DNA from: Trichosphaerium sp. ATCC 40318
Taxonomy: Eukaryota > Protista > Tubulinea
DNA length: 64,000 bases
Assembly: GCA_038496445.1 (NCBI GenBank)
Contig: JALMLS010000474.1
Location: 1 to 64,000, forward strand
Direction of reading: 5' to 3'
Positions 1 to 64,000 of the stretch are shown piece after piece (position 1 is the stretch's first letter; the number at the start of each line of letters is the position of its first letter). The notes beneath the pieces are model-generated. The model saw only the letters and a list, made by a program, of their open reading frames with translations, searched no databases and was not told the origin of the DNA. Position numbers and translations under genes: made by a program.

Positions 1-3000
1 TTTTACAATGATTAATTGTCCAAAAGAGGTCTAATGACGAGTGGATTATACAGACTCATTTTTCGAAGCAATGGGAACAGTTGAAACATATCAAAGCGGA
101 TCCACTTTACTTCATGAATTGCTCGATCGCTATTCAGTAAACTCAAAGGATGTACGTTATTGATTTCTTATTGTTATGAAAAAAGGATGAAGAACAAAAA
201 ACACGTGATTTACGCTATTTTTAGATAAAGAACGAACAAGAAGCTATGCAAATCCTCGGACCTGTATTGAGTCTAGAACCTAAATATGACAGTGCTCTGG
301 CTGGTATGATAGAAGCCACTGAAATTCGTATTACTTACTCCATTCTCATTTTTTTCTTAGGAGGAATCCATGATATTTGTAACAGTACTGTACTACTTCT
401 TTCAAAAGTAGGACAAAGAAACACAGAGTATTTTTCAGGAGGTAACTTTAACACAACCTTACAGTTTTCTAAAACGATTTAAGGCCTGGGGAATGACTTA
501 ACTCAGAAATTTTTATTATTTATGCTCAAGTGTACAGGTAAACCTCTCTCCTCGTAAATAATATAAATTAACGCTATTAGGTCATCCACATCGTCAGGTG
601 AGGAAATAGAACTAAAACGATTGGCAAATCCCTAACATTTGTCGTAGATAGCTGACTTAACATTCGAGTTTTGGACAGCCTTACACAAACGTCATTTGAA
701 AAAAGCTGCTGGGTATAAGCAAGTATACATTCAATTACTTCGTACATTACTGGGAAGTGTTGCCTATCCACCAAACTTCAACGGATGGCAAAGTATGTCA
801 TCAATATTGCAAACACATCGTCTCTTTTAGCTAACTTGTGTTATTAGTTCCAGAGCAGGAAGAATACTTCATACGCTTCCGTAAGTTAATCACCGAGCCT
901 TTGAGGGCTTGTCAGCGTGCTATTGGAGAAGATTATTTTGCATTCTTAGAACAAGCTTTACGTGTACGCAGTACTGTCTTTGAACCGTTGTCTGCTTTGT
1001 TGCATGGTTACCAAGGTTACCAAGCCATCTTCTTTGCTTTTTTTGCGTTTATAGTTTGACAGAGGATATGGTGGATTAATACCTGAGGCTATCCTAGTGC
1101 TAGTTTTCATTACTAAACGATTGTAGGAAGTTACAACATGGCAACAAACTGAAGCTGCATATCTTCTTGCTGTTTCTGTTTCTAAAGATATTCCTGTTAC
1201 TCAAATGAAAGTTGGTTCTTTTGTAGCACATGCATTACAGAGTCCTGGACATCCTCTTCTTCAAAAAACTGCGCTTGACTTGCTTGGTATTCGAGTTTTT
1301 TGATTTTGTTCTTTTTTTTTCATAGCAAGTTACTGACTGTTGTAGCCTCATACTCTGGTTGGTGTCAAAGAAATGGTGCCACGATGGTAAAACAGATTGT
1401 AGATTTCATAATGCCTTGCTTGTTACAGCAACACGTTACAGTACAACGTGAGTTTTTTAAGGATTGTAGTTTTTTTAATAGTCGTGTTAATTTTCTGGTA
1501 GATGCCGCTGCTTTAGCTCTAGCAGCTATTTGTAAATCATGCAAAGATATTCTCGTACAACATATAAACCCTATATTACGACAATATACACAAATAGCAA
1601 ATAGAATTAGGGTACACACTGGGTTCTTTTATTCTTTAGTTTTTACCATTACTGTAAAATGTTTAACGGAGTGTAGAAAAAAGATAGAATCTTGGTCATT
1701 GAAGCATCAATTGTACTAATATATTGCCTTCAATATCAACAAATAGTTTTGGCACTCAAAGCGTTAAATGATCCTTCAGAGAAGCGTATAAAGCAGCTTC
1801 TTAGTATGCCAATGGTAAATTGTATTTTCTGTTCTTCTAACTAACCCTTTTTAAAGAACGATCAAACATGCCAAGCACTTGCAGACGAGTTGGATTGTAT
1901 TGCTGCAGGTTTTGGGTACGCAAGAGATAAGCCATGTGGAGTTATCTACAAACAAACGATTATTATGCTAAGCTCTTTGTAGTGGCAAAAAATTGAACTC
2001 AAAGCATCCTCTTGTTGAAGAACTTCAAAGACTTTGGCCAACACTTCAAGCTGTTCAACTCAAATGGAAAGTTAAACAAGGAGCACCAGTTATTCAGGTA
2101 AGAGAAACTCTTTTCTTTGCTTATGTTTGTAGTGAGAACACCAAGTTAAATTTTAGAAGGTTATTAACATAAAACTTGTCTAGGCGCTTTATGGTTGCTA
2201 TTCGAAGAGCTTGGAAACATGTAGTGGCATGTTTAAGCCTGTTTTGAATCCGCTTGTTAAGGAAACATTGACTTGCTTCAACAGTTATCCTTTCCCGTGT
2301 TGTTTAAATATAATCGCATCAGTAGTCGGTATGTACTTTCTGTTGCAAAATGTTCTACAACTTTTTTTTTTCTTTTTTTTTGACATTAAGTGTCTTAACA
2401 CGTGTTTACCATCTTTTTTTACGACTAGATCGATTTGGAAAATCCAAAGATTTAGCTGGTGCTCTTAATGTATTAATGAAACAGTTGGTTACACATACGC
2501 TACAGCTTATTGGTAATCAAGAAGCCAGTACGAAGCAATCTATTTGTGTTTGAACTTTATTTTTTGTTTATCTTTGAACGTTTAGATATTCTGGCTCACT
2601 CTGAGCTTGTTGAGGCTTATTTCGGGTTACTAAGAACTACCACTAAAGTCTCAGTATCAATTTTAGTAAGTGATCAATCTCAACTCTCACTTGTCAATTC
2701 ATCACTCGAGCTTGCTGTAAAGAGCTTGTACAGCAAAGGTACTAAAAAAAAAAACAAAAAAAAAGAGGAAATCTTTTCGAAGATTTTAAATCTTTGGTGT
2801 ATTCACAAACTAATGCTTGACTTCTTTAGAGCGAGGTGTACTTCAAAAAGTATTAGAATTTTTACAAAAGCTATTTTTTGGTCCACATGTAACAGAAAGA
2901 CCTGAGGTATACATTTTGAAACTTTACTTTTTTTCTTTTCTTCTTTAGCTGTTTTGTTGACATGATATTTGCTATAATGATTATTAAACTAACACTATTG

Positions 3001-3553
3001 ATAGTGGGGAGGTTATATTACCTCAGTTTTGACAAGTGCAGGCGAGACGCTTATCAATGCACTCATAAATGTAAGGTTTTATCTTAAAGCTTCGTTTTTT
3101 GTTGTTTTCTCACCTTGGTTATAGATAACTGTAAATTGTGGTATCAAAGACTTAGTAGGAACACAATCGAGTCTTCTATTCACACTTAGTAAGCAACACA
3201 GTCTTCTGTAAAGGAGAACTTTTTTTGATTATTTTTTCTTCATTGTTTTAAAGATTTTCCGTTCACGTATTGATCCAACTCTTTACTTGTTTGCTTCTTT
3301 GATATTTTAATGATTATTTTCATTATTCTTATGTACTTCTCTTCCTTTAGTTCAAAGGCACGGGGCACTACTACAACCTGCTTTACATAATGCAATTGGA
3401 CGCCTTGAATTTAAACCAAAAGATAAACAAAACATTATGCAAGTATTTCTGACACTTAATACACCTCAACGTTTCCGTGCATTTATGAAAGATTTTACTG
3501 ATGTATGTAATGGTATGATGACTATAGATGCTATTGTTGGGTATTTAATGTAA
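1..3553 (+). CDS. Importin-beta family karyopherin (importin-13/transportin-3/Mtr10-like), 3' part, multi-exon
   Basis: About 15 GT-AG introns join helical HEAT-like exons (EEYFIRFRKLITEPLRAC, ILAHSELVEAYFGLLRTT). The C-terminus RFRAFMKDFTDVCNG resembles IPO13/TNPO3 ends. TAA at 3551-3553; the start is upstream of the window. Confidence 0.65.
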
Positions 3554-4962
3554 TAAAACTAACAAATGAGGACCAATAAGCCAGCATAGTTTTTCTACAG
3601 CTTTTTTTATTTGCTTTGTAAAAACAGTCACGTGACATTGTATATTACCCAGAAAGACCTGATACTAGCCAGGAGTCCAAACTGGAGTTAAACCTTAATG
3701 ATTTTATGGAGATAAATGTAGGATAGTATGATATTAAGTTGTGCTTAAGCGAGTTGTGTAGGTAACGATGATATTATGTTCTTTGTGTAGGAATTTGCTG
3801 TCTTTGTGTTGCTGCACAACGCAGAGGGGCAGTATTTTTTTAAATTGGAGTGAAAGTGTCTTGATTAGGAAATTGTCTTTATGTCTATTTATGCCCTTGT
3901 CTTTACTTTGAGCTAACTGTTGCCAAGCAGAGCTTTCTAGAGATAATAACATTGTATTCCTCTACCTTGCTGCTTTTAAGAGCTCAAAATAAATTTGGTT
4001 TTTTTTATGAAAATCTGTTTTGTACACCAAACGTGTTACTTACTAACCTGCGACCCCTTTGCTACAAACACGCAAATATTTACCGTATATTACCGCTGTT
4101 TGATTGATTGTTGACATTGATCCGTAGGTGCCAAGTTACAGATAAACAAAGATTGACAATTTATGCTTAATTCCGCCAAAAAGTATCTCGCACTAGGTAT
4201 TCAAGCGCACTTTGGCGCTAGAAGTAGAGACGACTTCCGCCTTCAGGCTTTTGGCCGTGACCCTCTTGGAATATCGCACAAAGACCTATGTCGCCTCTGA
4301 GTAAGGGACTGTGTTACATGCTTTGAATTTGCAAACGTACTAGCGTGATGTATGATGATATGTTGAATTTAATGAAGAGACATGTTTCGTTGTTGCTGCG
4401 TTCCGTTGTAATATGGAAGCTGAACAATATATGATGCTACAAGAATCAGTAGTGTAGGTGCTGCAGAGGGATCTTTGTTGTTTTTTTGTTGCACGTTATA
4501 AATACTCGTGCAAAAGACTCAAAGGTCATTGGTGTTTTTTTTTTGATAAATTGTTGCGAAAACACGTGAATACAATATATTTTTTGTTGGTTTGTTCAAC
4601 TGCAAAACGTATAGGAACACCTGTAAGCAAGGCGCTTTTATGTATTGTTTTTTGAAAAATATTACACGTGATAGTTTCGTGCAATGTGTCTACTAAAACT
4701 TATTGAAATCAGACTAAAATAGCAATAGTGCTTAGGGATGTTAAAACAAGCGGTACAACCTAGAACTAAACCAAAACGGTTGCAACAGCTTGAAACAACT
4801 TTCGTAGTAAATATTTATGTGCTATAATTTGTACTTTTTGTATTACAGTGTTATGGCCATAGTGCTACAGAAAAAGAAATAGCCTTGGTACAGTATTTGT
4901 TGCAAAGTACTGTTCTTTGGTTGTTAGTAGACCGTCAGACAGATACTGTAATTGTTAAAAAG

Positions 4963-6243
4963 TTAGATACTTTCATGCAATTTGATGCCTCTCCTTTTCA
5001 AAGCCTTTTTAACTGTTGCAGATTTTATACTGTGGTATAATTCTTTTAAAGCAACCAGTTTAAGTGTACCTTCGCCATTTATATTTGCACATCCTTCAAT
5101 GCTAAGCTGTTTCACACAAACAAGAGATGTAATACCAACATCCGTTATAGATGAACCTGAGATATCAATTACTGTTGCACTACCCAACCCTTTGAGTGCC
5201 TCATCTGTTATGCTTGTCTCTGCTAAATCAATGGTATGTACACCAGCTAATGCTTTGACACCTTCATCTGTTATAAGTTTACAATCCCACAACAGTATAG
5301 TGTGCACGCCTGCCAATGCCTTTAAGCCTTCATCTGTTACGCGTGTGGTTGTTAAATCAATCTCATGAACACCAGCAAAAGCTTTGATACCTTCATCTGT
5401 CACACTGGTGCTTGTTAAATTGATTGTGTGAACTCCAGCCAAAGCTTTTACACCTTCATCTGTTATTTTCTTACAACTCCATAACACAATAGTGTGTACA
5501 CCTGCTAATGACTTCAATCCTTCGTCTGTAATGTCAGTAAATGCAGCAGAGACTTTATGGACACCAGACAAAGCCCTGAATCCTTTATCAGTTATACCTC
5601 TACAATGCCTCAAGTTGATGGTGTGTACACCACCAACTTTCAAAGCCTCAAGACCGTTACTTGTTATAGCATTACAACACTTCAAGTTGATGGTGTGCAC
5701 TCCAGAAATCGCCTTCAAGCCTGCATCCGTCACATTTGGGTTGTAACTTAAATCAATCTCATGAACTCCAGACAAAGCTGAGATACCATCATCACCCACT
5801 TTCGTTTCTGATAGATAAATTGTATGTACACCAGCCAATGCCTTGATGCCTTCATTACTCACATTTGTATCTTGTAAATCGATTGATTGTACGCCTTTTA
5901 ATTGTTTTATGCCCTCGTCTGTTATTCCTTTACATTTTGAGAGCTTTATTGTCTTAACACCTTTAAGTAGCTTCAAATGATCATCATTTACAATTTCTGA
6001 GATTAAGGATAATGAGATAGTCGTATTCTGAAGTAAAGGGCTTCCAGAAAGCAACGAAATCTGGTTTTCGCTTGTAACATTGATTTGTTTGTATCCAATA
6101 TGATTATGTACGATATTATGAATAAAATGACACGTTTGAGCCGATTGTAGTGTAAAAGAGCCACATTGAAGAATATGAACTATTATTTCAACTGGCATCG
6201 CCAACAGGTTAGGTAGCTGCTGGTTTGAGTCATTAATGTTCAT
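4963..6243 (-). CDS. F-box-like + leucine-rich-repeat protein (intronless)
   Basis: 426-aa ORF with N-terminal LLAMPVEIIVHILQ (F-box-like) and about 14 21-22-aa repeats of the type LAGVHTIxLxxxx(I/V)TDEG(L/V)K. Confidence 0.85.
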   Translation of the reverse strand: MNINDSNQQLPNLLAMPVEIIVHILQCGSFTLQSAQTCHFIHNIVHNHIGYKQINVTSENQISLLSGSPLLQNTTISLSLISEIVNDDHLKLLKGVKTIKLSKCKGITDEGIKQLKGVQSIDLQDTNVSNEGIKALAGVHTIYLSETKVGDDGISALSGVHEIDLSYNPNVTDAGLKAISGVHTINLKCCNAITSNGLEALKVGGVHTINLRHCRGITDKGFRALSGVHKVSAAFTDITDEGLKSLAGVHTIVLWSCKKITDEGVKALAGVHTINLTSTSVTDEGIKAFAGVHEIDLTTTRVTDEGLKALAGVHTILLWDCKLITDEGVKALAGVHTIDLAETSITDEALKGLGSATVIDISGSSITDVGITSLVCVKQLSIEGCANINGEGTLKLVALKELYHSIKSATVKKALKRRGIKLHESI

Positions 6244-7114
6244 TTTTTGCTTGCGTGGCTTGGTTTGTTGGAGTTGAATTTCTTTGAAATAGTTACAATT
6301 ATTTCGACTTTTACAAAAAAAATAGGATGTTAGTTTTCAGAATTTTGTGTAGGCTTGTATAATGACTTTATGTCTTTGTTTACACGTAACTGCTAGGTTC
6401 GTTGTTGAGCACAAACATGAAGTTTTATGTTAGTTTACATATAAGCATACTTGTTATATACACCATTAACATACTGTTTACAATCACGTAATTGTCCTGT
6501 TGAGCTCCAAATCATGTAATCTCCTTCTTTTTTACCATCGACAAATTCACATTGCAACTGGCCAATGCTATACCACTCTTACTCTCCATGTACTCTATCA
6601 TTAAATACACAATCAGTCACAAACAGAAGAGCCACCGATTAATATGTATTTCACTACGTGTCATTGATGGCATGTGCCAGTACGTCGTTTTTCAAACATC
6701 TCAAAGCCCAACTCTTTCCCTTTTGTCACATTTTACATCTCCCTTCTAATGTATTTAAAGATGTCAGACGTTGTTTCAGTACTTCAGATGGCAGTGATAT
6801 ACCATGTGAAACATACAAGTGGTGTTGTTATTTTAAAACACTGGCCCCACCTTCAGGATCCTATAGAGTAACTTACAGGGACACGAATGTTGTTGAAATG
6901 TGTAAATATAATCAATAGGGGCAATAAAAACAAAGATATTATGCTTTCGAGTTTAGTGACTAAGTGCCTTCAAGAGTATCCTATACTCGTACATTGTACA
7001 AGTTACTTGAAAGAATATTGTTTTATTTTTGCAATCGCAATAAGAGCGTTATTAGCATAGAACAATTTGACCAAGGAGGGAATATCAAGCTACATTTGAC
7101 GAAATACTATGCTT

Positions 7115-9067
7115 TTAAAGAGTGTTGTTCTTCTTTGCTTTCATGAATTTAATACGTTCCCTCAAACTGAATCCAAGATCTATCAGCACATCTTTATCAA
7201 TTTCATCAATTGTTGCACCTGCATCGTTCATCAATTCTCCAAGTTCTTGAGCTCTTTGATTTGCGATACCCAACCTCGTCAATATTGACTTCCAATCAGT
7301 TTCAACATTTAGAACTGATTGATTCTCGTGTGGTACACCGAAATGTGACTAAACAAACGTTATTAATAACAATTATTTTATAACAAGAAAGAAGTAAAGT
7401 GTAGAGATATGTACCTTGTTGGCGTTGACAGAAACATTTGGTTTATTTAGCCATGATTGTTGATTTAAAGCGCTCATATTATCCAACGACAAAGAGCTGA
7501 TTCTGGGGTCATCTTCATCAAGCGTTGTACTATGACTGTCTAGCAATAAAACGTTGTTGACAATGTCATCTTGTGGATTATCATCTGATTCGTCACACTA
7601 GAATAATGATCAGTTGTCACGTGCATTGTTAGTTGTAAAGACGTACTTTAAAATGTTGTAATTGCTTTTGTATTTCAAGGGCTTCAAGGGCATCTTGAAT
7701 CATATCTAGATGTTCGGGAGCTTCTCCGAATTTGGTGTAATCACGTTTGGGATCAATCACAGCTTTTGATAAGTACATATCTTTTGGATCTTCTTTCAAC
7801 TTTGCTTTCATTGCTTTCATATCGCTTGTAGCATCATTGCTTCTGGCTCCGGTGCTTTGCTAGATTGTGGTTATTCAAAAATTATGTTTGGTTTTGTTTT
7901 GAAATACCTCTAAACTTGTTACTTTCGCTTGGTTTGGTGGAAGAGTTGAGGTATATTTAATACGCTAAAAAAGTTTAGCAAACAAAAAGCTCACTAAAAA
8001 ATACAGCAAAATAAAATTACCAGTTGGCGATTACTAAATGTCAATTTTTGTGGTCCTGATTCACCATAATTGTTAGAGCCACCTGTGACCAATCTACAAT
8101 CATGAGATATTGCCAAGGAATGAAATCGTATATGGGCAAACTCAAGATATTTTCCAGGTAATTTTAATGGTTTGTTTGATTTGAACGAATCAATCCATTT
8201 CCCATCACCCCATCCAAACAAACAACCTTCATCATCAATAGCGAATGATGAATAATAACCAGCATGTACAGATATGATGTTATTGAGTCCTTTGACGATA
8301 CCATGGCCATACTTGCAATCAATACCCAACCCAAGACGCCCATGCGAGTTGAGTCCGAAAGAACTTACTTGTCCTGAATTGAGGAGAACAAGCACATGCT
8401 CGACACCAATGGCAATATCAATGGCATCTGAGATGCTTGAAACACGTGAAATTGTCTTTCGTTTCAAGAATAATGATTTATCTCTTGCGTCGTCGCATGT
8501 TGTTCCCCAAAGAAAGATATGACCTGTTGATGTCATTACTCCACTTATATGTCTATTAGTTTGAATTTTCTTGACATGATCTAGACCTGGAATACGTTTT
8601 GGTGAGTTTACTTTCTTTTTGTCGAATGAATGACCCAATCCATCTTGTTCATTACATCCCCAAGAGTAGACATGACCCGATTGTAATAATGCCATACTCA
8701 CCCAAAAGGCAGAGACTTTCGTGATATTGTTGAGATTTGGAACACGTGTTGGTGACGAAACAGGTGACGCAAAGTGACCCAGACCCAATTGACCTTCTGA
8801 ATTACGCCCCCATGCATACACAATACCGTTTGAATCAAGTGCAAGGCTATGAAGGGATCCAGCAGCAATACAGACGATATTTACGAGTGACTTTATTGGT
8901 CTTGCGATAGAACTCTTTTTCTCGTCTGTGTTACCCAATTGGCGGTTATCGTTTCGTCCCCATGTGTAAACGAAGCCATCGTCTGCGATTACGATAGAAT
9001 GGTTGTAACCAGTGGCCAAACGGTTAACGTATTGTAAATTAACCGACGATGTTTGAGGTTCTGCCAT
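7115..9067 (-). CDS. RCC1/BLIP-II-type beta-propeller + linker + C-terminal SAM-like domain (paralogue 1)
   Basis: Long first exon with RCC1 repeats (AAGSLHSLALDSNGIVYAWGRNSEGQLGLG). Short introns lead to a last exon DWKSILTRLGIANQRAQELGELMNDAGATIDEIDKDVLIDLGFSLRERIKFMK; stop at 7115-7117. Confidence 0.85.
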
Positions 9068-9135
9068 ACTTGTATTACGTTGAAATACAGATCAATTCAA
9101 AGCAAGTCTGTTTTTTCGGCACACGTGACTTGTAG

Positions 9136-9308
9136 TACACCGTTTACACCAATGGGAATACTATTATCTGCAGGGGCTCTTTCCGCTATTTTCTAACTTT
9201 TAACACCAACAGAGGACTAGTAGCTCAATTAACGGCTCAGCCCAAAGTGACTTTACACATGAAAACAACTCGGAAACAACCTAAGTAATACTTCTGTCAA
9301 ACGGTGTA
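9136..9308. mobile_element. Putative MITE with TA-flanked terminal inverted repeats
   Basis: GTACACCGTTT (9135-9145) and AAACGGTGTAC (9299-9309) form a perfect 11-bp inverted repeat reading TA|CACCGTTT...AAACGGTG|TA around a non-coding interior. Confidence 0.45.
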
Positions 9309-9336
9309 CATGTATTACACTAAGGGTGTACTAAAA

Positions 9337-9529
9337 TGTCGAAAAAAAAGTCGAAAAAATGTCAAAGTGATTGAACTGTTCACCACAAAGGGAGACAACT
9401 GGGTTATGGCACTCAGTCGCCGCTAGGCTCTGCCCTCCCAAATCCCCCCTGAAAGGGGGGCTTTCTAAATAGTTCCTATGACATAATATAGGATAATTAG
9501 TGTGCTGAATTTTCGACTTTTTTTTGACA
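9337..9529. repeat. About 20-bp inverted repeat enclosing a GC-rich hairpin
   Basis: TGTCGAAAAAAAAGTCGAAAA (9337-9357) versus TTTTCGACTTTTTTTTGACA (9510-9529); internal CCCCCCT-GAA-AGGGGGG hairpin at 9444-9460. Confidence 0.55.
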
Positions 9530-10062
9530 AAGTTCTACATATTTGGGTTTCCCACACTACACTAAGCACTTTTTAACAGTGGTGTATTAATGGTAATACA
9601 TTAACTGAGAAACCTATGTTCAACTACGCAATGTCTTACTGAATGATTTGTTGTGGGCATTCAAAGAATGAAAAACGCTCTCATGCATGTAAAAAGAATG
9701 AGAAGCAGGCTGTTGGACGTTTCTACGCGTAGGTATGAAAGTATACTATTTCAATTCACTGTACTTACGCCTACAAGATAAGGAGAAATATTTAATTCAC
9801 GGTGGGAAAGTTAGCGTGCTACAGTACCGCCAGCGAGGCAGAAACAAGAAACCGATTATTATGGAGCTTTGTGGCGAAAAACTACAAAACTGCTCTTCTG
9901 TTAGGAAAGAGCTTTGAGCACCAGTTAGTAAGACAGTAGTGACACTAGAGGAGTTAGATTCAAAGTTATTGTTAGCCAAAGGAATTTTGGCGAATTTTTT
10001 TCCGTTTGAGAAATTTCAGCAATTTTTACCGTTTGTTGCGCTTTATAAGCAACAGTAAACCC

Positions 10063-13006
10063 ATGATGTATCATCTACGCAATGCTTTGGTATTTTGCGT
10101 ATTTTTAGCCTTATTGCTGGGTACTCACGCTTCTGTTTATTGTTGTTTGTTGTTAACGCTTATTAGTCGCTAATGGAGCAACTCCAAACGTGTTTTTTAA
10201 TATTACAGCGTTTGGGGATATGCCTGGGCAGAACGCGGTTCATACGGTTCCAAGCGTATCTCTAGGCACATTGAACTTCCAACAGCTATACGTACTGACT
10301 TTTGAGACAAGTAAGTGATTACAGAAACCAAACTGCGTTTTATTGCTCTTTCTCGCTTTGTCACGTACTCACTACACCTCCTAGCTGTCAACCCTACTGA
10401 AGTGTTCATGGGATCTTCTTTCTTTATTACAGAGCTTTCTGGTACGTTAACAGAGCACTGCAGCAATCACATACCTTTGCTGACGTATTGGCGACTGTTA
10501 TAGGTTTACTAGCTGAATCTAGCACTTATGGAGGTATGTTCATAAGATACGCCACGGATATGGTTATTCCCGAGTTTGATGGTGATGAATTTCCTGTTTT
10601 TTACTACTCAACATTATCATCAAAGTGGACATACCAATTTGCATACTTTGATTCAACTGTGCGTGCTTTTAAACGTTTTTATGTGTTTTTTTTTTTTTTT
10701 GAAACGAACTTGTGGTTGCATTCTCGGATGCTTGTTATTGGGTTCCGTCTAACTTTATGTTTGTGATAGATGTTGCAATTAAATACTACAAAGTACGAGT
10801 TTGATTTCACAACTAGTGCAGGAAAATTCAATGCATTTCAAGGCACGTGATTTTCATTAAAAAGACCCCAAAAACTGTTAAAACTTTGAGACTCATTGGA
10901 TACTCAATAGATGGTGATGGCTTTCTTGTGTATGTACTCACTGCCAGTACAAGTGTTTTGTATTCTGTTCCGATGCATCAACCACCTGTCCAGACATTTA
11001 ATGGTAACACTATTGATCCTGTTTTATTCTCAATCTGTGACTTTAGTGAGTGAAACCAATTTTCCTTCACAAGTGTCCTCCCTTGTACAAGTTGAACCAG
11101 GGTGCTTCGTTCAAGCAACATTCCCCGATACTAATGACCTCACCATGCACTTCTATACAAACAACTCCAGAGTACGATTGTAAACCGCATTTTTTGTTGA
11201 AGATAGTTCTGAACAGTTATTAATTGGATATTTTCGTTTAGCCATTCTCAGAAGCAGCATCAACATCTGGAGAGCCATTGCCTGGACTTGATATAGCTTT
11301 CAACAGTGAAACAAATCGTATATACACTGTTGTTAATACTAGTCCTGATAATACAGAAGAAATACAATCATACACATGTTTGAGTGACTTTAATACTGAA
11401 TCTATTGGAATGGTATCTACAGAGTTGATTAATCGCAAAGTTGTAGATGTAGGAAATTCAGCAGATTCACAATTTGTTCATATCGGGGAATTCGATACCG
11501 ATGGTATCCTTGTCTTTAGGAAAACGGATATTGATAAACCAACAATTACTGTTGGGACAAAGGTGATTACCAGAGTTGACGCTGTATTTAGTACAGATGA
11601 ATGTCGATTGATTGTTATTGTTGAAGATGATTCAACTACTGTAAACATGGCTGTTATTGATGCATCCTCTGGTATTTTCACTTGTACTTGTACGTACTTT
11701 GTTTAGACATGTACTTGATTCATTTTATCTAATGTTTTGTTTACAGTACCACCTACAACAGCTCCACCGACAACAGAAGCGCCTACGGCTCCGCCGACCA
11801 CAGCTGCACCAACCACAGCTCCACCAACCACAACTCCACCAACCACAGCTGCACCAACCACAGCTCCACCAACTACAGCTCCACCAACCACAACTCCACC
11901 AACCACAACTCCACCAACTACAACTCCACCAACAACAGCTTCACCAACAACTGAAGTACCTACTTTTCAAGAACCTACTACTGCTCCTCCACCAACATTT
12001 GCACCATCGTGCTCATCAGAAGCTAATGTACGTTACTCAAATTTATAAGGATAGGATGACTCATGCTAACATTCTTGTTTTTCCTAGATTCAACCACGAT
12101 TGGATTGTGTCATAATGAATGGACCAAGTAATTACACAGCTATTCTTGGATGGGATACTACTGTACGTTACCATGTTAAACAAGTGTACCGCTTACCAAG
12201 AGGTAGTTGTTGTCAGTTGAAATCTGTTATGGATCAAATAATATGATTACACCAACACCTTCAGATATATCAATTGTACCTATATTGTTTGAAGGAAGTG
12301 CAGCATTCTTTCCTTCAACAGAACCTCTCAGGTATAATTTCGATGGTCAAGCTTCATCTTGGACACTAGGTACTGGTGTCGTATCTTTCTCAAGTGATAG
12401 TCCAGTGTGTGACACAGATGGTGCGGATCAGAGCTAAGAGACACGCAATCCTTTTGATGTTTTGTATTTAGAGGTTACAATTGATTTTAAGCTAAATGAA
12501 CCGTTCCCTATTCCTGATAATACTCTATCAGAGATAGGAAACGAAATTGCCCAATCGTTGAATATTAGTGCTAGTAACCTTACCGTTAGTCAGAAACCTA
12601 CACCAGGTTCTAAGAGACAAACAAGTACAACTGTTTCTGTAACTATTGCAGGTTAGTTCTTTTTGTTTTTGAAGTTGAAGTCTTATTGACTTTCGTATTA
12701 GGAGGTACTGATAACAGTGCTGCAACTACTGTTGCTACATTTTTGGAAGATGAAACAGCTGTACAAAATGCAATAGACTCACTTGCAACAAACTTAAATG
12801 TGCAGGTTTCTGTACGTATTTGAATGTTGTTTTAGCACTGCCTTACAATTGACTAACTTTTTTTTTCAATATAGGCTGTTACTATTGCTGAACCTCCTAC
12901 TGTCACACGTGCTATTGATACTGATGCTGATGCACCAAGTGCATCTTATAGATTACAATTTCCTTTCATGCTTGCTTTAGTTATCATATTGTATAGCTTC
13001 GCTTGA
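10063..13006 (+). CDS. Secreted/surface glycoprotein with Pro/Thr mucin-like stalk and hydrophobic C-terminus (GPI/TM anchor)
   Basis: Signal peptide MMYHLRNALVFCVFLALLL, beta-rich exons, PPTTA repeats and terminal FPFMLALVIILYSFA*. Multiple introns, including one GC-AG. Confidence 0.7.
11750..11951 (+). repeat. 15-bp coding tandem repeat (PPTTA/PPTTT)
   Basis: About 13 units of CCACCAACCACA(G/A)CT. Confidence 0.9.
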
Positions 13007-13560
13007 TTTGTTAAAACATACATAAATAAAGAGCAAACTACAATGTTATTAACTATAACTTGTAATATGCCAAGTTCCAACAATAATGACTCTGTGGGAT
13101 TGAACAAATCTAATTTATTGATAGTTGTGTTTACAGCTTCTGGCTTTGTATTTCTATGTTATTTGTTTCTTCCAAGGTGTTTTATTGACAAGAATGAGAG
13201 TTGCTGAGGCTTTATACAAAAGAGTGACTACATCAATTAACTTTTAAACTTTGTCCTTTGATGCTAAGTTATGACCACCTGCAACCATTGTTTAGAACCT
13301 AATGCTTGTATTCTCCTTCTAGGTTAACATTCATACCTTTGTATTCTTGTTCTTATTTATCATTACATAATAACATGCTCTTCGGTATGACAAAAGGATA
13401 ACAACGGAGCATAAATATTGGTGAAAATGGCTACTTGAATCAAAAGATAGCGTTTTATTGACGTAAGAAGAACGGCCGTGAATAAACTCAAGAAAAACTG
13501 TTAATACTGTCCCCAGAATTATTTATTATCACTCTTGGTAATTGTTAATTAACAAATCAA

Positions 13561-15471
13561 TCATGTTTGATTACAAAGCACTTGATCCACTATCCCAGAC
13601 TTAGAAACTATGAAATAATGTTAGAAGATAGCAGTACTTTTGTGATTATAATTTGCGACTTACTCTTTTCAAGGAATGCATCTCCAAGCTTTGCACTACA
13701 CCCAAATTGCTTTTCACGTGTAACAAGCTTTTCTTTGCTTTGACTATCAAACAAAGGATTGACAATGAGACAGTTTATGAACAAAAACAATTGATTCTTA
13801 ATCTAGAAAAAAAATCACCTGACAAAAAAGAACATCAACTAAAACAAACCTGTGACACTTTTATCTTTGAAGATGGATCTATCCTTTCCTTGATGATAGG
13901 TATCAAGTATTTTACTATAGCTTTTGATACATGGTTAACATGTGTTCCACCATATGTAGTACGATTCAGGTTTGCAAAGGAAATATGATGGAAAACACCT
14001 GTGGTGTTTAAGGCAACACATACCTCCCATCTTTAGAAACAGTCAACACTTTTTGTAAGCAACAAGTTACCTTTTTCTTCCATCCTTCATGATAACTTCA
14101 GGGCCATAGAAAGCTTTACATTTGTGAGCGCTTTGTGTAAAGAGTCTGGCATAGTCAGCAAATGAATCAAACATAATCTCTTTTCCATTCAAGAAAACAC
14201 TGAGCTCTGAGTTGCATCCTAGTACGTCTTACTCAAACAATTCTGTGTAGCTAGTAAAATTACATACCTGCCACTTCATATACCCTAGACTTTAATATCT
14301 TTACATGATCAGCATCAAGTCCTTGGATATTGAAACGTTTGTAATCAGGTTTGAATGTAACTTTAGTGTAAGATTCTGTGCAAATTGTAATTTCAGGAAT
14401 AGTCCTATCAGCCATATTGTTCATAAAAGTTTGCTTAAATTTCCGACTTTTTGAAGTGTCCGCAGTTTCTATGGTAAATTCTGAACTACGTTGATACATG
14501 AGTATACAAACCGCTGTTAAAAAAAAACAAACAAAAAAATTTGAAAATCTTTTTGAAACATCAAGTACACGTGATGCATATTGACGAAAAAAATCCTTAT
14601 AATTCTTGTTACTACTATTGTACCTGAATATATTTGTAAGTTTTGCGCCCAGACCATGATGCCCATCTACTGAGATGTAAATTTTTTGAGATTACCAAAT
14701 GAAACAATTACAAAGAGATTCAACATTATTTTGACAAAAACTTGGTACCAGTGCCATCGAAATTTCCGCCTGTGCCCATTTTCCCAAAGATAAGTTCTGG
14801 TATATACATATTAAGTTCTCTATGCATCACAACAGGAATTCCTCAAGGTAGTGTCAAAACAAATTTAAACATTTTTGGCTATATTTTCTTTAAAAATAGT
14901 TATGTCCTTCTCCTTACCTTTGCCGTCATTCCAAATTGATATTGAAGACGTTTCTTCGTTTATTGTAACTCTAATACTTTTCACAGTATCATCACGCAGA
15001 TGATGCTCAGCTGCGTTTAAAAGAACTTCATCAAAAATCTTAATTAAACCAGGTACAAATGTAACTTTTGTTAGTTCTCCTCTAAGGGTAAAAACACAAG
15101 GTGTCAGCACAATATCAAGGTAAACATAACAAGCCCAACCAATTAAGTTACAAAAAAAGAGACCACGTGTTGAACCGTTTTCTGCGATAAAAAAAGGCGC
15201 CAAAGCCTGGTTCTCAGAAAGAGCGTAATTTGCGTTGGTTTGAAAAAGTACGACCTTGCGAAGTGGTATTTGATGGAATTATTGAACTACAGTACGTACT
15301 GTATGTTTGTGTTATCTATATCGTCTACTAGCCATAATTTATCTTCTCTTAGAGTCGTAGAGCCTTTAAAACGTTATAGTCGAGTATGTTCTGTTTTCTG
15401 TTACCTATGTACATATCCGGTCTGTGCAGCACATGCTCACGAAGATCCATCTTTGCATAACCACTTGACAT
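13561..15471 (-). CDS. Stand-alone topoisomerase II N-terminal module (GHKL ATPase + transducer), without TOPRIM or cleavage domains
   Basis: Nine exons splice in frame: MSSGYAKMDLREHVLHRPDMYIGS...FVPGLIKIFDEVLLNAAE...IWNDGKGIPV...YIPELIFG...GLGAKLTNIFS...YTKVTFKPD...RWEVCVA...GGTHVNHV...NCLIVNPLFDSQSKE...KSGIVDQVLCNQT*. TGA at 13561-13563. Confidence 0.85.
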
Positions 15472-15726
15472 TGTTTCGTTGTGAGTACAGCTATGTCTCA
15501 GCTATGTTAAGTTTACAAACACCTTAACAAGTTTAAGTCAGATACTCAGTTTGGTAGTGCACAATCACGAGATTACTTTTGGACCAACAAAGCGCACCAG
15601 TCTTGTACAGGAAAAAAAAATTGTTAGTAAAGTTGTAGATACGTTACTTCTCATTGTGTTTCTATCTTCGCAGAATCCAGAATTGTTCATTGAAATACCT
15701 TTTATTTTTGTTTGTAAGTTTGTTAA

Positions 15727-16827
15727 ATGACACGTATCTCTATCCTCGGTACTCTCGCTGTAATTTTATCACTTGTATCACTGTATAAGTGTCAGAGGCC
15801 TCCTGGATACTTGTTTGCTGAGTTATCAACAGCTACAGGTATTGTAGAAATATTCTCAACAGACTTGGCACTACAAGGTACAAATACACTTACGCTGTAC
15901 AATTAACTTGGTTTCTTTTTGTTTAGGTCTTGCGCCTCTTGGTGTAAATGCTCAGTTCGAACTTGTAAGCTCTCCTGGTTCACGTACAAGGAGGGCATCC
16001 GTGAGTATGTTTCGTTGTATCACGTGTCCATAACAAAATAATCTAATTACCGTTTCTTAGTACCTTCTATGGATGGCCAGATACTTCTCATTGTGCTTTC
16101 CCAACAGTTCGAGCCATTAAAAGTATCTGTGAGAACATTAGATAACACTGAGATTTGTTTCGCTTCAGTACCTCAACTGTCGACACATTTGCTTGCCCGC
16201 GCAGAATTTGTTTCTGAAACGGAGTTTTATGTAGCAACATCGTTGGTTATTGCAATACAGAAGTATACAATTGATATCACAAAGAATATTGATTGTATAT
16301 CTGGACCGATCCTGCCTGATTGTACAACGTCAGGAGCGCTAGGATGTGCGTCAGCTTCTTTTTTTTTGTTGCTTTTGTTTTTTTGTACCTATATTTTTCT
16401 ACAGTGATTATTGATGATGATATTACGTACTTGGGTTTTGGTAGAAGTATTCAAACAATTGAGACATCTGCTCTATTTGCAAATCCTTGTAGAACTCAAA
16501 CAGTTGCCCTAACTGATATATCTCAGTTTGCTTACAGTATTGAAAGACTAGACGAAAATACACTTCTAGCAGTAGATTCTTCTGGTGATTCTTTCACAGT
16601 AGATAAAGCTACAGGTACACTTGTTTTAAACTGTTTTGTAAAGTGATTGCTAAATACAAACCAAAGGTGATTTCGAACCGTACAATAGCGCTGCTCTCTT
16701 TAGTCCGCTTTTACAACCAATATATTACCCTGGTACTCCTAAGCCATGTATTCCCAACATTACACCAGAGATGAGTGCTACGAGGATTCAAATATTGTCC
16801 AGCAAACAGTCTTATCATAGTGGGTAA
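15727..16827 (+). CDS. Secreted protein of unknown function, tandem copy A
   Basis: Signal peptide MTRISILGTLAVILSLVSL; 5 exons with GT-AG introns; near-identical to copy B. Confidence 0.7.
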
Positions 16828-17863
16828 CTAGTTATCGTAATTGAAATAAAAAACTGAATCATCTTCAACTCATCACTCCACCAGTAGCCTAGTAGTCAAA
16901 CCACATTGTTGGAATACGCCTTTTATAAGTGGCTGTTTTTTATGACAGTATAAATAAGTATTTTACTGGCGTTTGATAAGTGAGAGGTAGTTGTTTAAGT
17001 ACGGTAGTATCGTAAAACAACATCAGCAAGTAGCAGTTCTATACAATGGCAGATTACGATTCAAAAAGTTTTTGTGTTGATTGATTGAATGTTTCAATTG
17101 ATTTATGTAATTTGTTGTATATGTACAAGAGATAACTCCAATTTAATAAATGGGAAGGGTCTCTGGCTACGTGATCCAGGGGATCGAAGCTGAGTGAGAC
17201 GTATTCTCTCCTCCAATCTGGTATTGTAGATCAACAAGAACGCGTGAATCTAACACCTCAAGAAAAATAGTTTGTCACGTACTTAGTGTACCAAATAAAA
17301 TATAATTGGTTGAAAACATGTGGTGTCAATAATCTGTGTGCGCACACGTGATTTTATTTCCTCCATAACTGACAAGATCGTCAGATCTTGTAGTTGTTGA
17401 TAGATCTTGCAAGAACTAACATAAGTTGCAAGATCTGTCGATGTGACTAAACGCGAAAACCAAAAGTCACAAACAGCTAAAAGATGGACAATAAAGTCAA
17501 CTGTACATATATAACAAGTTACCTATCTCCAATCCTTCATGATTACTTTAGGACCATAGAAAACTTTCCTTTAATTTTGTAAATGTTGCTTGGATAAATA
17601 AGGGCGCCAAAAGCTGGCCATGGTTCTCAGAGATGTCTGTGTTAAGTTTTAGACAACTTAACAATACAAGTTTTATGTCAGACTTGGTAGTACACAATCT
17701 GATTACTGTTATAGGACCAACAAAGCGCACCTGCGCTTACACAAAAAAAAAATTTGTTAGTAAAGTTGGTGATACGTTACTTCTCATTGTGTTTCTATCT
17801 TCGCAGAAGTCCAGAATTGTTCATTGAAATACCTTTTATTTTTGTTTGTAAGTTTGTTGTTAA

Positions 17864-18955
17864 ATGACACGTATCTCTATCCTCGGTACTCTCGCTGTAA
17901 TTTTATCACTTGTATCACTGTATAAGTGTCAGATACCTCCTGGATACTTGTTTGCTGAGTTATCAACAGCTACAGGTATTGTAGAAATATTCTCAATAGA
18001 CTTGGCTCTACAAGGTACAAACACACTTACGCTGTACAATTAACTTGTTTTCTTTTTGTTTAGGTCTTGCGCCTCTTGGTGTAAATGCTCAGTTCGAACT
18101 TGTAAACTCTCCTGGTTCTATAAGGAGGGTATCCGTGAGTACGTTTGTTGTATCACGTGTCCATAACAAAAGAATCTCAATACCGCTTCTTAGTGCCTTC
18201 TATGGATGGCCAGATACTTCTCATTATCCTCGCCCAACAGGATGAGCCATTAAAAGTATCTGTGAGAACATTAGATAACACTGAGATTTGTTTCGCTTCA
18301 GTACCGCAAGACTCGACATATTTATTTGCACGTTCAGAATTTGTTTCTGAAACGGAGTTTTATGTAGCAACATCGATGGTTTTTGCAATACAAAAGTATA
18401 CAATTGATATCACAAAGAATATTGATTGTATATCTGGACCGATCCTGCCTGATTGTACAACGTTAGCAACGCAAGGATGTGCGTCAGCTTCTTTTTTTTT
18501 GGTTTTTTTTTGTACCTATATTTTTCTACAGTGATTATTGATGATGATATTACGTACTTGGGTTTTAGTGATAGTATTGAAACAATTGAGACATCTGATC
18601 TATTTGCAAATCCTTGTAGAGCTGATATAGTTACCCTAACTGATCAAATTCCGGGTGATTACAATATTGAAAGACTAGATGATAATACACTTCTAGCAAT
18701 AGATTTTTCTGGTAATTCTTTCACAGTAGATAAAGCTACAGGTACACTTGTTTTAAACTGTTTTTGTAAAGTGATTGCTAAATACAAACCAAAGGTGATT
18801 TCGAACCGTACAATAGCGCTGCTCTCTTTAGTCCGGTTATACGACCAATATACTACCCTGGTAATCTTAAGCAGTGTATTCCCAACATTACACCAGAGAT
18901 GAGTGCTATGAGGATTCAAATATTGTCCAGCAAACAGTCTTATCATAGTGGGTAA
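17864..18955 (+). CDS. Secreted protein of unknown function, tandem copy B
   Basis: Same exon-intron structure as 15727-16827. Confidence 0.7.
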
Positions 18956-19112
18956 CTAGCAATTGAATAAAAAACTGAATCATCTTCAACTCATCACTCT
19001 ACCAGTGTGGCCTAGTAGTCAAACCACATTGTTGTACTGATAGTTTTAATGCTGACAACTGAGCCATAAAGGTCGGACAAAACACCTTTATTTAGAACAG
19101 GGGGACAGTTTT

Positions 19113-21619
19113 TTACACCTTATTTTCAAACCAAGAGCATGGTTGTCTATCGCCTCCCCACCATCCATCGCCACTTCTACATGTGCCTATACAAAGGATT
19201 AATGCGACAACAATGTGCATCAAAATTGCAATACACAAAGAAACACGTACCATCAGCATGATTTGTTTTGGATTGATAAAAGTTGTTTTGATATTTCGTT
19301 GTAAATGATAATCCACATTTACAACTATCTACAAAAGCGACCATACCATCATTACTTTGCTTTGAAAAAAAAATAAGTAAGCGTCAAAACAAAGTAAGTG
19401 CATTCGGAAGAATTCATCTACACGTGCTTTGCACGTGATACGTAAAAAAAATACCAAGCTTCCTAAATGAAAAAGAATGTACCTTAAACCCTGCCAAAGT
19501 GTCTATCAAAGCTAAAGCGGGGCTGTATAGCGTGTTGAGACCCCAAGAGCTATCTCCACATTGAGCACCTTTAAGGTATCGTACTGCTATTGGTTGAAGA
19601 GCACTAATACCAGCAGTTTCAGGTCGAAGTGTATTGTACACTGGGTACGCTTTTCTACCATCACAGTAATCTCCAGTAGCTGCTGCAACAATACTCACAG
19701 CGCTCACTTTAATTAATATTATTAGTATACGCAATGATTAACAAATATAATACACGTACAAGCGTCTTTACATCCTTCATCGACATATGTAGCAGCAACA
19801 GACCCAGAGAAAGGCACTTGGCTCTAGAAGGAAATAATTAGTGATATGATCTGATGGAGATAAGCTGTTCAAAAAAAATGCACGTGTAGTAAGTTAAATT
19901 CATGAAGAAAAGTTCCGTAATTATCAGAAGGTATCGTACTTGATACCAACTCGCTGAAGGTGCCAATACGCAAAGACCTGAATTAATAGCTGCTGCCAGT
20001 GTCATGCCAGCTAATGAAAATATTAATTTATTATAAGTAGTACTCTAGCTAAAACGTACCCATAGAGTGTGTGAATATAATAGCATCAGAAATGATTTTA
20101 TCCTTTAATCAAAATGTAAGCACAAAAAGTTAAAAAACGTGTTCGACGACTTAGTCTTCATGCATTTAAGGCGAAATATCCGAGGAGTTTAAACAACGTA
20201 CTTGATCTGCTTGAAGAAATGCGCAAGTTTCTTTTTGTAATCCTTGATCATTCCATCCTCTTGAGCGTGTATCCATGGAAGCAAAAGTACGTTTACTAAA
20301 AGAGGGAAAGAAATAAGAACACATCAAAACGCCTTCACAATATTTACCTGCATTGTGGCGTATGCTTGTGAACATCTCCCCAGTATTCCTTTGACGGGAA
20401 TCCAGTCAGATTCATAGTATTCTCCATACTCTTTGATGGCATAACACCAGCCCCATGAACGAAATAACAAGGCTTTTGTGCCATGGTTTGTTTAACTTCT
20501 TTGTTGTACCTACAAAACAGGTTTAAGTATCGATCTCTAGTGAACTCTGTACCATTTTTTTTGTCCTTCTGTATCATCTGAGACATACTTATACGTTGTT
20601 TTCTCACATGTTGATACAACATGATTACTATCAACAGCTTGAACAAACTTGTTTTTATCAATTTTAAATTCAGCTGTGAAATCTTTGGAGAAGAACTGAT
20701 AACTCATTGTCGTTATGTCAACACAAGCTAAGTAATCAAGACCCAAGAATGAGAACTCATACAAGTCACCTATTTCATTTTACGTAGTAAATAATACGTC
20801 TTGGTAGTGCGGACTAGATTCAAAGAAAAAGAAGAAAAACGGCTTGATTAAAAAAAAAACACAAAACGAACTCTTACTTGCGCAGTCTACGTCTTCGCTT
20901 ACTTCTGACTTTTCAACGAGCTTGGCGCTCTCAAACGCAGCTCTATAGTACCACATCAAAATACAGTACACAATCTAAAAATAAACGTACTTCAAGCCAT
21001 CAAGAGGAGGAACTTCGTCAGAATCAACACAACCATCAATATGTTTTCCTGAAGCAGCATCAATAGAAAACGTTTGTCTTCCCTTTTCAAAAAAAATTAA
21101 TCAGCCATCAAAGCGACACCTCAAAAAGAGAAAAAGAAACCACAATGTCGAAACCGTGCTAACACCAACTTTTTGTGAGCAAAAAAAAAATTAAAAATAA
21201 ATCATGGCTAGTACATCATCATAAACCGTAGTTTCGGTGTAAGTATCAAATTCATTCTTGTGAATATCTAGTGAACTCCCTTGGATATGCCAATCGCCGT
21301 TTGAGTCAAGCGTTTTGGAAAACTTTCCTACAGATTTTTGTTATTTTTAGGCAGAAAAACCGTTTCGCCGTGGATACAAACACGTGCTGGTTGTTAAACG
21401 TTCATATTACCTTCGTAACTGTAAGCGCTATCCAGAGATTTTGAAGTAAACGTTCCAGATACCGTATCTGGTGTAGGAATACCTCCAAGAGCTGATAGAA
21501 TGCGTTAAAGAAAATTCAGTAGGTCGCGACGAGAAATTGCGTTTTACGCTCCCAATTCAAAGCGTACCAGCTGCTACAAGTAGAAGTAACGCCGCGAAAA
21601 GCTTCATAGTGATGCTCAT
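19113..21619 (-). CDS. Secreted alpha/beta-hydrolase (lipase-like), multi-exon
   Basis: Signal peptide MKLFAALLLLVAA; CYFVHGAG oxyanion segment, THSMAG nucleophile elbow, NDGMV (Asp), NHADG (His); ends RQPCSWFENKV*. Confidence 0.7.
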
Positions 21620-22179
21620 GTGTGATCAGATAAAGCCAATCACTTTTCGTTTATAAAATAATATTAATTTTGTTCGAGTTTTCTAGCCTCGCTTAACACA
21701 CTGCAAATAGTTCCTTGATGTAATTAGATACTATGTACTCTCAGTAAGGCACTGACGGCATAGTGGTAGAGCCCTTTACCGAGCATGGTATCTGTACAAT
21801 GTGACATATCCTATTGAACAAGTTTCTGTACACTTTCTATTTTGTTGAAGTCAGTTGCTGGCTGTCATTATTTTTTAGCTCGGTACTTCCTACTGGTAAT
21901 TATGCCCAATCGATTTGTGTCTTCTTCTCTTCAACAGATAATGAATGTTGAAGTGCTACAACTGATGAAGACTTTAAACCACGCCTTTGTTTTTACCCAC
22001 GAAGATTCCAAGCTCAAGCTTCATGTGAAAACCTGCAAAGGAACTTACGCTGTTGTATGCTCCTCGTAATAGTACATCGAAACATAACAAAGCGTTTAAT
22101 CTCAGCCGTACGATTTCTCAGGATTTGACAGGCAAAACACTATTTGGCAAAGCCAACGTAGTTACTAACATACACGTTT

Positions 22180-24152
22180 ATGGCGAAACCACAATCTTCG
22201 TCGGCTAATTTACAATATGTTAACCGTTTGGCCACTGGTTGGGCACATTCAATGGTAATCGCAGACGATGGCTTTGTTTACACATGGGGACGAAACGATA
22301 ACCGCCAATTGGGTAACACAGACGAAAAAAAGAGTTCTATCGCAAGACCAATAAAGTCACTTGTAAATATCGTCTGTATTGCTGCTGGATACGAATATAA
22401 CCTTGCAGTTGATTCAAACAGTATTGTGTATGCATGGGGATATAATTCAGAAGGTCAATTGGGTCTGGGTCACTTTGCGTCACCTGTTTCGTCACCAACA
22501 CGTGTTCCAAATCTCAACAATATCACGAAAGTCTCTGCCTTTTTAGTGAGTATGGCGTTATCAAAATCAGGTCGTGTTTATTCTTGGGGAAGCAACTTCT
22601 TTCAAGGATTGGGTCATTCATTCGACAAGTGGAACATTTCATCACCAGCGGTTATTCCAAATCTTCAAAATGTTCAAAAAATTCAAACTAATGAGCATGT
22701 AAGTGGAGCAATGACATCAAGCGGTCATGTCTTGCTTTGGGGAACAACTAAAGATAAAGCACATGATAAATCATTATTCTTGAAACGAAAGACAATTTCA
22801 CGTGTTCCAAGTATTGATGATGCCACTGATATTGCCATTGGTCAGTCTCATGTGCTTGTTCTCCTCAAGTCAGGACAAGTATTTTCTTTTGGACGTGACT
22901 GGCAAGGGCCTCTTGGGTTGGGTATTGATCGCGAGTATGGCCAGGGTATCATCAAAGGACTCAATAACATTGAATCTGTCCATGCTGGTCTTTGGTCATC
23001 ATTTGCAATTGATGATGAAGGTTGTTTGTTTGGTTGGGGTCAAGGGAAATGGATTGATTCGTTCTGGACAAACAAACCATTAAAATTACCTGGAAAATAT
23101 CTTGAGTTTGCCAATAAACGAGATCATTACTTGGCAATATCTCATGATTGTAGATTGGTTACAGGTGGCTCTAACGATTATGGTGAATCAGAACCACAAA
23201 AATTGACATTCAACAATCAGTATTTTACAGTCGACACTCAACAATTGGATGAACGGCCAATCAACAAGTCATCAATCAAAGTTCATCCATCTGAAGAGAC
23301 GTACATTTCAAAAAAGGCCATTCGAGATGTACCTCAGAAGTTTGGACAAACAAAACAAGATCTTCAGATTCTCGAAAATGCACGTCATCGCATTCAATCC
23401 AAACAGCAAAGTAAGTGTTAAGTCCACTATTCTCAAGTTTTATAACTCTTTATACTTTAAAGGACAAGAAGACTCTATTGATTCAATCAACTACAACCCA
23501 TCCGCCAATGAATCAAATCAACGTCCACCTTTAAATGAAGCTGATGATCTTGTATCAAGACAATCATGGCTTCAAGATGAGTTTGAAACAATCAACCTTG
23601 GCAACGTACAACCAAAATATTATTTCATTCAAAATATTCTCTATTTATTTATTTACGTCAATGTTAAGGATGCTTCTTCCGATGCAATAGGAGCCAAATC
23701 AACCTCTTGGCACTTCAAAGGCGATTCATCTATCAAGAACCCTTCTCAACCTTCCGTTGATGTAGATGACCTTGTTTCGCAACAGTCCTGGAAGAACAAT
23801 GTTGAATCAATTAATATTGATAAGAGAAATGTATCAATGCCAGTTGTACCTGAAACAGTAGACGTTGGCAAAGTACGACTCTTTCTCTCGGAAGCGATAC
23901 ATCACCTAACTTTTATTGCAGCCTTCACCATCAGCTCCAATTGTACCAGAACAACCGTTGAGAGGGAAAGTTGAATGGGTGAATATCTTGATTTTGGCAG
24001 GGATTGATAGATCAAGAGCTCAAACACTTGGATCAATGTTGGATGAAGCATGTATTGAGATACAAGAGTTAAAAGGAGAAATTATGAAAGTGTTTGATTT
24101 TACAGCAATTGAGCGTGCAAAAGTTATCAAGTATAAAAAAGACCATTGTTAA
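22180..24152 (+). CDS. RCC1/BLIP-II-type beta-propeller + linker + SAM-like domain (paralogue 2)
   Basis: RCC1 repeats; linker with a duplicated DDLVS(R/Q)QSW motif; last exon EWVNILILAGIDRSRAQTLGSMLDEACIEIQELKGEIMKVFDFTAIERAKVIK. Confidence 0.85.
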
Positions 24153-24419
24153 ATCAATAATAAATAGTAGTTTACAAAAAAAACATGTGTTGATTCTCAT
24201 TTCTGATTCACTGCATGTCGACCACATCTAACAAGTTCCGCTTATGTACACCATGCATTTGTGCTTATAAGTAGTGAAGGGGTGTTGGAGGCAATTATGG
24301 CTTCTTGGAGGGTTTTTTTAATTATCTTCACATTCACAAGTCGCTAAGTGGAATGTAACTTCTTTGTCTGTCCTTTTCGCACGTGATGATTTTTTCCTAA
24401 TTCATATGGTTCATTTGAA

Positions 24420-25635
24420 GGCTATGGTACCCTTCAAAGTAACGTGCTAAATCACGGCTCAATAAATATTGGCCATCGTGAGCTTGGTGGTACTCACAGT
24501 TTGAATATCATTGGTGATTACATCCAAACAGGAAACTTGCAATTAGACGCTAATGAAACTGGTATGAAATACTTACACATGATATTCTTTGATTTAACGT
24601 TATTGGTAGCCATTGGTGAGTTGAAACAGGTAAAATGTCACTTACTCGGCAATCAAACATATCATCAAATCAAAATCGAGTTAGTCTCTTCAGAGGAAGG
24701 CAGTACAGGCAGATTTGAAGTGTACGTACCAGGCACAAATATAAATTTACTCAATCACACTTTAGTATCAATGGTCTTGATGAACGAAACGTGGCTTATC
24801 CAGTAAATGGAGTGAGGTATGATTATTTTTTTAAGTAAAGCTCACTAATCAATAAACAGATTCTGTGCTGTTGTCAACTTGCCAGAGGGAAATAAATGCA
24901 TTATCGTTTTAGAAGATGATTGTGAAAGAGGTTGTGCCTTTGAAGATATTGTTATAGATGTATCATTTGGTACAGTAGTGCTAGAGGGTACTTTAATTTT
25001 GTACTTACTGTATTTCTTTAATCCTCCTCATGTAGGAGATGTTGAGTTCAACAAAGGCGTGGAAATTCTTATAGATACTGATACCCAGATTATAATTGAA
25101 GGATGCCCTTCTTTCGCACCGAATACAACCATCAAAGCAGTACCAGATGCTAATTTCACAGGGCACTTGGATTTATTCGTATTTCAACCACATTGTATTG
25201 TGGATCTTGACAACATAAACATTGCTGTGGATACTTCAAGACCAAGAGAAATTCACCTTTGTAACGCAAGAGGTCCGGCCAAAAAAACACGTGATTTTGC
25301 TTCACCAAACTAATCACTAAATAGATTCAACATCAATACGATTATTTGGACCTTGTGCTACTTCGTCATCAACTTCAAATGCCAGGATCTATGGTATTGG
25401 CTTTGGAGTGACCATTGCTGTTATAGTACTTGTTATTATAATCATCATTGCAACACCACGACTAAGAAACGCTATTTGTCCTTTTATCATCAAGTATAAA
25501 GTAGATTCAATGGTTGAAAGTATCACAGGAAAACCAGCTCCAAGACTAGCTGGAACAAAAGCATCAGTAGGTGATAATGGTAAATATGTCGAGTCTGATG
25601 ATAGCGGATCGAGCAAGTACAGTGGTATGCCATAA
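24420..25635 (+). CDS. Membrane-anchored protein, 5' end not resolved (possibly truncated)
   Basis: Beta-rich exons followed by TM segment GIGFGVTIAVIVLVIIIIIA and a short tail; no convincing start codon. Confidence 0.45.
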
Positions 25636-25929
25636 AAAAACGGAAATGATGATAGCGAGATGACTGAGTATTCAGGTTAATATTGTAGCCACAAGAAATA
25701 ACTAAATTTGAGAGCACTTGTTAAACTGATTGTAATTAATTAATTGTTTCCACATAACTATTATGCTTTGTAAGAAATAACTTAAAGTACTACATGTTAA
25801 AAGTTGTCTACTTTATTTTCTACATTGCACCTAAAAAATACAATCTAAGCTAGCATACATCAGTGCTAATCAATAGTTTGCAATGGAGTTCCACCTACCG
25901 TTGTGGAATAAGCTGTGTCTAAAAGAAAA

Positions 25930-27684
25930 CTAGTATCGTAATATCTCAAATGCATCAGTTAATTCTTTGATACCTGTGTCACTTGCTATTGTTCCCCAGG
26001 ACAAGTGAATAGTATGTACACCTGAGAGCGCCTTTAACCCCTCCTTTGTTATTGATGAACATTCTAACAAACATATTTCATGCACACCAGCCAATGCCTT
26101 CAATCCTTCATCTGTTATTAATTCACATCCTGACAAGTAGATAGTGCGCACACCAGCCAACACCTTCAATCCTTCATCTGTTACAGACACACACTTGCTC
26201 AAAACAATATGATGTACACCTGCCAACGCCTTCAAGCCTTCATCTGTTATCAATTTACACCCACATAATCTAATAGTGTATACACCTACTAGTGCTTTCA
26301 AACCTTCATCTGATATCGGTTGACACCCATTCAAACTGATGGTGTGTACGCCTATCAACATCTTTAAACCTTCATCTGTTACGTTTGTAGATGACAAATT
26401 AATATCATGTACACCTTCCAATGCTGCAATGCCCTCATCTGTTATTGACTTACAACCATACAAGTTGATGGTATGTACGCCTGCCAATGCTTTCAAACCT
26501 TCGTCTGATATGTTTGTTTGTCTTAAATTGATTGTGTGTACACCAGCCAACGCCTTCAAACCTTCATCTGTTATCGATGAACACTTTTTCAAATCAATAG
26601 TGTGTACACCTGCCAAAGCCTTCAAACCTTCATCCGTTATTGAGGAACATAAACTCAATTTGATAGTGTGTACTCCTGCCAGTGTCTTCAAACCGTCATC
26701 TGTTACATTTATATATGTTAAATCAATCTTATGTACACCTGTCAATGCTTTGAAACTATTGCCTGATAATGATTCACAACCATACAACTCAATAGTATGT
26801 ACACCTGCCAACGGCTTCAAACCTTCATCTGATATAGATTCACAACCACACAACCTGATTATATTTACACCCGTCAATGCCTTCAAACCTTGATCTGTTA
26901 CCTTTGTATACGATAAGTCAATCTCATGCACACCTGCCAATGCTGCAATGCCCTCATCTGTTATTGATTTACAACCATACAACATTATTGTATGTGCACC
27001 TGCCAATGCTTTAATACCCTTATCTGTGATAAGTTTGCAACCACTTAGGCTGATAATGTGTACACCTGCCAAGGACTTGATACCCTTATCTGTAATAAGC
27101 TTACAAAAATACAGGTCAATAGTGTGCACACCCGCCAATGCCTTCAAACCTTCATCTGTTACGTTTACATGTGATAAGTCAATCTCATGTACGCCTGCCA
27201 ATGTCACAATACCATCATTTGTTATTAGTTCACAATCATTCAATCGGATGGTGTGTACACCTGCCAACGTCTTAATGCCCTCATCTGTTATTGATTGACA
27301 TCCACCCAAGCTGATAGTGTGTACTCCCGCTAGCACCTTCAAATATTCATCTGTTACCTTGGTATATGCCAGGTCAATACTATGTACACCTGTCAATGCC
27401 TTTATAGTGTCATTTGTAATTGATTTATAAAAGCGCATGTCAATGGTTGTATTCTGGAGCAAAGGACTGCCATAAAGCATCTTAACTTCGTTTTCTCTTT
27501 TAATATTGATAGAACCGTATCCAACGTGGTGGTGAACAACATCTCGCAAAAAGTGGCACGTTTGGGCTGTACGGAGTGCATGCATATTTGTCCCTTGTTT
27601 GAGAATATAGACTATTAATTCAATTGGTAAGGCAACCAAGTCGATTACGTTCTCAGTAGCTGTTTTTGAGTCTTTTCCTTCCAT
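25930..27684 (-). CDS. F-box-like + LRR protein (intronless)
   Basis: 584-aa ORF with LVALPIELIVYILK and more than 20 LAGVHTIxL repeats. Confidence 0.88.
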   Translation of the reverse strand: MEGKDSKTATENVIDLVALPIELIVYILKQGTNMHALRTAQTCHFLRDVVHHHVGYGSINIKRENEVKMLYGSPLLQNTTIDMRFYKSITNDTIKALTGVHSIDLAYTKVTDEYLKVLAGVHTISLGGCQSITDEGIKTLAGVHTIRLNDCELITNDGIVTLAGVHEIDLSHVNVTDEGLKALAGVHTIDLYFCKLITDKGIKSLAGVHIISLSGCKLITDKGIKALAGAHTIMLYGCKSITDEGIAALAGVHEIDLSYTKVTDQGLKALTGVNIIRLCGCESISDEGLKPLAGVHTIELYGCESLSGNSFKALTGVHKIDLTYINVTDDGLKTLAGVHTIKLSLCSSITDEGLKALAGVHTIDLKKCSSITDEGLKALAGVHTINLRQTNISDEGLKALAGVHTINLYGCKSITDEGIAALEGVHDINLSSTNVTDEGLKMLIGVHTISLNGCQPISDEGLKALVGVYTIRLCGCKLITDEGLKALAGVHHIVLSKCVSVTDEGLKVLAGVRTIYLSGCELITDEGLKALAGVHEICLLECSSITKEGLKALSGVHTIHLSWGTIASDTGIKELTDAFEILRY

Positions 27685-28029
27685 TTTACCACAATAATCG
27701 CTTGAAAGAACTTTATAGTGTAAATTAGTACTTGATTCAAACGCTGAATACCAGTAAATGTTTTGGTGAAGTAAAATGGCTTAAATGTGACGTATTCCCT
27801 GTATTAAGTTAACAGCAGCTTACAACAATAGTACGTGCTATTCTGTTTCCCTTACTATTACCCAAGATGTAAGGGAGAATTACAAGTGCTTCAAACCCGT
27901 TTTTGTAACAGACACGTGTCAAGTGGCACATTAAATGTTTCCTACAATTTCGATTGTGAGATTGTATTGTGTAAGGAAGTGGTCTTGACCGCCTTTGGCG
28001 TAGCTGTAAGCTAGACTTCCTTATAAATG

Positions 28030-28440
28030 GAACTGTTACAACAGCCTACACATTCATTTTTAATTATTAGTTGTTTGAGGAACAGATCAAGCGATGATAT
28101 AGTGAATACAGTTGAGACTCTAAAAGTATGGTTTTTAGAAACTTGCGGTGCTGGTTAAACTCAGTAAGTCATTTTTCATAACAGTTTTTAATATTTTTAG
28201 CTCTACACCTTTCCTGTAGCTGGTGGATCAACGCTACCTTCTCAACCACTAGCCCTTTTTAAAAGTGGTGAATGCAACAAAGTACCTATGATAGTCGGTA
28301 CAAATGAGTAAGTACAAACCATACATGTTGCCAACACTAAAATCAACTTTTCAAAGATACGAACCAAATCTTTCACACAATGAACTATAGCTAATTCTAT
28401 TTTAGATAATGGTAGAACTTACTATTGGATATATTCTTGG
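28030..28440 (+). pseudogene. Type-B carboxylesterase fragment
   Basis: Isolated exon 28201-28307, LYTFPVAGGSTLPSQPLALFKSGECNKVPMIVGTN, flanked by AG/GT; no complete gene around it. Confidence 0.55.
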
Positions 28441-29814
28441 CGTTATATTGTGTATGTCACAGGTTTTGGTTGTTGAACTTATTCATGAATACCTTGCAGA
28501 ATCCCTCGAGGACTAATGCAATCAGAGATGAAAGTTCCTAATGAGGATATGAACTAGTCAACAATCACCATTCACAAGTACCTGTCCGCACTAATCGGCG
28601 TTGCTCTGGTAGACAGGTTTGGCTTAATTACTTTCTTAAATTGGATATCAATCTCAGAGTTAGAAGTAGTGAGTAAAGAATAATATCCTTGCTAGGGATA
28701 CGGGCTACCTATGTTCACAAACCATCTCAACAAGGCGTCCCTTGATTTCGTTTTTTTTATCAATCACTTTGTGCGTAGACTACGTATTGCTTGATTACTG
28801 CCCTTATAGAACTACCATTGCCAGTATCGCTCTGCGGCAAAAATCCTGAATATTGTGCGAGTTATCATTTAGAGTGTTATGTCTGTATATTCTACTGGAA
28901 TTCCAGGCGTTTGAAGAAACTAGCTGACCAACCATAATCTGACATTACCGCACCCGGCACGCACAGATCAACAGATGGCAAGCAACAATCATCCCACTTC
29001 CCGCCCTTGAAAAAGGAACTTTTTCTGATCCAAAAAATCTGCATTTATTGAAAACTGAATTTGTGGATCATTTTTTGCATAAATAGCACGTGTACAAGAT
29101 ATAAATCCTTACTCGTGTGTTGCGTTTGAGCCACCGAGACGTTAGTCTTCCTCCAAACCTGTCTTGTTGCTTACTCTGTCTCTTGTTGGTTCTAACCTAG
29201 ATTGTCGTCTAACAAAGAAAACTCGCTGTTTTCAGCTTTTTTGCCTCTCGCTCAAACGCTCCTGAAACGCGTTCAAGTAGTCAAACTTGGCTCTTCTACG
29301 CATGCAAAGCCCGTACAGAGGCGAAACGTTTAATTGGAAGTCTACATGTTGTTTTTTATTATTGCTTTCAGTGGCGTAAAAATCAACCCGTCAACAGTAA
29401 CAAGAGACTCGTTAGAGCCTAGAAAGAGCACTTAGAACGCTAACAGGTCAATATATGAATTACTGAATATATAAAGGAATTCATTCGTATTTTGCCTTAC
29501 AGTAAACGGTACAAGCAACAATGACGAAAAAAACGCCTACAGTCTAAAATTATGTGTAGTTTTCGTTTTTCCTAATTTAGAATATGTCTCCCAAATATAA
29601 TTGGTTGGAACTTCTTTACCTGGTAACAGATTAGTGAAAAAAACAACTAGTATAACATAATACAGTTTCAAAACAACTAATAACGCGGTATCGGAGTGAG
29701 CAAACTTTAGGAACTACTACAATGTACAAAAAAGGAAACAACCTTTCCTTTTTGAGTAGGCTTTAAGCAAATACATACACAAACACCCCACAACTACTGC
29801 ACCTCCGTAGTACA

Positions 29815-31170
29815 ATGTCACAACTCACTCTAGTGCTCGTTGCACTATTAGCATTTCTTGCTATCGAAACAAACGCACACAGCTACTTGTTCGAACCTAG
29901 GACTACTTCTGGTTGGAACGGTGTTAAAGGCTGCCGTGTACACCGCTACAAAACACCATACAAAGGCTTGAAATACCTCAATTGTCCAGGTCCTTGTGAC
30001 GACTTTATTGTTTCTTCTCGTACAAACTACGAGAAAGAAGCCGATACAAGCACTGCTGCAACTTACAAACGAGGAGAAAAACTACCTTTAAAATGGACAA
30101 AAAATAACCACCAAGGACATGGATACGTTCGATTATCTCTTGTCCCGTTCGAAGACTATCTAAAGAGAAGCCCATCAAACTACAAAAACCTTGCTAAGCA
30201 ATTCAACAACAACGCTTTCCACTACGAATGTTGGGGAGCTAAACAAGTCAGCTGTAATCCGGGCAAAAAGGCTACTATTGCATGTGGTTCTGACACAAAA
30301 GGTGTTTATTACCAGTCTGAATCCCGCATACCTACAGTTGTACCTGATGGTAAATACGCTCTTCAATGGACATGGTTCGGAGGTACTGGTGATGTAATCA
30401 GCGACTACTACAGTTGCTCTATTATCAGAATATCTGGAGGTCCAATGGAAACAAAATACCAGATCTCTGCCAAGAAATGTCAAACGACGAATGGTGTACT
30501 CGGTACTTGTGCTGTTATGCCTTGTTCTACCTCATGGAGACACTTATCAAGCGGCGGAAGCGAAATATATCCAGAAGAGTGGACCAGACGATCTGATAAA
30601 TTCGTTTACCCAGCGAACTTCGGCGGTAGTGCTCAATCTCCACCTCCTCCAAGAAACACCAATCCACCTCCTCCACAAAGAACCAACCCTCCTCATCCAC
30701 AAAGAACCAACACTCCTCCACCACCACAAAGAACCAATCCTCCTCCACCTCCAACGAATGGAGTTAAATGTTTAGATTCATTAGCACTTCGAAAAAGCAA
30801 CTATTGGAGTACGTCCTTTTTTTTTTTTTCAAGCAATCTTTCCTTTACTAACAGTTTTTTTGTAGGCAATGGAAGAGCCACATCTATAATTACTACAATT
30901 AAAACAGCTAGAGGTGTACGCCTTGACGAAGTAGTGATCAACTTTGAGTTCAGCGGATCTGTACAATCCGTTTTTGATAATCAGATTTGGCCAAGCAATA
31001 CAAAAGTCAAAAAGGTATCCACTAAAGTTATGCAAATGACAGTACAAGGAAATACAAACTGGCCTGGTTTCAACCTCCTGAGCAATGGCCGTAACAACAA
31101 AGTCGTCAAGACAATTGTTGTACGCGGTACAACACGTGATGGTAAGCAATGTAGAAGACAAACATTGTAA
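29815..31170 (+). CDS. Secreted LPMO-like (His-brace) protein with Pro-rich linker and C-terminal beta domain
   Basis: Signal peptide ends ...ETNA|HSYL (His1); NNHQG, YALQWTW, DYYSCS; TNPPPPQR repeats; probable in-frame 57-nt intron at 30809-30865. Confidence 0.65.
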   Translation: MSQLTLVLVALLAFLAIETNAHSYLFEPRTTSGWNGVKGCRVHRYKTPYKGLKYLNCPGPCDDFIVSSRTNYEKEADTSTAATYKRGEKLPLKWTKNNHQGHGYVRLSLVPFEDYLKRSPSNYKNLAKQFNNNAFHYECWGAKQVSCNPGKKATIACGSDTKGVYYQSESRIPTVVPDGKYALQWTWFGGTGDVISDYYSCSIIRISGGPMETKYQISAKKCQTTNGVLGTCAVMPCSTSWRHLSSGGSEIYPEEWTRRSDKFVYPANFGGSAQSPPPPRNTNPPPPQRTNPPHPQRTNTPPPPQRTNPPPPPTNGVKCLDSLALRKSNYWSTSFFFFSSNLSFTNSFFVGNGRATSIITTIKTARGVRLDEVVINFEFSGSVQSVFDNQIWPSNTKVKKVSTKVMQMTVQGNTNWPGFNLLSNGRNNKVVKTIVVRGTTRDGKQCRRQTL

Positions 31171-31447
31171 AAATGTCAGTAAATAAACAAAAGTACTTGT
31201 CATCGATTTGTTTATTCTCGCTGTTTCTGTAGTCAACACGTTCCACCAATGATTTCCTTCTTCTGAGTTCCTATGCACACAGTCCTGAGGGTGCGAAGTT
31301 TTACCTTATCGCTAGGCCTCTGCAACAAAGCCAATAAGATGTCTGCTACGCTTCATCCAACGCTTCTGGTCGATTTATTTGGAAACCAGTACTTGCCTTA
31401 AATACGACGTTAAGACGGGTCAAAGCAAACAGAAAAAGAAAAACAAA

Positions 31448-32149
31448 ATGTCTTCGAACAGGTTTATGAAGGTAATACTACTAGGTGATTCTGGTGTAGG
31501 TAAAACCAGGCTCCTCATGCAGTTTACAAACGAAACATTTACAAAATCAAATGAAGGATCGATGTATCCTGATTTTAAGATGAGAAACTTGAAGCTACCA
31601 GATGATAGTTACGTAAGAATACAAGTATGGGATACTTCAGGACAAGAAAAGTTTCACCGTTTAGCACGTTCTTTCTATAATGGACCACACTGTTGTATAC
31701 TTGTTTATGATATTTGTAACGCTAATTCTTTCCACTCTTTAAAAAAATGGAGAAGTTCTTTTCTTGATAAAGCGACGCATATAAACAAGGATACATTCCC
31801 TTTTATTGTTGTTGGTAATAAACTAGATAAAAAAAGCTTAAGAGTAATAACACGTGATGAGGCTATCACGTGGTGTAGAGATAATGGAGATTTACACTAT
31901 TTCGAGACATCAGCTGCTAAAGATGAAGATGTTGATGCTGTTTTTGACTTTATCTCTCAAATGCCTGTTCAAGAGGTTTACGTTGATGAAGAGGATATGG
32001 AAACGAAGAACTCGTCCTCTACTGGTTCTATCACAACGCGCACTGGTGGAACATCACATGTGATATTATCTGATGCGACAACTGATTCTGAGACGGCGCT
32101 ACTATTACCACCTAAAAAAAAGTCGAAAAAAAAAGGATGTTGTTGTTAA
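31448..32149 (+). CDS. Divergent Rab7-like small GTPase (intronless)
   Basis: GDSGVGKT, WDTSGQE, FPFIVVGNKLD, YFETSAA and a C-terminal GCCC prenylation motif. Confidence 0.85.
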   Translation: MSSNRFMKVILLGDSGVGKTRLLMQFTNETFTKSNEGSMYPDFKMRNLKLPDDSYVRIQVWDTSGQEKFHRLARSFYNGPHCCILVYDICNANSFHSLKKWRSSFLDKATHINKDTFPFIVVGNKLDKKSLRVITRDEAITWCRDNGDLHYFETSAAKDEDVDAVFDFISQMPVQEVYVDEEDMETKNSSSTGSITTRTGGTSHVILSDATTDSETALLLPPKKKSKKKGCCC

Positions 32150-32683
32150 ACATCATCGTCGTTTTCGTATTACTAGGCACGTACTGCCTGCAAAAAAAAC
32201 ATAAATGGAACAGTAGTAATAAAATGAATGGATCCACAAAACGGTTTTAAGCAAATCAAACAAGTTCTGTTTCATTTTGTTTTCATTATTAAATCACGTG
32301 ATGAGGAGCGACAGTACATTCCTTCAAAAATATACTAACCGTTTACTTTCCAATGCCATTCATGTAAGCACAACCGTGGCGTTAGCAACCGCAAGAGAGA
32401 AGCTCGAGAAAACGAAAGTGAATAGTTAATTTGTGCAGCAGGTTGTACATTACACTAAAGCATTCACAAGTTCTTAGAGAATTTTTTGCTAAGTAGTTGA
32501 TTATTTTAAAATAATTCAATTTCACATCACAGCTTAATCTCACCAAACCAAAAGTTATATATGTTGTGGCATATATATACAAGTTTATAGGACTCGACTA
32601 TCAAACACTTCTGAATAGGACAAAGATAGTAATTGTACAAATATAGACTTTTATTGTAAAAAAAATGTAGTTTTTTTCTTTAT

Positions 32684-35520
32684 TTACGGAATATACTCCT
32701 TTTGTCCATCCTCAATCGGCTCATCTTGTGCTAGGTGTATAACTAGTTCCCCTAGAGCGTATTCTACGTTTTGGATTTCTTCTTTGTTTGTCTCTCTTAG
32801 TATTCCATCCATCTTTTTTTGTTGGTTTGGGACTGTTATAGCTGAGTTGTATCCTCTTGTCCTCAAGCACCAACTCAGAACCATAACGCATGGCTACCGT
32901 CACAGGCAAAAATCGGATAGGATCACGTCTACAACCCCCACAATTGTGGTTACATGTTCTGTTTGGGCCTTTAGGATCACAACTATATTTAACAGAAAAT
33001 TAGTACTCACATTTGTTTTTTGCTAACGCACGTGTGTTCACAGTCATCAAAACCATTTTCTGGTATGCCATAGCTAAATTGAAATGCATTTCGCATAAAT
33101 GTATCACCAATAGGTTCAGCTGGTTCGAGAACAGGAAAATCATTCACCATGGCTTCTAACATGTACGTATTTTTGAGAGTACGACAAGCATATGCAAGGT
33201 GCGACAGTTCACTCAGTACAAAGAAATTTCGTATGTACTTATTTTGTAGCTTTTTAGAGCTTGCTGCGGAACCATCAGCTCTGTTGTGAGCACGAAGTGG
33301 TGCCAAAAACCGCCATATAATATTGGCTCCTGGATCACGTGTTTTTAAGCGCTGTTGAATATTGGCAACAACAGCATGTATAGGGTATGTTTTAAAATGT
33401 TTGCCACATCCATCTGACCTGTAAAGGGTTAGTTGCTGAATAAAGAGAAAATGAAACAACAAAAAAGGTACGTGCCATAGAATAATTTCTTTGAACAGGT
33501 CAAAGAACTTATGTTGGTATAGAAGCTCTAGAACCCACTGTACATAGTCAGCAGTTTGTTTTACCTTTTTATTCTTTTGTTCTTTTTTAACAGTGAAGTG
33601 TAAGTATGTAACACAAGGTTTGTATGTTGAGCGGTTAATAGATGGAATACTTTTCAATTGTGGAGTTGGTTTAGCGTCTTGTTTAAGCTTTTGTGTGTGT
33701 GACATTCGTCGTTTCTTAGGGTTTTTTGCTTGATCTCTTTCCATCTCTTTCTTAGTGCATCTTTTTCTTTTCTTTTTTTGAGGTTTGTATTTGATGTTGA
33801 TGGTGGTTTTGTAGGTGACACCATATACTTCTTCAATGTTTCTGGCAATTCTATTTTGTTCTTCGTTGCTAAAACCAAGACAAGGATAATGTAGTTAGTT
33901 TCCATGTTAGTTTGAGAAGCTGTAAAATCTAGCGTGATAACACCTCTATCAGGTTTTGCTTCAAGATCAAGGTGATCCTTTACATACTCATATATCCTAG
34001 CACGTGCAAACTCATCTATTGTTTTTAGGTTGGCTATTTCTTTTCGTAGCTTTTGTAGACTTTCCTCAGGTATGCCACTAGTCACCTTTTCATTCAACTC
34101 TGTTACCTTTTCTTGAAGCTTAATAGCTTCCTTAGATTCAAATTTATTACCCTCTCTGACTTGAATTTGTTCGGCATCTACAAAACGCTCAAACACTGGC
34201 CTGCTCACTGTGTCAAGACCTTGTTCTTCTGCCCATGCACAATATGTTAGATACATTGCTTCTTTTGTGCCTCTAAAACGCCGATTTGTACTACCTAAAT
34301 GGTTTTGTTAATAAACACATTTTTATTTTAGCCAAAATTGGTGGACTATTTCAACGTGTACTTACCCGATGGAACAACACAATTCATCTCAAGCCATTCC
34401 AAAATTGTATTCCCCTTATTTCCTAGTTTGTCCCTTCTGAACCCAAGGTCTCGTAGAAAGTAATCAAGAGGTGGACAGCTTCTAATATTTTGTCTGGCTT
34501 TGTTTACTGCTTGAGTTGTTTGGCTGATCATCTTAGCTGTATTCTCTGATATAATCAGCACCAAAAGGTAGTCACAATTACGTACTATCATCAATGCCAT
34601 CAAAGAAGGAGAGCAATGCACTTTTACGAACTGGTGAGTTCTTTGAAAGAATTTTATTCCTCAGTGCCTTTGTTGGTGATTGAGATGGATCTGAATACCT
34701 TTTTCTATATGCATTAACCAGCTTTGGATCTCTTTGAGCAAGTAGATGGTCAACATAAGTTATTATTTCTTGTGTAAAGCATCCAATTTTCTACGAAAAA
34801 ATTAGTTGTTTGGATTTTTATGTAAAAAGTGTCAATACCTTTTGCGTTGCTGATGTGTCCGCAGTGCTTCAAATTGTACTACAGGTCTACCTGGGTTACG
34901 CTAAATGCTAAATAAGAATGACATTTTGGCGCTTTTTTTTAGTTGATTGGCGAAAAACTTGAAACCAGAGGCCCCACCGCCAAGGCCTGCTTTGAAAAGT
35001 TGTACACACGTGTAATTAAGCCACAGCTTTGTATACGCAGCTTCAAAAAAGCAGGCGGTTTCGGTCTACCATACCTTTAGCTCATTTGCATTTTTTTTTC
35101 GGCATGTATTGCAAGCAAAGCTGCCCGTAGCGTTTTCTACGCGTGCTAAAACGCATGGCGAGTATCCAATGAAGTATTCACCTTCTATTTTGTTTAACCT
35201 GTTTTCTCCTGACTCCCTATGCTTTTTTTTATCGCAGCACACGCAAATAAACCAAATCCTTTCACTTGGATTGCGTTGCATCTGTTGTTGACCAGTAATA
35301 TGCAAAACTTTCCAAAACCAGAAAAAAACTCGTCAAAAATAGTATTTAATTTTTTTACGCATTTGAGGTACACTTTAACCACAGAAACTTTCTGTGCATG
35401 TTTTACACGCATAAATCGTTCCATTGAGAGGTATCAACTGCTTAGCAAAAAGTTCTCTACTCTCCAGTAGTGCATCACCCAGTACAGTAACAACCGTGCA
35501 GTTGATGGATTTAAATTGTA
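32684..35520 (-). mobile_element. Intron-containing Sola-like (Sola2-type) DDD transposase, frameshifted, no TIRs found
   Basis: ITLDFT, spliced IILW|SDGCGKHFK and FLAPLRAHNRADG match the DF...SDGxxxxFK...HxxxDG triad pattern; Cys-rich N- and C-terminal parts; frameshifts at poly-A runs near 33775 and 32818. Confidence 0.6.
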
Positions 35521-35569
35521 CTTAACTGACTTGGACAGTTCAGCAAAAAAAAAGTAGGACGTGGCAGCT

Positions 35570-36573
35570 ATGGTTTCCTCCACGCTTGTTTTTGTGCTTG
35601 TATTGTTGGCGATACTCATAGAAGGTACTTTAGCAAAGCTGAGTGTACTAGGTTGTTTTTAATTTGGATAGTATGCGCTGCTGATGATTTAACGTATGAA
35701 TATGGCGACAGAATGTTTAAAAAGTGTAAACAACGCGGTAGAAGAATGAAAAAAGGTAAATTGTGCGTTAAACGTACCAAATACGCGTTTATACTATTAC
35801 AGGATTATGTGCATCCCTTCAGGACATGGTTGAAGAGACTTTTGATGGAACCGTACGTTAAACTTAAACAGCCAATCAATGCGTGTTATTTATCACTACA
35901 AAGGGTACCCAACTAGCCGTTGCGTTTGGTAAAGCAATTTCTGATGGCCAAATTATTCATGATGCAAACCCAGGGTGGCTAAAGTCAGGCGTACGCATTT
36001 TTTTATCAATAATAGCACGTTAAACGCCTCAAATCGATAAAAAAACGAACTTTTTTTCGAACTCTTGTTTCTGGTCTCTAGCCAATTTAATGCCTTCGTA
36101 TTGCGTTAATCGTATACTTGCATTAGAGTCGCATGTTGGAGGATGTCTTAGACTGGATAGAAACCAACAAGGAAACAGATATCGGCAAAATCAAAGAACA
36201 GTTTCATTCAAAGTTTTTTAAATGGTACCACAGTCATTTTCTACGCTCATTCTAGCGATAAAGAAGGTTTTCAGCTGACACTTTTTTTTTTTGAAGGTGG
36301 GCCGATTTACTAAAGAATGAGCCTCCTCCAATATCTCCAGAGGACATATTCGGTAAAGATGGTACGTAATCTAGAGTATTATTGTAGTATGATGCTGATT
36401 GAATGAAAAAAAAAGGAAAAGTCAACATTGGACCTGATGGTAACTTACAACTTGATGAAGGTACGTTCTATACCATTATATTGATTATATATATCCATAT
36501 CTAACGTATCCTAGCAACAAAACAAAAATTAAAGGCAATGGCGGAGGCCAAAAAGAAAAAAGACGAATTGTAG
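35570..36573 (+). CDS. Small ER-resident protein (signal peptide, C-terminal KDEL)
   Basis: MVSSTLVFVLVLLAILIE...; 8 short exons splice in frame to ...EAKKKKDEL*. Confidence 0.75.
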
Positions 36574-36919
36574 GCTAAACTGCTGCGTTGACTCAATAAA
36601 AATTACAGAAACACTAAAGGCCAGTTCTGGTTCGCTGTATTTATTCTTTTAATTATTGTGAAACTACAAAAAGTCAATACGTCGGAGAATTTCTGCCATA
36701 AAAAGGTTGAACTTTATCTAACTCCGGTGTTACTTATCTAGTACTGTAGGCTAACTAAATGAGAGTTTTATAAGCACCAAAAGAAGTGCAGTAATGTAAC
36801 ACACGTTGTGTATTATGACACGATACCTTAAATTCATCGAACACTTAATGAATTTTTGTTCTTTTTCTTCACAGTACGGTTGTTTCTTTTCGTCTTCGGA
36901 GCTCATTAAAAGCCAATAG

Positions 36920-39900
36920 ATGGCATCTCAGTTATTTCTACAGCTATTTACGTTAATAGTCACATCACATGCGATTAATCTTGTTGGTGTAGATAGTACG
37001 TTCCCTATTATACTCTAAACTAAGCGTAATATTACAAATAAATGCGATATCGTATTTCTAAAAATCCATTTTTTTTGTTTAGTGCCTAGTTTCACAGGCG
37101 AAGGACGAAATCCTCAGTTACCTTCATCAGGAAGAAGCGGTGCTACTCTTATATACTATGGTGGTGCTCCTTTTTATAATGACGGTACATAAAAAAGGCT
37201 ATGTCAATAGTTAACATAACCTTGTTTACCGCTTAACTTTTTTCAGGTATATCTCAATACAGACAAGCGATAAGTGGAAACCCTCTTCCTGGGTCAAGAG
37301 CTATATCTAATGCGTAAGATTTTGATATGTTGCGCGTACCATTCCGGTGTAATTTGGTTCTGAAAAAAAGATCACGTGATTTTCTGATACAACTTGAAAA
37401 GTGAAGAGTTTTTTTTTTTTCCTTATTCGTTTTTTTTTGTTGTGTGGTCGCTTATCTTGACTTTTTCTTCGTAGTGTATTCGGTAGACAACCAGAAGGTC
37501 GTGGTATGACTAAAGCTTTGGATCATGACTCAGACGCCAATCTACTATCAGTTTATTTTGGTCAACTTCTAGATCACATATCCAACATTTTAATGAACAA
37601 AACACATTCTTGTTTCACCAAGATCTACAATTGTAGTTTTCAACAAATCCTGTTTGTTTTCAACTTTCACGTGAAATTATTCCTTGACTTTCTCACGATA
37701 TAACTCTCACACATGAGAATCCAAGCGAGAGTGTTCCTTTTCCTATACCTACAGGTAAATACTTGATATCTTTGATTCTGTCATAAAGAGGTTTATTCAA
37801 CTGTGGTCTTATTTGTAAACGATAGGAGATACGTATATGGATCCACTCAACGAAGGAAATAAAGAACATCCATTCTCAAGATCAGCTTTCCTTTCAGGAT
37901 CAGGTACAACCCAAGTATTTTTTTACTTTGCTCAACTTTACTCCTTAGGAGTTACCAGTCCGCGACAACATGCCAACGCTATTACTGCATGGATAGATGC
38001 CTCATTTGTGCGTACTATTGATCTAATTAGCTGAGTATTAAATCACGAGTATGTGACTAATGATGATTGATAGGTTTATGGTAGTGATGACGACACATGG
38101 ATGAAACTCAGAGAGTACAACCCAAATGAAGGGTTTCTTAAAATGGGTATTGATGTACCAGGAGATGGTTCACTCCTACCGTTCAATTTCCATAATGATA
38201 CAAACAGCTCTTTGAGTATGGTTGATAACTTTTTGTAAGTCCGAGACTTTCAGCTTTGTTATTGTCACTGTTTGCTTAATGGTTGGCATTAGCCCACCTC
38301 AAACAGAAGATGAGTATCTTTTCGCAGCTGGAGATTTGCGAGCAAATGAGAATGTTGCTTTGGTATCTCTTCAGACGCTTTTCTATAGAGAACATAACCG
38401 ATATGTTCAGAGTAAGCACCTTTCCAAAAATACACTTCTAAATATCACCTTTTTTTTGGTTCTCCTTCTTATTTATTTCTCTTTTAGCTCTTGTTGACGA
38501 AGGTGTTGTTACTGATCCTGATGAAAGATTTAATATGGCTCGTCTATGGGTTGGCGCATTAATGCAGGTACATAGTGACACGATACATAGCACGGTTTTT
38601 CCGTTAACAACATTTTTGTAGAGTATAACTTTCGGCGAATACTTGCCCATGCTCTTTGGCGAAGATTTTGCTCCCTACTCTGGTTATGATGGTACATGTA
38701 GTAGCGATATTAGCGCATCATTCAGGTACTTGTTATTAAACTAAAATACAGCATTTTATAACTATTCAAATAGCACTGCTGCGTTCAGATATGGTCATAG
38801 CCAAATCAATGGATTAATTCCTAGAATGAACAGCGATAAGCTTCCACATGAGCAAGGTGATAGATTTGTTTTGTTGTGGTTATTCTTATGCTCTGTGATA
38901 GGATCTATGCTTCTTAGAGAATCTTTTGGGTATACTCAAGGTGTTACAGCAGCTGGAATTGGCGTTATCCTTAGAGGTTGCGCTTGGTCAAAAATGGTTT
39001 GTTGGTTTTGATATACTTCTATTTCTTTTGGCCACAATTGATTTATGCTTGGATTTAGGAGCGTACAGATGGTCTTGCAGTTGCTGATTTACGTAATTTC
39101 TTGTTTGCTCATGCTCCTGGCGCAATAGGACAAGATTTAATATCAAGAAATATTGAAGTACGTCAGAAGCAGTATGAATTTTTTCACAATGATTAATTTG
39201 CTTAAAGAGAGGTCGAGACCATGGGTTGATGAGCTATGTGCAAGCTAAATTACATTTCTCAGGGGTAACTATCAATGACTTTACTGATATAACTGGTGAG
39301 ACAAGCTCAATATTTTTTATTTTACACGTGATTTAAACGTGATAAAAACACTACAACAAGCAATACTTTTTCTAATTTGTTTTTTTTTTTTGAAGATAAT
39401 GCTGAAGAGGTGCAAATACTTCGTGATTTATATGAGACTGTTGAAGATGTTGACTTGTTTGTTGGTATGCTACTAGAGCCTATAACAAGGGGGTATGTAT
39501 CAACAACTTAAAAGCTATCTGACTTCTTCTTAGTACTGTCGGCCAACTCATTTTTGATATCATCACGGAACAGATGACAAGAATACGAAAAGCGGATTGG
39601 TAAGTGCTTTTTTTGGTGATTTTTTTTTCCGTATCCAAGCCTTTATCACAGTTGGGTTTAATACGCTTTGAGAAGAAAAAAAAGGAAAAAAAAAGAAAAT
39701 TTTTCTAGCAACATAAACAAGCAGAAAGACAAGTTCTGATGTTGCTAATGACATGCTTTATTGTATTAATGAATGTTGATACTTATCTTTTACTTAGGTA
39801 CTGGTTTGAGAACACCCAAAATACTATCTTCAGCCCTGAAGAAGTAAATGAAATACGACAAACAAAACTACGTGATATTATTATGAGAAACACTGAGATG

Positions 39901-40931
39901 AGCGTTTCTTCATTCCCTGGACAAGCTTTTGAAGTAACAGCAGCTCAAAGTACTTACAACAAAATACAAAAAAACCTAAACACGTGAAAATCACGTGGTA
40001 CAACATACGTACAGTGTTTAACTTTGTTATAGTTGGTCAACCTCAACTAAGTGGCGATCCTCATTTTACTGGCTTTTTATCACAAAAATGTACGTGTCAC
40101 GTGTTGTGATTCAACATGTTGATATACGTGTGGTATATTCATATTTTATATTTAGTTGACTTTCATGGTATTGCTAGAAGGCACTTTAACTTGATTTCTG
40201 ATGAAGACTTCCAATTAAATTCGTTGTTTCTTGAAGCTGAGTTGAGACCTAAAAAAGTGAATAAAACATACAATGGCGCTCTTGCTTTTCAGTGTGGTAA
40301 GCTCATACGCGGTCTACTATGAATATTAATCACATGCCATCTAAAGGACAAGACAAACTACTTATTGCTTGTAACAGAGCTGCAGGAACACGTGAAATCT
40401 TCTTCAACGACAAACCAAGTAAGGGCGTTGAGCACAAAGTTCAAAGATACTTACTTCTTTCTCTTTAGTCGAAGATGCTACAGATTTGAAGTTCTGTAGA
40501 GGAGCAAAGAAGATGGCTATTGGTGATATCCATACCAAAGACAATAAGAAAGTTTCTATTACTCTGGATAGATACAAATTCAATGTTCGTTTCAGCAGTT
40601 CAAAGCATAGTACGTTGTTATATTTTTTTTGTTAGAATTTACAGTTGACATTGTCAGGTTCTTGCCACATCAATTTTCGATCAAAGTACACTTGGGGTGA
40701 CTACCCAATACCACATGGTGTTCTAGGAAATACAGCAAATAAGAAAAGAACAACACCACTCACATCAAATGGTCGTCAAGTACGTACCATTAATTAAAAA
40801 AAAAAAACACAAGAAATCTGACTTTTTTTTTTCGCAACTAGGGAGAAGGTATACTTCAAGGTTCTATGATGGACTATTTTGTAAAAGATGGTTTATGGGG
40901 CAAAGACTTCAAATACAATAACTTTAAATAA
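36920..40931 (+). CDS. Secreted peroxidase-cyclooxygenase-superfamily heme peroxidase fused to a C-terminal GDPH (vWD-like) domain
   Basis: FGQLLDH|DITLT, AGDLRANEN, FYREHNR, TAAFRYGHSQ, RGRDHG, VDLFVGML; then LSGDPHFTGF...FDFHG...HGVLG; more than 20 introns. Confidence 0.85.
37578..37696 (+). other. AT-AC U12-type (minor spliceosome) intron
   Basis: 5' ATATCC, branch site TTCCTTGAC (37680-37688), 3' AC. Removal restores the distal-His motif GQLLDH-DITLT in frame. Confidence 0.85.
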
Positions 40932-41351
40932 AAATAAAAAAAAGCCAATGTAGAAGAGAGTACAGTAATAAAAAATAAGAATAAAAAAAGATATGCATCG
41001 TCAGATCTAGGTTTTTTGCTTTTATGTACGACTATCAAAACTCCTGGTTTATTAGATATTACTACACACTACAATTATCTTGCTCAAAAGGTCTTAGCTG
41101 AACATTATCTTATTTTGTAGGTAACGTACCAATACAAAACTGGGCCAGTATAAGTTTTTATGATGGTTGGAGCACGTGCTAAATAGTGGAAATAGTAAAC
41201 GTTTCCAGGCCCTTTAAGGTAGACTGACTTTCAGTAGCGCCTTAGCCGGATATCAAAACGAAAAGTAAGACCTCTGCTTTAGGTCATCAATATTACACGT
41301 GTTAAATTGTTTGGCTTCACTTTACATTAAACAAAGACGTCGGTCGATATT

Positions 41352-42296
41352 ATGCTTTCTACCTCAAAAAGGTCTAAAATTACCAGTACTACCAGCACAA
41401 GTTTGCTAGACCTACCGTCAGAGATATTAGCGCACATCCTGCGTCAAACAACAAAATCACGCTTTGCGGCTTGTCAAACCTGTCGTTTACTTGCTTCTAT
41501 TGTTCATGACATTATTGGATACCATGCTATTATGATTAGAACATTAACTCAAGCAAAATCAGCTGCGAAACATTTTGGTGTTCTGAAATACACAAGAATA
41601 TCCCTTGGAGATATGCAGTCTGCAGGAGTTTTTACAATTGACGTTGAAGTAACTGATGAGTGCGTCAAAGCACTTGCTGGAGTAAATACTATTGACCTTA
41701 GTTTCACTTTAGTAACAGATGAGGGTGTTAAAGCACTTGCTGGTGCCCATATTATTGGCCTTATTGGCACTTCAGTAACAGATGAGGGTGTCAAAGCACT
41801 TGCTGGTGTCCATACTATTTATCTTAGTGGCACTTCAGTAACAGATGAGGGTGTCAAAGCACTTGCTGGTGTCCATACTATTGGCCTTAGTGGCACTTCG
41901 GTAACTGATGAAGGTGTCAAAGCACTTGCTGGTGCCCATACTATTGACCTTAGTGGCACTTCAGTAACAGATGAAGGTGTTAAAGTACTTGCTGGTGCCC
42001 ATACTATTGACCTTAGTGGCACTTCGGTAACTGACGAAGGTGTCAAAGCACTTGCTGGTGCCCATACTATTGACCTTAGTGGCACTTCAGTAACAGATGA
42101 AGGTGTTGTAGCACTTGCTGGTGCCCATACTATTGACCTTAGTGGCACTTCAGTAACTGACGAAGGTGTTAAAGTACTTGCTGGTGTCCATACTATTGAC
42201 CTTAGTAACACTAAAGTAACTGTTGAAGGCATCAAAGCACTCAACGGTACTAAAGAAGGGGTTACAACTGTAAAGGAAACTAAAGTGTATATGTAA
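41352..42296 (+). CDS. F-box + LRR protein (intronless)
   Basis: LLDLPSEILAHILR followed by about 9 copies of ALAG(A/V)HTIDLSGTSVTDEGVK. Confidence 0.88.
   Translation: MLSTSKRSKITSTTSTSLLDLPSEILAHILRQTTKSRFAACQTCRLLASIVHDIIGYHAIMIRTLTQAKSAAKHFGVLKYTRISLGDMQSAGVFTIDVEVTDECVKALAGVNTIDLSFTLVTDEGVKALAGAHIIGLIGTSVTDEGVKALAGVHTIYLSGTSVTDEGVKALAGVHTIGLSGTSVTDEGVKALAGAHTIDLSGTSVTDEGVKVLAGAHTIDLSGTSVTDEGVKALAGAHTIDLSGTSVTDEGVVALAGAHTIDLSGTSVTDEGVKVLAGVHTIDLSNTKVTVEGIKALNGTKEGVTTVKETKVYM
41650..42240 (+). repeat. Near-perfect 63-bp coding tandem repeat
   Basis: Unit approximately AAAGCACTTGCTGGTGCCCATACTATTGACCTTAGTGGCACTTCAGTAACAGATGAAGGTGTC. Confidence 0.9.
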
Positions 42297-42403
42297 GGCA
42301 ACTTTTACAGGACACAATAAAGAAAAGGTGATTGCTAGTTATGCCACCAAAGTCACTTGTCACATTGTAGTATGTCAGCTCCTCATAATTTAAAAATTAT
42401 ACA

Positions 42404-43107
42404 CTAACACTCAAGCTCAGCACTTTCAGATAGATATTCACCTTGTGTTGGTAGACCAGCGTTAAAGCTAGTAGTAATAAAGTCGGTAAATAAATATGGA
42501 GTTGTACTTTGGACTGTTCTGAGAAAAAGTTCTCGTGTGATAGAACAATAAGTAGTAGGGGCGATAAGGATATTTATTGTAAACAAATGAATATCGTATC
42601 AAGCTAACAAAGGAATATACCAGCGGCACAAAAGCTCTAAAAAAAAAAAAGAAAAAAATTAGAATTGGTTGAGTTGTTCTCATAACGCACCTCGCAAATT
42701 ACCTTCATGCCTGTGTACAGCTTTATTGGAGTGTTGAAGCCATCGTAGTAGCTAGTAATTGCTGTAGAGTCGATATAGAACGGAGGTTTATTGTCCCACG
42801 TGCATGTATAGTTGTAGGGTTTATCACTACCTTTGTTAAATACCTTTACTATCAGCATGTTGTCCAGAGTATCAAAACGCATCACTGCTGTCCCTTGATC
42901 TGCTATACATTGAGGATAAGCAGTTAAATCGCATGCAGGTCTAGCAACATCGTAAAGCTTCTGGCAAGAAGATAAAACGTCATCGTCAGTGATATTTTTT
43001 TGGTAGGAGGAGAGTTTGTATTCAATGTAAGCGTAGATGGTGTTATACTGAGTTTGAGATATTGTAATGTACGCAAGTACTGTTACAACAAGCAGTAGCT
43101 TCTCCAT
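42404..43107 (-). CDS. Small secreted protein of unknown function (2 exons)
   Basis: Signal peptide MEKLLLVVTVLAYITIS; the long ORF is followed by an intron and an exon ending ESAELEC*. Confidence 0.55.
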
Positions 43108-43815
43108 GGTGCGTGTTTGAAGAGAATGAATTAAGTCTACAGAAATGTTTTAAGATTGGCAGTGGTTAGTCACGTGCTATGGTAATAGCAACGTTTAAGA
43201 TGAAAAGAAGATGTTTAGTAGGTGGCCTCAGATTTATTTCGTTGAAAAGGTGGATAGGAACTGAGATCCCTAATACGTTTTTTTTCAAATTGGTTAGTAC
43301 TTAAAGTACTTACAACAACGCTGCTAAAAGAGGTTACTTCCAACTGCCCCTTTCCATCTTATCAAAAATATGCCGATGGAGAACAGCGAACAAACACGCA
43401 TTTCTTTCAAACAGCGAGTCACAAAAAATTCTGTTCTAAATGATATTGTGGAGTGCATGTTAAAACACGACAAATTTAACCTGAGAATTGTAGTAACAGA
43501 ATGTGAGCATAGTAATTTACAATGATACTCGGATCACTAGTGTTGTTAGAGTTACAAAGTATTTTCAACGCTAGTGGCTACGACATCTACTTGATAACCA
43601 TCAGTTTAATGAGTTAGGGGCGGTTGTGGTCCGGCTAAGAAACTCAGCATCAAAGTCTGCTATTGGCAGCCGTTTAAAAATATGAGCTTTTGTTGGGATT
43701 GTACCATGGCAACACATGCTTCTTTTAAGTTACTATGGCTTTGAACTTCGTTTATGTTCGAGTCAGCTAAAGTAGTTACTGCCCAATTGTTGTAGTATTA
43801 CTAACATACACGTTT

Positions 43816-45580
43816 ATGGCTGAGCTGCAAAATTCGTCGGTTAATTTACAATACGTTAACCGTTTGGCCACCGGTTACGCACATTCAATGGTAATCGCAG
43901 ACGATGGCTTTGTTTACACGTGGGGACTAAACGATTACCGCCAATTGGGTAACACAGACGAAAAAAAGAGTTCTATCGCAAGACCAATAAAGTCACTCGT
44001 AAATATCGTCTGTATTGCTGCTGGATGCTTTCATAGCCTTGCACTTGATTCAAACGGTATTGTGTATGCATGGGGGCGTAATTCAGAAGGTCAATTGGGT
44101 CTGGGTCACTTTGCGTCACCTGTTTCGTCACCAACACGTGTTCCAAATCTCAACAATATCACGAAAGTCTCTGCCTTTTTTGTGAGTATGGCATTATCAA
44201 AATCAGGTCATGTCTACTCTTGGGGAGACAACAGAAATCAAGGATTGGGTCATTCATTCGACAAGCCAGAAGTTTCATCACCAGCGGTTATTCCAAATCT
44301 TCAAAATGTTCAAAAAATTCAAACTAATGAGCATGTAAGTGGAGCAATGACATCAACAGGTCATGTCTTTCTTTGGGGAACAGCAAAAGGTTGTATCTGG
44401 GGACCAAAAGAAGGCAAAGCGATAGATATATCACTATTCTTGAAACGAAAGACAATTTCACGTGTTCCAAGTATTGATGATGCCACTGATATTACCATTG
44501 GTGATGAGCATGTACTTGTTCTCCTCAAGTCAGGACAAGTATTTTCTTTCGGATACAACTACAGTGGGCGTCTTGGGTTGGGTATTGATGACAAGTATGG
44601 CCAGGGTATCATCAAAGGACTCAATAACATCATATCTGTACATGCTGGTGAGTATACATCATTTGCGATTGATGATGAAGGTTGTTTGTTTGGTTGGGGT
44701 AAAGGGAAATGGATTGATTCGTTCAAATCAAACAAACCATTAAAATTACCTGGAAAATATCTTGAGTTTGCCAATAAATCATATCATTACTTGGCAATAT
44801 CTCATGACTTTAAATTGGTCGCAGGTGGACGTGATAATTATGGTCAATCAACACCACAAAAGTTAACATTCACCAATTATCAAAAGGTACTTGAAATCTT
44901 ATTTGTCTTTCTTTTGTCTGACAATCTACAAGTACTTTAAAACAGCCAATAAAGTAATCACAAAAGAGAAAAATGATGATGCTGTGAAAGCAATGAATGC
45001 AGAGTTAAAAGAAGACAGAAAAGATAAGTACTTGTCAAAAGCCGTGGTTGATCCCAATCGTGATTACACCAAGTTTGGAGATGATCCTGAACATCTTGAT
45101 ATCATTCAAGATGCCCTTGAAGCCTTTAAAATACAAAATCAAGATGAATACATCAACAATGTAAGTATCAGAAAACAAGCAATACCTATCTCACATGGTA
45201 TTTAGGTTAACAATCCTCGCTTGCCACTTGATGTAGACACCTCAATTTTATCTGAACAATCATGGAATGACAAGCCTCATGTTTCAGTCGCTCACACAAA
45301 GGTGTCTTGTTTTAATTTTATTTTCTTCATATTTAATTGTATTTAGTCGGAGTTCTGTCCACCTCAAGAGAATCAATCAATCGCTGCTCCCAAATTTGAT
45401 TGGCAATCAACTTTGGTGAGGTTGGGTATTTCAAGTAAAAGAGCACAAGAACTTGGATCGTTGATGAACAAAGCAGCCATCATAAAAAGTGAAATCAACC
45501 CTGAAGTGTTAAAAGAGCTTGGATTCAATGTGATTGAGCGTATAAAAGTCATAAAAGCACAGGAAAACAAAATGCTATAA
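43816..45580 (+). CDS. RCC1/BLIP-II-type beta-propeller + linker + SAM-like domain (paralogue 3)
   Basis: RCC1 repeats; linker KAMNAELKEDRKDKYLSKAVVDPNRDYTKFG shared with paralogue 1; last exon DWQSTLVRLGISSKRAQELGSLMNKAAII...LKELGFNVIERIKVIK. Confidence 0.85.
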
Positions 45581-46314
45581 ACAGAACATCATTATTAATG
45601 AAGGCCTGAGAATTTACACCTTTGATGAACTAGCATAGCAAATTAGTCAGAATACTCGTATTGTACACAAAAACCTTTCAATAAATTCCTTAAGTACAAT
45701 ATAAAGGTTGCCCTGTAGGAGCACTCAGCATATTTATATTTGCTTGAAGCTTCTTTTGGCCGTTTTCTCTTTGCATATATATACTGCTGGGCTTAATCTT
45801 ACTGAGACAAAGCATCTAGCTATATTTTTTGGAAGACAGAACTAGCTGTTGAAGAAGTATAAAAGAAAAGTGCCATATTTAGATTAGTTCTCTTATATTA
45901 TATCTACTGTCACTTAAAAGACAGCTGTGCTGAATGTCTGTGCATTATTGTCCCAGTTGTGTCCTCCTGAAGAACAAAAGCTGTAAGGAGATTGTGCTTT
46001 CGTTAGTGTCGTTTTCTCTCAACTTGTAGTGGGTATGTCTTGTGTAGAGAACGAAGAGGTATTCCAGATGTAGAAAATATTGTTCCATTTCTATTGATGA
46101 AAGCTTCTGTCGTTAGTTAGATTTGCTGATTGGTAGATGTGACAACTCATTATTTCTTATAGAATGTCACCAACCTAATACAGCTAACCTGGTATAGCCG
46201 CTTAGCGACCACCTCGAAATGAAGTAGTTTAGGTGTTTGTAAAAATCAAATCGTTCGAGACACGTGTTGACTGTTGTTGATTTCACTTCAAGCGTAAACC
46301 ACTTTTTGTAAAGC

Positions 46315-47635
46315 ATGGAGAAGGTATTCAATGTACCAGAAACAATATTAGCTGTAATGGAACAAACGAAGAGTTTTAAAGCAATATTAGCTTTTTCAAG
46401 CACGAACAAACTTGCTCGTGACGTAATATGTTCTGAACAGAGTGCGAAACAGCTATTTAAATCCCAGTGGACCAATCCCTTGTACTACGGTCCACTTTGT
46501 GAATGGCCAGCAAAGCTGCGGTTAAAGGAAGACATATCAGGGTTTAATGGACTGCAATACCTCTGCTTTGCTCGTCACTTGGAGAAACAGTATGAAGTAT
46601 GTCGTATCTGTACTTCTTTGTCAAGCAATGTACTAACAACCTACAATTAAAGAGTGAGTGTAAAGTGGGCGACAAACGTGTTGATATAAAGACAGGCGAA
46701 CAGATTCTTCCTTCAGACTCCTCTTCAGACTATTACTATGGTCCTACTTTTGATATTGGTCCATGGAAATCACGTGTGAAGTATTATCGTCGTATTCGTG
46801 ATGTTGGTGATATTGTTCTTATCGAACAAGATGACACTTTTACTGGGTTTTGTAAGAAGACTAAAGAACAACTTTGGGAAACTAAGCGCAATGGTTTTTC
46901 ATCATGGATAGATAAGGAAAGTTATATAATGATTGCAGCAGATGCCAGTAGATGTGGAGGTGCCAACAAGAGAGAAATGCTTGCTGTGAATCTAAAAGAT
47001 GGTACTGCATGTCTAATTTGTCTGAAGCCACTCGTTCAACTCCATTAACAGAAGGTTCTTTAGGTTCGACACTATGGACTAAGAATATAATACATTTGTC
47101 TCCTTCTGGAATTCCATTGTCCTTTGCAATAGCAAAGGGTAAGTTCTTATACATAGTTAATTGGCAAACAAAAGAAGAAACAGTGATTGATATTAAAAAT
47201 GGAACAGAAATTTGTGTGTTGAGGCATACTGTAGACAAAGTTGTTACTGTAGGTGAATACATATTTATCTTTCACAAAGATGATATATACAAGTATAAAG
47301 AATCAAGCATGCTATTGAAGGTGAAAAACAAATGCAGTGTGCTTGCGAACATTGTACAAACCTACAATTTCTCAAATGGGTTTGTTTTATTGGCGACATT
47401 TAATTTATATGTCAATCGTGGTGTGTATCTGATGTTACTCAACAACAAAGGAGATATAATTTTCAACATGAATACAGAGCCTGTAGGGCATTGGTGTCAG
47501 AACTTGGAGTTTGTTAAGATTCAGATAAGAGGAACAGAAGGAATTATTGTACATACACATATGGTAACAAAAGACTTTGTGAGCCAATGTGTGGGATGGG
47601 ATGGTACCACAAAGTGGAAGCAGAAAGAACCATGA
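46315..47635 (+). CDS. Hypothetical protein with weak F-box-like N-terminus and beta-propeller-like C-terminus (3 exons)
   Basis: Three overlapping ORFs are joined by two GT-AG introns; PQQ-like motifs AVNLKDG|STLW and GWDGTTKW. Confidence 0.55.
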
Positions 47636-48103
47636 TGATACAACTATTACACCTACAATCATTGTAAATTTAATCGTGTTTTACAGATTAAAACACTGCT
47701 TTTACCATGTTTTTAGTGTTGTAGGAACCAGCTCACATGGCAGGCAAGGAAATGAAACATGTTTTTGGAAAAATTAAAAATAAAGTAATCGTATTGGACT
47801 TTGCCTGTCAATTATTAGCCTACAGTTTTGAATTTACTAAAATGATACCAAGTTATTGGCATGCAAGTAGTGCTTGCTATTGCATGTTCAAATTGGTGTT
47901 CTGACCACGTTGTGTAGGTGTTGGGTATGGCGTTTGATTGTGCTTAAATACAATAAACTCCAAACCTACTACCAGAGCAAGGGGTTAATTGATTTTCGTT
48001 TAATAAACCACACGTTTTGCTATAGGTTGGGAAGTGTATTTTGAGGCCCTCTAATTTAGTTAAGGGCACTCTTTTTTATCAGGCAAGCGCACTATTTGAT
48101 CGT

Positions 48104-48184
48104 GTCAACTAAAGTAGTTACTGCCCAATTGTTGTAGTATTACTAACATACACGTGTTTATGGCTGAGCTGCAAAATTCGTCGG
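48104..48184 (+). pseudogene. Orphan copy of the promoter and first codons of RCC1 paralogue 3
   Basis: Near-identical to 43762-43840 (through ATGGCTGAGCTGCAAAATTCGTCGG), then unrelated sequence. Confidence 0.8.
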
Positions 48185-48609
48185 GAATTTCGTTGGAGAA
48201 CGTAAAACAACTTAGACGTTTTACATGAGAATTATATTTATACATCCTAAAGCTAGGGTACGAATTTTTTGAAATTGTAGAGAATGTGACTTAGAAACAT
48301 ACACAGTCATTTGTGTCAACAAAGTGCCGAACAGTTGAGCATTGTTGGGTAAGATTAGCTAAATGCCTGCATATTTTGGCCGATAGGAAAAAAAAAAGAA
48401 AATAATACGTTCAAATCATTGAACAAAGTATTTTTAGCAAACGAAAAACCGGTAGGGTTTACTACAAAGGTTGAGGGGTAAAAGGAGAACATGAAACCAA
48501 AAAAAAAAAAGGTTATTCTCAGAATATTATTGGATTGCGAATACTTGAGATTACCACAATATTTTTCGATTGATTTCACTTCAACATAAAAACAACTCAT
48601 CATACTAAT

Positions 48610-48732
48610 CTCATAGTGGTGCACAGTCAACATACTTTCATCGCATGATTTTCTGGTTCGAATCCAGGCTGCGGCACTAAAAAACCGCGGTCGCTTGATG
48701 GTTCAAGCAGTCGGCATCATTACCCGGCTTTT
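48610..48732 (+). ncRNA. tRNA-like element with halves in permuted order (candidate Pol III unit)
   Basis: T-arm TCTGG-TTCGAAT-CCAGG plus CTGCGGCA (48652-48676) precedes ACCGCGG-TC-GCTTGA-TGGT-TCAAGC-AGTCGG...CCGGCT (48684-48729). An A-box-like CATAGTGG lies upstream and TTTT downstream. Confidence 0.4.
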
Positions 48733-48898
48733 CTATTCTAGTGTGCTTCCTATAGTTCTCAACAATTGATATAGGACACCCTCTTGTCATGTGACGCCAT
48801 CACCACTTTTTTTATGCTCAGAAACAAAGCACAACACTAAATATAATACAATCTTTCTTAGCAACGTCTAATCATTAAGTGTAGTTTAATTACAGTTT

Positions 48899-50242
48899 TT
48901 ATTCTAGACCAACCATCTTCTTGCTTAGCGCCCAAAAATCTTTTGCCAGTTGTGGATCTGTAGCGTATTGTCTTGGTACAGCCACCTAAAAACACGTGAT
49001 CAATTTTTACTTTGGGTAACTAAACAAAAAATCATGTGGATTTTCAAATTAGCGTACGGCACAATTTTGAAAGTATTTACCACCTACACCATTTAAATCA
49101 GGCGAACACGCAACATATAAAGTAGTTGCTGCTCCTTGTGCTGGATTTTTTGATGCAAAAGGGAATAGACTCATAAAAAATGGAAGGATGCCTAGTTCTT
49201 TAAACAAGTTTGTTCGAACAACACCAGGCATTAGTGAGTTGACTGTAGTTGTTGATCCCTCTTGGGATAACTGACGTTGAAGTTCAACTGAAAATAATAT
49301 ATTCGCTGTCTTAGATGCGCCATAGGCCTTAATAGAGAGGTTAGAAATGAGGATAACGAACTCAAAAGCTGTCGAAGTTGGAACAAAATAGCAACTGTGT
49401 TATCACGTTTTCTTTTAGCTTTGATTTCCCATACCATCATCCAGGTATAACTGCGCTTTTCGAAGTTAATATCATCCAGTCTAACTCTACCAAATCCATG
49501 TGCTGATGAAGATAGAGAAACAATACGAGAATTAGGAGCGTTTTTAACAAGAGGTAGAACCAAATTAGTCAGAAGAAAATGTCCAAAATGATTGACGCCA
49601 ATATGCCTTTCAATTCCGTCTTTCGTTTCCCCCTTTGGTACTGCCATTATACCTATTCATACATGATTATCATATATTAATCTTAGAGGAAAAGCGAACG
49701 AAGAGTACCTGCATTCAGGATAAGAAAATCAATCTTTGTTTCTTTTTCCAAAAGCGTCTTCGCACATTCTCTCACAGAGTCAAGAGATTCCAAATCGAGC
49801 TATAACATAATTAACAATACATCTCTCATGTCACTACTTCTAGAGAGCGATATAGTAACGACTTGGATCAAAAAAGAGTCTTAAAAACCCAACGAAGTGC
49901 GAAACGTTTTCAGAAGAAAAACTGGTAAAACAGCCAACATTTGTACCTCTGTTATGTCAATATTAGCCTGAGGGAACAATCCTTTGATTTTTTTGACGGC
50001 TGTTTCTGCTTTTTCTTTGTTCCTACACGCCATGATAACTCTAGCGTTGTGTTTTACCAATACTCTGGCTGTTTCATACCCAATCCCAGCATTAGCGCCT
50101 ATATTATATCAAATAAGATGAGCATAGGCTAAATTGATGGATTACCAGTCACTAAAGCCACTTTATCGCTTAAATCAAGTTTGTAGTGTTCTGCTACATC
50201 ATCTGCCGTACTGTGGCTTCCCAAAGTAGCGCTATTGCCCAT
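48899..50242 (-). CDS. Short-chain dehydrogenase/reductase (retinol dehydrogenase/WWOX-like)
   Basis: VALVT|GANAGIG, LILNAG, GVNHFGHFLLT, RIVSLSS, YGASKTAN, QGAATTLY. Confidence 0.9.
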
Positions 50243-50670
50243 TGGAAGTGTGAGAGTTTAACACTGTTTTTGGGTTTTATCACGTGTGTTAAGTTGCGTA
50301 CTCATACTTAAATTGCTGTTGTTAAAAAAACACAGAATTTTCGCCTAAGTACTTGTTGTATAAGTTAGACTTCACTGAGAAACTGACAAGGTTAACAATG
50401 TACATGTACAGAACCGCCAAGAAAACTGCCTATTTTGACTCCTTTATGTTAGTGCAATTGCACCATCTATATCTATTACCCCTTTGAATCTATTAATGGT
50501 TGTATTTGCAGCGATCAAGGTAAACAAGAAAAAAGCCAAAAAAGAAAGTAACAACCAACACTGTAGCGTGAAGTAAGAAAATGTAACTTTAAAACCAATA
50601 AATCCAGCTAAACGTTGCTTAACTGCCATAGCCTTCAAAAGAGCAAAAAAGCGCGAGTGAGTTTGGTTCA

Positions 50671-53437
50671 TTATTTTTCGCTAGATGTCTTGTAGCTCAG
50701 AACGGCTGTCAAGAACTGGGTCTCTGGACTTATCAAAGTGAGATGATTAACATATTCACTTAGAATACGTATCCAGCTTTACAGCTATAAAATACAGAAG
50801 AGAATGGCTAAATTGTATTTGCAGAAAAAACAGGCTGTACACAACGTACGAAAATACCAAAACATTGTTGCACAATTGGCACCCAGAATTTCTTACAAAA
50901 TTTAGCATAAGAGCTTGAACTTCGTTCTAAACAAGTATTACAATACAATCTAGGTAATTGTGAAAAAAAAATAGTGTATGTACTGATAAGGCTCTTGTTT
51001 TTATACCATCATATGGGCATGGTTAAACATCAAGCAGGAGGTTCAAAAATAAGATGTTTTAGGCAGGAACAACTCATCTGGTATGTTCAAAAAATCCTCT
51101 TGGAATACGTCCTCACTAACAGCACCTCCCACATCCTTCGCTTGATCAGAATCTTCATCTTGTATATGAAAGAGCTTCTTTAAACTCTTTTTATCATACT
51201 GCAATCCATGGAAATCAGCTGTATCCATCAACGACCTATCCAATATGTCAAAATTGTTATCCAACAACAACAAAAAAAAATCTCTGCAAGAAAATTATGA
51301 GAATATATATACTAACCTCAATAATCTCTTACAAGGCTCTCCAGGAAATTTATTGAACATTTTCACCATCACCTAAAAAGGGCAAGTAAGTTTCAACCCA
51401 CAAGTTTAGTGGGAAATGGCCTAACAAAACAGTGGCATTTCCCACTGAATCCACGGAACTACCACGTGAAAATTTGGAACTAATCTATTTACCTCTTTCA
51501 CAAATTGTACATCTCCTCCATTTATTGCAATGAATCCAATATCATGTATAAGATGTAAGTGTGTAGGGCATCCTTCCGGATATACAGAGTAATCATTGAA
51601 TACATGCCTCGCACGCTAAAAAAAATGAAAAAAAAAATGACAAAAAGAGAAAAAAAACATAATGTTGCCATACCTTTACAGCTTCATTTACTTGCCCTCC
51701 TGCAAAGTATACAATAGCATATAAACTAGCGCATATGGCTCCATAACTAACCCAGAACTCAGGGTGTGTACTTTGTTCAATATTTGACGTTATATCCTTC
51801 ATTACAGCTAGCTCGTAAAGAAACTGTGCGAATTCGTCTTGCGACTTTAATATAAAAAAAAAATCAACCAATTGATTTCTGAAAGGAGCAAAAAGAATAT
51901 TTGCTAGTGTACAATCTCGCATAGGCGGAACCCATTTTCAGTTTCAACAGAAATTGTCATCCAAATCTAAAAATAAAATAACAAGTTAGGTCACTTACAG
52001 CTAGCTGTAACTAAATGGATATTCCTACCCTGCCTAAAGAACACCACATAAGCTGCATCTTAAGAGGTACAGATGCCTTCACTGGATTTGCAAAAGCAAA
52101 TCCGAGCTCTTTTCTAAACAACGACAGCTTCTGTCGTTCCTTCCCCCTAAACATTTTATTTTATCAATATATTCTAATGGTACAAGAGCTTACCTGTTTG
52201 TAAAGATATGATGAGTGAATAGCCTACATCGTCGTTCTATAGTATGCAAATAGTCGAGAGATTTATACAAGGGGTCTTTCACAAGTTCACAAAGCATGTC
52301 TAGTGTGTATTAGTGTCGTATGCTTGAAAAAGAACGTTTAATAGCAAAAACTACAGCTGTAAAAATAACTACTTTCTTCATGTTCGCTTAACTACCACCG
52401 CAGAAAAAATGACACTTTTTCACCCCATTTTGTTAAGTGAACATGAAGAAAATATTTATTTTAACGGCAGCTTTGTGAGTTAACGTACCGCATCCTTTCT
52501 TTGTGTAGTCGGAAATACATTCCGGTCCTTCAAAGAATCCGCACCCTTTGCCCAAAAGAACTAGACCAGCTTTTAAAATGGTTAGCAGGACAGCTGTTTA
52601 CAATGAAATACAAAAGAGCTTACTGGCAACACTGGGATGTGTTGTGTCTTCCAAGTTTATAGACAATTGTTCACATGCTTCTAACAACTTCATTGAAGCT
52701 TCTACATGTGAATCTTGGGCACCAATTGCAAGTATACTAAGAACTTCAAATACTTGAGGTTCACCCGACAAAACTTTTACATTGTAAGAAAGGAGTCATT
52801 ACAATTAAACCCATGACGTACTAGTACAAGTTTCAAACAGTTCATTGACAACCTGTGAGTTCCAGTGACGTACAGGTACAGCCTAGAGTGTATCAGAATG
52901 GAGCTGGGTCTGTATATGAGTCAACAAACAAATAGAACAGTTCGTACATAACGTGGGTAATATTTTCTCTGATACGCACCCAGCCATATTGTAACACAAG
53001 CTGTAACGTTTAAATCAGCGCATAGTTTTAGTAATCTAGTCTTACAGAAGTGTCAGAATAAAACAAAAAAAGTTGGAAGAAAAACCCAACAAATACCTGC
53101 TTGCTCTGCGCGGTCGTACTATACATTTTACGCCAATGAGCTATTTCGCGTTCTTGCAAAGCCAATTGCTCTTTTAATTTCTGTATCGTTGGTGGAGTCC
53201 CTTTTCGCTTGTTATTTTACTATAACATAGAACAGGTAACGCACCCTTGCTTGGACCTCTTTTCTTTTTTATTGGGTAAACACAAGCAATGTTTTTTTGT
53301 AAACAACGTGTACATGGCGAATCTTGGCTGCATTTCGCGTGACTCTTCCTACAAGCAACACAAGCGCGGCTACTTCTTGTCCGTTTTCCAGACGATGTAC
53401 TAACGCGTCGTTTTTTAGCCGGTGGAGGTATGGACAT
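50671..53437 (-). CDS. Zn(II)2Cys6 binuclear-cluster transcription factor, multi-exon
   Basis: ACVACRKSHAKCSQDSPCTRCLQKNIACVYP..KKRGP; downstream helical exons; stop at 50671-50673. Confidence 0.8.
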
Positions 53438-54385
53438 TATTGCGAACTCGCTGGAGCTGCTCAAAATTTTTTTCCCTCAATGCTATCGAAATGGCAATTC
53501 ATGAAAAAGAAACTTGAGCTGACTTTACAAAACGAGATACATAGGCCAACTATGGCAAAAAAAAACATCAACTAGCTTATAAGTACCAGTTGTGCAGTGC
53601 GGTATGGAACATCATAAATGTACTCAAATGCCTTTGGTGGAGCCTAAAATACACAAAAAAGTGTGACACTTTGATCAATAGGTTTTTTTTGGATCTTTTT
53701 TTGTGAACTCGTGAAAACTGTGCTTACGTCACACTGAAAGGTACAGTAGTTGTGAAAGTATGTACAAGCAATTCAAATAATGTCATTGGTAGTGAAGGAA
53801 GATCTCAGCCAAATTCCTGCTAAAGCCGTTGAACATACGCAATAAACCTGTTGCGCTCAATGTAAAGCGGAAATAGAGTGTCCAACTGTAGAATACAAAA
53901 ATCACAAAAATCTCTCTGTACTGCCACTGTTACGCATAAAGCAAAAAACCTAGGTACTTGATACTCCAAGTAACGGAAGTTGCCATGGAACAATTTTAAG
54001 GTGAAAAAGCCCTCAAGAAGTTTATACTGGTGCTAGAGACCCTGAGGGTATCATCAAATAGGTACAAGACTAACCAGGACCCAAACTACTGTTTCTTGAT
54101 AGTACGACACTGTAATTTGTACTTAACTGTGTCAAACGCTAGCACCAATTGTTACATTTTCGCATGGAACAGTATTTCATGCAACGCCTGTCGTAAGCAA
54201 AAGGCTCTTTTTTTTTGAAGCGAAGTAGCACAATTGCAAAAAAATCACGTGCGTTAAAAAGACGTCACTAACTTAAATAATGCTTTGCAAGCTTCTGATA
54301 AGATTTCTTTTTACTTGTACAACTTAGAAAAAAGCCCATACAATCCAGTGCTAGCTTGCAGTCTACAATACAACTATTCAATTAT

Positions 54386-55259
54386 TTACAAATTTGCTAC
54401 AACGTCAGGATCCGAACTATCCTTAGCCCCATGTTTAATAAGCAAATCGACAATGTCTTGTTGATTCAGCTCTTTAGCCAACATTAAAACACTGCGTTTG
54501 ATATCTTCTATTTTTAAAACATAGCGGTCACCAACCTCATGCTCCTTGGTGTACTTTGCATTTGCATTAGCCCCTCCACTCTATTGTAAACAATAAACTT
54601 TAAGCTTTGTAGTAATGAGACAGTACCAGTAAGATACGAACAATATCAATATTCTTCCTTTCCACAGCTGTGTACAGCAAAGGTGTTATCTCACACTTCC
54701 ATTCTGCGTCCCTATGATAGTATCGTGATCCACTTTTGAATTCTGACACTTGAATATAGGTATTAGCCTAAGACAAAACGTTAACCCAAAGGTGTCTGTA
54801 ACAGCTTAGTAAGAGGTGGGCTTAATGATTAAAAAATGACATGTTTTTAAATTTGAAAAACCCTTAAAAATCATAGGTTCATAGCCTTAGCCTGTGGTTA
54901 ACCGGTTAAGAATCTTTGCAACCACCTAAGCCGCAAATGGAACTTGACAATTTCTAGACTTAGTACATACCACTATTGTCCCGTGCATAGTTGTTAAGTA
55001 CTTAACACGCTCAACATCGTCTTTCTTGACAGACAAGAAGATGAAAGGATTTTCGCTTCTGAAACCTTTTCTCCACATGAGCACGTGCCAAAGAGTATTA
55101 ACACAAGAAGCAATGCGTTTGTTTTTTATATCCAGGTAGTCAAATACGACGTCTAAAACCTGTTGAACAGCTATTGTTAGTAAACGGAGTATTTACGAGT
55201 TAATAAGTCACCTCTGGTATTTGTAGACAATTAAGAGGTACTGCTGAGGTGCTTTCCAT
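54386..55259 (-). CDS. F-box + ankyrin-repeat protein
   Basis: CLQIPE|VLDVVFDYLD...SCVNTLW (F-box); TPLLYTAVERKNIDIVRILL|SGGANAN and QDIVDLLIKHGA (ankyrin). Confidence 0.75.
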
Positions 55260-55556
55260 CTTTAATTCTTCGTTTTTATGAAACGGCTAAGACTGTGTAA
55301 AGTATTCACAGAAACTTTTGTTTTTAGTTCTTTTGGTAGGATGGCAATTAATCGTTTTAACGGAATCAGACTTTGTGTACCTAACCACAATTTTTTGTAT
55401 CGGTATAGTGTACCTGTAGTGTCAAGTCCTATGGATTACAGTTCACCAATATTAGTTACATTTTGCTGAAACACATCTATATTGTGCATTTTATTGCAAA
55501 GTCAATTTAGTGAGGTTGATACAAACGTCAACAAACACCGTCACAAGCATGGATAA

Positions 55557-55650
55557 GATGAATAATGTAGGTGCAACAATTGATGAAATAGATAAAGTCC
55601 AAATAGATCTTACCTTTAGTTGAGGGAAAGCATTGCAAAGAATAACTACA
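55557..55650 (+). pseudogene. Decayed fragment of the SAM-like last exon of the RCC1 family
   Basis: GATGAATAATGTAGGTGCAACAATTGATGAAATAGATAAAG...ATAGATCTT...TGAGGGAA matches the reverse complement of about 7125-7232, with indels. Confidence 0.7.
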
Positions 55651-55821
55651 AGGTGTTTTTAAGCTAATATTATTGTGTACAAAAAGAAATAATTACATTC
55701 TTTACAGCAACACCTTTATTAGACATGGAGTCTACAAAGTTGGGTGTTTATTGAGTAAGGAATTGTGACCTTTTTCTTTTCTCTTGATGATTATTTATTC
55801 GACTACATAGTAAATTGTAAA

Positions 55822-58800
55822 CTACTTGACAATTGTCACATGCGACTTTGGGAACGCTCCAGTACGTCCTAAAAAAAATTAGTGAGTAACGTGCCATACG
55901 CGTAGAGTGGTTCCAAACAATTTCTCAAAACAGCCACGTAGTGGCTGCAACAACACAACAATGTAGACGATATTAATTCTCTCTTTACCTTTGAATTCTC
56001 CTTGCCAGGTCATGCCTGTACCCTTTTGAAGGACATTGATCTGATCTCCTTTTTTGAAAGATAACTCCCTAGCATTCTTTGCAGTATATGCCATCGTAGC
56101 TTGTGCAATGGCAATTGTACCAGGTGCTAAAGGAAACAATTGAGAACGAAAAGACTAAAAGAGGAAAAACGACATACCTTTCGCTTGTACACTTCGGTTG
56201 ATTTGACGTGGCCTTGCAGAAGGTGGCTCTACGTACCTACGTAGAGTTTAAGCGCTGATTCGAGAATTTTAAAAACAAAAGATAAACGTACTTTCTGTGT
56301 CTTGTGCGACCAGCTTCTTTGTCCAAACCTGGAGGTACAGCGATATTCAGAGAGCTTCCTGTGCTACTGAATTTGACTTCTTGTATTTTATCATCTGATG
56401 TTGCAGCAACCTTCCTTTTTCTGCCTTTGGAGTTCTTGTACTCAATACTACGATACAGAGTAAGCATCATCCATAAAAAAAAACCAACAACAAATTGCTA
56501 CCGCTTACTTGTCTTCAAAATTGACGGGAATAGGCTTGCTCGTCTTCTCTTTACATAGCTCAGAAAGTAATGTAACAATTTCGACCTTCTTATCAGAGTA
56601 CAATACAATGTCCTCTTTAGCCATGCGAAGGACATGTGCGCCATCTTGGAGTGTCGTTACAGTGATACCAGTGATATCGGTGATTGGGTATCTACATGAA
56701 AGAAGATGAGTATCAGATGCAGAAAACGGCTCCTGTTGAGGAAGTATAGCCACCACTCTCTTTTTTGGAGTAAAAAGAAAAAGGTCGTGGCTGTCGCCTA
56801 CTTACGCTAAAACCTTCGTCTTGAAGAAATTACCCCAGACAATAGTGAGTTTATCATCAGAAACAACGCAGAGTCTCTTTTGGAACTTTTTACCACGCTT
56901 ATCGATGACTTTAAGTTTGTCAGCAAAGAATATCTTGTCAACGTTTATCTTCTTCTTTATCTTAGCCATAGACGATTTTCCCATACCAACATAGTCACCA
57001 GAGAAAGATCGGAATACAGTATCAGCACGGCGTTCCTTTTTCCCCAAAAGATACCAGCCGAAGCGTATACAGCCTTCTTGTAGAATGCTCTACCACGGCA
57101 TTGACGCCAAGTACGTTGAATTACTTTAACAATCTCATGAAGTTTCTGAACGCGCATTTCCTCAAACGTAAACAACTAATGTCGTGTTAACCATCTTTAC
57201 AGAGGGTACATTCGTAACGTACTGTTCTTGGTTCGCGAATGAAAACCTTTGTTTTACCCATTTTATAGCTCTCTTCTGGTACTTCAAGATACTTAAACAA
57301 TAGCATAACACCGTCTTTTGGTGTGCCACTGTAGTTTGGCCAAGTATCTTTGCAAATCATCTACACGCCAATTAGAACGCTCTAAAGCCAGTAAAAACTC
57401 ACCTTGAATCGTTGCAAGAAAGTCTCAAATAACTGACGGTACGCGTAGCCAGCACGACGAACTCTAGAATCAAATTAGCTTCAATTGTATACAAACAGAT
57501 AATAGAGCACATACCTAACGTTTTCTAACAATCCAAGGTAGCGGACTTGATTAGCTGATAAGTCATCCTCGAAAGTTTTTGGTTTTTTGATACTGTTAGG
57601 ACGGATGCATCTAATATAGTGCGGACTGCATGACATTAAGGTATTCATTAAACCAACTACTTGTCTACATAAAAGTTAGTACAAAGTACCTCTTCATACT
57701 CTACGCACTGTTTGAATTGTTGTGTAGCAGTTGGTGGACGCTGTTTTGAGCGAGCTTCTTGAGGGAACAAATCAACAAGGAATTTTGTTGTAGATTTGCT
57801 GAGCATAGCTGTAAGGTTGCTAAAAAGCGTATCCTAGTATTGTAAGCACATTACTGATACCAAGAAAATCATAAAAAAAAAAAGCCATAACATCACTCTC
57901 TACCTTGTTTTTATCGAGAAAGCCATCTAATAAGCCGTAAGAGATTAATCAATGTAAATAATTGTTCGTACCAACAGTATAAGTAACTGTACCAGCATAA
58001 TGCTCAAGTGTGAACATATTAGAGTTACCTTTATGCGCATCAGCCTTAAAGTAACTACTCTTGCATTGTCTGTTCAATTTCTATTCAAAGAAATAAGAAA
58101 AACGTAAATCAATATTGATTGAGTCTTGTAGACTTACCTGTAAAAACGAGGCATCAGTTCCTCGTGGGAAAATAGACTCTTCGTTCAATATATCAAAAAT
58201 ACCGTTCTTGGCTTCAACAAGATCGACACAAGGCTTATTGTTGAAGTATTTTACAGCTTCCCATGGAATACCCTCACGGACGTATTCCTCTTGTTCAGAC
58301 TTTAATGTCAACTCAATGAAAATTTGTTGTAAACGCTCATTCACGTAGTTGATACATAATTGTTCAAAACTGTTCGTCTGGAAGATTTCTACACAAAAAA
58401 AATTGTCAATCAAACAACAAATAAAACTCCAGGCATACCAAAACCATAGATATCGAGTACACCAATGTTAAATTCAGCAGTACGATCACATATATTGTTA
58501 TTTATGCTATTTACAAGCCAATCGAACAATCGTGAATAGAGAGCCTGACAAGGAGGTAAGCAAAAGAAACAACATAACCTTTAAAACTTACCTTGGCGAG
58601 TGAGTCGCGGGTATCTGTTGCTTGTTCTGGGTTGAGTGGCGTCTTAATACCTCCCTCAATAGAAACCATACGTTGTGTAAGTGCTTCAGCCAAACTGGCT
58701 TCAGTGGTGCCCAAAAGCTTTGCTGCGAATTGCATGCTTTGACCTCCTTTTGCAATAGCTTTGTCTCCTTGCTTATCAAACTCAATATTACCCAAATGCA

Positions 58801-60778
58801 AGATAGCTGCTAGTAAACGAAATACAGTCTTCGACTCTTCTTCTGGAATACCGAGTACACTCATTGCACGCTACGCGAAGTCAAATTTTGTTCGCCCAAA
58901 AAGTTTTTTTGAAGAATAGTCTCAACACGTACTCTAGTACTATCAAATTCTGCTTTATCAGATACCTATCAACACCATAAGATGAGAAATAGCGAAAAAA
59001 GACAAAAAAAGAGAAACGTACACCTGGTACTTCTGTACATTCGGATTTGTTCAAATAATTATAATCAGCTGGCGTACCAAGGCCCATTTCACCTGGAGAG
59101 CGAAGGGTAAACACAAGAAATAAGAAAAGAAAAAAAGGGGATGACAAAACAAAGACGCAATGACGTACTCTTCTCTTGTGAAGTTACACCTGCCAATAAC
59201 TGATAAAAAATATGAAAACTACGCTCGCCAGTAGCTTGTCTCACTACGCGACTCTACAACAAAACCTCGTCAACAAACAGCTACAAGAAGGCATATTCTC
59301 TATTAGCTTACCTTCTCAAGCAAGTAGTTTGTGATTCGACCTCCAATAGGATCTCCGCCGTAGTTAAATTGAATCTCGAAGTATTTACCCTTGTATTGCA
59401 TTAGTTTTAAGTCTTTTAAACAAAGTAAAAGAAACAACTTACAAATCTGGACGAATTATCATTCTGAACTGTTTTGGCGTTTCCAAACGCCTCTAAATAC
59501 TGTATTAATACATTGAATAGCTCAACAAAATGTCCACCAAACAGCAAAATTCCTTTTAAACATTTCCGATGTGAAACTAACCAGCAAAGCGACTGTGTCG
59601 ATTTTTGATAGCGAGACTGCCTTTACGGCCATAAAATAAAAACAAAAAGGTACCTAGAACTGGATTCGATTCCAAGATTTGTTGTTTTACACGCTCTACT
59701 TCCTTTGATTTACCTGTCACATCAGCAATGTACTGCATAATAAGCTTGCTAGTCTCCTAAAGGCAATACGTTGGTCAAAATGAAAATGTCTTCTACAACC
59801 AAATGAAGGAAGAGAGAGCAAAAAAAAAAATCGAGTAGTTTGATTGCCAAGTGTCACTCATAAAAACACCAACAACGTACTGTTTTTCCACTACCACTCT
59901 CACCGCTAAAGAAAAAAAAGTTAATTATTTTAGTTTACAAACAAAATGGCACCTATCATGACTTGTCATGTATAAGGACACATTTTATTGACAAAAAAAA
60001 ACGTACGTAATAATAATACATTGATTTAAGCCTTCAGACAACAATGAGCGCTAGATTATTATAAATACGATATTCAACACACTAAATAGATGATTTAGAG
60101 CGTACATAAGCGTCCTCAGCCTACAATAGAAACATTAGGAATGCGCGTAAGGCGAAAATCAGATTATTGAAACAGCGACAAACAGAGAGAAATATTTTAA
60201 GCAAGTAATCGTAATACGGTATCATTCAGTATACCACAGACGATTTTTTTTAATTTGGATTGGGTGACCAAACGGAGAGTGCACAAAAAAAAAATGTAAC
60301 AAAAAGTTGCATAGTTTAATTTGTAGCGCCATTGATACATAAATACCAATGATACTGAGCAGAATTCGAACAAAAAAGCTACAAAAAAACGTACAATAGC
60401 GTAAACGTGAGGTCCTTCTTCGTAGATATACCGACCAGAGTACGTCTTTACCTTTTATAGCAGTAAGAGACCTCGCCGTTAGCAAGATTAAAAAGTACCT
60501 GCGATTTGCCATATAAACCAGGTATAAGGCGGTATGGATTTACTGCTACCAGTACATGACCAATGTACGTCTTGTTTTGGTGTTAAGGTTGCGAAACTTG
60601 CGAAAACTTCCACGTACGTAGATTAAATCGCCAGTGTACCTCGACTTTAGCGCCTCAAGAATAGAGTCTTGCGATATGTTATCGAGCAGCACTAAATCAT
60701 CAGTGCCAATATTCTTGCCTCCCTTTTCGGTATTGAGTTTTTGGTGGTGTTGAGAAGGTTTAAAAAAGGTACCTGCAT
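55822..60778 (-). CDS. Class I myosin (motor, IQ, TH1, short linker, SH3)
   Basis: [71 protein letters not shown]3 [10 protein letters not shown]...WQG...GAFP; more than 25 short introns. Confidence 0.95.
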
Positions 60779-60881
60779 GGCGACTAGAACAGTTTGAGAG
60801 TGTGGGTAACGCTGAACGATCGCTTTATTTGATTCCGAAATGACTTTTTGTGACCGGCATAATAGTTGGTTTGTAGGCGAT

Positions 60882-62032
60882 ATGCTGTACAGGGTTGCGA
60901 TACGCGCTAGCACAACAGCCAAGCGGGCAGCTACGCCAACTATTGTAGCACGAACCAAGAGAACGCAAGCTTACAAAGACAAACATGAAGTACATACTAA
61001 ATCAATGCGTGCTGAGGCGAAAGCGCTCCTAAGCGTATCAAAAATGCGTGTAAGCATTTATCCTCCTCTACTCAGCTTAGACGAGACGAAATTATCCACT
61101 GCTGATTGGTTAACGCACTACAAAGGCGAACAACGCGTATGCGCTTTGAAACAAAATTAAACTCTTAAACCTTACTCCCTACAGACAACCGCGTGGTTGA
61201 AACACCACAATATCATCCCAGACATTATGAATGAGTTCTCACCAAAGATACACTTGAAAGTACAATACAAGAACAACAGGACAGTTTACCGCGGTAACGC
61301 ACTTATGCCACCAGAGGTAGGCGTCATTTAAAATAATTTTGAACAAAAAACTAAAAAGCAAAAAAAGGTTGCAGAGCAACCAAACGTATGGTGGGACGCC
61401 ACAGATGATTTACACACACTTGTACGTTTGTATAGAGCTCTAAACAAATAACAATTTCTTGATGGTCAAAGCAACTAAAATGTCTTCCTACAGGTGATGA
61501 CTGACCCAGATATTCCACATCGTCACTACCATTGGAAAACAGAGACACTCCATTGGCTAGTAGTTAATGTAAAAGGAGGTGACATAAGCACAGGAACGGT
61601 TGTTTCACCTTACAAATCTCCAGAACCAGGAAGATATTTAGGTACAAAAAACTGATCATTTGTACTCTTGTTGTCAACGCATTTTCGTTTTACTCTCGTG
61701 TAACGTACTAAACTGACTGTTTCTGGGTAGGTGTACATAAGTATAACTTTGCTTTGTACGCACAAGCGTCAGAGATTGACGTTAACAAACTTGGTGAGTT
61801 ACCTGATGTTTTCAGCTCCAAGTCGTTTATAAAGGAAAATAAGCTTAAACCTCGTGGCGCTGCTATGTTTAGAAGCGCTTGGATGAAGGGTGCAGCTTAT
61901 GAACAAGAAAAAGATGTCAGCGGTTTTGAACGTATTCCTTCTCTTAAGAATATTGATGTAGATGAAGTATACGATGAGCTGTATCATACTAAGAACGAAG
62001 AAGCTGAAAAAGAAAAGCAGCGAGAAATGTAA
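60882..62032 (+). CDS. PEBP-family protein with mitochondrial-type presequence (mL38-like)
   Basis: Arg/Ala-rich N-terminus; VMTDPDIP, LHWLVVNV, PYKSPEP, GVHKYNFALY. Confidence 0.75.
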
Positions 62033-62100
62033 AGACTTTAAAAAAATATGTCAAAAAAAACGTCTAGAACAAATCATTAATTGATTCTACGGAGTGAAGC

Positions 62101-64000
62101 ATGATACCAACACAAGTATTACCGCTCCAGCTTCCAAAGACTAGCGTGTTAAACCATAAGGCCGCTTTTGGTACTGTTGATGAAACAACTGCCAATACAC
62201 TCGGTAAAATTGCCGAGGCGAGGCAAAACATCATTATAGCGAGTGATAGAGCATATTCTGACTCAGCAATACGCGTTAGTATTTTAGAAATTGTACAACG
62301 AACGCTTAATCTTGTTAATAGGGCGTGGGACAGTATTTACCGAGCTTGTTTGGACTTGTGCGTTTCTTGAATTTACAAGCAACACTAACGTGGCGTAGAT
62401 GGATAAAATTAAGGAATTCAAGCCCGAGAACACCAAAAAACTGAGTATGTCGCCCCAACGTCTTTTTTTATGTTAGAAAATCCGTGACAGGTCCAAAAAA
62501 CGCCATGAGCGTCAGCAACGTCGAATGGCGACCTAGTGTAAGCTTACAGTTAACTTACTATTATTCAGAGATTATGTGGTCATCCACGTTATCCGAGCGT
62601 AATAAAGACAAGCAATTATCTTGTACTGATTGGAACTACGAAGTGACACAGGTGTTAATGGTAAATACACATTTTTTTTTGAGCAATTCAAAATCAGTTC
62701 AAAATGATAACACTTTATTAGTTGTATGCCCTGTTACATCGTAAATGTGCGGCAGAAAAATTGAGTGTACTATCAAATGAAACTTTCGCTGAAGGATCAA
62801 AAGAGGTAGCCTCAAAATACAACAATTGTTTCTACATTTTTTTTGATTTATTTTTTTCTTTCAGGTTTGTAAGTATCTTCAGACTGCAGCAGGTGTATTT
62901 CGATATGTAAGAGATGAAATTATATCTGAGTGGGTACGCGTCATGGATAAATTATTTGAAAGAATTAAGTATTTTGACAACCTTTGACATTCCTGTTTTT
63001 TTCGTGTTTTTGTTTTAAAATTCTCTTTTTCTATTAGTTATCCACACAAGTATCTTATATTTTATTCAGGCAGTAGACCCAAAACAATTGAAGATACCAG
63101 AGGCTTTTGGAGACTCGTTTTTGATACTAGAAAAGTATGAATATTTTTATTTATTCGCTACTCGCGTAGCCCACTTTTTAATGTTTATTGTTGCTACGTC
63201 TTACACCAAATGGTTTGCTAACCACCTTTGTAGTATTTGTACATTTGAAAGCCAACAAGTAATCATTAGAAAAGCGTGCATGAGTAAAGCGAAACCAATC
63301 ATTTTAGCTACATTATCAGCAGAGAACTATAAGTTAATGCGAGAGTCTCTGGATCTTTGGCAAAGTAAGTTCTACAGGATTTTTTTTGAACAACGTTTAC
63401 GCGGAGTGTTACTCACTTATCTGCTTTTTCTAGCTATTGTTAAGAATGATGTTATTAAAGATGAAAAGTTTATGGTTCCGAATATTGAGCTTTACTTGCG
63501 TCTCATGTGTGATTACTGCCACGCATTGACTAATTTCTTCACTGCAGAACATAATAAGGATATAGGGTATGTTTTTGCTAACCGCGCGTAGCTCGTGCAT
63601 GCCGCGAATGAAAAAACTTTTTTTCATTCATGAATATCTAACTTGTTTGAAGGAAACCAGGTGTTGCAGTAGGCTATTTCAAACAAGCAATGGCCATATT
63701 AAATAATAACACTGTTCTACACCCAGCACCATCCGGCTATTTCTCTTCACCGCCACAACTTGACGAATTTATGAAAAGCGTTAAATATGATGTAGAAAGC
63801 CATGTTTTACAAATACAAGCTAAGAGTAAAGAGTGCGTAGTAGATCTTACAGGCTTAACCCTTAAAAATGGTACTCACTTAACCTGATAATCCGTTTTAG
63901 GTGCGAAGTAGATAACAAAGTTATTTACCACGAAGAAGTAATAACAAAGGGCCTTACGCTAACAGAAGGTAAACTAATAGCGAAACCTATACTTTTCGAA
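62101..64000 (+). CDS. BRO1-domain protein (BROX-like), runs off the window
   Basis: WSSTLS...DWNYE, CKYLQTAAGVFRY, GVAVGYFKQA, EVDNKVIYHEEV. Confidence 0.7.

Follow-up and report, generated by a model that had tools for sequence, protein, structure and literature searches.

Genes of the RCC1-propeller family in the window

The analysed window is a 64,000-nucleotide stretch of contig JALMLS010000474.1 of Trichosphaerium sp. ATCC 40318, a marine amoeba from the lineage Amoebozoa, for which heavy gene traffic with giant viruses has previously been remarked. The window contains three paralogous, intron-containing genes, here named copies A, B, and C, and their open reading frames and alignment confirmed the coordinates given in the original prediction. 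In each protein, the RCC1 propeller encoded by exon 1 is joined by a short, conserved linker to a domain with a predicted SAM fold at the C-terminus. The copies are not artefacts of the assembly, since each has unique flanks and its own linker and tail. The features are as follows.

7115–8020, minus strand: introns, linker exons, and last exon of copy A, located through tblastn matches to copy C exons 2 and 4; splice sites putative
7118–7348, minus strand: coding part of the last exon of copy A, class 1 SAM-fold tail (predicted), with the stop codon at 7115–7117
8021–9067, minus strand: exon 1 of copy A, intronless RCC1 propeller of 349 codons (open reading frame; Pfam RLD, E = 4.9e-71); exon end set by homology to copy C, with a GT donor adjoining
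8615–8977, minus strand: patch in which copy A differs from a near-identical second version of the locus at the end of contig C40 (from the distribution of mismatches)
22180–23410, plus strand: exon 1 of copy B, RCC1 propeller at 22180–23217 (Pfam RLD, E = 1e-56) with an in-frame extension into a different linker, up to a putative GTAAGT donor
23922–24152, plus strand: last exon of copy B, class 3 SAM-fold tail (predicted); acceptor site putative
43816–44886, plus strand: exon 1 of copy C, seven-bladed RCC1 propeller of 357 codons (Pfam RLD, E = 2.4e-61)
44887–44932, plus strand: intron 1 of copy C, 46 nt, GT..AG (spliced contig, run X1)
44933–45160, plus strand: exon 2 of copy C, linker with the conserved KFGD...D-A-L-E motif
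45161–45205, plus strand: intron 2 of copy C, 45 nt, GT..AG (spliced contig, run X2)
45206–45301, plus strand: exon 3 of copy C, linker with a Q-S-W motif
45302–45346, plus strand: intron 3 of copy C, 45 nt, GT..AG (spliced contigs, runs X1, X2, and X4)
45347–45580, plus strand: exon 4 of copy C, predicted SAM-fold tail and stop codon, with helices at residues 19–73 of the 77 encoded

The first exons of the three copies match the RCC1-like domain of Pfam (PF25390) with E-values of 1e-56 to 4.9e-71. The scores for this domain (PF25390/PF00415) are 193–240 bits at a cut-off of 150, and four to five RCC1 repeats were detected. The AlphaFold2 model of copy C exon 1 has seven blades (pLDDT 90.4, pTM 0.89). 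Its best match among solved structures is UVR8 (TM 0.83), with the RCC1-like domains of RPGR and HERC2 also among the best, and the TM scores range from 0.76 to 0.83 across the structures of UVR8, RPGR, HERC2, and RCC1. Sequence identity to the RCC1 structures is only 18–23%. A conserved interface for Ran, as in RCC1 proper, the Ran exchange factor, is unlikely given the hypervariable face described below. The exons encode nothing beyond the propeller, linker, and tail, and the Pfam search revealed no NTPase such as the NACHT or NB-ARC domains of NLR and STAND receptors.

The tail had been predicted to be SAM-like and possibly able to polymerise. The AlphaFold2 model of the tail (pLDDT 86.5 overall and above 90 for residues 19–75) bears out a five-helix SAM fold: VIA-align superimposed it onto the SHD2 domain of Sla1 (3idw) with a Z-score of 9.7 and an rmsd of 1.5 Å over 61 residues, and the next thirteen matches, with Z-scores of 4.9–6.7, are all SAM domains. 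Membership of a SAM sequence family was not borne out. The tail matched no Pfam family at threshold (one of 28 tails matches SAM_4 at E = 0.052), a profile search of the PDB gave no SAM match, and an Atlas search gave weak leads. The same tail module follows EH domains in one reading frame (E = 2e-20) and is found downstream of F-box-LRR and SPRY-like reading frames. This distribution weakens the case for a dedicated role in immune signalling and fits a general docking module. The proteins may be cytosolic receptors with a polymerising tail.

The family search yielded 88 matches, about 55 of them full length, so the family comprises at least 55 full-length copies, and the assembly separates about 55 discrete loci with unique flanks. 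All 46 aligned full-length copies of exon 1 are open. The GT..AG introns are spliced out in RNA-like contigs from three runs of two studies; these contigs are 90–99% identical to copy C, which assigns transcription to the family rather than to copy C itself. At this level, the concern that the copies might be untranscribed was dispelled. The KFGD...D-A-L-E motif is also present in the Trichosphaerium transcript P0121, and peptides from MMETSP match the genome at 97–100%.

Hypervariable slots and their position on the propeller

Exon 1 contains 43 hypervariable codons, most of them in loops of two classes, the G-x-x-H turns and the long loops of the form WG-x-N-x-x-G. The alignment recovered every swap between copies listed in the original prediction: YN/WA/YA, SL/YE/CF, VE/QS/DE, YY/LW/EY, CNEQD/SNFFQ/DNRNQ, LNSH/RDWQ/YNYS, F-W/L/F, HIRF/NKRD/NKSY, and WG-D/Q/K. 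The description of two variable loop positions per blade was correct but incomplete, as a third variable stretch closes the long WG loop, just ahead of the next strand. The slots of copy C and a shared framework tract are listed here.

44026–44031, plus strand: example G-x-x-H slot of blade 2, codons 71–72 (the x-x), CF in copy C, YE in copy B, and SL in copy A
43876–43881, 44329–44334, 44503–44508, 44650–44655, and 44779–44784, plus strand: other G-x-x-H slots
44077–44094, plus strand: example WG-x-N-x-x-G-x loop of blade 2, codons 88–93
43927–43941, 44227–44241, and 44554–44565, plus strand: equivalent WG-x-N-x-x-G loops
44079–44179, plus strand: framework tract of about 101 nt, identical in copies A, B, and C including synonymous sites (alignment)

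The shared tract had been put at about 95 nt, close to the measured length, and the longest identical runs between pairs of copies are 101–150 nt. The differences between copies are concentrated within codons far more than by chance. Codons with two or more differing bases number 29–35 per pair, a count that none of 2000 permutations reached, compared with 12–18 expected, and those with three differing bases number 8–13 compared with fewer than one expected. Among the hypervariable residues, Tyr, Asp, Lys, Arg, Glu, and Cys are frequent and there are few Gly, Pro, Ala, Val, or Ile, and 60% of the hypervariable codons have A at the second position.

The variable sites were expected to lie on one face of the propeller, and 40 of the 45 variable residues of copy C are located in the S1–S2 and S3–S4 loops, which belong to the same face, compared with one of the 58 residues in the loops of the opposite face (Fisher test, 3e-7). 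In the alignment with UVR8, the variable positions fall on the interface residues W233/R234, W285/R286, and W250/W302 (PMC7455749). The example G-x-x-H slot, with 7–13 different residues among 29 copies, aligns with W285/R286, and the residue following WG aligns with the interface tryptophan W302. The one-face pattern is based on strand topology and homology to UVR8 rather than on measured distances. We infer that the variable face binds variable ligands, which could be non-self, pathogen, or allorecognition targets.

Concerted evolution of exon 1 and diversity of the slots

The frameworks of exon 1 differ by 1% between genes whose tails differ by 50%; about half of the bases differ between the tail of copy B and those of copies A and C. 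Sequence identity climbs abruptly at the ATG, from 0.25 to 0.9, and declines again where exon 1 ends. Tails of the same class are separated by a dS of 0.73 and tails of different classes by 1.8 (0.7–1.8 overall), with dN/dS of 0.33–0.55. The near-invariant framework is produced by concerted evolution confined to exon 1 and not by simple constraint, a point that the original prediction missed.

Duplicates with 98–99% identical flanks differ in 26–35 of the 43 hypervariable codons, mostly by alleles that are present in other copies, and in young duplicates the rate of change of these codons is about 20 times that of the flanks. Of the differing slots in the duplicate pairs, 10 of 13, 16 of 17, and 14 of 15 have one or more alleles with an exact counterpart in another copy. 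This pattern points to short-tract ectopic gene conversion combined with selection for diversity. The slots are unlinked, with 60% of their alleles shared between copies and 40% private. The divergence of the flanking framework is 0.022 where the slot allele is shared and 0.036 where it is not. All 21 exon-1 mismatches between copy A and its second version are located within 8615–8977, with none in 8030–8614, and they include multi-base swaps at hypervariable codons. The patch is probably an ectopic gene-conversion tract. No exact donor for it was found among the copies in this assembly, which, together with the private alleles, indicates that conversion from assembled copies does not explain everything.

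The hypervariable codons have a dN of 0.69, compared with a framework dN of 0.019 and dS of 0.10, but the value is close to the dS of the tails (0.73), and the rate alone does not prove an excess over neutral evolution. When the variable sites were defined on 16 other copies, dN was 0.38 and dS was 0.086, a ratio that is confounded because gene conversion lowers the local dS. The site-wise test identified 31 sites above the neutral expectation after Bonferroni correction, and the ratio was below 0.5 at 220 of 347 sites. The same sites are variable in both subfamilies. The excess of dN over dS at variable sites, which the original prediction had proposed as a check, was thus found both by the site-wise test and with the held-out site definition.

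We propose, with a probability of roughly 0.65, that the genes belong to a germline family of RCC1 propellers that vary on one face, carry a SAM-fold tail, and are selected for diversity, while conversion homogenises their framework and reshuffles their slots. The propeller would serve as a binding scaffold in which about 40 residues in the two loop classes vary by copy. Frequent short-tract ectopic conversion would cause exon 1 to evolve in concert across the family, keeping the framework near-identical, synonymous sites included, and reshuffling slot alleles among copies, with point mutation supplying new ones. Selection for diversity would prevent the homogenisation of the slots. The tail is presumably a docking or oligomerising module that is also used by other genes of the same genome.

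The ligands could be other than those of surveillance receptors. It is possible, if somewhat doubtful, that the proteins are variable endocytic or phagocytic adaptors, or determinants of allorecognition during fusion, similar to the fungal het genes. The best structural match of the tail is a SAM domain of the endocytic adaptor Sla1, and the module occurs together with EH domains, but a common fold does not establish a common function. Allorecognition would be consistent with the multinucleate organisation of Trichosphaerium (PMC10521059) and with the fungal HNWD allorecognition family being the closest evolutionary parallel (PMC1805685). The identity of the ligand is separate from the mechanism of diversification.

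Neutral drift of unconstrained loops at the true, old age of the family, with conversion erasing only the divergence of the framework, would explain why the hypervariable dN approaches the tail dS, and the ratio measured against the real age could be about 1. We consider this unlikely. The slots are only 15–25 codons apart, so conversion tracts would carry the loops along, and selection is needed to maintain slot diversity. The composition of the slots, enriched in Tyr, Asp, Lys, Arg, and Glu with A at the second position, is far from neutral, every aligned copy is open, and the same sites vary in both subfamilies. Furthermore, duplicates with flanks 1–2% apart already differ in at least 60% of hypervariable codons.

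There is a slim chance that the short-tract conversion, confined to exon 1, is itself a dedicated combinatorial system and not a side effect of homology, shuffling about 20 slot alleles among at least 55 genes and gene fragments, possibly within the lifetime of the multinucleate amoeba. If so, a protist would possess RCC1-based binding proteins in a repertoire resembling an adaptive one.

A system of the DGR, AID, or VLR type that writes the hypervariable codons by mutation or by copying of cassettes, perhaps somatically, and of which the genome copies would be a snapshot, might account for the private alleles, the fast change in young duplicates, and the nearly independent draws at the slots (allele sharing of 5.3% compared with 3.5% by chance, unlinked), and the organism is multinucleate, but it is very improbable, since the targets are discrete, dispersed loci with unique flanks and many alleles have an identical counterpart elsewhere in the family, as expected of ordinary conversion. 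A reverse transcriptase was absent from the ten window ORFs of at least 150 residues that were scanned, of which three encode LRR or F-box-LRR proteins and one a Ras-family GTPase, nor was any template repeat noticed. The substitution spectrum, a further check suggested with the original prediction, is neither adenine-specific, as in DGRs, nor deaminase-like: the changes are transversion-rich, affect every base pair and each of the three codon positions, and A is kept at 60% of second positions.

Comparison with known systems

Hypervariable binding domains that form inherited repertoires are known from animals, plants, and fungi, where they are built on LRR, WD40, ankyrin, TPR, and immunoglobulin folds. 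We found no report in the searchable literature of such a repertoire on the RCC1 fold or in Amoebozoa. If the variable face of the Trichosphaerium propellers binds foreign or non-self molecules, the family would represent a recognition repertoire that arose independently in an amoeba. If the proposed mechanism is true, the family would also be a clear case from nature in which gene conversion makes a scaffold uniform while reshuffling its binding residues. The scaffold with its mapped variable positions could serve in binder design.

The family resembles the fungal HNWD/NWD proteins (het-d, het-e), whose WD40 propellers were described by Paoletti, Saupe and Clave 2007 (PMC1805685). Both are multigene families of β-propeller binding domains that evolve in concert with exchange between loci, and in both a few codons per blade, grouped on the interaction face, are under diversifying selection. 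In contrast to HNWD/NWD, the Trichosphaerium proteins belong to Amoebozoa, have RCC1 instead of WD40 propellers with the blade number fixed at seven, lack a NACHT/STAND domain, and carry a predicted SAM-fold tail. The near-identical internal repeats of fungal hypervariable repeat receptors were not found at the DNA level, since the only likeness between blades of one gene is a 36-nt pair with 75% identity. Therefore, the exchange occurs in register between paralogues and not between repeats.

RCC1-like propellers under positive selection are also found in HERC5 and HERC6, which function in defence (PMC6002735). There, the comparison was between single orthologues of different species, selection acts mainly in blade 1, and the proteins bear a HECT ligase (PMC6002735), whereas the Trichosphaerium family lacks a HECT domain, counts at least 55 paralogues within a single genome, and varies on one face in all of its blades. 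The G-x-x-H and WG+1 positions are precisely those that form the functional interface of UVR8 (4dnw, 4d9s). In UVR8, a single conserved photoreceptor, tryptophans occupy these positions, which are hypervariable in the Trichosphaerium family. BLIP-II (1jtd, 3qhy), which matches the model of copy C with a Foldseek E-value of 4e-14, is a propeller of the RCC1 type whose loops on one face bind a foreign protein tightly. In contrast to the Trichosphaerium proteins, it is bacterial, secreted, encoded by a single gene, built of shorter blades, and not hypervariable. The tail resembles SAM domains, in particular Sla1 SHD2, in its predicted five-helix fold and differs from them in sequence, as judged by Pfam and PDB profiles.

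Propeller genes with hypervariable loops

The window is eukaryotic, with sparse open reading frames (ORFs) and a GC content of 36–40%. Three paralogues within it, referred to as copies A, B, and C, each begin with a long intron-free first exon that encodes an RCC1-like domain (Pfam, E 1e-57 to 5e-71 for the three exons).

7115-9067 (-), copy A, intron-free first exon with RCC1-like domain
22180-24152 (+), copy B, intron-free first exon with RCC1-like domain
43816-45580 (+), copy C, intron-free first exon with RCC1-like domain

Contigs from four public runs were placed on the sequence of copy C. Joints present in three runs from two studies delineate three introns.

44887-44932 (+), GT..AG intron of copy C
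45161-45205 (+), GT..AG intron of copy C
45302-45346 (+), GT..AG intron of copy C

Copy C is composed of four exons of 1071, 228, 96, and 234 nt, which together contain 542 codons. The run contigs are only 90–99% identical to copy C, and therefore transcription and splicing are established for members of the family and not for copy C itself. Among the three paralogues only copy C has RNA-supported introns; for copies A and B, where ab initio enumeration yields too many possible splice paths, the splice sites are predictions. Database searches were performed exon by exon, with each exon as a separate query, and the linker exons between the propeller and the tail matched nothing in Pfam or Atlas.

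The original prediction described hypervariable codons on a nearly invariant framework, and this observation is confirmed. In the DNA alignment, long tracts identical in copies A, B, and C are interrupted by codons with two or three base differences, and every residue swap listed in the prediction is present. The longest identical runs between copies span 101–150 nt. Codons with at least two differences number 29–35 per pair, against 12–18 expected (permutation, 0 of 2000 shuffles), and three-base codons 8–13, against fewer than one expected. In 29 close copies from the genome, 43 alignment columns show 5–13 different residues each, and another 261 are limited to one or two. Tyr, Asp, Lys, Arg, Glu, and Cys are frequent among the variable residues and Gly, Pro, Ala, Val, and Ile are scarce, and A occupies the second position in 60% of the variable codons.

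The AlphaFold2 model of exon 1 (pLDDT 90.4, pTM 0.89) has structural matches to UVR8 (TM 0.83), RPGR, HERC2, and RCC1. Each blade unit contains four serial strands, so that successive loops alternate between the faces of the propeller. This topology places two loop classes on the same face, the G-x-x-H turns (S1-S2) and the long WG-x-N-x-x-G loops (S3-S4). These two classes account for 40 of the 45 residues that vary in copy C, as against 1 of the 58 residues that make up the opposite-face loops (Fisher 3e-7). In the pairwise alignment with UVR8, the x-x of G-x-x-H falls on W233/R234 and W285/R286, and the residue after WG falls on W250 and W302, all of which are located at the UVR8 dimer interface (PMC7455749). 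The predicted clustering of the variable turns on one face is thus borne out by topology and homology to UVR8, rather than by measured distances. Copy C also carries an eight-residue insertion in the blade-4 loop (window 44386-44409, codons 191-198), which is absent from copies A and B, showing that the variable loops differ in length too. The confidence of the copy C model falls at the insertion (pLDDT 61, residues 191-200).

The family in the genome and its SAM-fold tail

Paralogues were collected, as the original prediction had proposed, by a six-frame search of the whole genome. It returned 88 matches, about 55 of them full length, with 58–86% protein identity to copy C, besides roughly a dozen fragmentary or frameshifted copies. 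Fifty loci (L-numbers) were fetched, and the codon alignment comprises 46 full-length exon-1 sequences. The family clusters on contigs C104, C168, C226, C171, C446, and C546 of the assembly (G000); C168, which includes the window, holds nine copies. Frameshifted or fragmentary propeller exons are found within the clusters, among others at C168:121259-122318, C168:134867-135924, C104:60243-61281, and C104:93414-94447. These broken copies may have been left behind by gene birth and death, and could act as conversion donors.

The last exon of the family genes encodes a tail that had been predicted to be SAM-like. At the sequence level, the tail matched no Pfam family at threshold and its profile found nothing among PDB sequences. 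The structure of the tail was nevertheless predicted with high confidence (pLDDT >90, residues 19-75), and SAM domains make up all of the 14 top-ranking structural matches; therefore, the designation holds as a description of the fold. The best match is Sla1 SHD2 (Z 9.7, rmsd 1.5 A over 61 residues), and the next SAM matches are Tric1, Shank, ASK3, Anks3, BICC1, tankyrase, and Scm (Z 4.9–6.7).

A search of 1.84 billion representative proteins with the tail profile produced two matches only, P0121 and P0122. P0121 is a Trichosphaerium sp. ATCC 40318 transcriptome peptide that matches contig C11 of this genome at 97–98%; its transcript ends in the linker-plus-tail module and lacks the propeller. 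P0122 is a complete MMETSP ORF of 596 residues with RCC1 followed by the tail, as in the window family, and across its exons it is 92–100% identical to contig C104. The P0122 locus and a second divergent copy are positioned as follows.

G000:C104:203246-205218, L051 (P0122 locus), divergent member, 40% identical to copy C, with the tail of the family and an acidic linker
G000:C171:26036-27043, L052, second divergent copy, 51% identical to L051

L051 is located approximately 3 kb upstream of another family copy (C104:208127-209164) and may be a conserved founder. A word-index protein search for relatives elsewhere returned only generic RCC1 proteins with at most 40% identity. Since it also missed P0122, the genome's own divergent member, this blank is weak evidence. 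No close relatives were found in viral contigs and metagenomes (IMG/VR, JGI metagenomes).

The linker-plus-tail module also occurs outside the RCC1 family. The links at the last three loci listed are candidate gene links, based on ORF adjacency.

L059:223-1134 (G000:C326) (-), EH domains (Pfam E 2e-20) and SAM-fold tail in one ORF of 304 residues; also at L057 (C364)
L058 (G000:C50:30700-35500), module downstream of an F-box-LRR ORF
L061 (C146), module downstream of a SPRY-like ORF (weak, E 4e-4)
L060 (C7), module downstream of a weak-GRAM ORF (E 8e-4)

The EH-domain ORF ends in the same tail as the RCC1 family, and the closest structural hit of this tail is the SAM domain of Sla1, an endocytic adaptor. 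We read the module as a putative general docking or oligomerizing unit.

Concerted evolution and probable selection in exon 1

The uniformity of the framework results from concerted evolution of exon 1, and this is the main addition to the original prediction. The tails form three classes, between which about half of the bases differ. The distance between exon-1 frameworks is 0.063 within and 0.061 between the tail classes, and some gene pairs are 1% apart in the framework and 50% apart in the tail. The dS of the tail is 0.73 within class 1 and ~1.8 between classes (dN/dS 0.33–0.55), as compared to 0.10 for the exon-1 framework of the same genes. The tails are old by these measures, and the frameworks appear young. 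Mean pairwise identity increases from ~0.25 to ~0.9 exactly at the ATG and drops at the end of exon 1. Blade-to-blade DNA similarity was not found inside one gene, and therefore the exchange occurs in register between paralogues.

The young duplicates L006 and L013 have flanks that are 98.0% and 98.8% identical, yet 26 of the 43 variable codons in their first exons are different, as compared to only 15 of the 261 codons in the framework. In two related pairs, with the downstream kilobase 98.7–99.1% identical, 33 of 43 and 35 of 43 variable codons differ. In such young pairs, 10 of 13, 16 of 17, and 14 of 15 differing slots contain at least one allele that is found with exactly the same bases in another family member. 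Across the family, copies share 60% of the slot alleles, and the other 40% are private. Sharing at one slot is not linked to sharing at the next (correlation about 0.04), and the framework flanking a shared slot allele is closer (0.022 vs 0.036).

A localized tract is present in copy A. Window positions 1-11039 are colinear with the contig end G000:C40:345249-356269 at 97% identity with patchy divergence, and the pair probably represents a second haplotype or an unmerged overlap. All 21 mismatches between exon 1 of copy A and its C40 version fall within 8615-8977, including multi-base swaps at variable codons, and none in the remaining 585 bases. The assembly contains no exact donor of the tract, and the closest other match reaches 94%. 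Further patches of divergence from C40 are located at 3500-4500, 6001-6500, and 7001-7500, and that at 6001-6500 extends into the 5' end of an LRR gene.

Together, the concerted evolution, the duplicates, and the slot alleles fit a mechanism in which frequent short-tract ectopic conversion would homogenize the framework and reshuffle the variable slots, point mutation would supply new slot alleles, and selection would preserve slot diversity.

Substitution rates at hypervariable and framework codons of exon 1
Hypervariable, 43 codons: dN 0.69, dS 0.32
Framework, 261 codons: dN 0.019, dS 0.10
Hypervariable, sites set on 16 divergent copies and measured in 29 close ones: dN 0.38
Framework, set on 16 divergent copies and measured in 29 close ones: dS 0.086
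Motif slots picked a priori: dN 0.58
All codons outside the a-priori motif slots: dS 0.11

The comparisons that use sites defined on divergent copies or slots picked a priori escape the circularity of selecting sites by their variability. The site-wise dN/dS check suggested in the original prediction identified 31 sites with non-synonymous changes above the neutral expectation (counts on the tree, Bonferroni), all in the variable loops, and a ratio below 0.5 at 220 of 347 sites; conversion lowers local dS, so that the rate ratio overstates the case for selection. Because the hypervariable dN is similar to the dS of class 1 tails, the case rests not on rate but on four other points: diversity survives homogenization, residue composition at the variable codons is biased, both subfamilies vary at the same sites, and divergence is rapid in young duplicates.

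An adenine-specific spectrum had been put forward as a sign of a process like that of diversity-generating retroelements (DGRs). The differences at variable codons are transversion-rich and involve all base pairs and all three codon positions, and no reverse transcriptase was found among the scanned window ORFs of at least 150 aa. Nothing suggests a DGR-like or deaminase-like process. The first interpretation is partly supported. What it predicted on structure and evolution is borne out, and the way in which the copies diversify has become clearer. We infer that the RCC1 family functions as receptors.

Genomic surroundings and comparison with known systems

Genes of the LRR_6 and F-box-LRR type adjoin each RCC1 copy.

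4963-6243 (-), LRR_6/F-box-LRR gene
25930-27684 (-), LRR_6/F-box-LRR gene
41352-42296 (+), LRR_6/F-box-LRR gene

The adjacency is probably due to chance, because these genes belong to a dispersed family of very large size (241 matches from 2920 first-look candidates). Between copies B and C, at 31379-32149 (+), there is an ORF for a Ras-family small GTPase (Pfam E 6e-43).

The draft-genome paper of Trichosphaerium sp. does not mention RCC1 or gene-family expansion (PMC10521059), and no account of such a family was found in the papers searched for RCC1 with hypervariability, amoebae, or SAM. In mammalian HERC5 and HERC6, the RCC1-like domain of an antiviral protein is under positive selection (PMC6002735). 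The nearest parallel is the fungal HNWD family, whose WD40 repeats undergo concerted evolution within loci as well as between them; diversifying selection acts there on four codons of each repeat, located on the interaction face (PMC1805685). The Trichosphaerium family differs in its RCC1 fold, its SAM-fold tail, its occurrence in Amoebozoa, and its lack of an NTPase or HECT domain, and its exchange takes place between paralogues rather than between repeats.

Follow-up and report, generated by a model that had tools for sequence, protein, structure and literature searches.

An ATPase-only topoisomerase II gene in Trichosphaerium sp. derived by partial duplication of the organism's own TOP2

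Introduction

Can a gene that encodes the ATPase gate of topoisomerase II (Top2) and nothing else be a working gene, and if so, where did it come from and what might its product do? These questions are raised by a minus-strand locus of the marine amoeba Trichosphaerium sp. ATCC 40318, located in the 64-kb stretch of contig JALMLS010000474.1 that we analysed as a whole (the window). A sequence-only reading of this DNA had described a gene, spliced and intact, that encodes the ATPase gate alone. The gene is called T2N here, and its transcript, product, ancestry, selection and relatives in the same genome are examined below.

Results

T2N is transcribed and spliced

The hand-built gene model of T2N agreed with the spliced-alignment model, and the ATPase-only gene was confirmed on the minus strand, with its coding sequence running from 15471 to 13561 and its mRNA from about 15516 to 13498.

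13498..15516, minus strand: whole mRNA, about 1.27 kb spliced; transcript contig pieces span 15516 to 13498
13561..15471, minus strand: coding sequence, ATG to TGA, 1164 nt spliced, 387 aa
15471-15405, 15363-15300, 15081-14918, 14841-14749, 14666-14624, minus strand: exons 1-5
14485-14268, 14218-14071, 14030-13850, 13802-13664, 13607-13561, minus strand: exons 6-10
13522..13527, minus strand: AATAAA poly(A) signal; the transcript contig ends 24 nt further downstream (13498)

The expression evidence consists of assembled contigs from a single run (X1), which showed that the gene is transcribed and spliced as modelled. Eight introns had been claimed from the sequence; nine were found between ten exons, all of them GT..AG on the gene strand (CT..AC on the plus strand), and the transcript contigs cover every joint (9/9). 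The acceptor of exon 5 used in the RNA is 14666, 3 nt downstream of 14669, and therefore the protein has 387 residues and its ATP lid reads GTGGNFDGTDGHHGLGAK.

On the 5' side, the contig has a loose end past 15516 that reads, in reverse complement, as a template-switch oligo tail, which we take to be that of the SMART oligo; thus 15516 is a cDNA 5' end of T2N. The mRNA 3' end lies 63 nt past the stop codon. A misassembly at about 13560, or splicing into a longer Top2, had been named as a possible undoing of the gene. As the transcript contig is colinear with the assembly through the stop codon down to 13498, there is no sign of either. No loose end was found at exon 10 in the contigs that would point to trans-splicing or an alternative 3' exon, a weak negative since rare forms may be hidden.

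The product is a GHKL ATPase plus transducer with a remodelled ATP lid

The T2N product consists of the topoisomerase II GHKL ATPase and transducer and nothing else. It corresponds to about residues 26-416 of human TOP2A and agrees in extent with the ATPase constructs crystallised as 1ZXM, 1PVG and 7L6S; the transducer family PF00204 was matched in exons 8 and 9 at 30.5 and 30.7 bits (cut-off 27).

15362..15462, minus strand: N-terminal arm and GHKL start, residues 4-23, GYAKMDLREHVLHRPDMYIG; spans intron 1, near-identical to the C17 Top2
15003..15035, minus strand: N-box FDEVLLNAAEH, residues 60-70, with catalytic Glu and Mg-binding Asn, aligned to human TOP2A 1ZXM
14831..14933, minus strand: G1 box WNDGKGIPV, residues 94-102; spans intron 3
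14641..14785, minus strand: remodelled ATP lid GKMGTGGNFDGT-DGHHGLGAK, residues 118-138; spans intron 4, acceptor fixed by RNA
13859..13897, minus strand: K-loop region IIKERIDPSSKIK, residues 311-323
13725..13751, minus strand: transducer QTK loop, here FDSQSKEKL, residues 344-352, Gln and Lys kept
13561..13602, minus strand: C-terminus KSGIVDQVL, then CNQT and TGA; stop four residues after ..VDQVL

T2N keeps 49 of the 51 near-invariant columns (at least 90% conserved) of Top2 ATPase domains, and its catalytic Glu/Asn, NDG, GxGAK and the Gln and Lys of the QTK loop (SQSK) are intact. FDEVLLNA, NDGKG and SQSK are thus all present, as had been read from the sequence. The sole departure in the N-box is a D-to-E change at residue 69, in a column that is 98% conserved. 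The lid had also been called rewritten and about 3 residues shorter. Rewritten and shorter it is, but by 5 residues, both against its parent on contig C17 (see below) and against all 51 reference Top2 sequences. Within it, GGRNG has become DGHHG (G to D, R to H, N to H) while GxGAK is kept, a form unique among the organism's own 3 and the 51 reference sequences. The K-loop, which in full Top2 enzymes touches the gate DNA, has lost its charge; two Lys that are 75% conserved are now Arg and Asp.

The frame is open from ATG to stop as had been stated, and the stop said to fall right after KSGIVDQVL comes four residues later. T2N lacks TOPRIM, the WHD with its catalytic tyrosine, the tower, the C-gate and the C-terminal tail, as well as the basic N-terminal stretch of C17, and no nuclear localisation signal is evident. 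That no TOPRIM or WHD exons follow the gene was borne out for the whole 64-kb window by tblastn with the full C17 protein (nothing past residue 395) and by Pfam: genome scans with PF00521 (WHD) and PF16898 (TOPRIM) gave matches on other contigs only, those of PF16898 being confined to C17, C22, C78 and C97. Without TOPRIM, WHD, catalytic Tyr and C-gate, T2N alone cannot be a topoisomerase.

T2N arose from the genome's own full TOP2

Comparison with the complete TOP2 gene on contig C17 shows T2N to be, by descent of its sequence, a partial duplicate of that gene. The two proteins share 65.6% identity over the ATPase region; against 150 library representatives, T2N reaches at most 44%. The two genes have every intron position and phase in common (9/9), and in the tree T2N and the C17 ATPase region are sisters (support 100/99) inside eukaryotic Top2. 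A viral (NCLDV) or other foreign origin is ruled out by this sister relationship and the nine common introns.

DNA homology between the two genes is confined to 13576-15486. In C17 exon 10 it can be followed clearly as far as the codon next to VL, where CGT has become TGT, and past the T2N stop it is lost over about 50 nt; no flanking synteny was found between the two loci. About 1.9 kb from inside the C17 TOP2, reaching from within its first homologous coding exon into exon 10, was duplicated and inserted beside a divergently oriented gene. There the copy acquired a start codon of its own, a poly(A) signal and a stop four codons beyond the transducer helix, and it is now a separately transcribed, correctly spliced gene.

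Two further pieces of related sequence lie in the window.

17513..17567, minus strand: 57-nt relic matching the end of T2N exon 7 (14061-14117) at 84% identity, E = 7.6e-11
17637..17834, strand not assigned: 205-nt copy, 83% identical to the T2N 5' flank (15502-15700)

The 57-nt relic is the remnant of a lost second T2N copy. The 205-nt copy is situated upstream of a tandem duplicate of T2N's divergent neighbour gene.

A full-library search with T2N exon 6 as the only query (72 aa) returned 829 matches, all with at most 56% identity versus 69% for the C17 exon, so that no T2N orthologue is on record by this query.

Purifying selection is strongest on the ATP-binding half

The dN/dS of T2N is 0.15 overall, 0.09 in the GHKL part and 0.28 in the transducer; these values are approximate because dS against C17 (1.46) is near saturation. 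All 387 codons remain open and all splice dinucleotides are intact (18/18), whereas of 2000 neutral simulations only 2 kept an open frame at K = 0.2, and from K = 0.4 upwards none of 2000 did. These results show that T2N is kept by purifying selection, most strongly on its ATP-binding GHKL half. The earlier argument that divergence without disablement implies function is upheld by the dN/dS, the 49 of 51 retained columns and the 0 to 2 open frames per 2000 simulations; the combination of no expression and neutral evolution, which would have spoken against the gene, is contradicted by the spliced transcript and the same dN/dS.

An expressed but functionless duplicate heading for decay would be a partial copy with borrowed regulatory sequence, as T2N is, and would evolve fast. 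The branch of T2N is indeed 2.75 times longer than that of its parent (0.44 vs 0.16), and its allelic or strain differences comprise 4 replacement and 2 silent changes, too few to show current constraint. We regard this explanation as very improbable: besides the low dN/dS, the intact frame and splice dinucleotides, the near-invariant columns and the open frame in at most 0.1% of neutral simulations, the second local copy, reduced to relics of 57 and 205 nt, displays what decay looks like here. T2N as a simple decaying copy or pseudogene is therefore rejected on its open frame, intact splice sites, spliced transcript and dN/dS. The earlier suggestion of a truncated duplicate holds for its origin as a partial C17 duplicate, but not in the sense of a simple decaying copy.

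A headless Top2 in the same genome is an older paralogue

A full TOP2 and a separate TOPRIM-WHD gene, both of which the sequence-only reading had proposed to look for, do exist: the Top2 set of the genome consists of two complete TOP2 genes (C17 and C22), a headless paralogue (C97/C78) and the free head T2N. C97 and C78 represent one locus (99.87% identity over 6098 nt). The headless Top2 has intact EGDSA, DQDxDG and RYIF motifs, with TOPRIM, WHD and Tyr present. No ATPase or transducer was found at its 10-kb loci by Pfam and tblastn, and upstream of the core an HMM built from 54 ATPase domains reached only E > 0.6.

Such a gene makes it conceivable that T2N is the ATPase subunit of a split enzyme, docking non-covalently on the headless Top2 and restoring an ATP-gated N-gate. 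The result would be a two-gene type IIA enzyme cut where topo VI is cut (GHKL plus transducer / TOPRIM plus WHD). Both parts are encoded in one genome, T2N ends with ..VDQVL where the homology of the headless protein resumes (..RRVLK.., then TOPRIM), and a selective reason for a head in trans is at hand, as ATPase-less human TOP2B is damage-prone and heads suppress the damage (PMC10853770).

The two genes are, however, not halves of one fission. The synonymous difference pS is 0.65 between T2N and C17 but 0.75, saturated and like that of C22-C17 pairs, between the headless gene and C17. Since the synonymous sites of the headless gene are saturated and those of T2N are not, the headless gene split from C17 earlier; likewise, 24% of the C17 branch falls after the split from T2N, but 70% after that from the headless gene. 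A clean fission of one gene into these two is ruled out by the synonymous divergence and the branch depths. The headless gene also retains an apparent, internally deleted remnant exon rather than a clean break, and no signs of a shared fission origin or of co-evolution were detected. On these divergences the headless Top2 is an older, independently derived paralogue and not the fission half of T2N. Moreover, T2N adds just four C-terminal residues with no docking extension, its K-loop charge is lost, its transducer is the less constrained half, and the argument for their pairing is co-occurrence alone. Docking of T2N on the headless Top2 can thus be entertained only tentatively, and it seems unlikely that the two form a non-covalent two-gene type IIA topoisomerase in which the head, as an ATP gate that can be detached and regulated, would limit DNA breakage by the core.

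Discussion

Comparison with known systems

T2N closely resembles the recombinant Top2 ATPase fragments (yeast 1PVG, human TOP2A 1ZXM, TOP2B 7QFN; also 7L6S), which share the GHKL plus transducer architecture and the catalytic motifs, with boundaries at human residues 29-428 in the recombinant construct and about 26-416 in T2N. Such isolated fragments dimerise on AMPPNP and hydrolyse ATP. T2N differs from them in being natural and kept by selection, with the lid 5 residues shorter and the K-loop weakened. Its direct parent, the full-length C17 Top2, carries the TOPRIM, WHD, tower, C-gate, CTD and basic N-terminal stretch that T2N lacks.

An ATPase encoded apart from the cleavage subunit is also seen in Top6B/TOPOVIBL (type IIB), GyrB/ParE and T4 gp39. 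The break point of topo VI falls between transducer and TOPRIM, as in T2N, whereas GyrB, ParE and gp39 carry a TOPRIM that T2N lacks. T2N is type IIA by descent; it arose later than its putative partner and was not derived together with it.

No natural head-only Top2 was found in the literature. One library protein of 374 aa with only the ATPase (P0039) appeared to be a second natural case and was rejected as a frameshifted full Top2, because its contig runs on into TOPRIM in another frame directly behind the stop. The 642-aa 'DNA topoisomerase 2' of Arabidopsis arenosa/halleri (KAG7532729.1, CAL9241947.1; P0142), known as a gene model, is an independent partial TOP2 duplicate with HATPase_c and DNA_gyraseB but without Toprim/topoIV. 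It lies about 10 kb downstream of the full TOP2, in tandem with its parent, and has a 240-aa acidic C-terminal tail; T2N shows neither of these two traits. C. elegans CIN-4 is cited only as a second Top2 orthologue (PMC5584148).

Human TOP2A/90 is reported to be a truncated isoform made by intronic polyadenylation, a natural N-terminal truncation without the active-site Tyr that acts through the full-length enzyme in a dominant-negative manner and in drug resistance (PMC9265003, PMC7304410). It is a same-gene isoform that keeps part of the core, whereas T2N is a separate gene stopping at the transducer. The drug resistance conferred by TOP2A/90, as reported (PMC9265003), lends some plausibility to a free head that works as a decoy or sponge, drawing off agents directed against the Top2 ATP site or head (such as prey-derived natural-product inhibitors or viral factors) and thereby shielding the essential enzymes; the strongly conserved GHKL pocket (dN/dS 0.09) and the uniquely rewritten lid could be read in the same way. 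Yet a decoy is expected to mimic the lid of its target, not to alter it, no such inhibitor or viral factor is known here, and there is no sign of recurrent positive selection, which leaves this idea very unlikely indeed.

Proposed role of T2N

With roughly even confidence, and judging from sequence features, we consider the most likely role of T2N to be that of a dimerising clamp, gated by ATP, that acts on Top2 enzymes in trans. It would still bind ATP and dimerise upon binding it, as isolated Top2 ATPase domains do. DNA cutting or passage by T2N would be impossible, and so its part would be that of a free N-gate module working in trans. It could pair with a second T2N or with an ATPase head of full-length Top2, or bind to Top2 cores, and its effect would be to tune or guard Top2 activity, not to catalyse it. 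The ATP lid is part of the dimer surface, and its unique shortening and rewriting would fit a specialisation in ATP-dependent pairing. A clamp would also agree with the charge lost from the K-loop and with the relaxed transducer, two features that speak against signals being passed to a DNA gate on the same chain. Pairing in trans could be inefficient, because the second head in a full-length dimer is present at a very high local concentration.

The counterpoint to the clamp is that the lid substitutions and the 5-residue deletion could weaken or abolish ATP binding. If nucleotide binding were disabled, T2N might be an ATP-independent scaffold with a new non-enzymatic role, for example binding of DNA or chromatin proteins by its transducer, as the shorter lid with three substitutions within the Gly-rich phosphate-binding stretch might suggest. 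This is quite improbable, since the catalytic Glu, Mg-binding Asn, adenine-binding NDG, GxGAK and the QTK Gln and Lys are retained after a dS of about 1.5 and would be purposeless without ATP chemistry. In addition, the lid substitutions sit where contacts are mainly main-chain, and a parallel is provided by GLHGVG of GyrB, whose contacts are mainly main-chain.

Significance

It has long been asked why type II topoisomerases use ATP for reactions that are energetically downhill. A recent study of human TOP2B engineered to be headless argues that restraining DNA damage is what the ATPase heads are for, and it states that no type IIA enzyme without an ATPase had been noted in genomes (PMC10853770). 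In Trichosphaerium sp., head and DNA-cutting body are available as separate natural proteins, and T2N itself is a clean example of a new gene formed from an internal fragment of an essential gene, with the promoter region of a neighbour captured. The two complete TOP2 proteins, the headless one and the free head are four native proteins of one organism that can serve as natural reagents for the ATP question. With this native set, it is testable whether a head acts in trans, guards a headless core or throttles full-length enzymes, and how a shortened ATP lid affects the dynamics of the gate.

Structure of the head-only gene and its transcript

The analysed assembly comprises 70.3 Mb in 642 contigs, the window being its contig C168, with a GC content of about 37% and short introns; the published draft genome of Trichosphaerium sp. 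has 70.87 Mb, a GC content of 37.69% and a mean intron of 75 bp (PMC10521059). The head-only gene T2N lies on the minus strand. Its ten exons were pieced together from the three-frame translation, and the same ten were returned by a protein-to-genome spliced aligner. All introns (40 to 218 nt) are GT..AG, as the sequence-only reading had stated; its count of eight has to be corrected to nine, based on both the exon assembly and the RNA joints.

RNA evidence came from contigs of one public run, X1 (Logan), aligned to window 13000-15800. All nine introns are visible as joints with the expected ends. The exon 5 acceptor in the RNA is at 14666, 3 nt further on than in the first model, and with this acceptor the protein has 387 residues, one Val fewer. 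In one contig, 21 loose letters past 15516 match, when reverse-complemented, the 3' end of a SMART template-switch oligo plus GGG. Such a tail marks a cDNA 5' end, here at 15516, 45 nt ahead of the ATG. A second contig crosses the stop codon and reaches 13498, 24 nt beyond the AATAAA at 13527-13522 (minus strand), the distance expected for a poly(A) site. The RNA derives from another allele or strain: compared with the assembly, six CDS positions are changed (two silent, four conservative replacements), and the 5' UTR contains an 11-nt indel. The T2N message is a complete short mRNA without continuation into more Top2 exons, and splicing into a full Top2 was not seen in the X1 contigs.

The product starts with MSSGYAK.. 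and ends with ..KSGIVDQVLCNQT, followed by the stop. Exons 8 and 9 each alone passed the Pfam DNA_gyraseB (transducer) threshold, and exons 3 and 9 could be aligned to the solved Top2 ATPase domains of human and yeast. According to these two alignments T2N spans about residues 26-416 of human TOP2A, nearly the extent of the human TOP2A crystallography construct 1ZXM (400-residue chain). In Pfam scans of the whole genome, TOPRIM_C and DNA_topoisoIV gave matches only on contigs C17, C22, C78 and C97, and a tblastn search of the 64-kb window with a full paralogue found the ten T2N exons and nothing else. Together with the mRNA end, these searches bear out the earlier claim that no TOPRIM or WHD exons follow the stop. 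The product is shown to be a free N-gate module, incapable of DNA cleavage.

Origin from a complete TOP2 gene

A search for full TOP2 genes, as the sequence-only reading had proposed, yielded a complete one on C17 (about 22 exons modelled) and another on C22:

G000:C22:182960-189310 (L023 2962-9311): second complete TOP2, canonical ATPase motifs, 30 modelled exons

The C22 gene is only about 44% identical to that of C17, with entirely different intron positions, and could be an organellar paralogue or one that diverged long ago. Its ATPase domain was found by tblastn, yet is absent from the genome-wide Pfam PF00204 scan list.

T2N is 65.6% identical (252/384) to the ATPase region of the C17 TOP2, compared with 38% for C22 and at most 44% for 150 library representatives, and the maximum-likelihood tree places T2N and the C17 region as sisters (support 100/99). 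All nine intron positions and phases (1, 2, 1, 1, 2, 1, 2, 0, 1) are the same, and corresponding exons have the same length or differ by complete codons. DNA similarity is 67-72%, with introns alignable in part, and is limited to window 13576-15486 without reaching the flanks. At the 3' limit, homology is clear up to ..GTGCTT (C/T)GT and is gone within about 50 nt past the stop, while the T2N ATG falls within sequence that is coding in C17. Two elements of the C17 gene are missing in T2N, an additional exon upstream and a basic NLS-like stretch:

G000:C17:213380-213620 (L022 4380-4621): basic NLS-like stretch KKATKKPPAKKRGK, directly before the conserved N-terminal arm, with a splice acceptor ahead of it

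Because of the sister relationship, the common introns, the confined homology and the ATG inside C17 coding sequence, T2N represents an internal 1.9-kb TOP2 fragment. Hence, among the options raised from the sequence, a truncated duplicate holds as its origin, on tree, introns and identity. Next to a divergently oriented neighbour, the fragment gained a start codon, a stop and a poly(A) site of its own. This neighbour is a tandem duplicate:

window 16069-16646 and 18145-18902, + strand: neighbour gene copies, ORF pairs clearly paralogous (MDGQILLI..EPLKVSVRTLDNTEICFASVPQ..)

The T2N promoter region coincides with the 5' flank of the first copy, suggestive of a divergent promoter shared by the two genes. 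Next to the second copy, two T2N-derived pieces are found, 205 nt copied from the T2N 5' flank and a relic of T2N exon 7 (57 nt); judged from these remnants, a second head-only copy once existed, nearly all of it deleted since. Two further features were noted in the window:

window 11737-12048, + strand: Pro/Thr-rich, mucin-like repeat ORF (PTTAPPTT units), part of the convergent gene ending near 13006
window 7994-9067, - strand: intronless 357-aa ORF with RCC1-like repeats by eye (..WGRNDNRQLG.., ..WGRNSEGQLG..)

Selection and conserved residues

Between T2N and C17, dN is 0.225 and dS 1.46 (near saturation), giving a dN/dS of 0.15, with 0.09 for the GHKL half and 0.28 for the transducer. Branch lengths are 0.44 for T2N and 0.16 for C17, a ratio of 2.75; with dN split by this ratio and equal dS assumed on both branches, dN/dS for T2N alone is roughly 0.2. 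Under simulated neutral evolution, an open frame survived in 2/2000 runs with 0.2 substitutions per site and in 0/2000 with 0.4 or more. The earlier argument from divergence without disablement is upheld by these values, and it is very improbable that T2N is a functionless copy.

Among 51 diverse Top2 ATPase domains, 51 columns are conserved to at least 90%; T2N retains 49 of them and departs from two, with Glu for Asp at residue 69 and Ala for Val at residue 285. The alignments confirm the catalytic Glu, the Mg-binding Asn, NDG, and the Gln and Lys of the QTK loop noted before, as well as the lid-end GxGAK. In Top2, the ATP lid contributes to the surface through which the heads dimerise with ATP, and it contacts phosphate mainly by its main chain (compare GyrB GLHGVG); the holoenzyme K-loop contacts gate DNA. 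The T2N lid was correctly described as rewritten and shorter, but it lacks five residues (DEERV in the parent) rather than about three. Its sequence DGHHG replaces the GG(R/K)NG, or a close variant, of every reference, and in the K-loop Arg and Asp occupy two usually conserved lysines; all these changes are unique to T2N. Such a lid would fit an ATP-dead scaffold, but with the catalytic set retained we consider this improbable. The lid and K-loop changes and the less constrained transducer suggest that selection maintains ATP binding and pairing rather than communication with an attached DNA gate.

A headless paralogue

A separate TOPRIM-WHD gene, also proposed as a check, is present at the C97/C78 locus. 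Since the C97 end (213910-219999) and the C78 start (1-6098) overlap at 99.87% over 6098 nt, they are one locus, assembled twice or as two haplotypes. EGDSA, DQDxDG and RYIF are all intact, while no ATPase or transducer was detected there by tblastn or by an HMM of 54 ATPase domains (E > 0.6). By eye, an upstream exon may be a heavily deleted GHKL remnant. In the core tree, the headless core is sister to that of C17 (SH-aLRT 95) and has a long branch (1.34 versus 0.56), and several exon lengths are common to both genes.

The two partial genes are complementary in content: T2N stops at ..VDQVL, and headless homology is recognisable again at ..RRVLK.., followed by TOPRIM. However, pS is 0.75 (saturated) for headless-C17, 0.78-0.82 for C22-C17 pairs and 0.65 for T2N-C17, and the share of the private C17 branch that postdates the split is 70% for the headless gene versus 24% for T2N. 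A single fission into two halves was therefore rejected; the genes come from separate events, the headless lineage being older.

Proposed role and precedents

T2N would bind ATP, dimerise and act in trans on Top2 enzymes, a general reading to which we give an even chance. That it is more specifically a detachable ATP gate serving the headless core is possible, though unlikely. This is attractive given that heads suppress the damage caused by headless TOP2B, in a study stating that no natural ATPase-less IIA enzyme is known (PMC10853770). A decoy role is very improbable.

We found no description of a natural head-only Top2 in the literature; human TOP2A/90 is the closest functional analogy (PMC9265003). 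The 374-aa library protein P0039 (L027 1-1917, JGI metagenome 3300051164) was rejected as an ATPase-only Top2: TOPRIM continues in another frame just past its stop, owing to a frameshift or a sequencing error. The P0039 lid is likewise unusual (GAGTFGVGGK). A partial duplicate does occur in Arabidopsis thaliana x arenosa:

L026 (GCA_019202795.1 CM032925.1:2052461-2078551) 5004-9974, then 18399-21022: full TOP2, then partial duplicate

This duplicate, encoded about 10 kb downstream of the full TOP2, carries ATPase, transducer and an acidic tail without the core (annotated 642-aa protein KAG7532729.1), and A. halleri has an annotation of the same protein (CAL9241947.1). Partial duplicates of the Top2 head may be recurrent.
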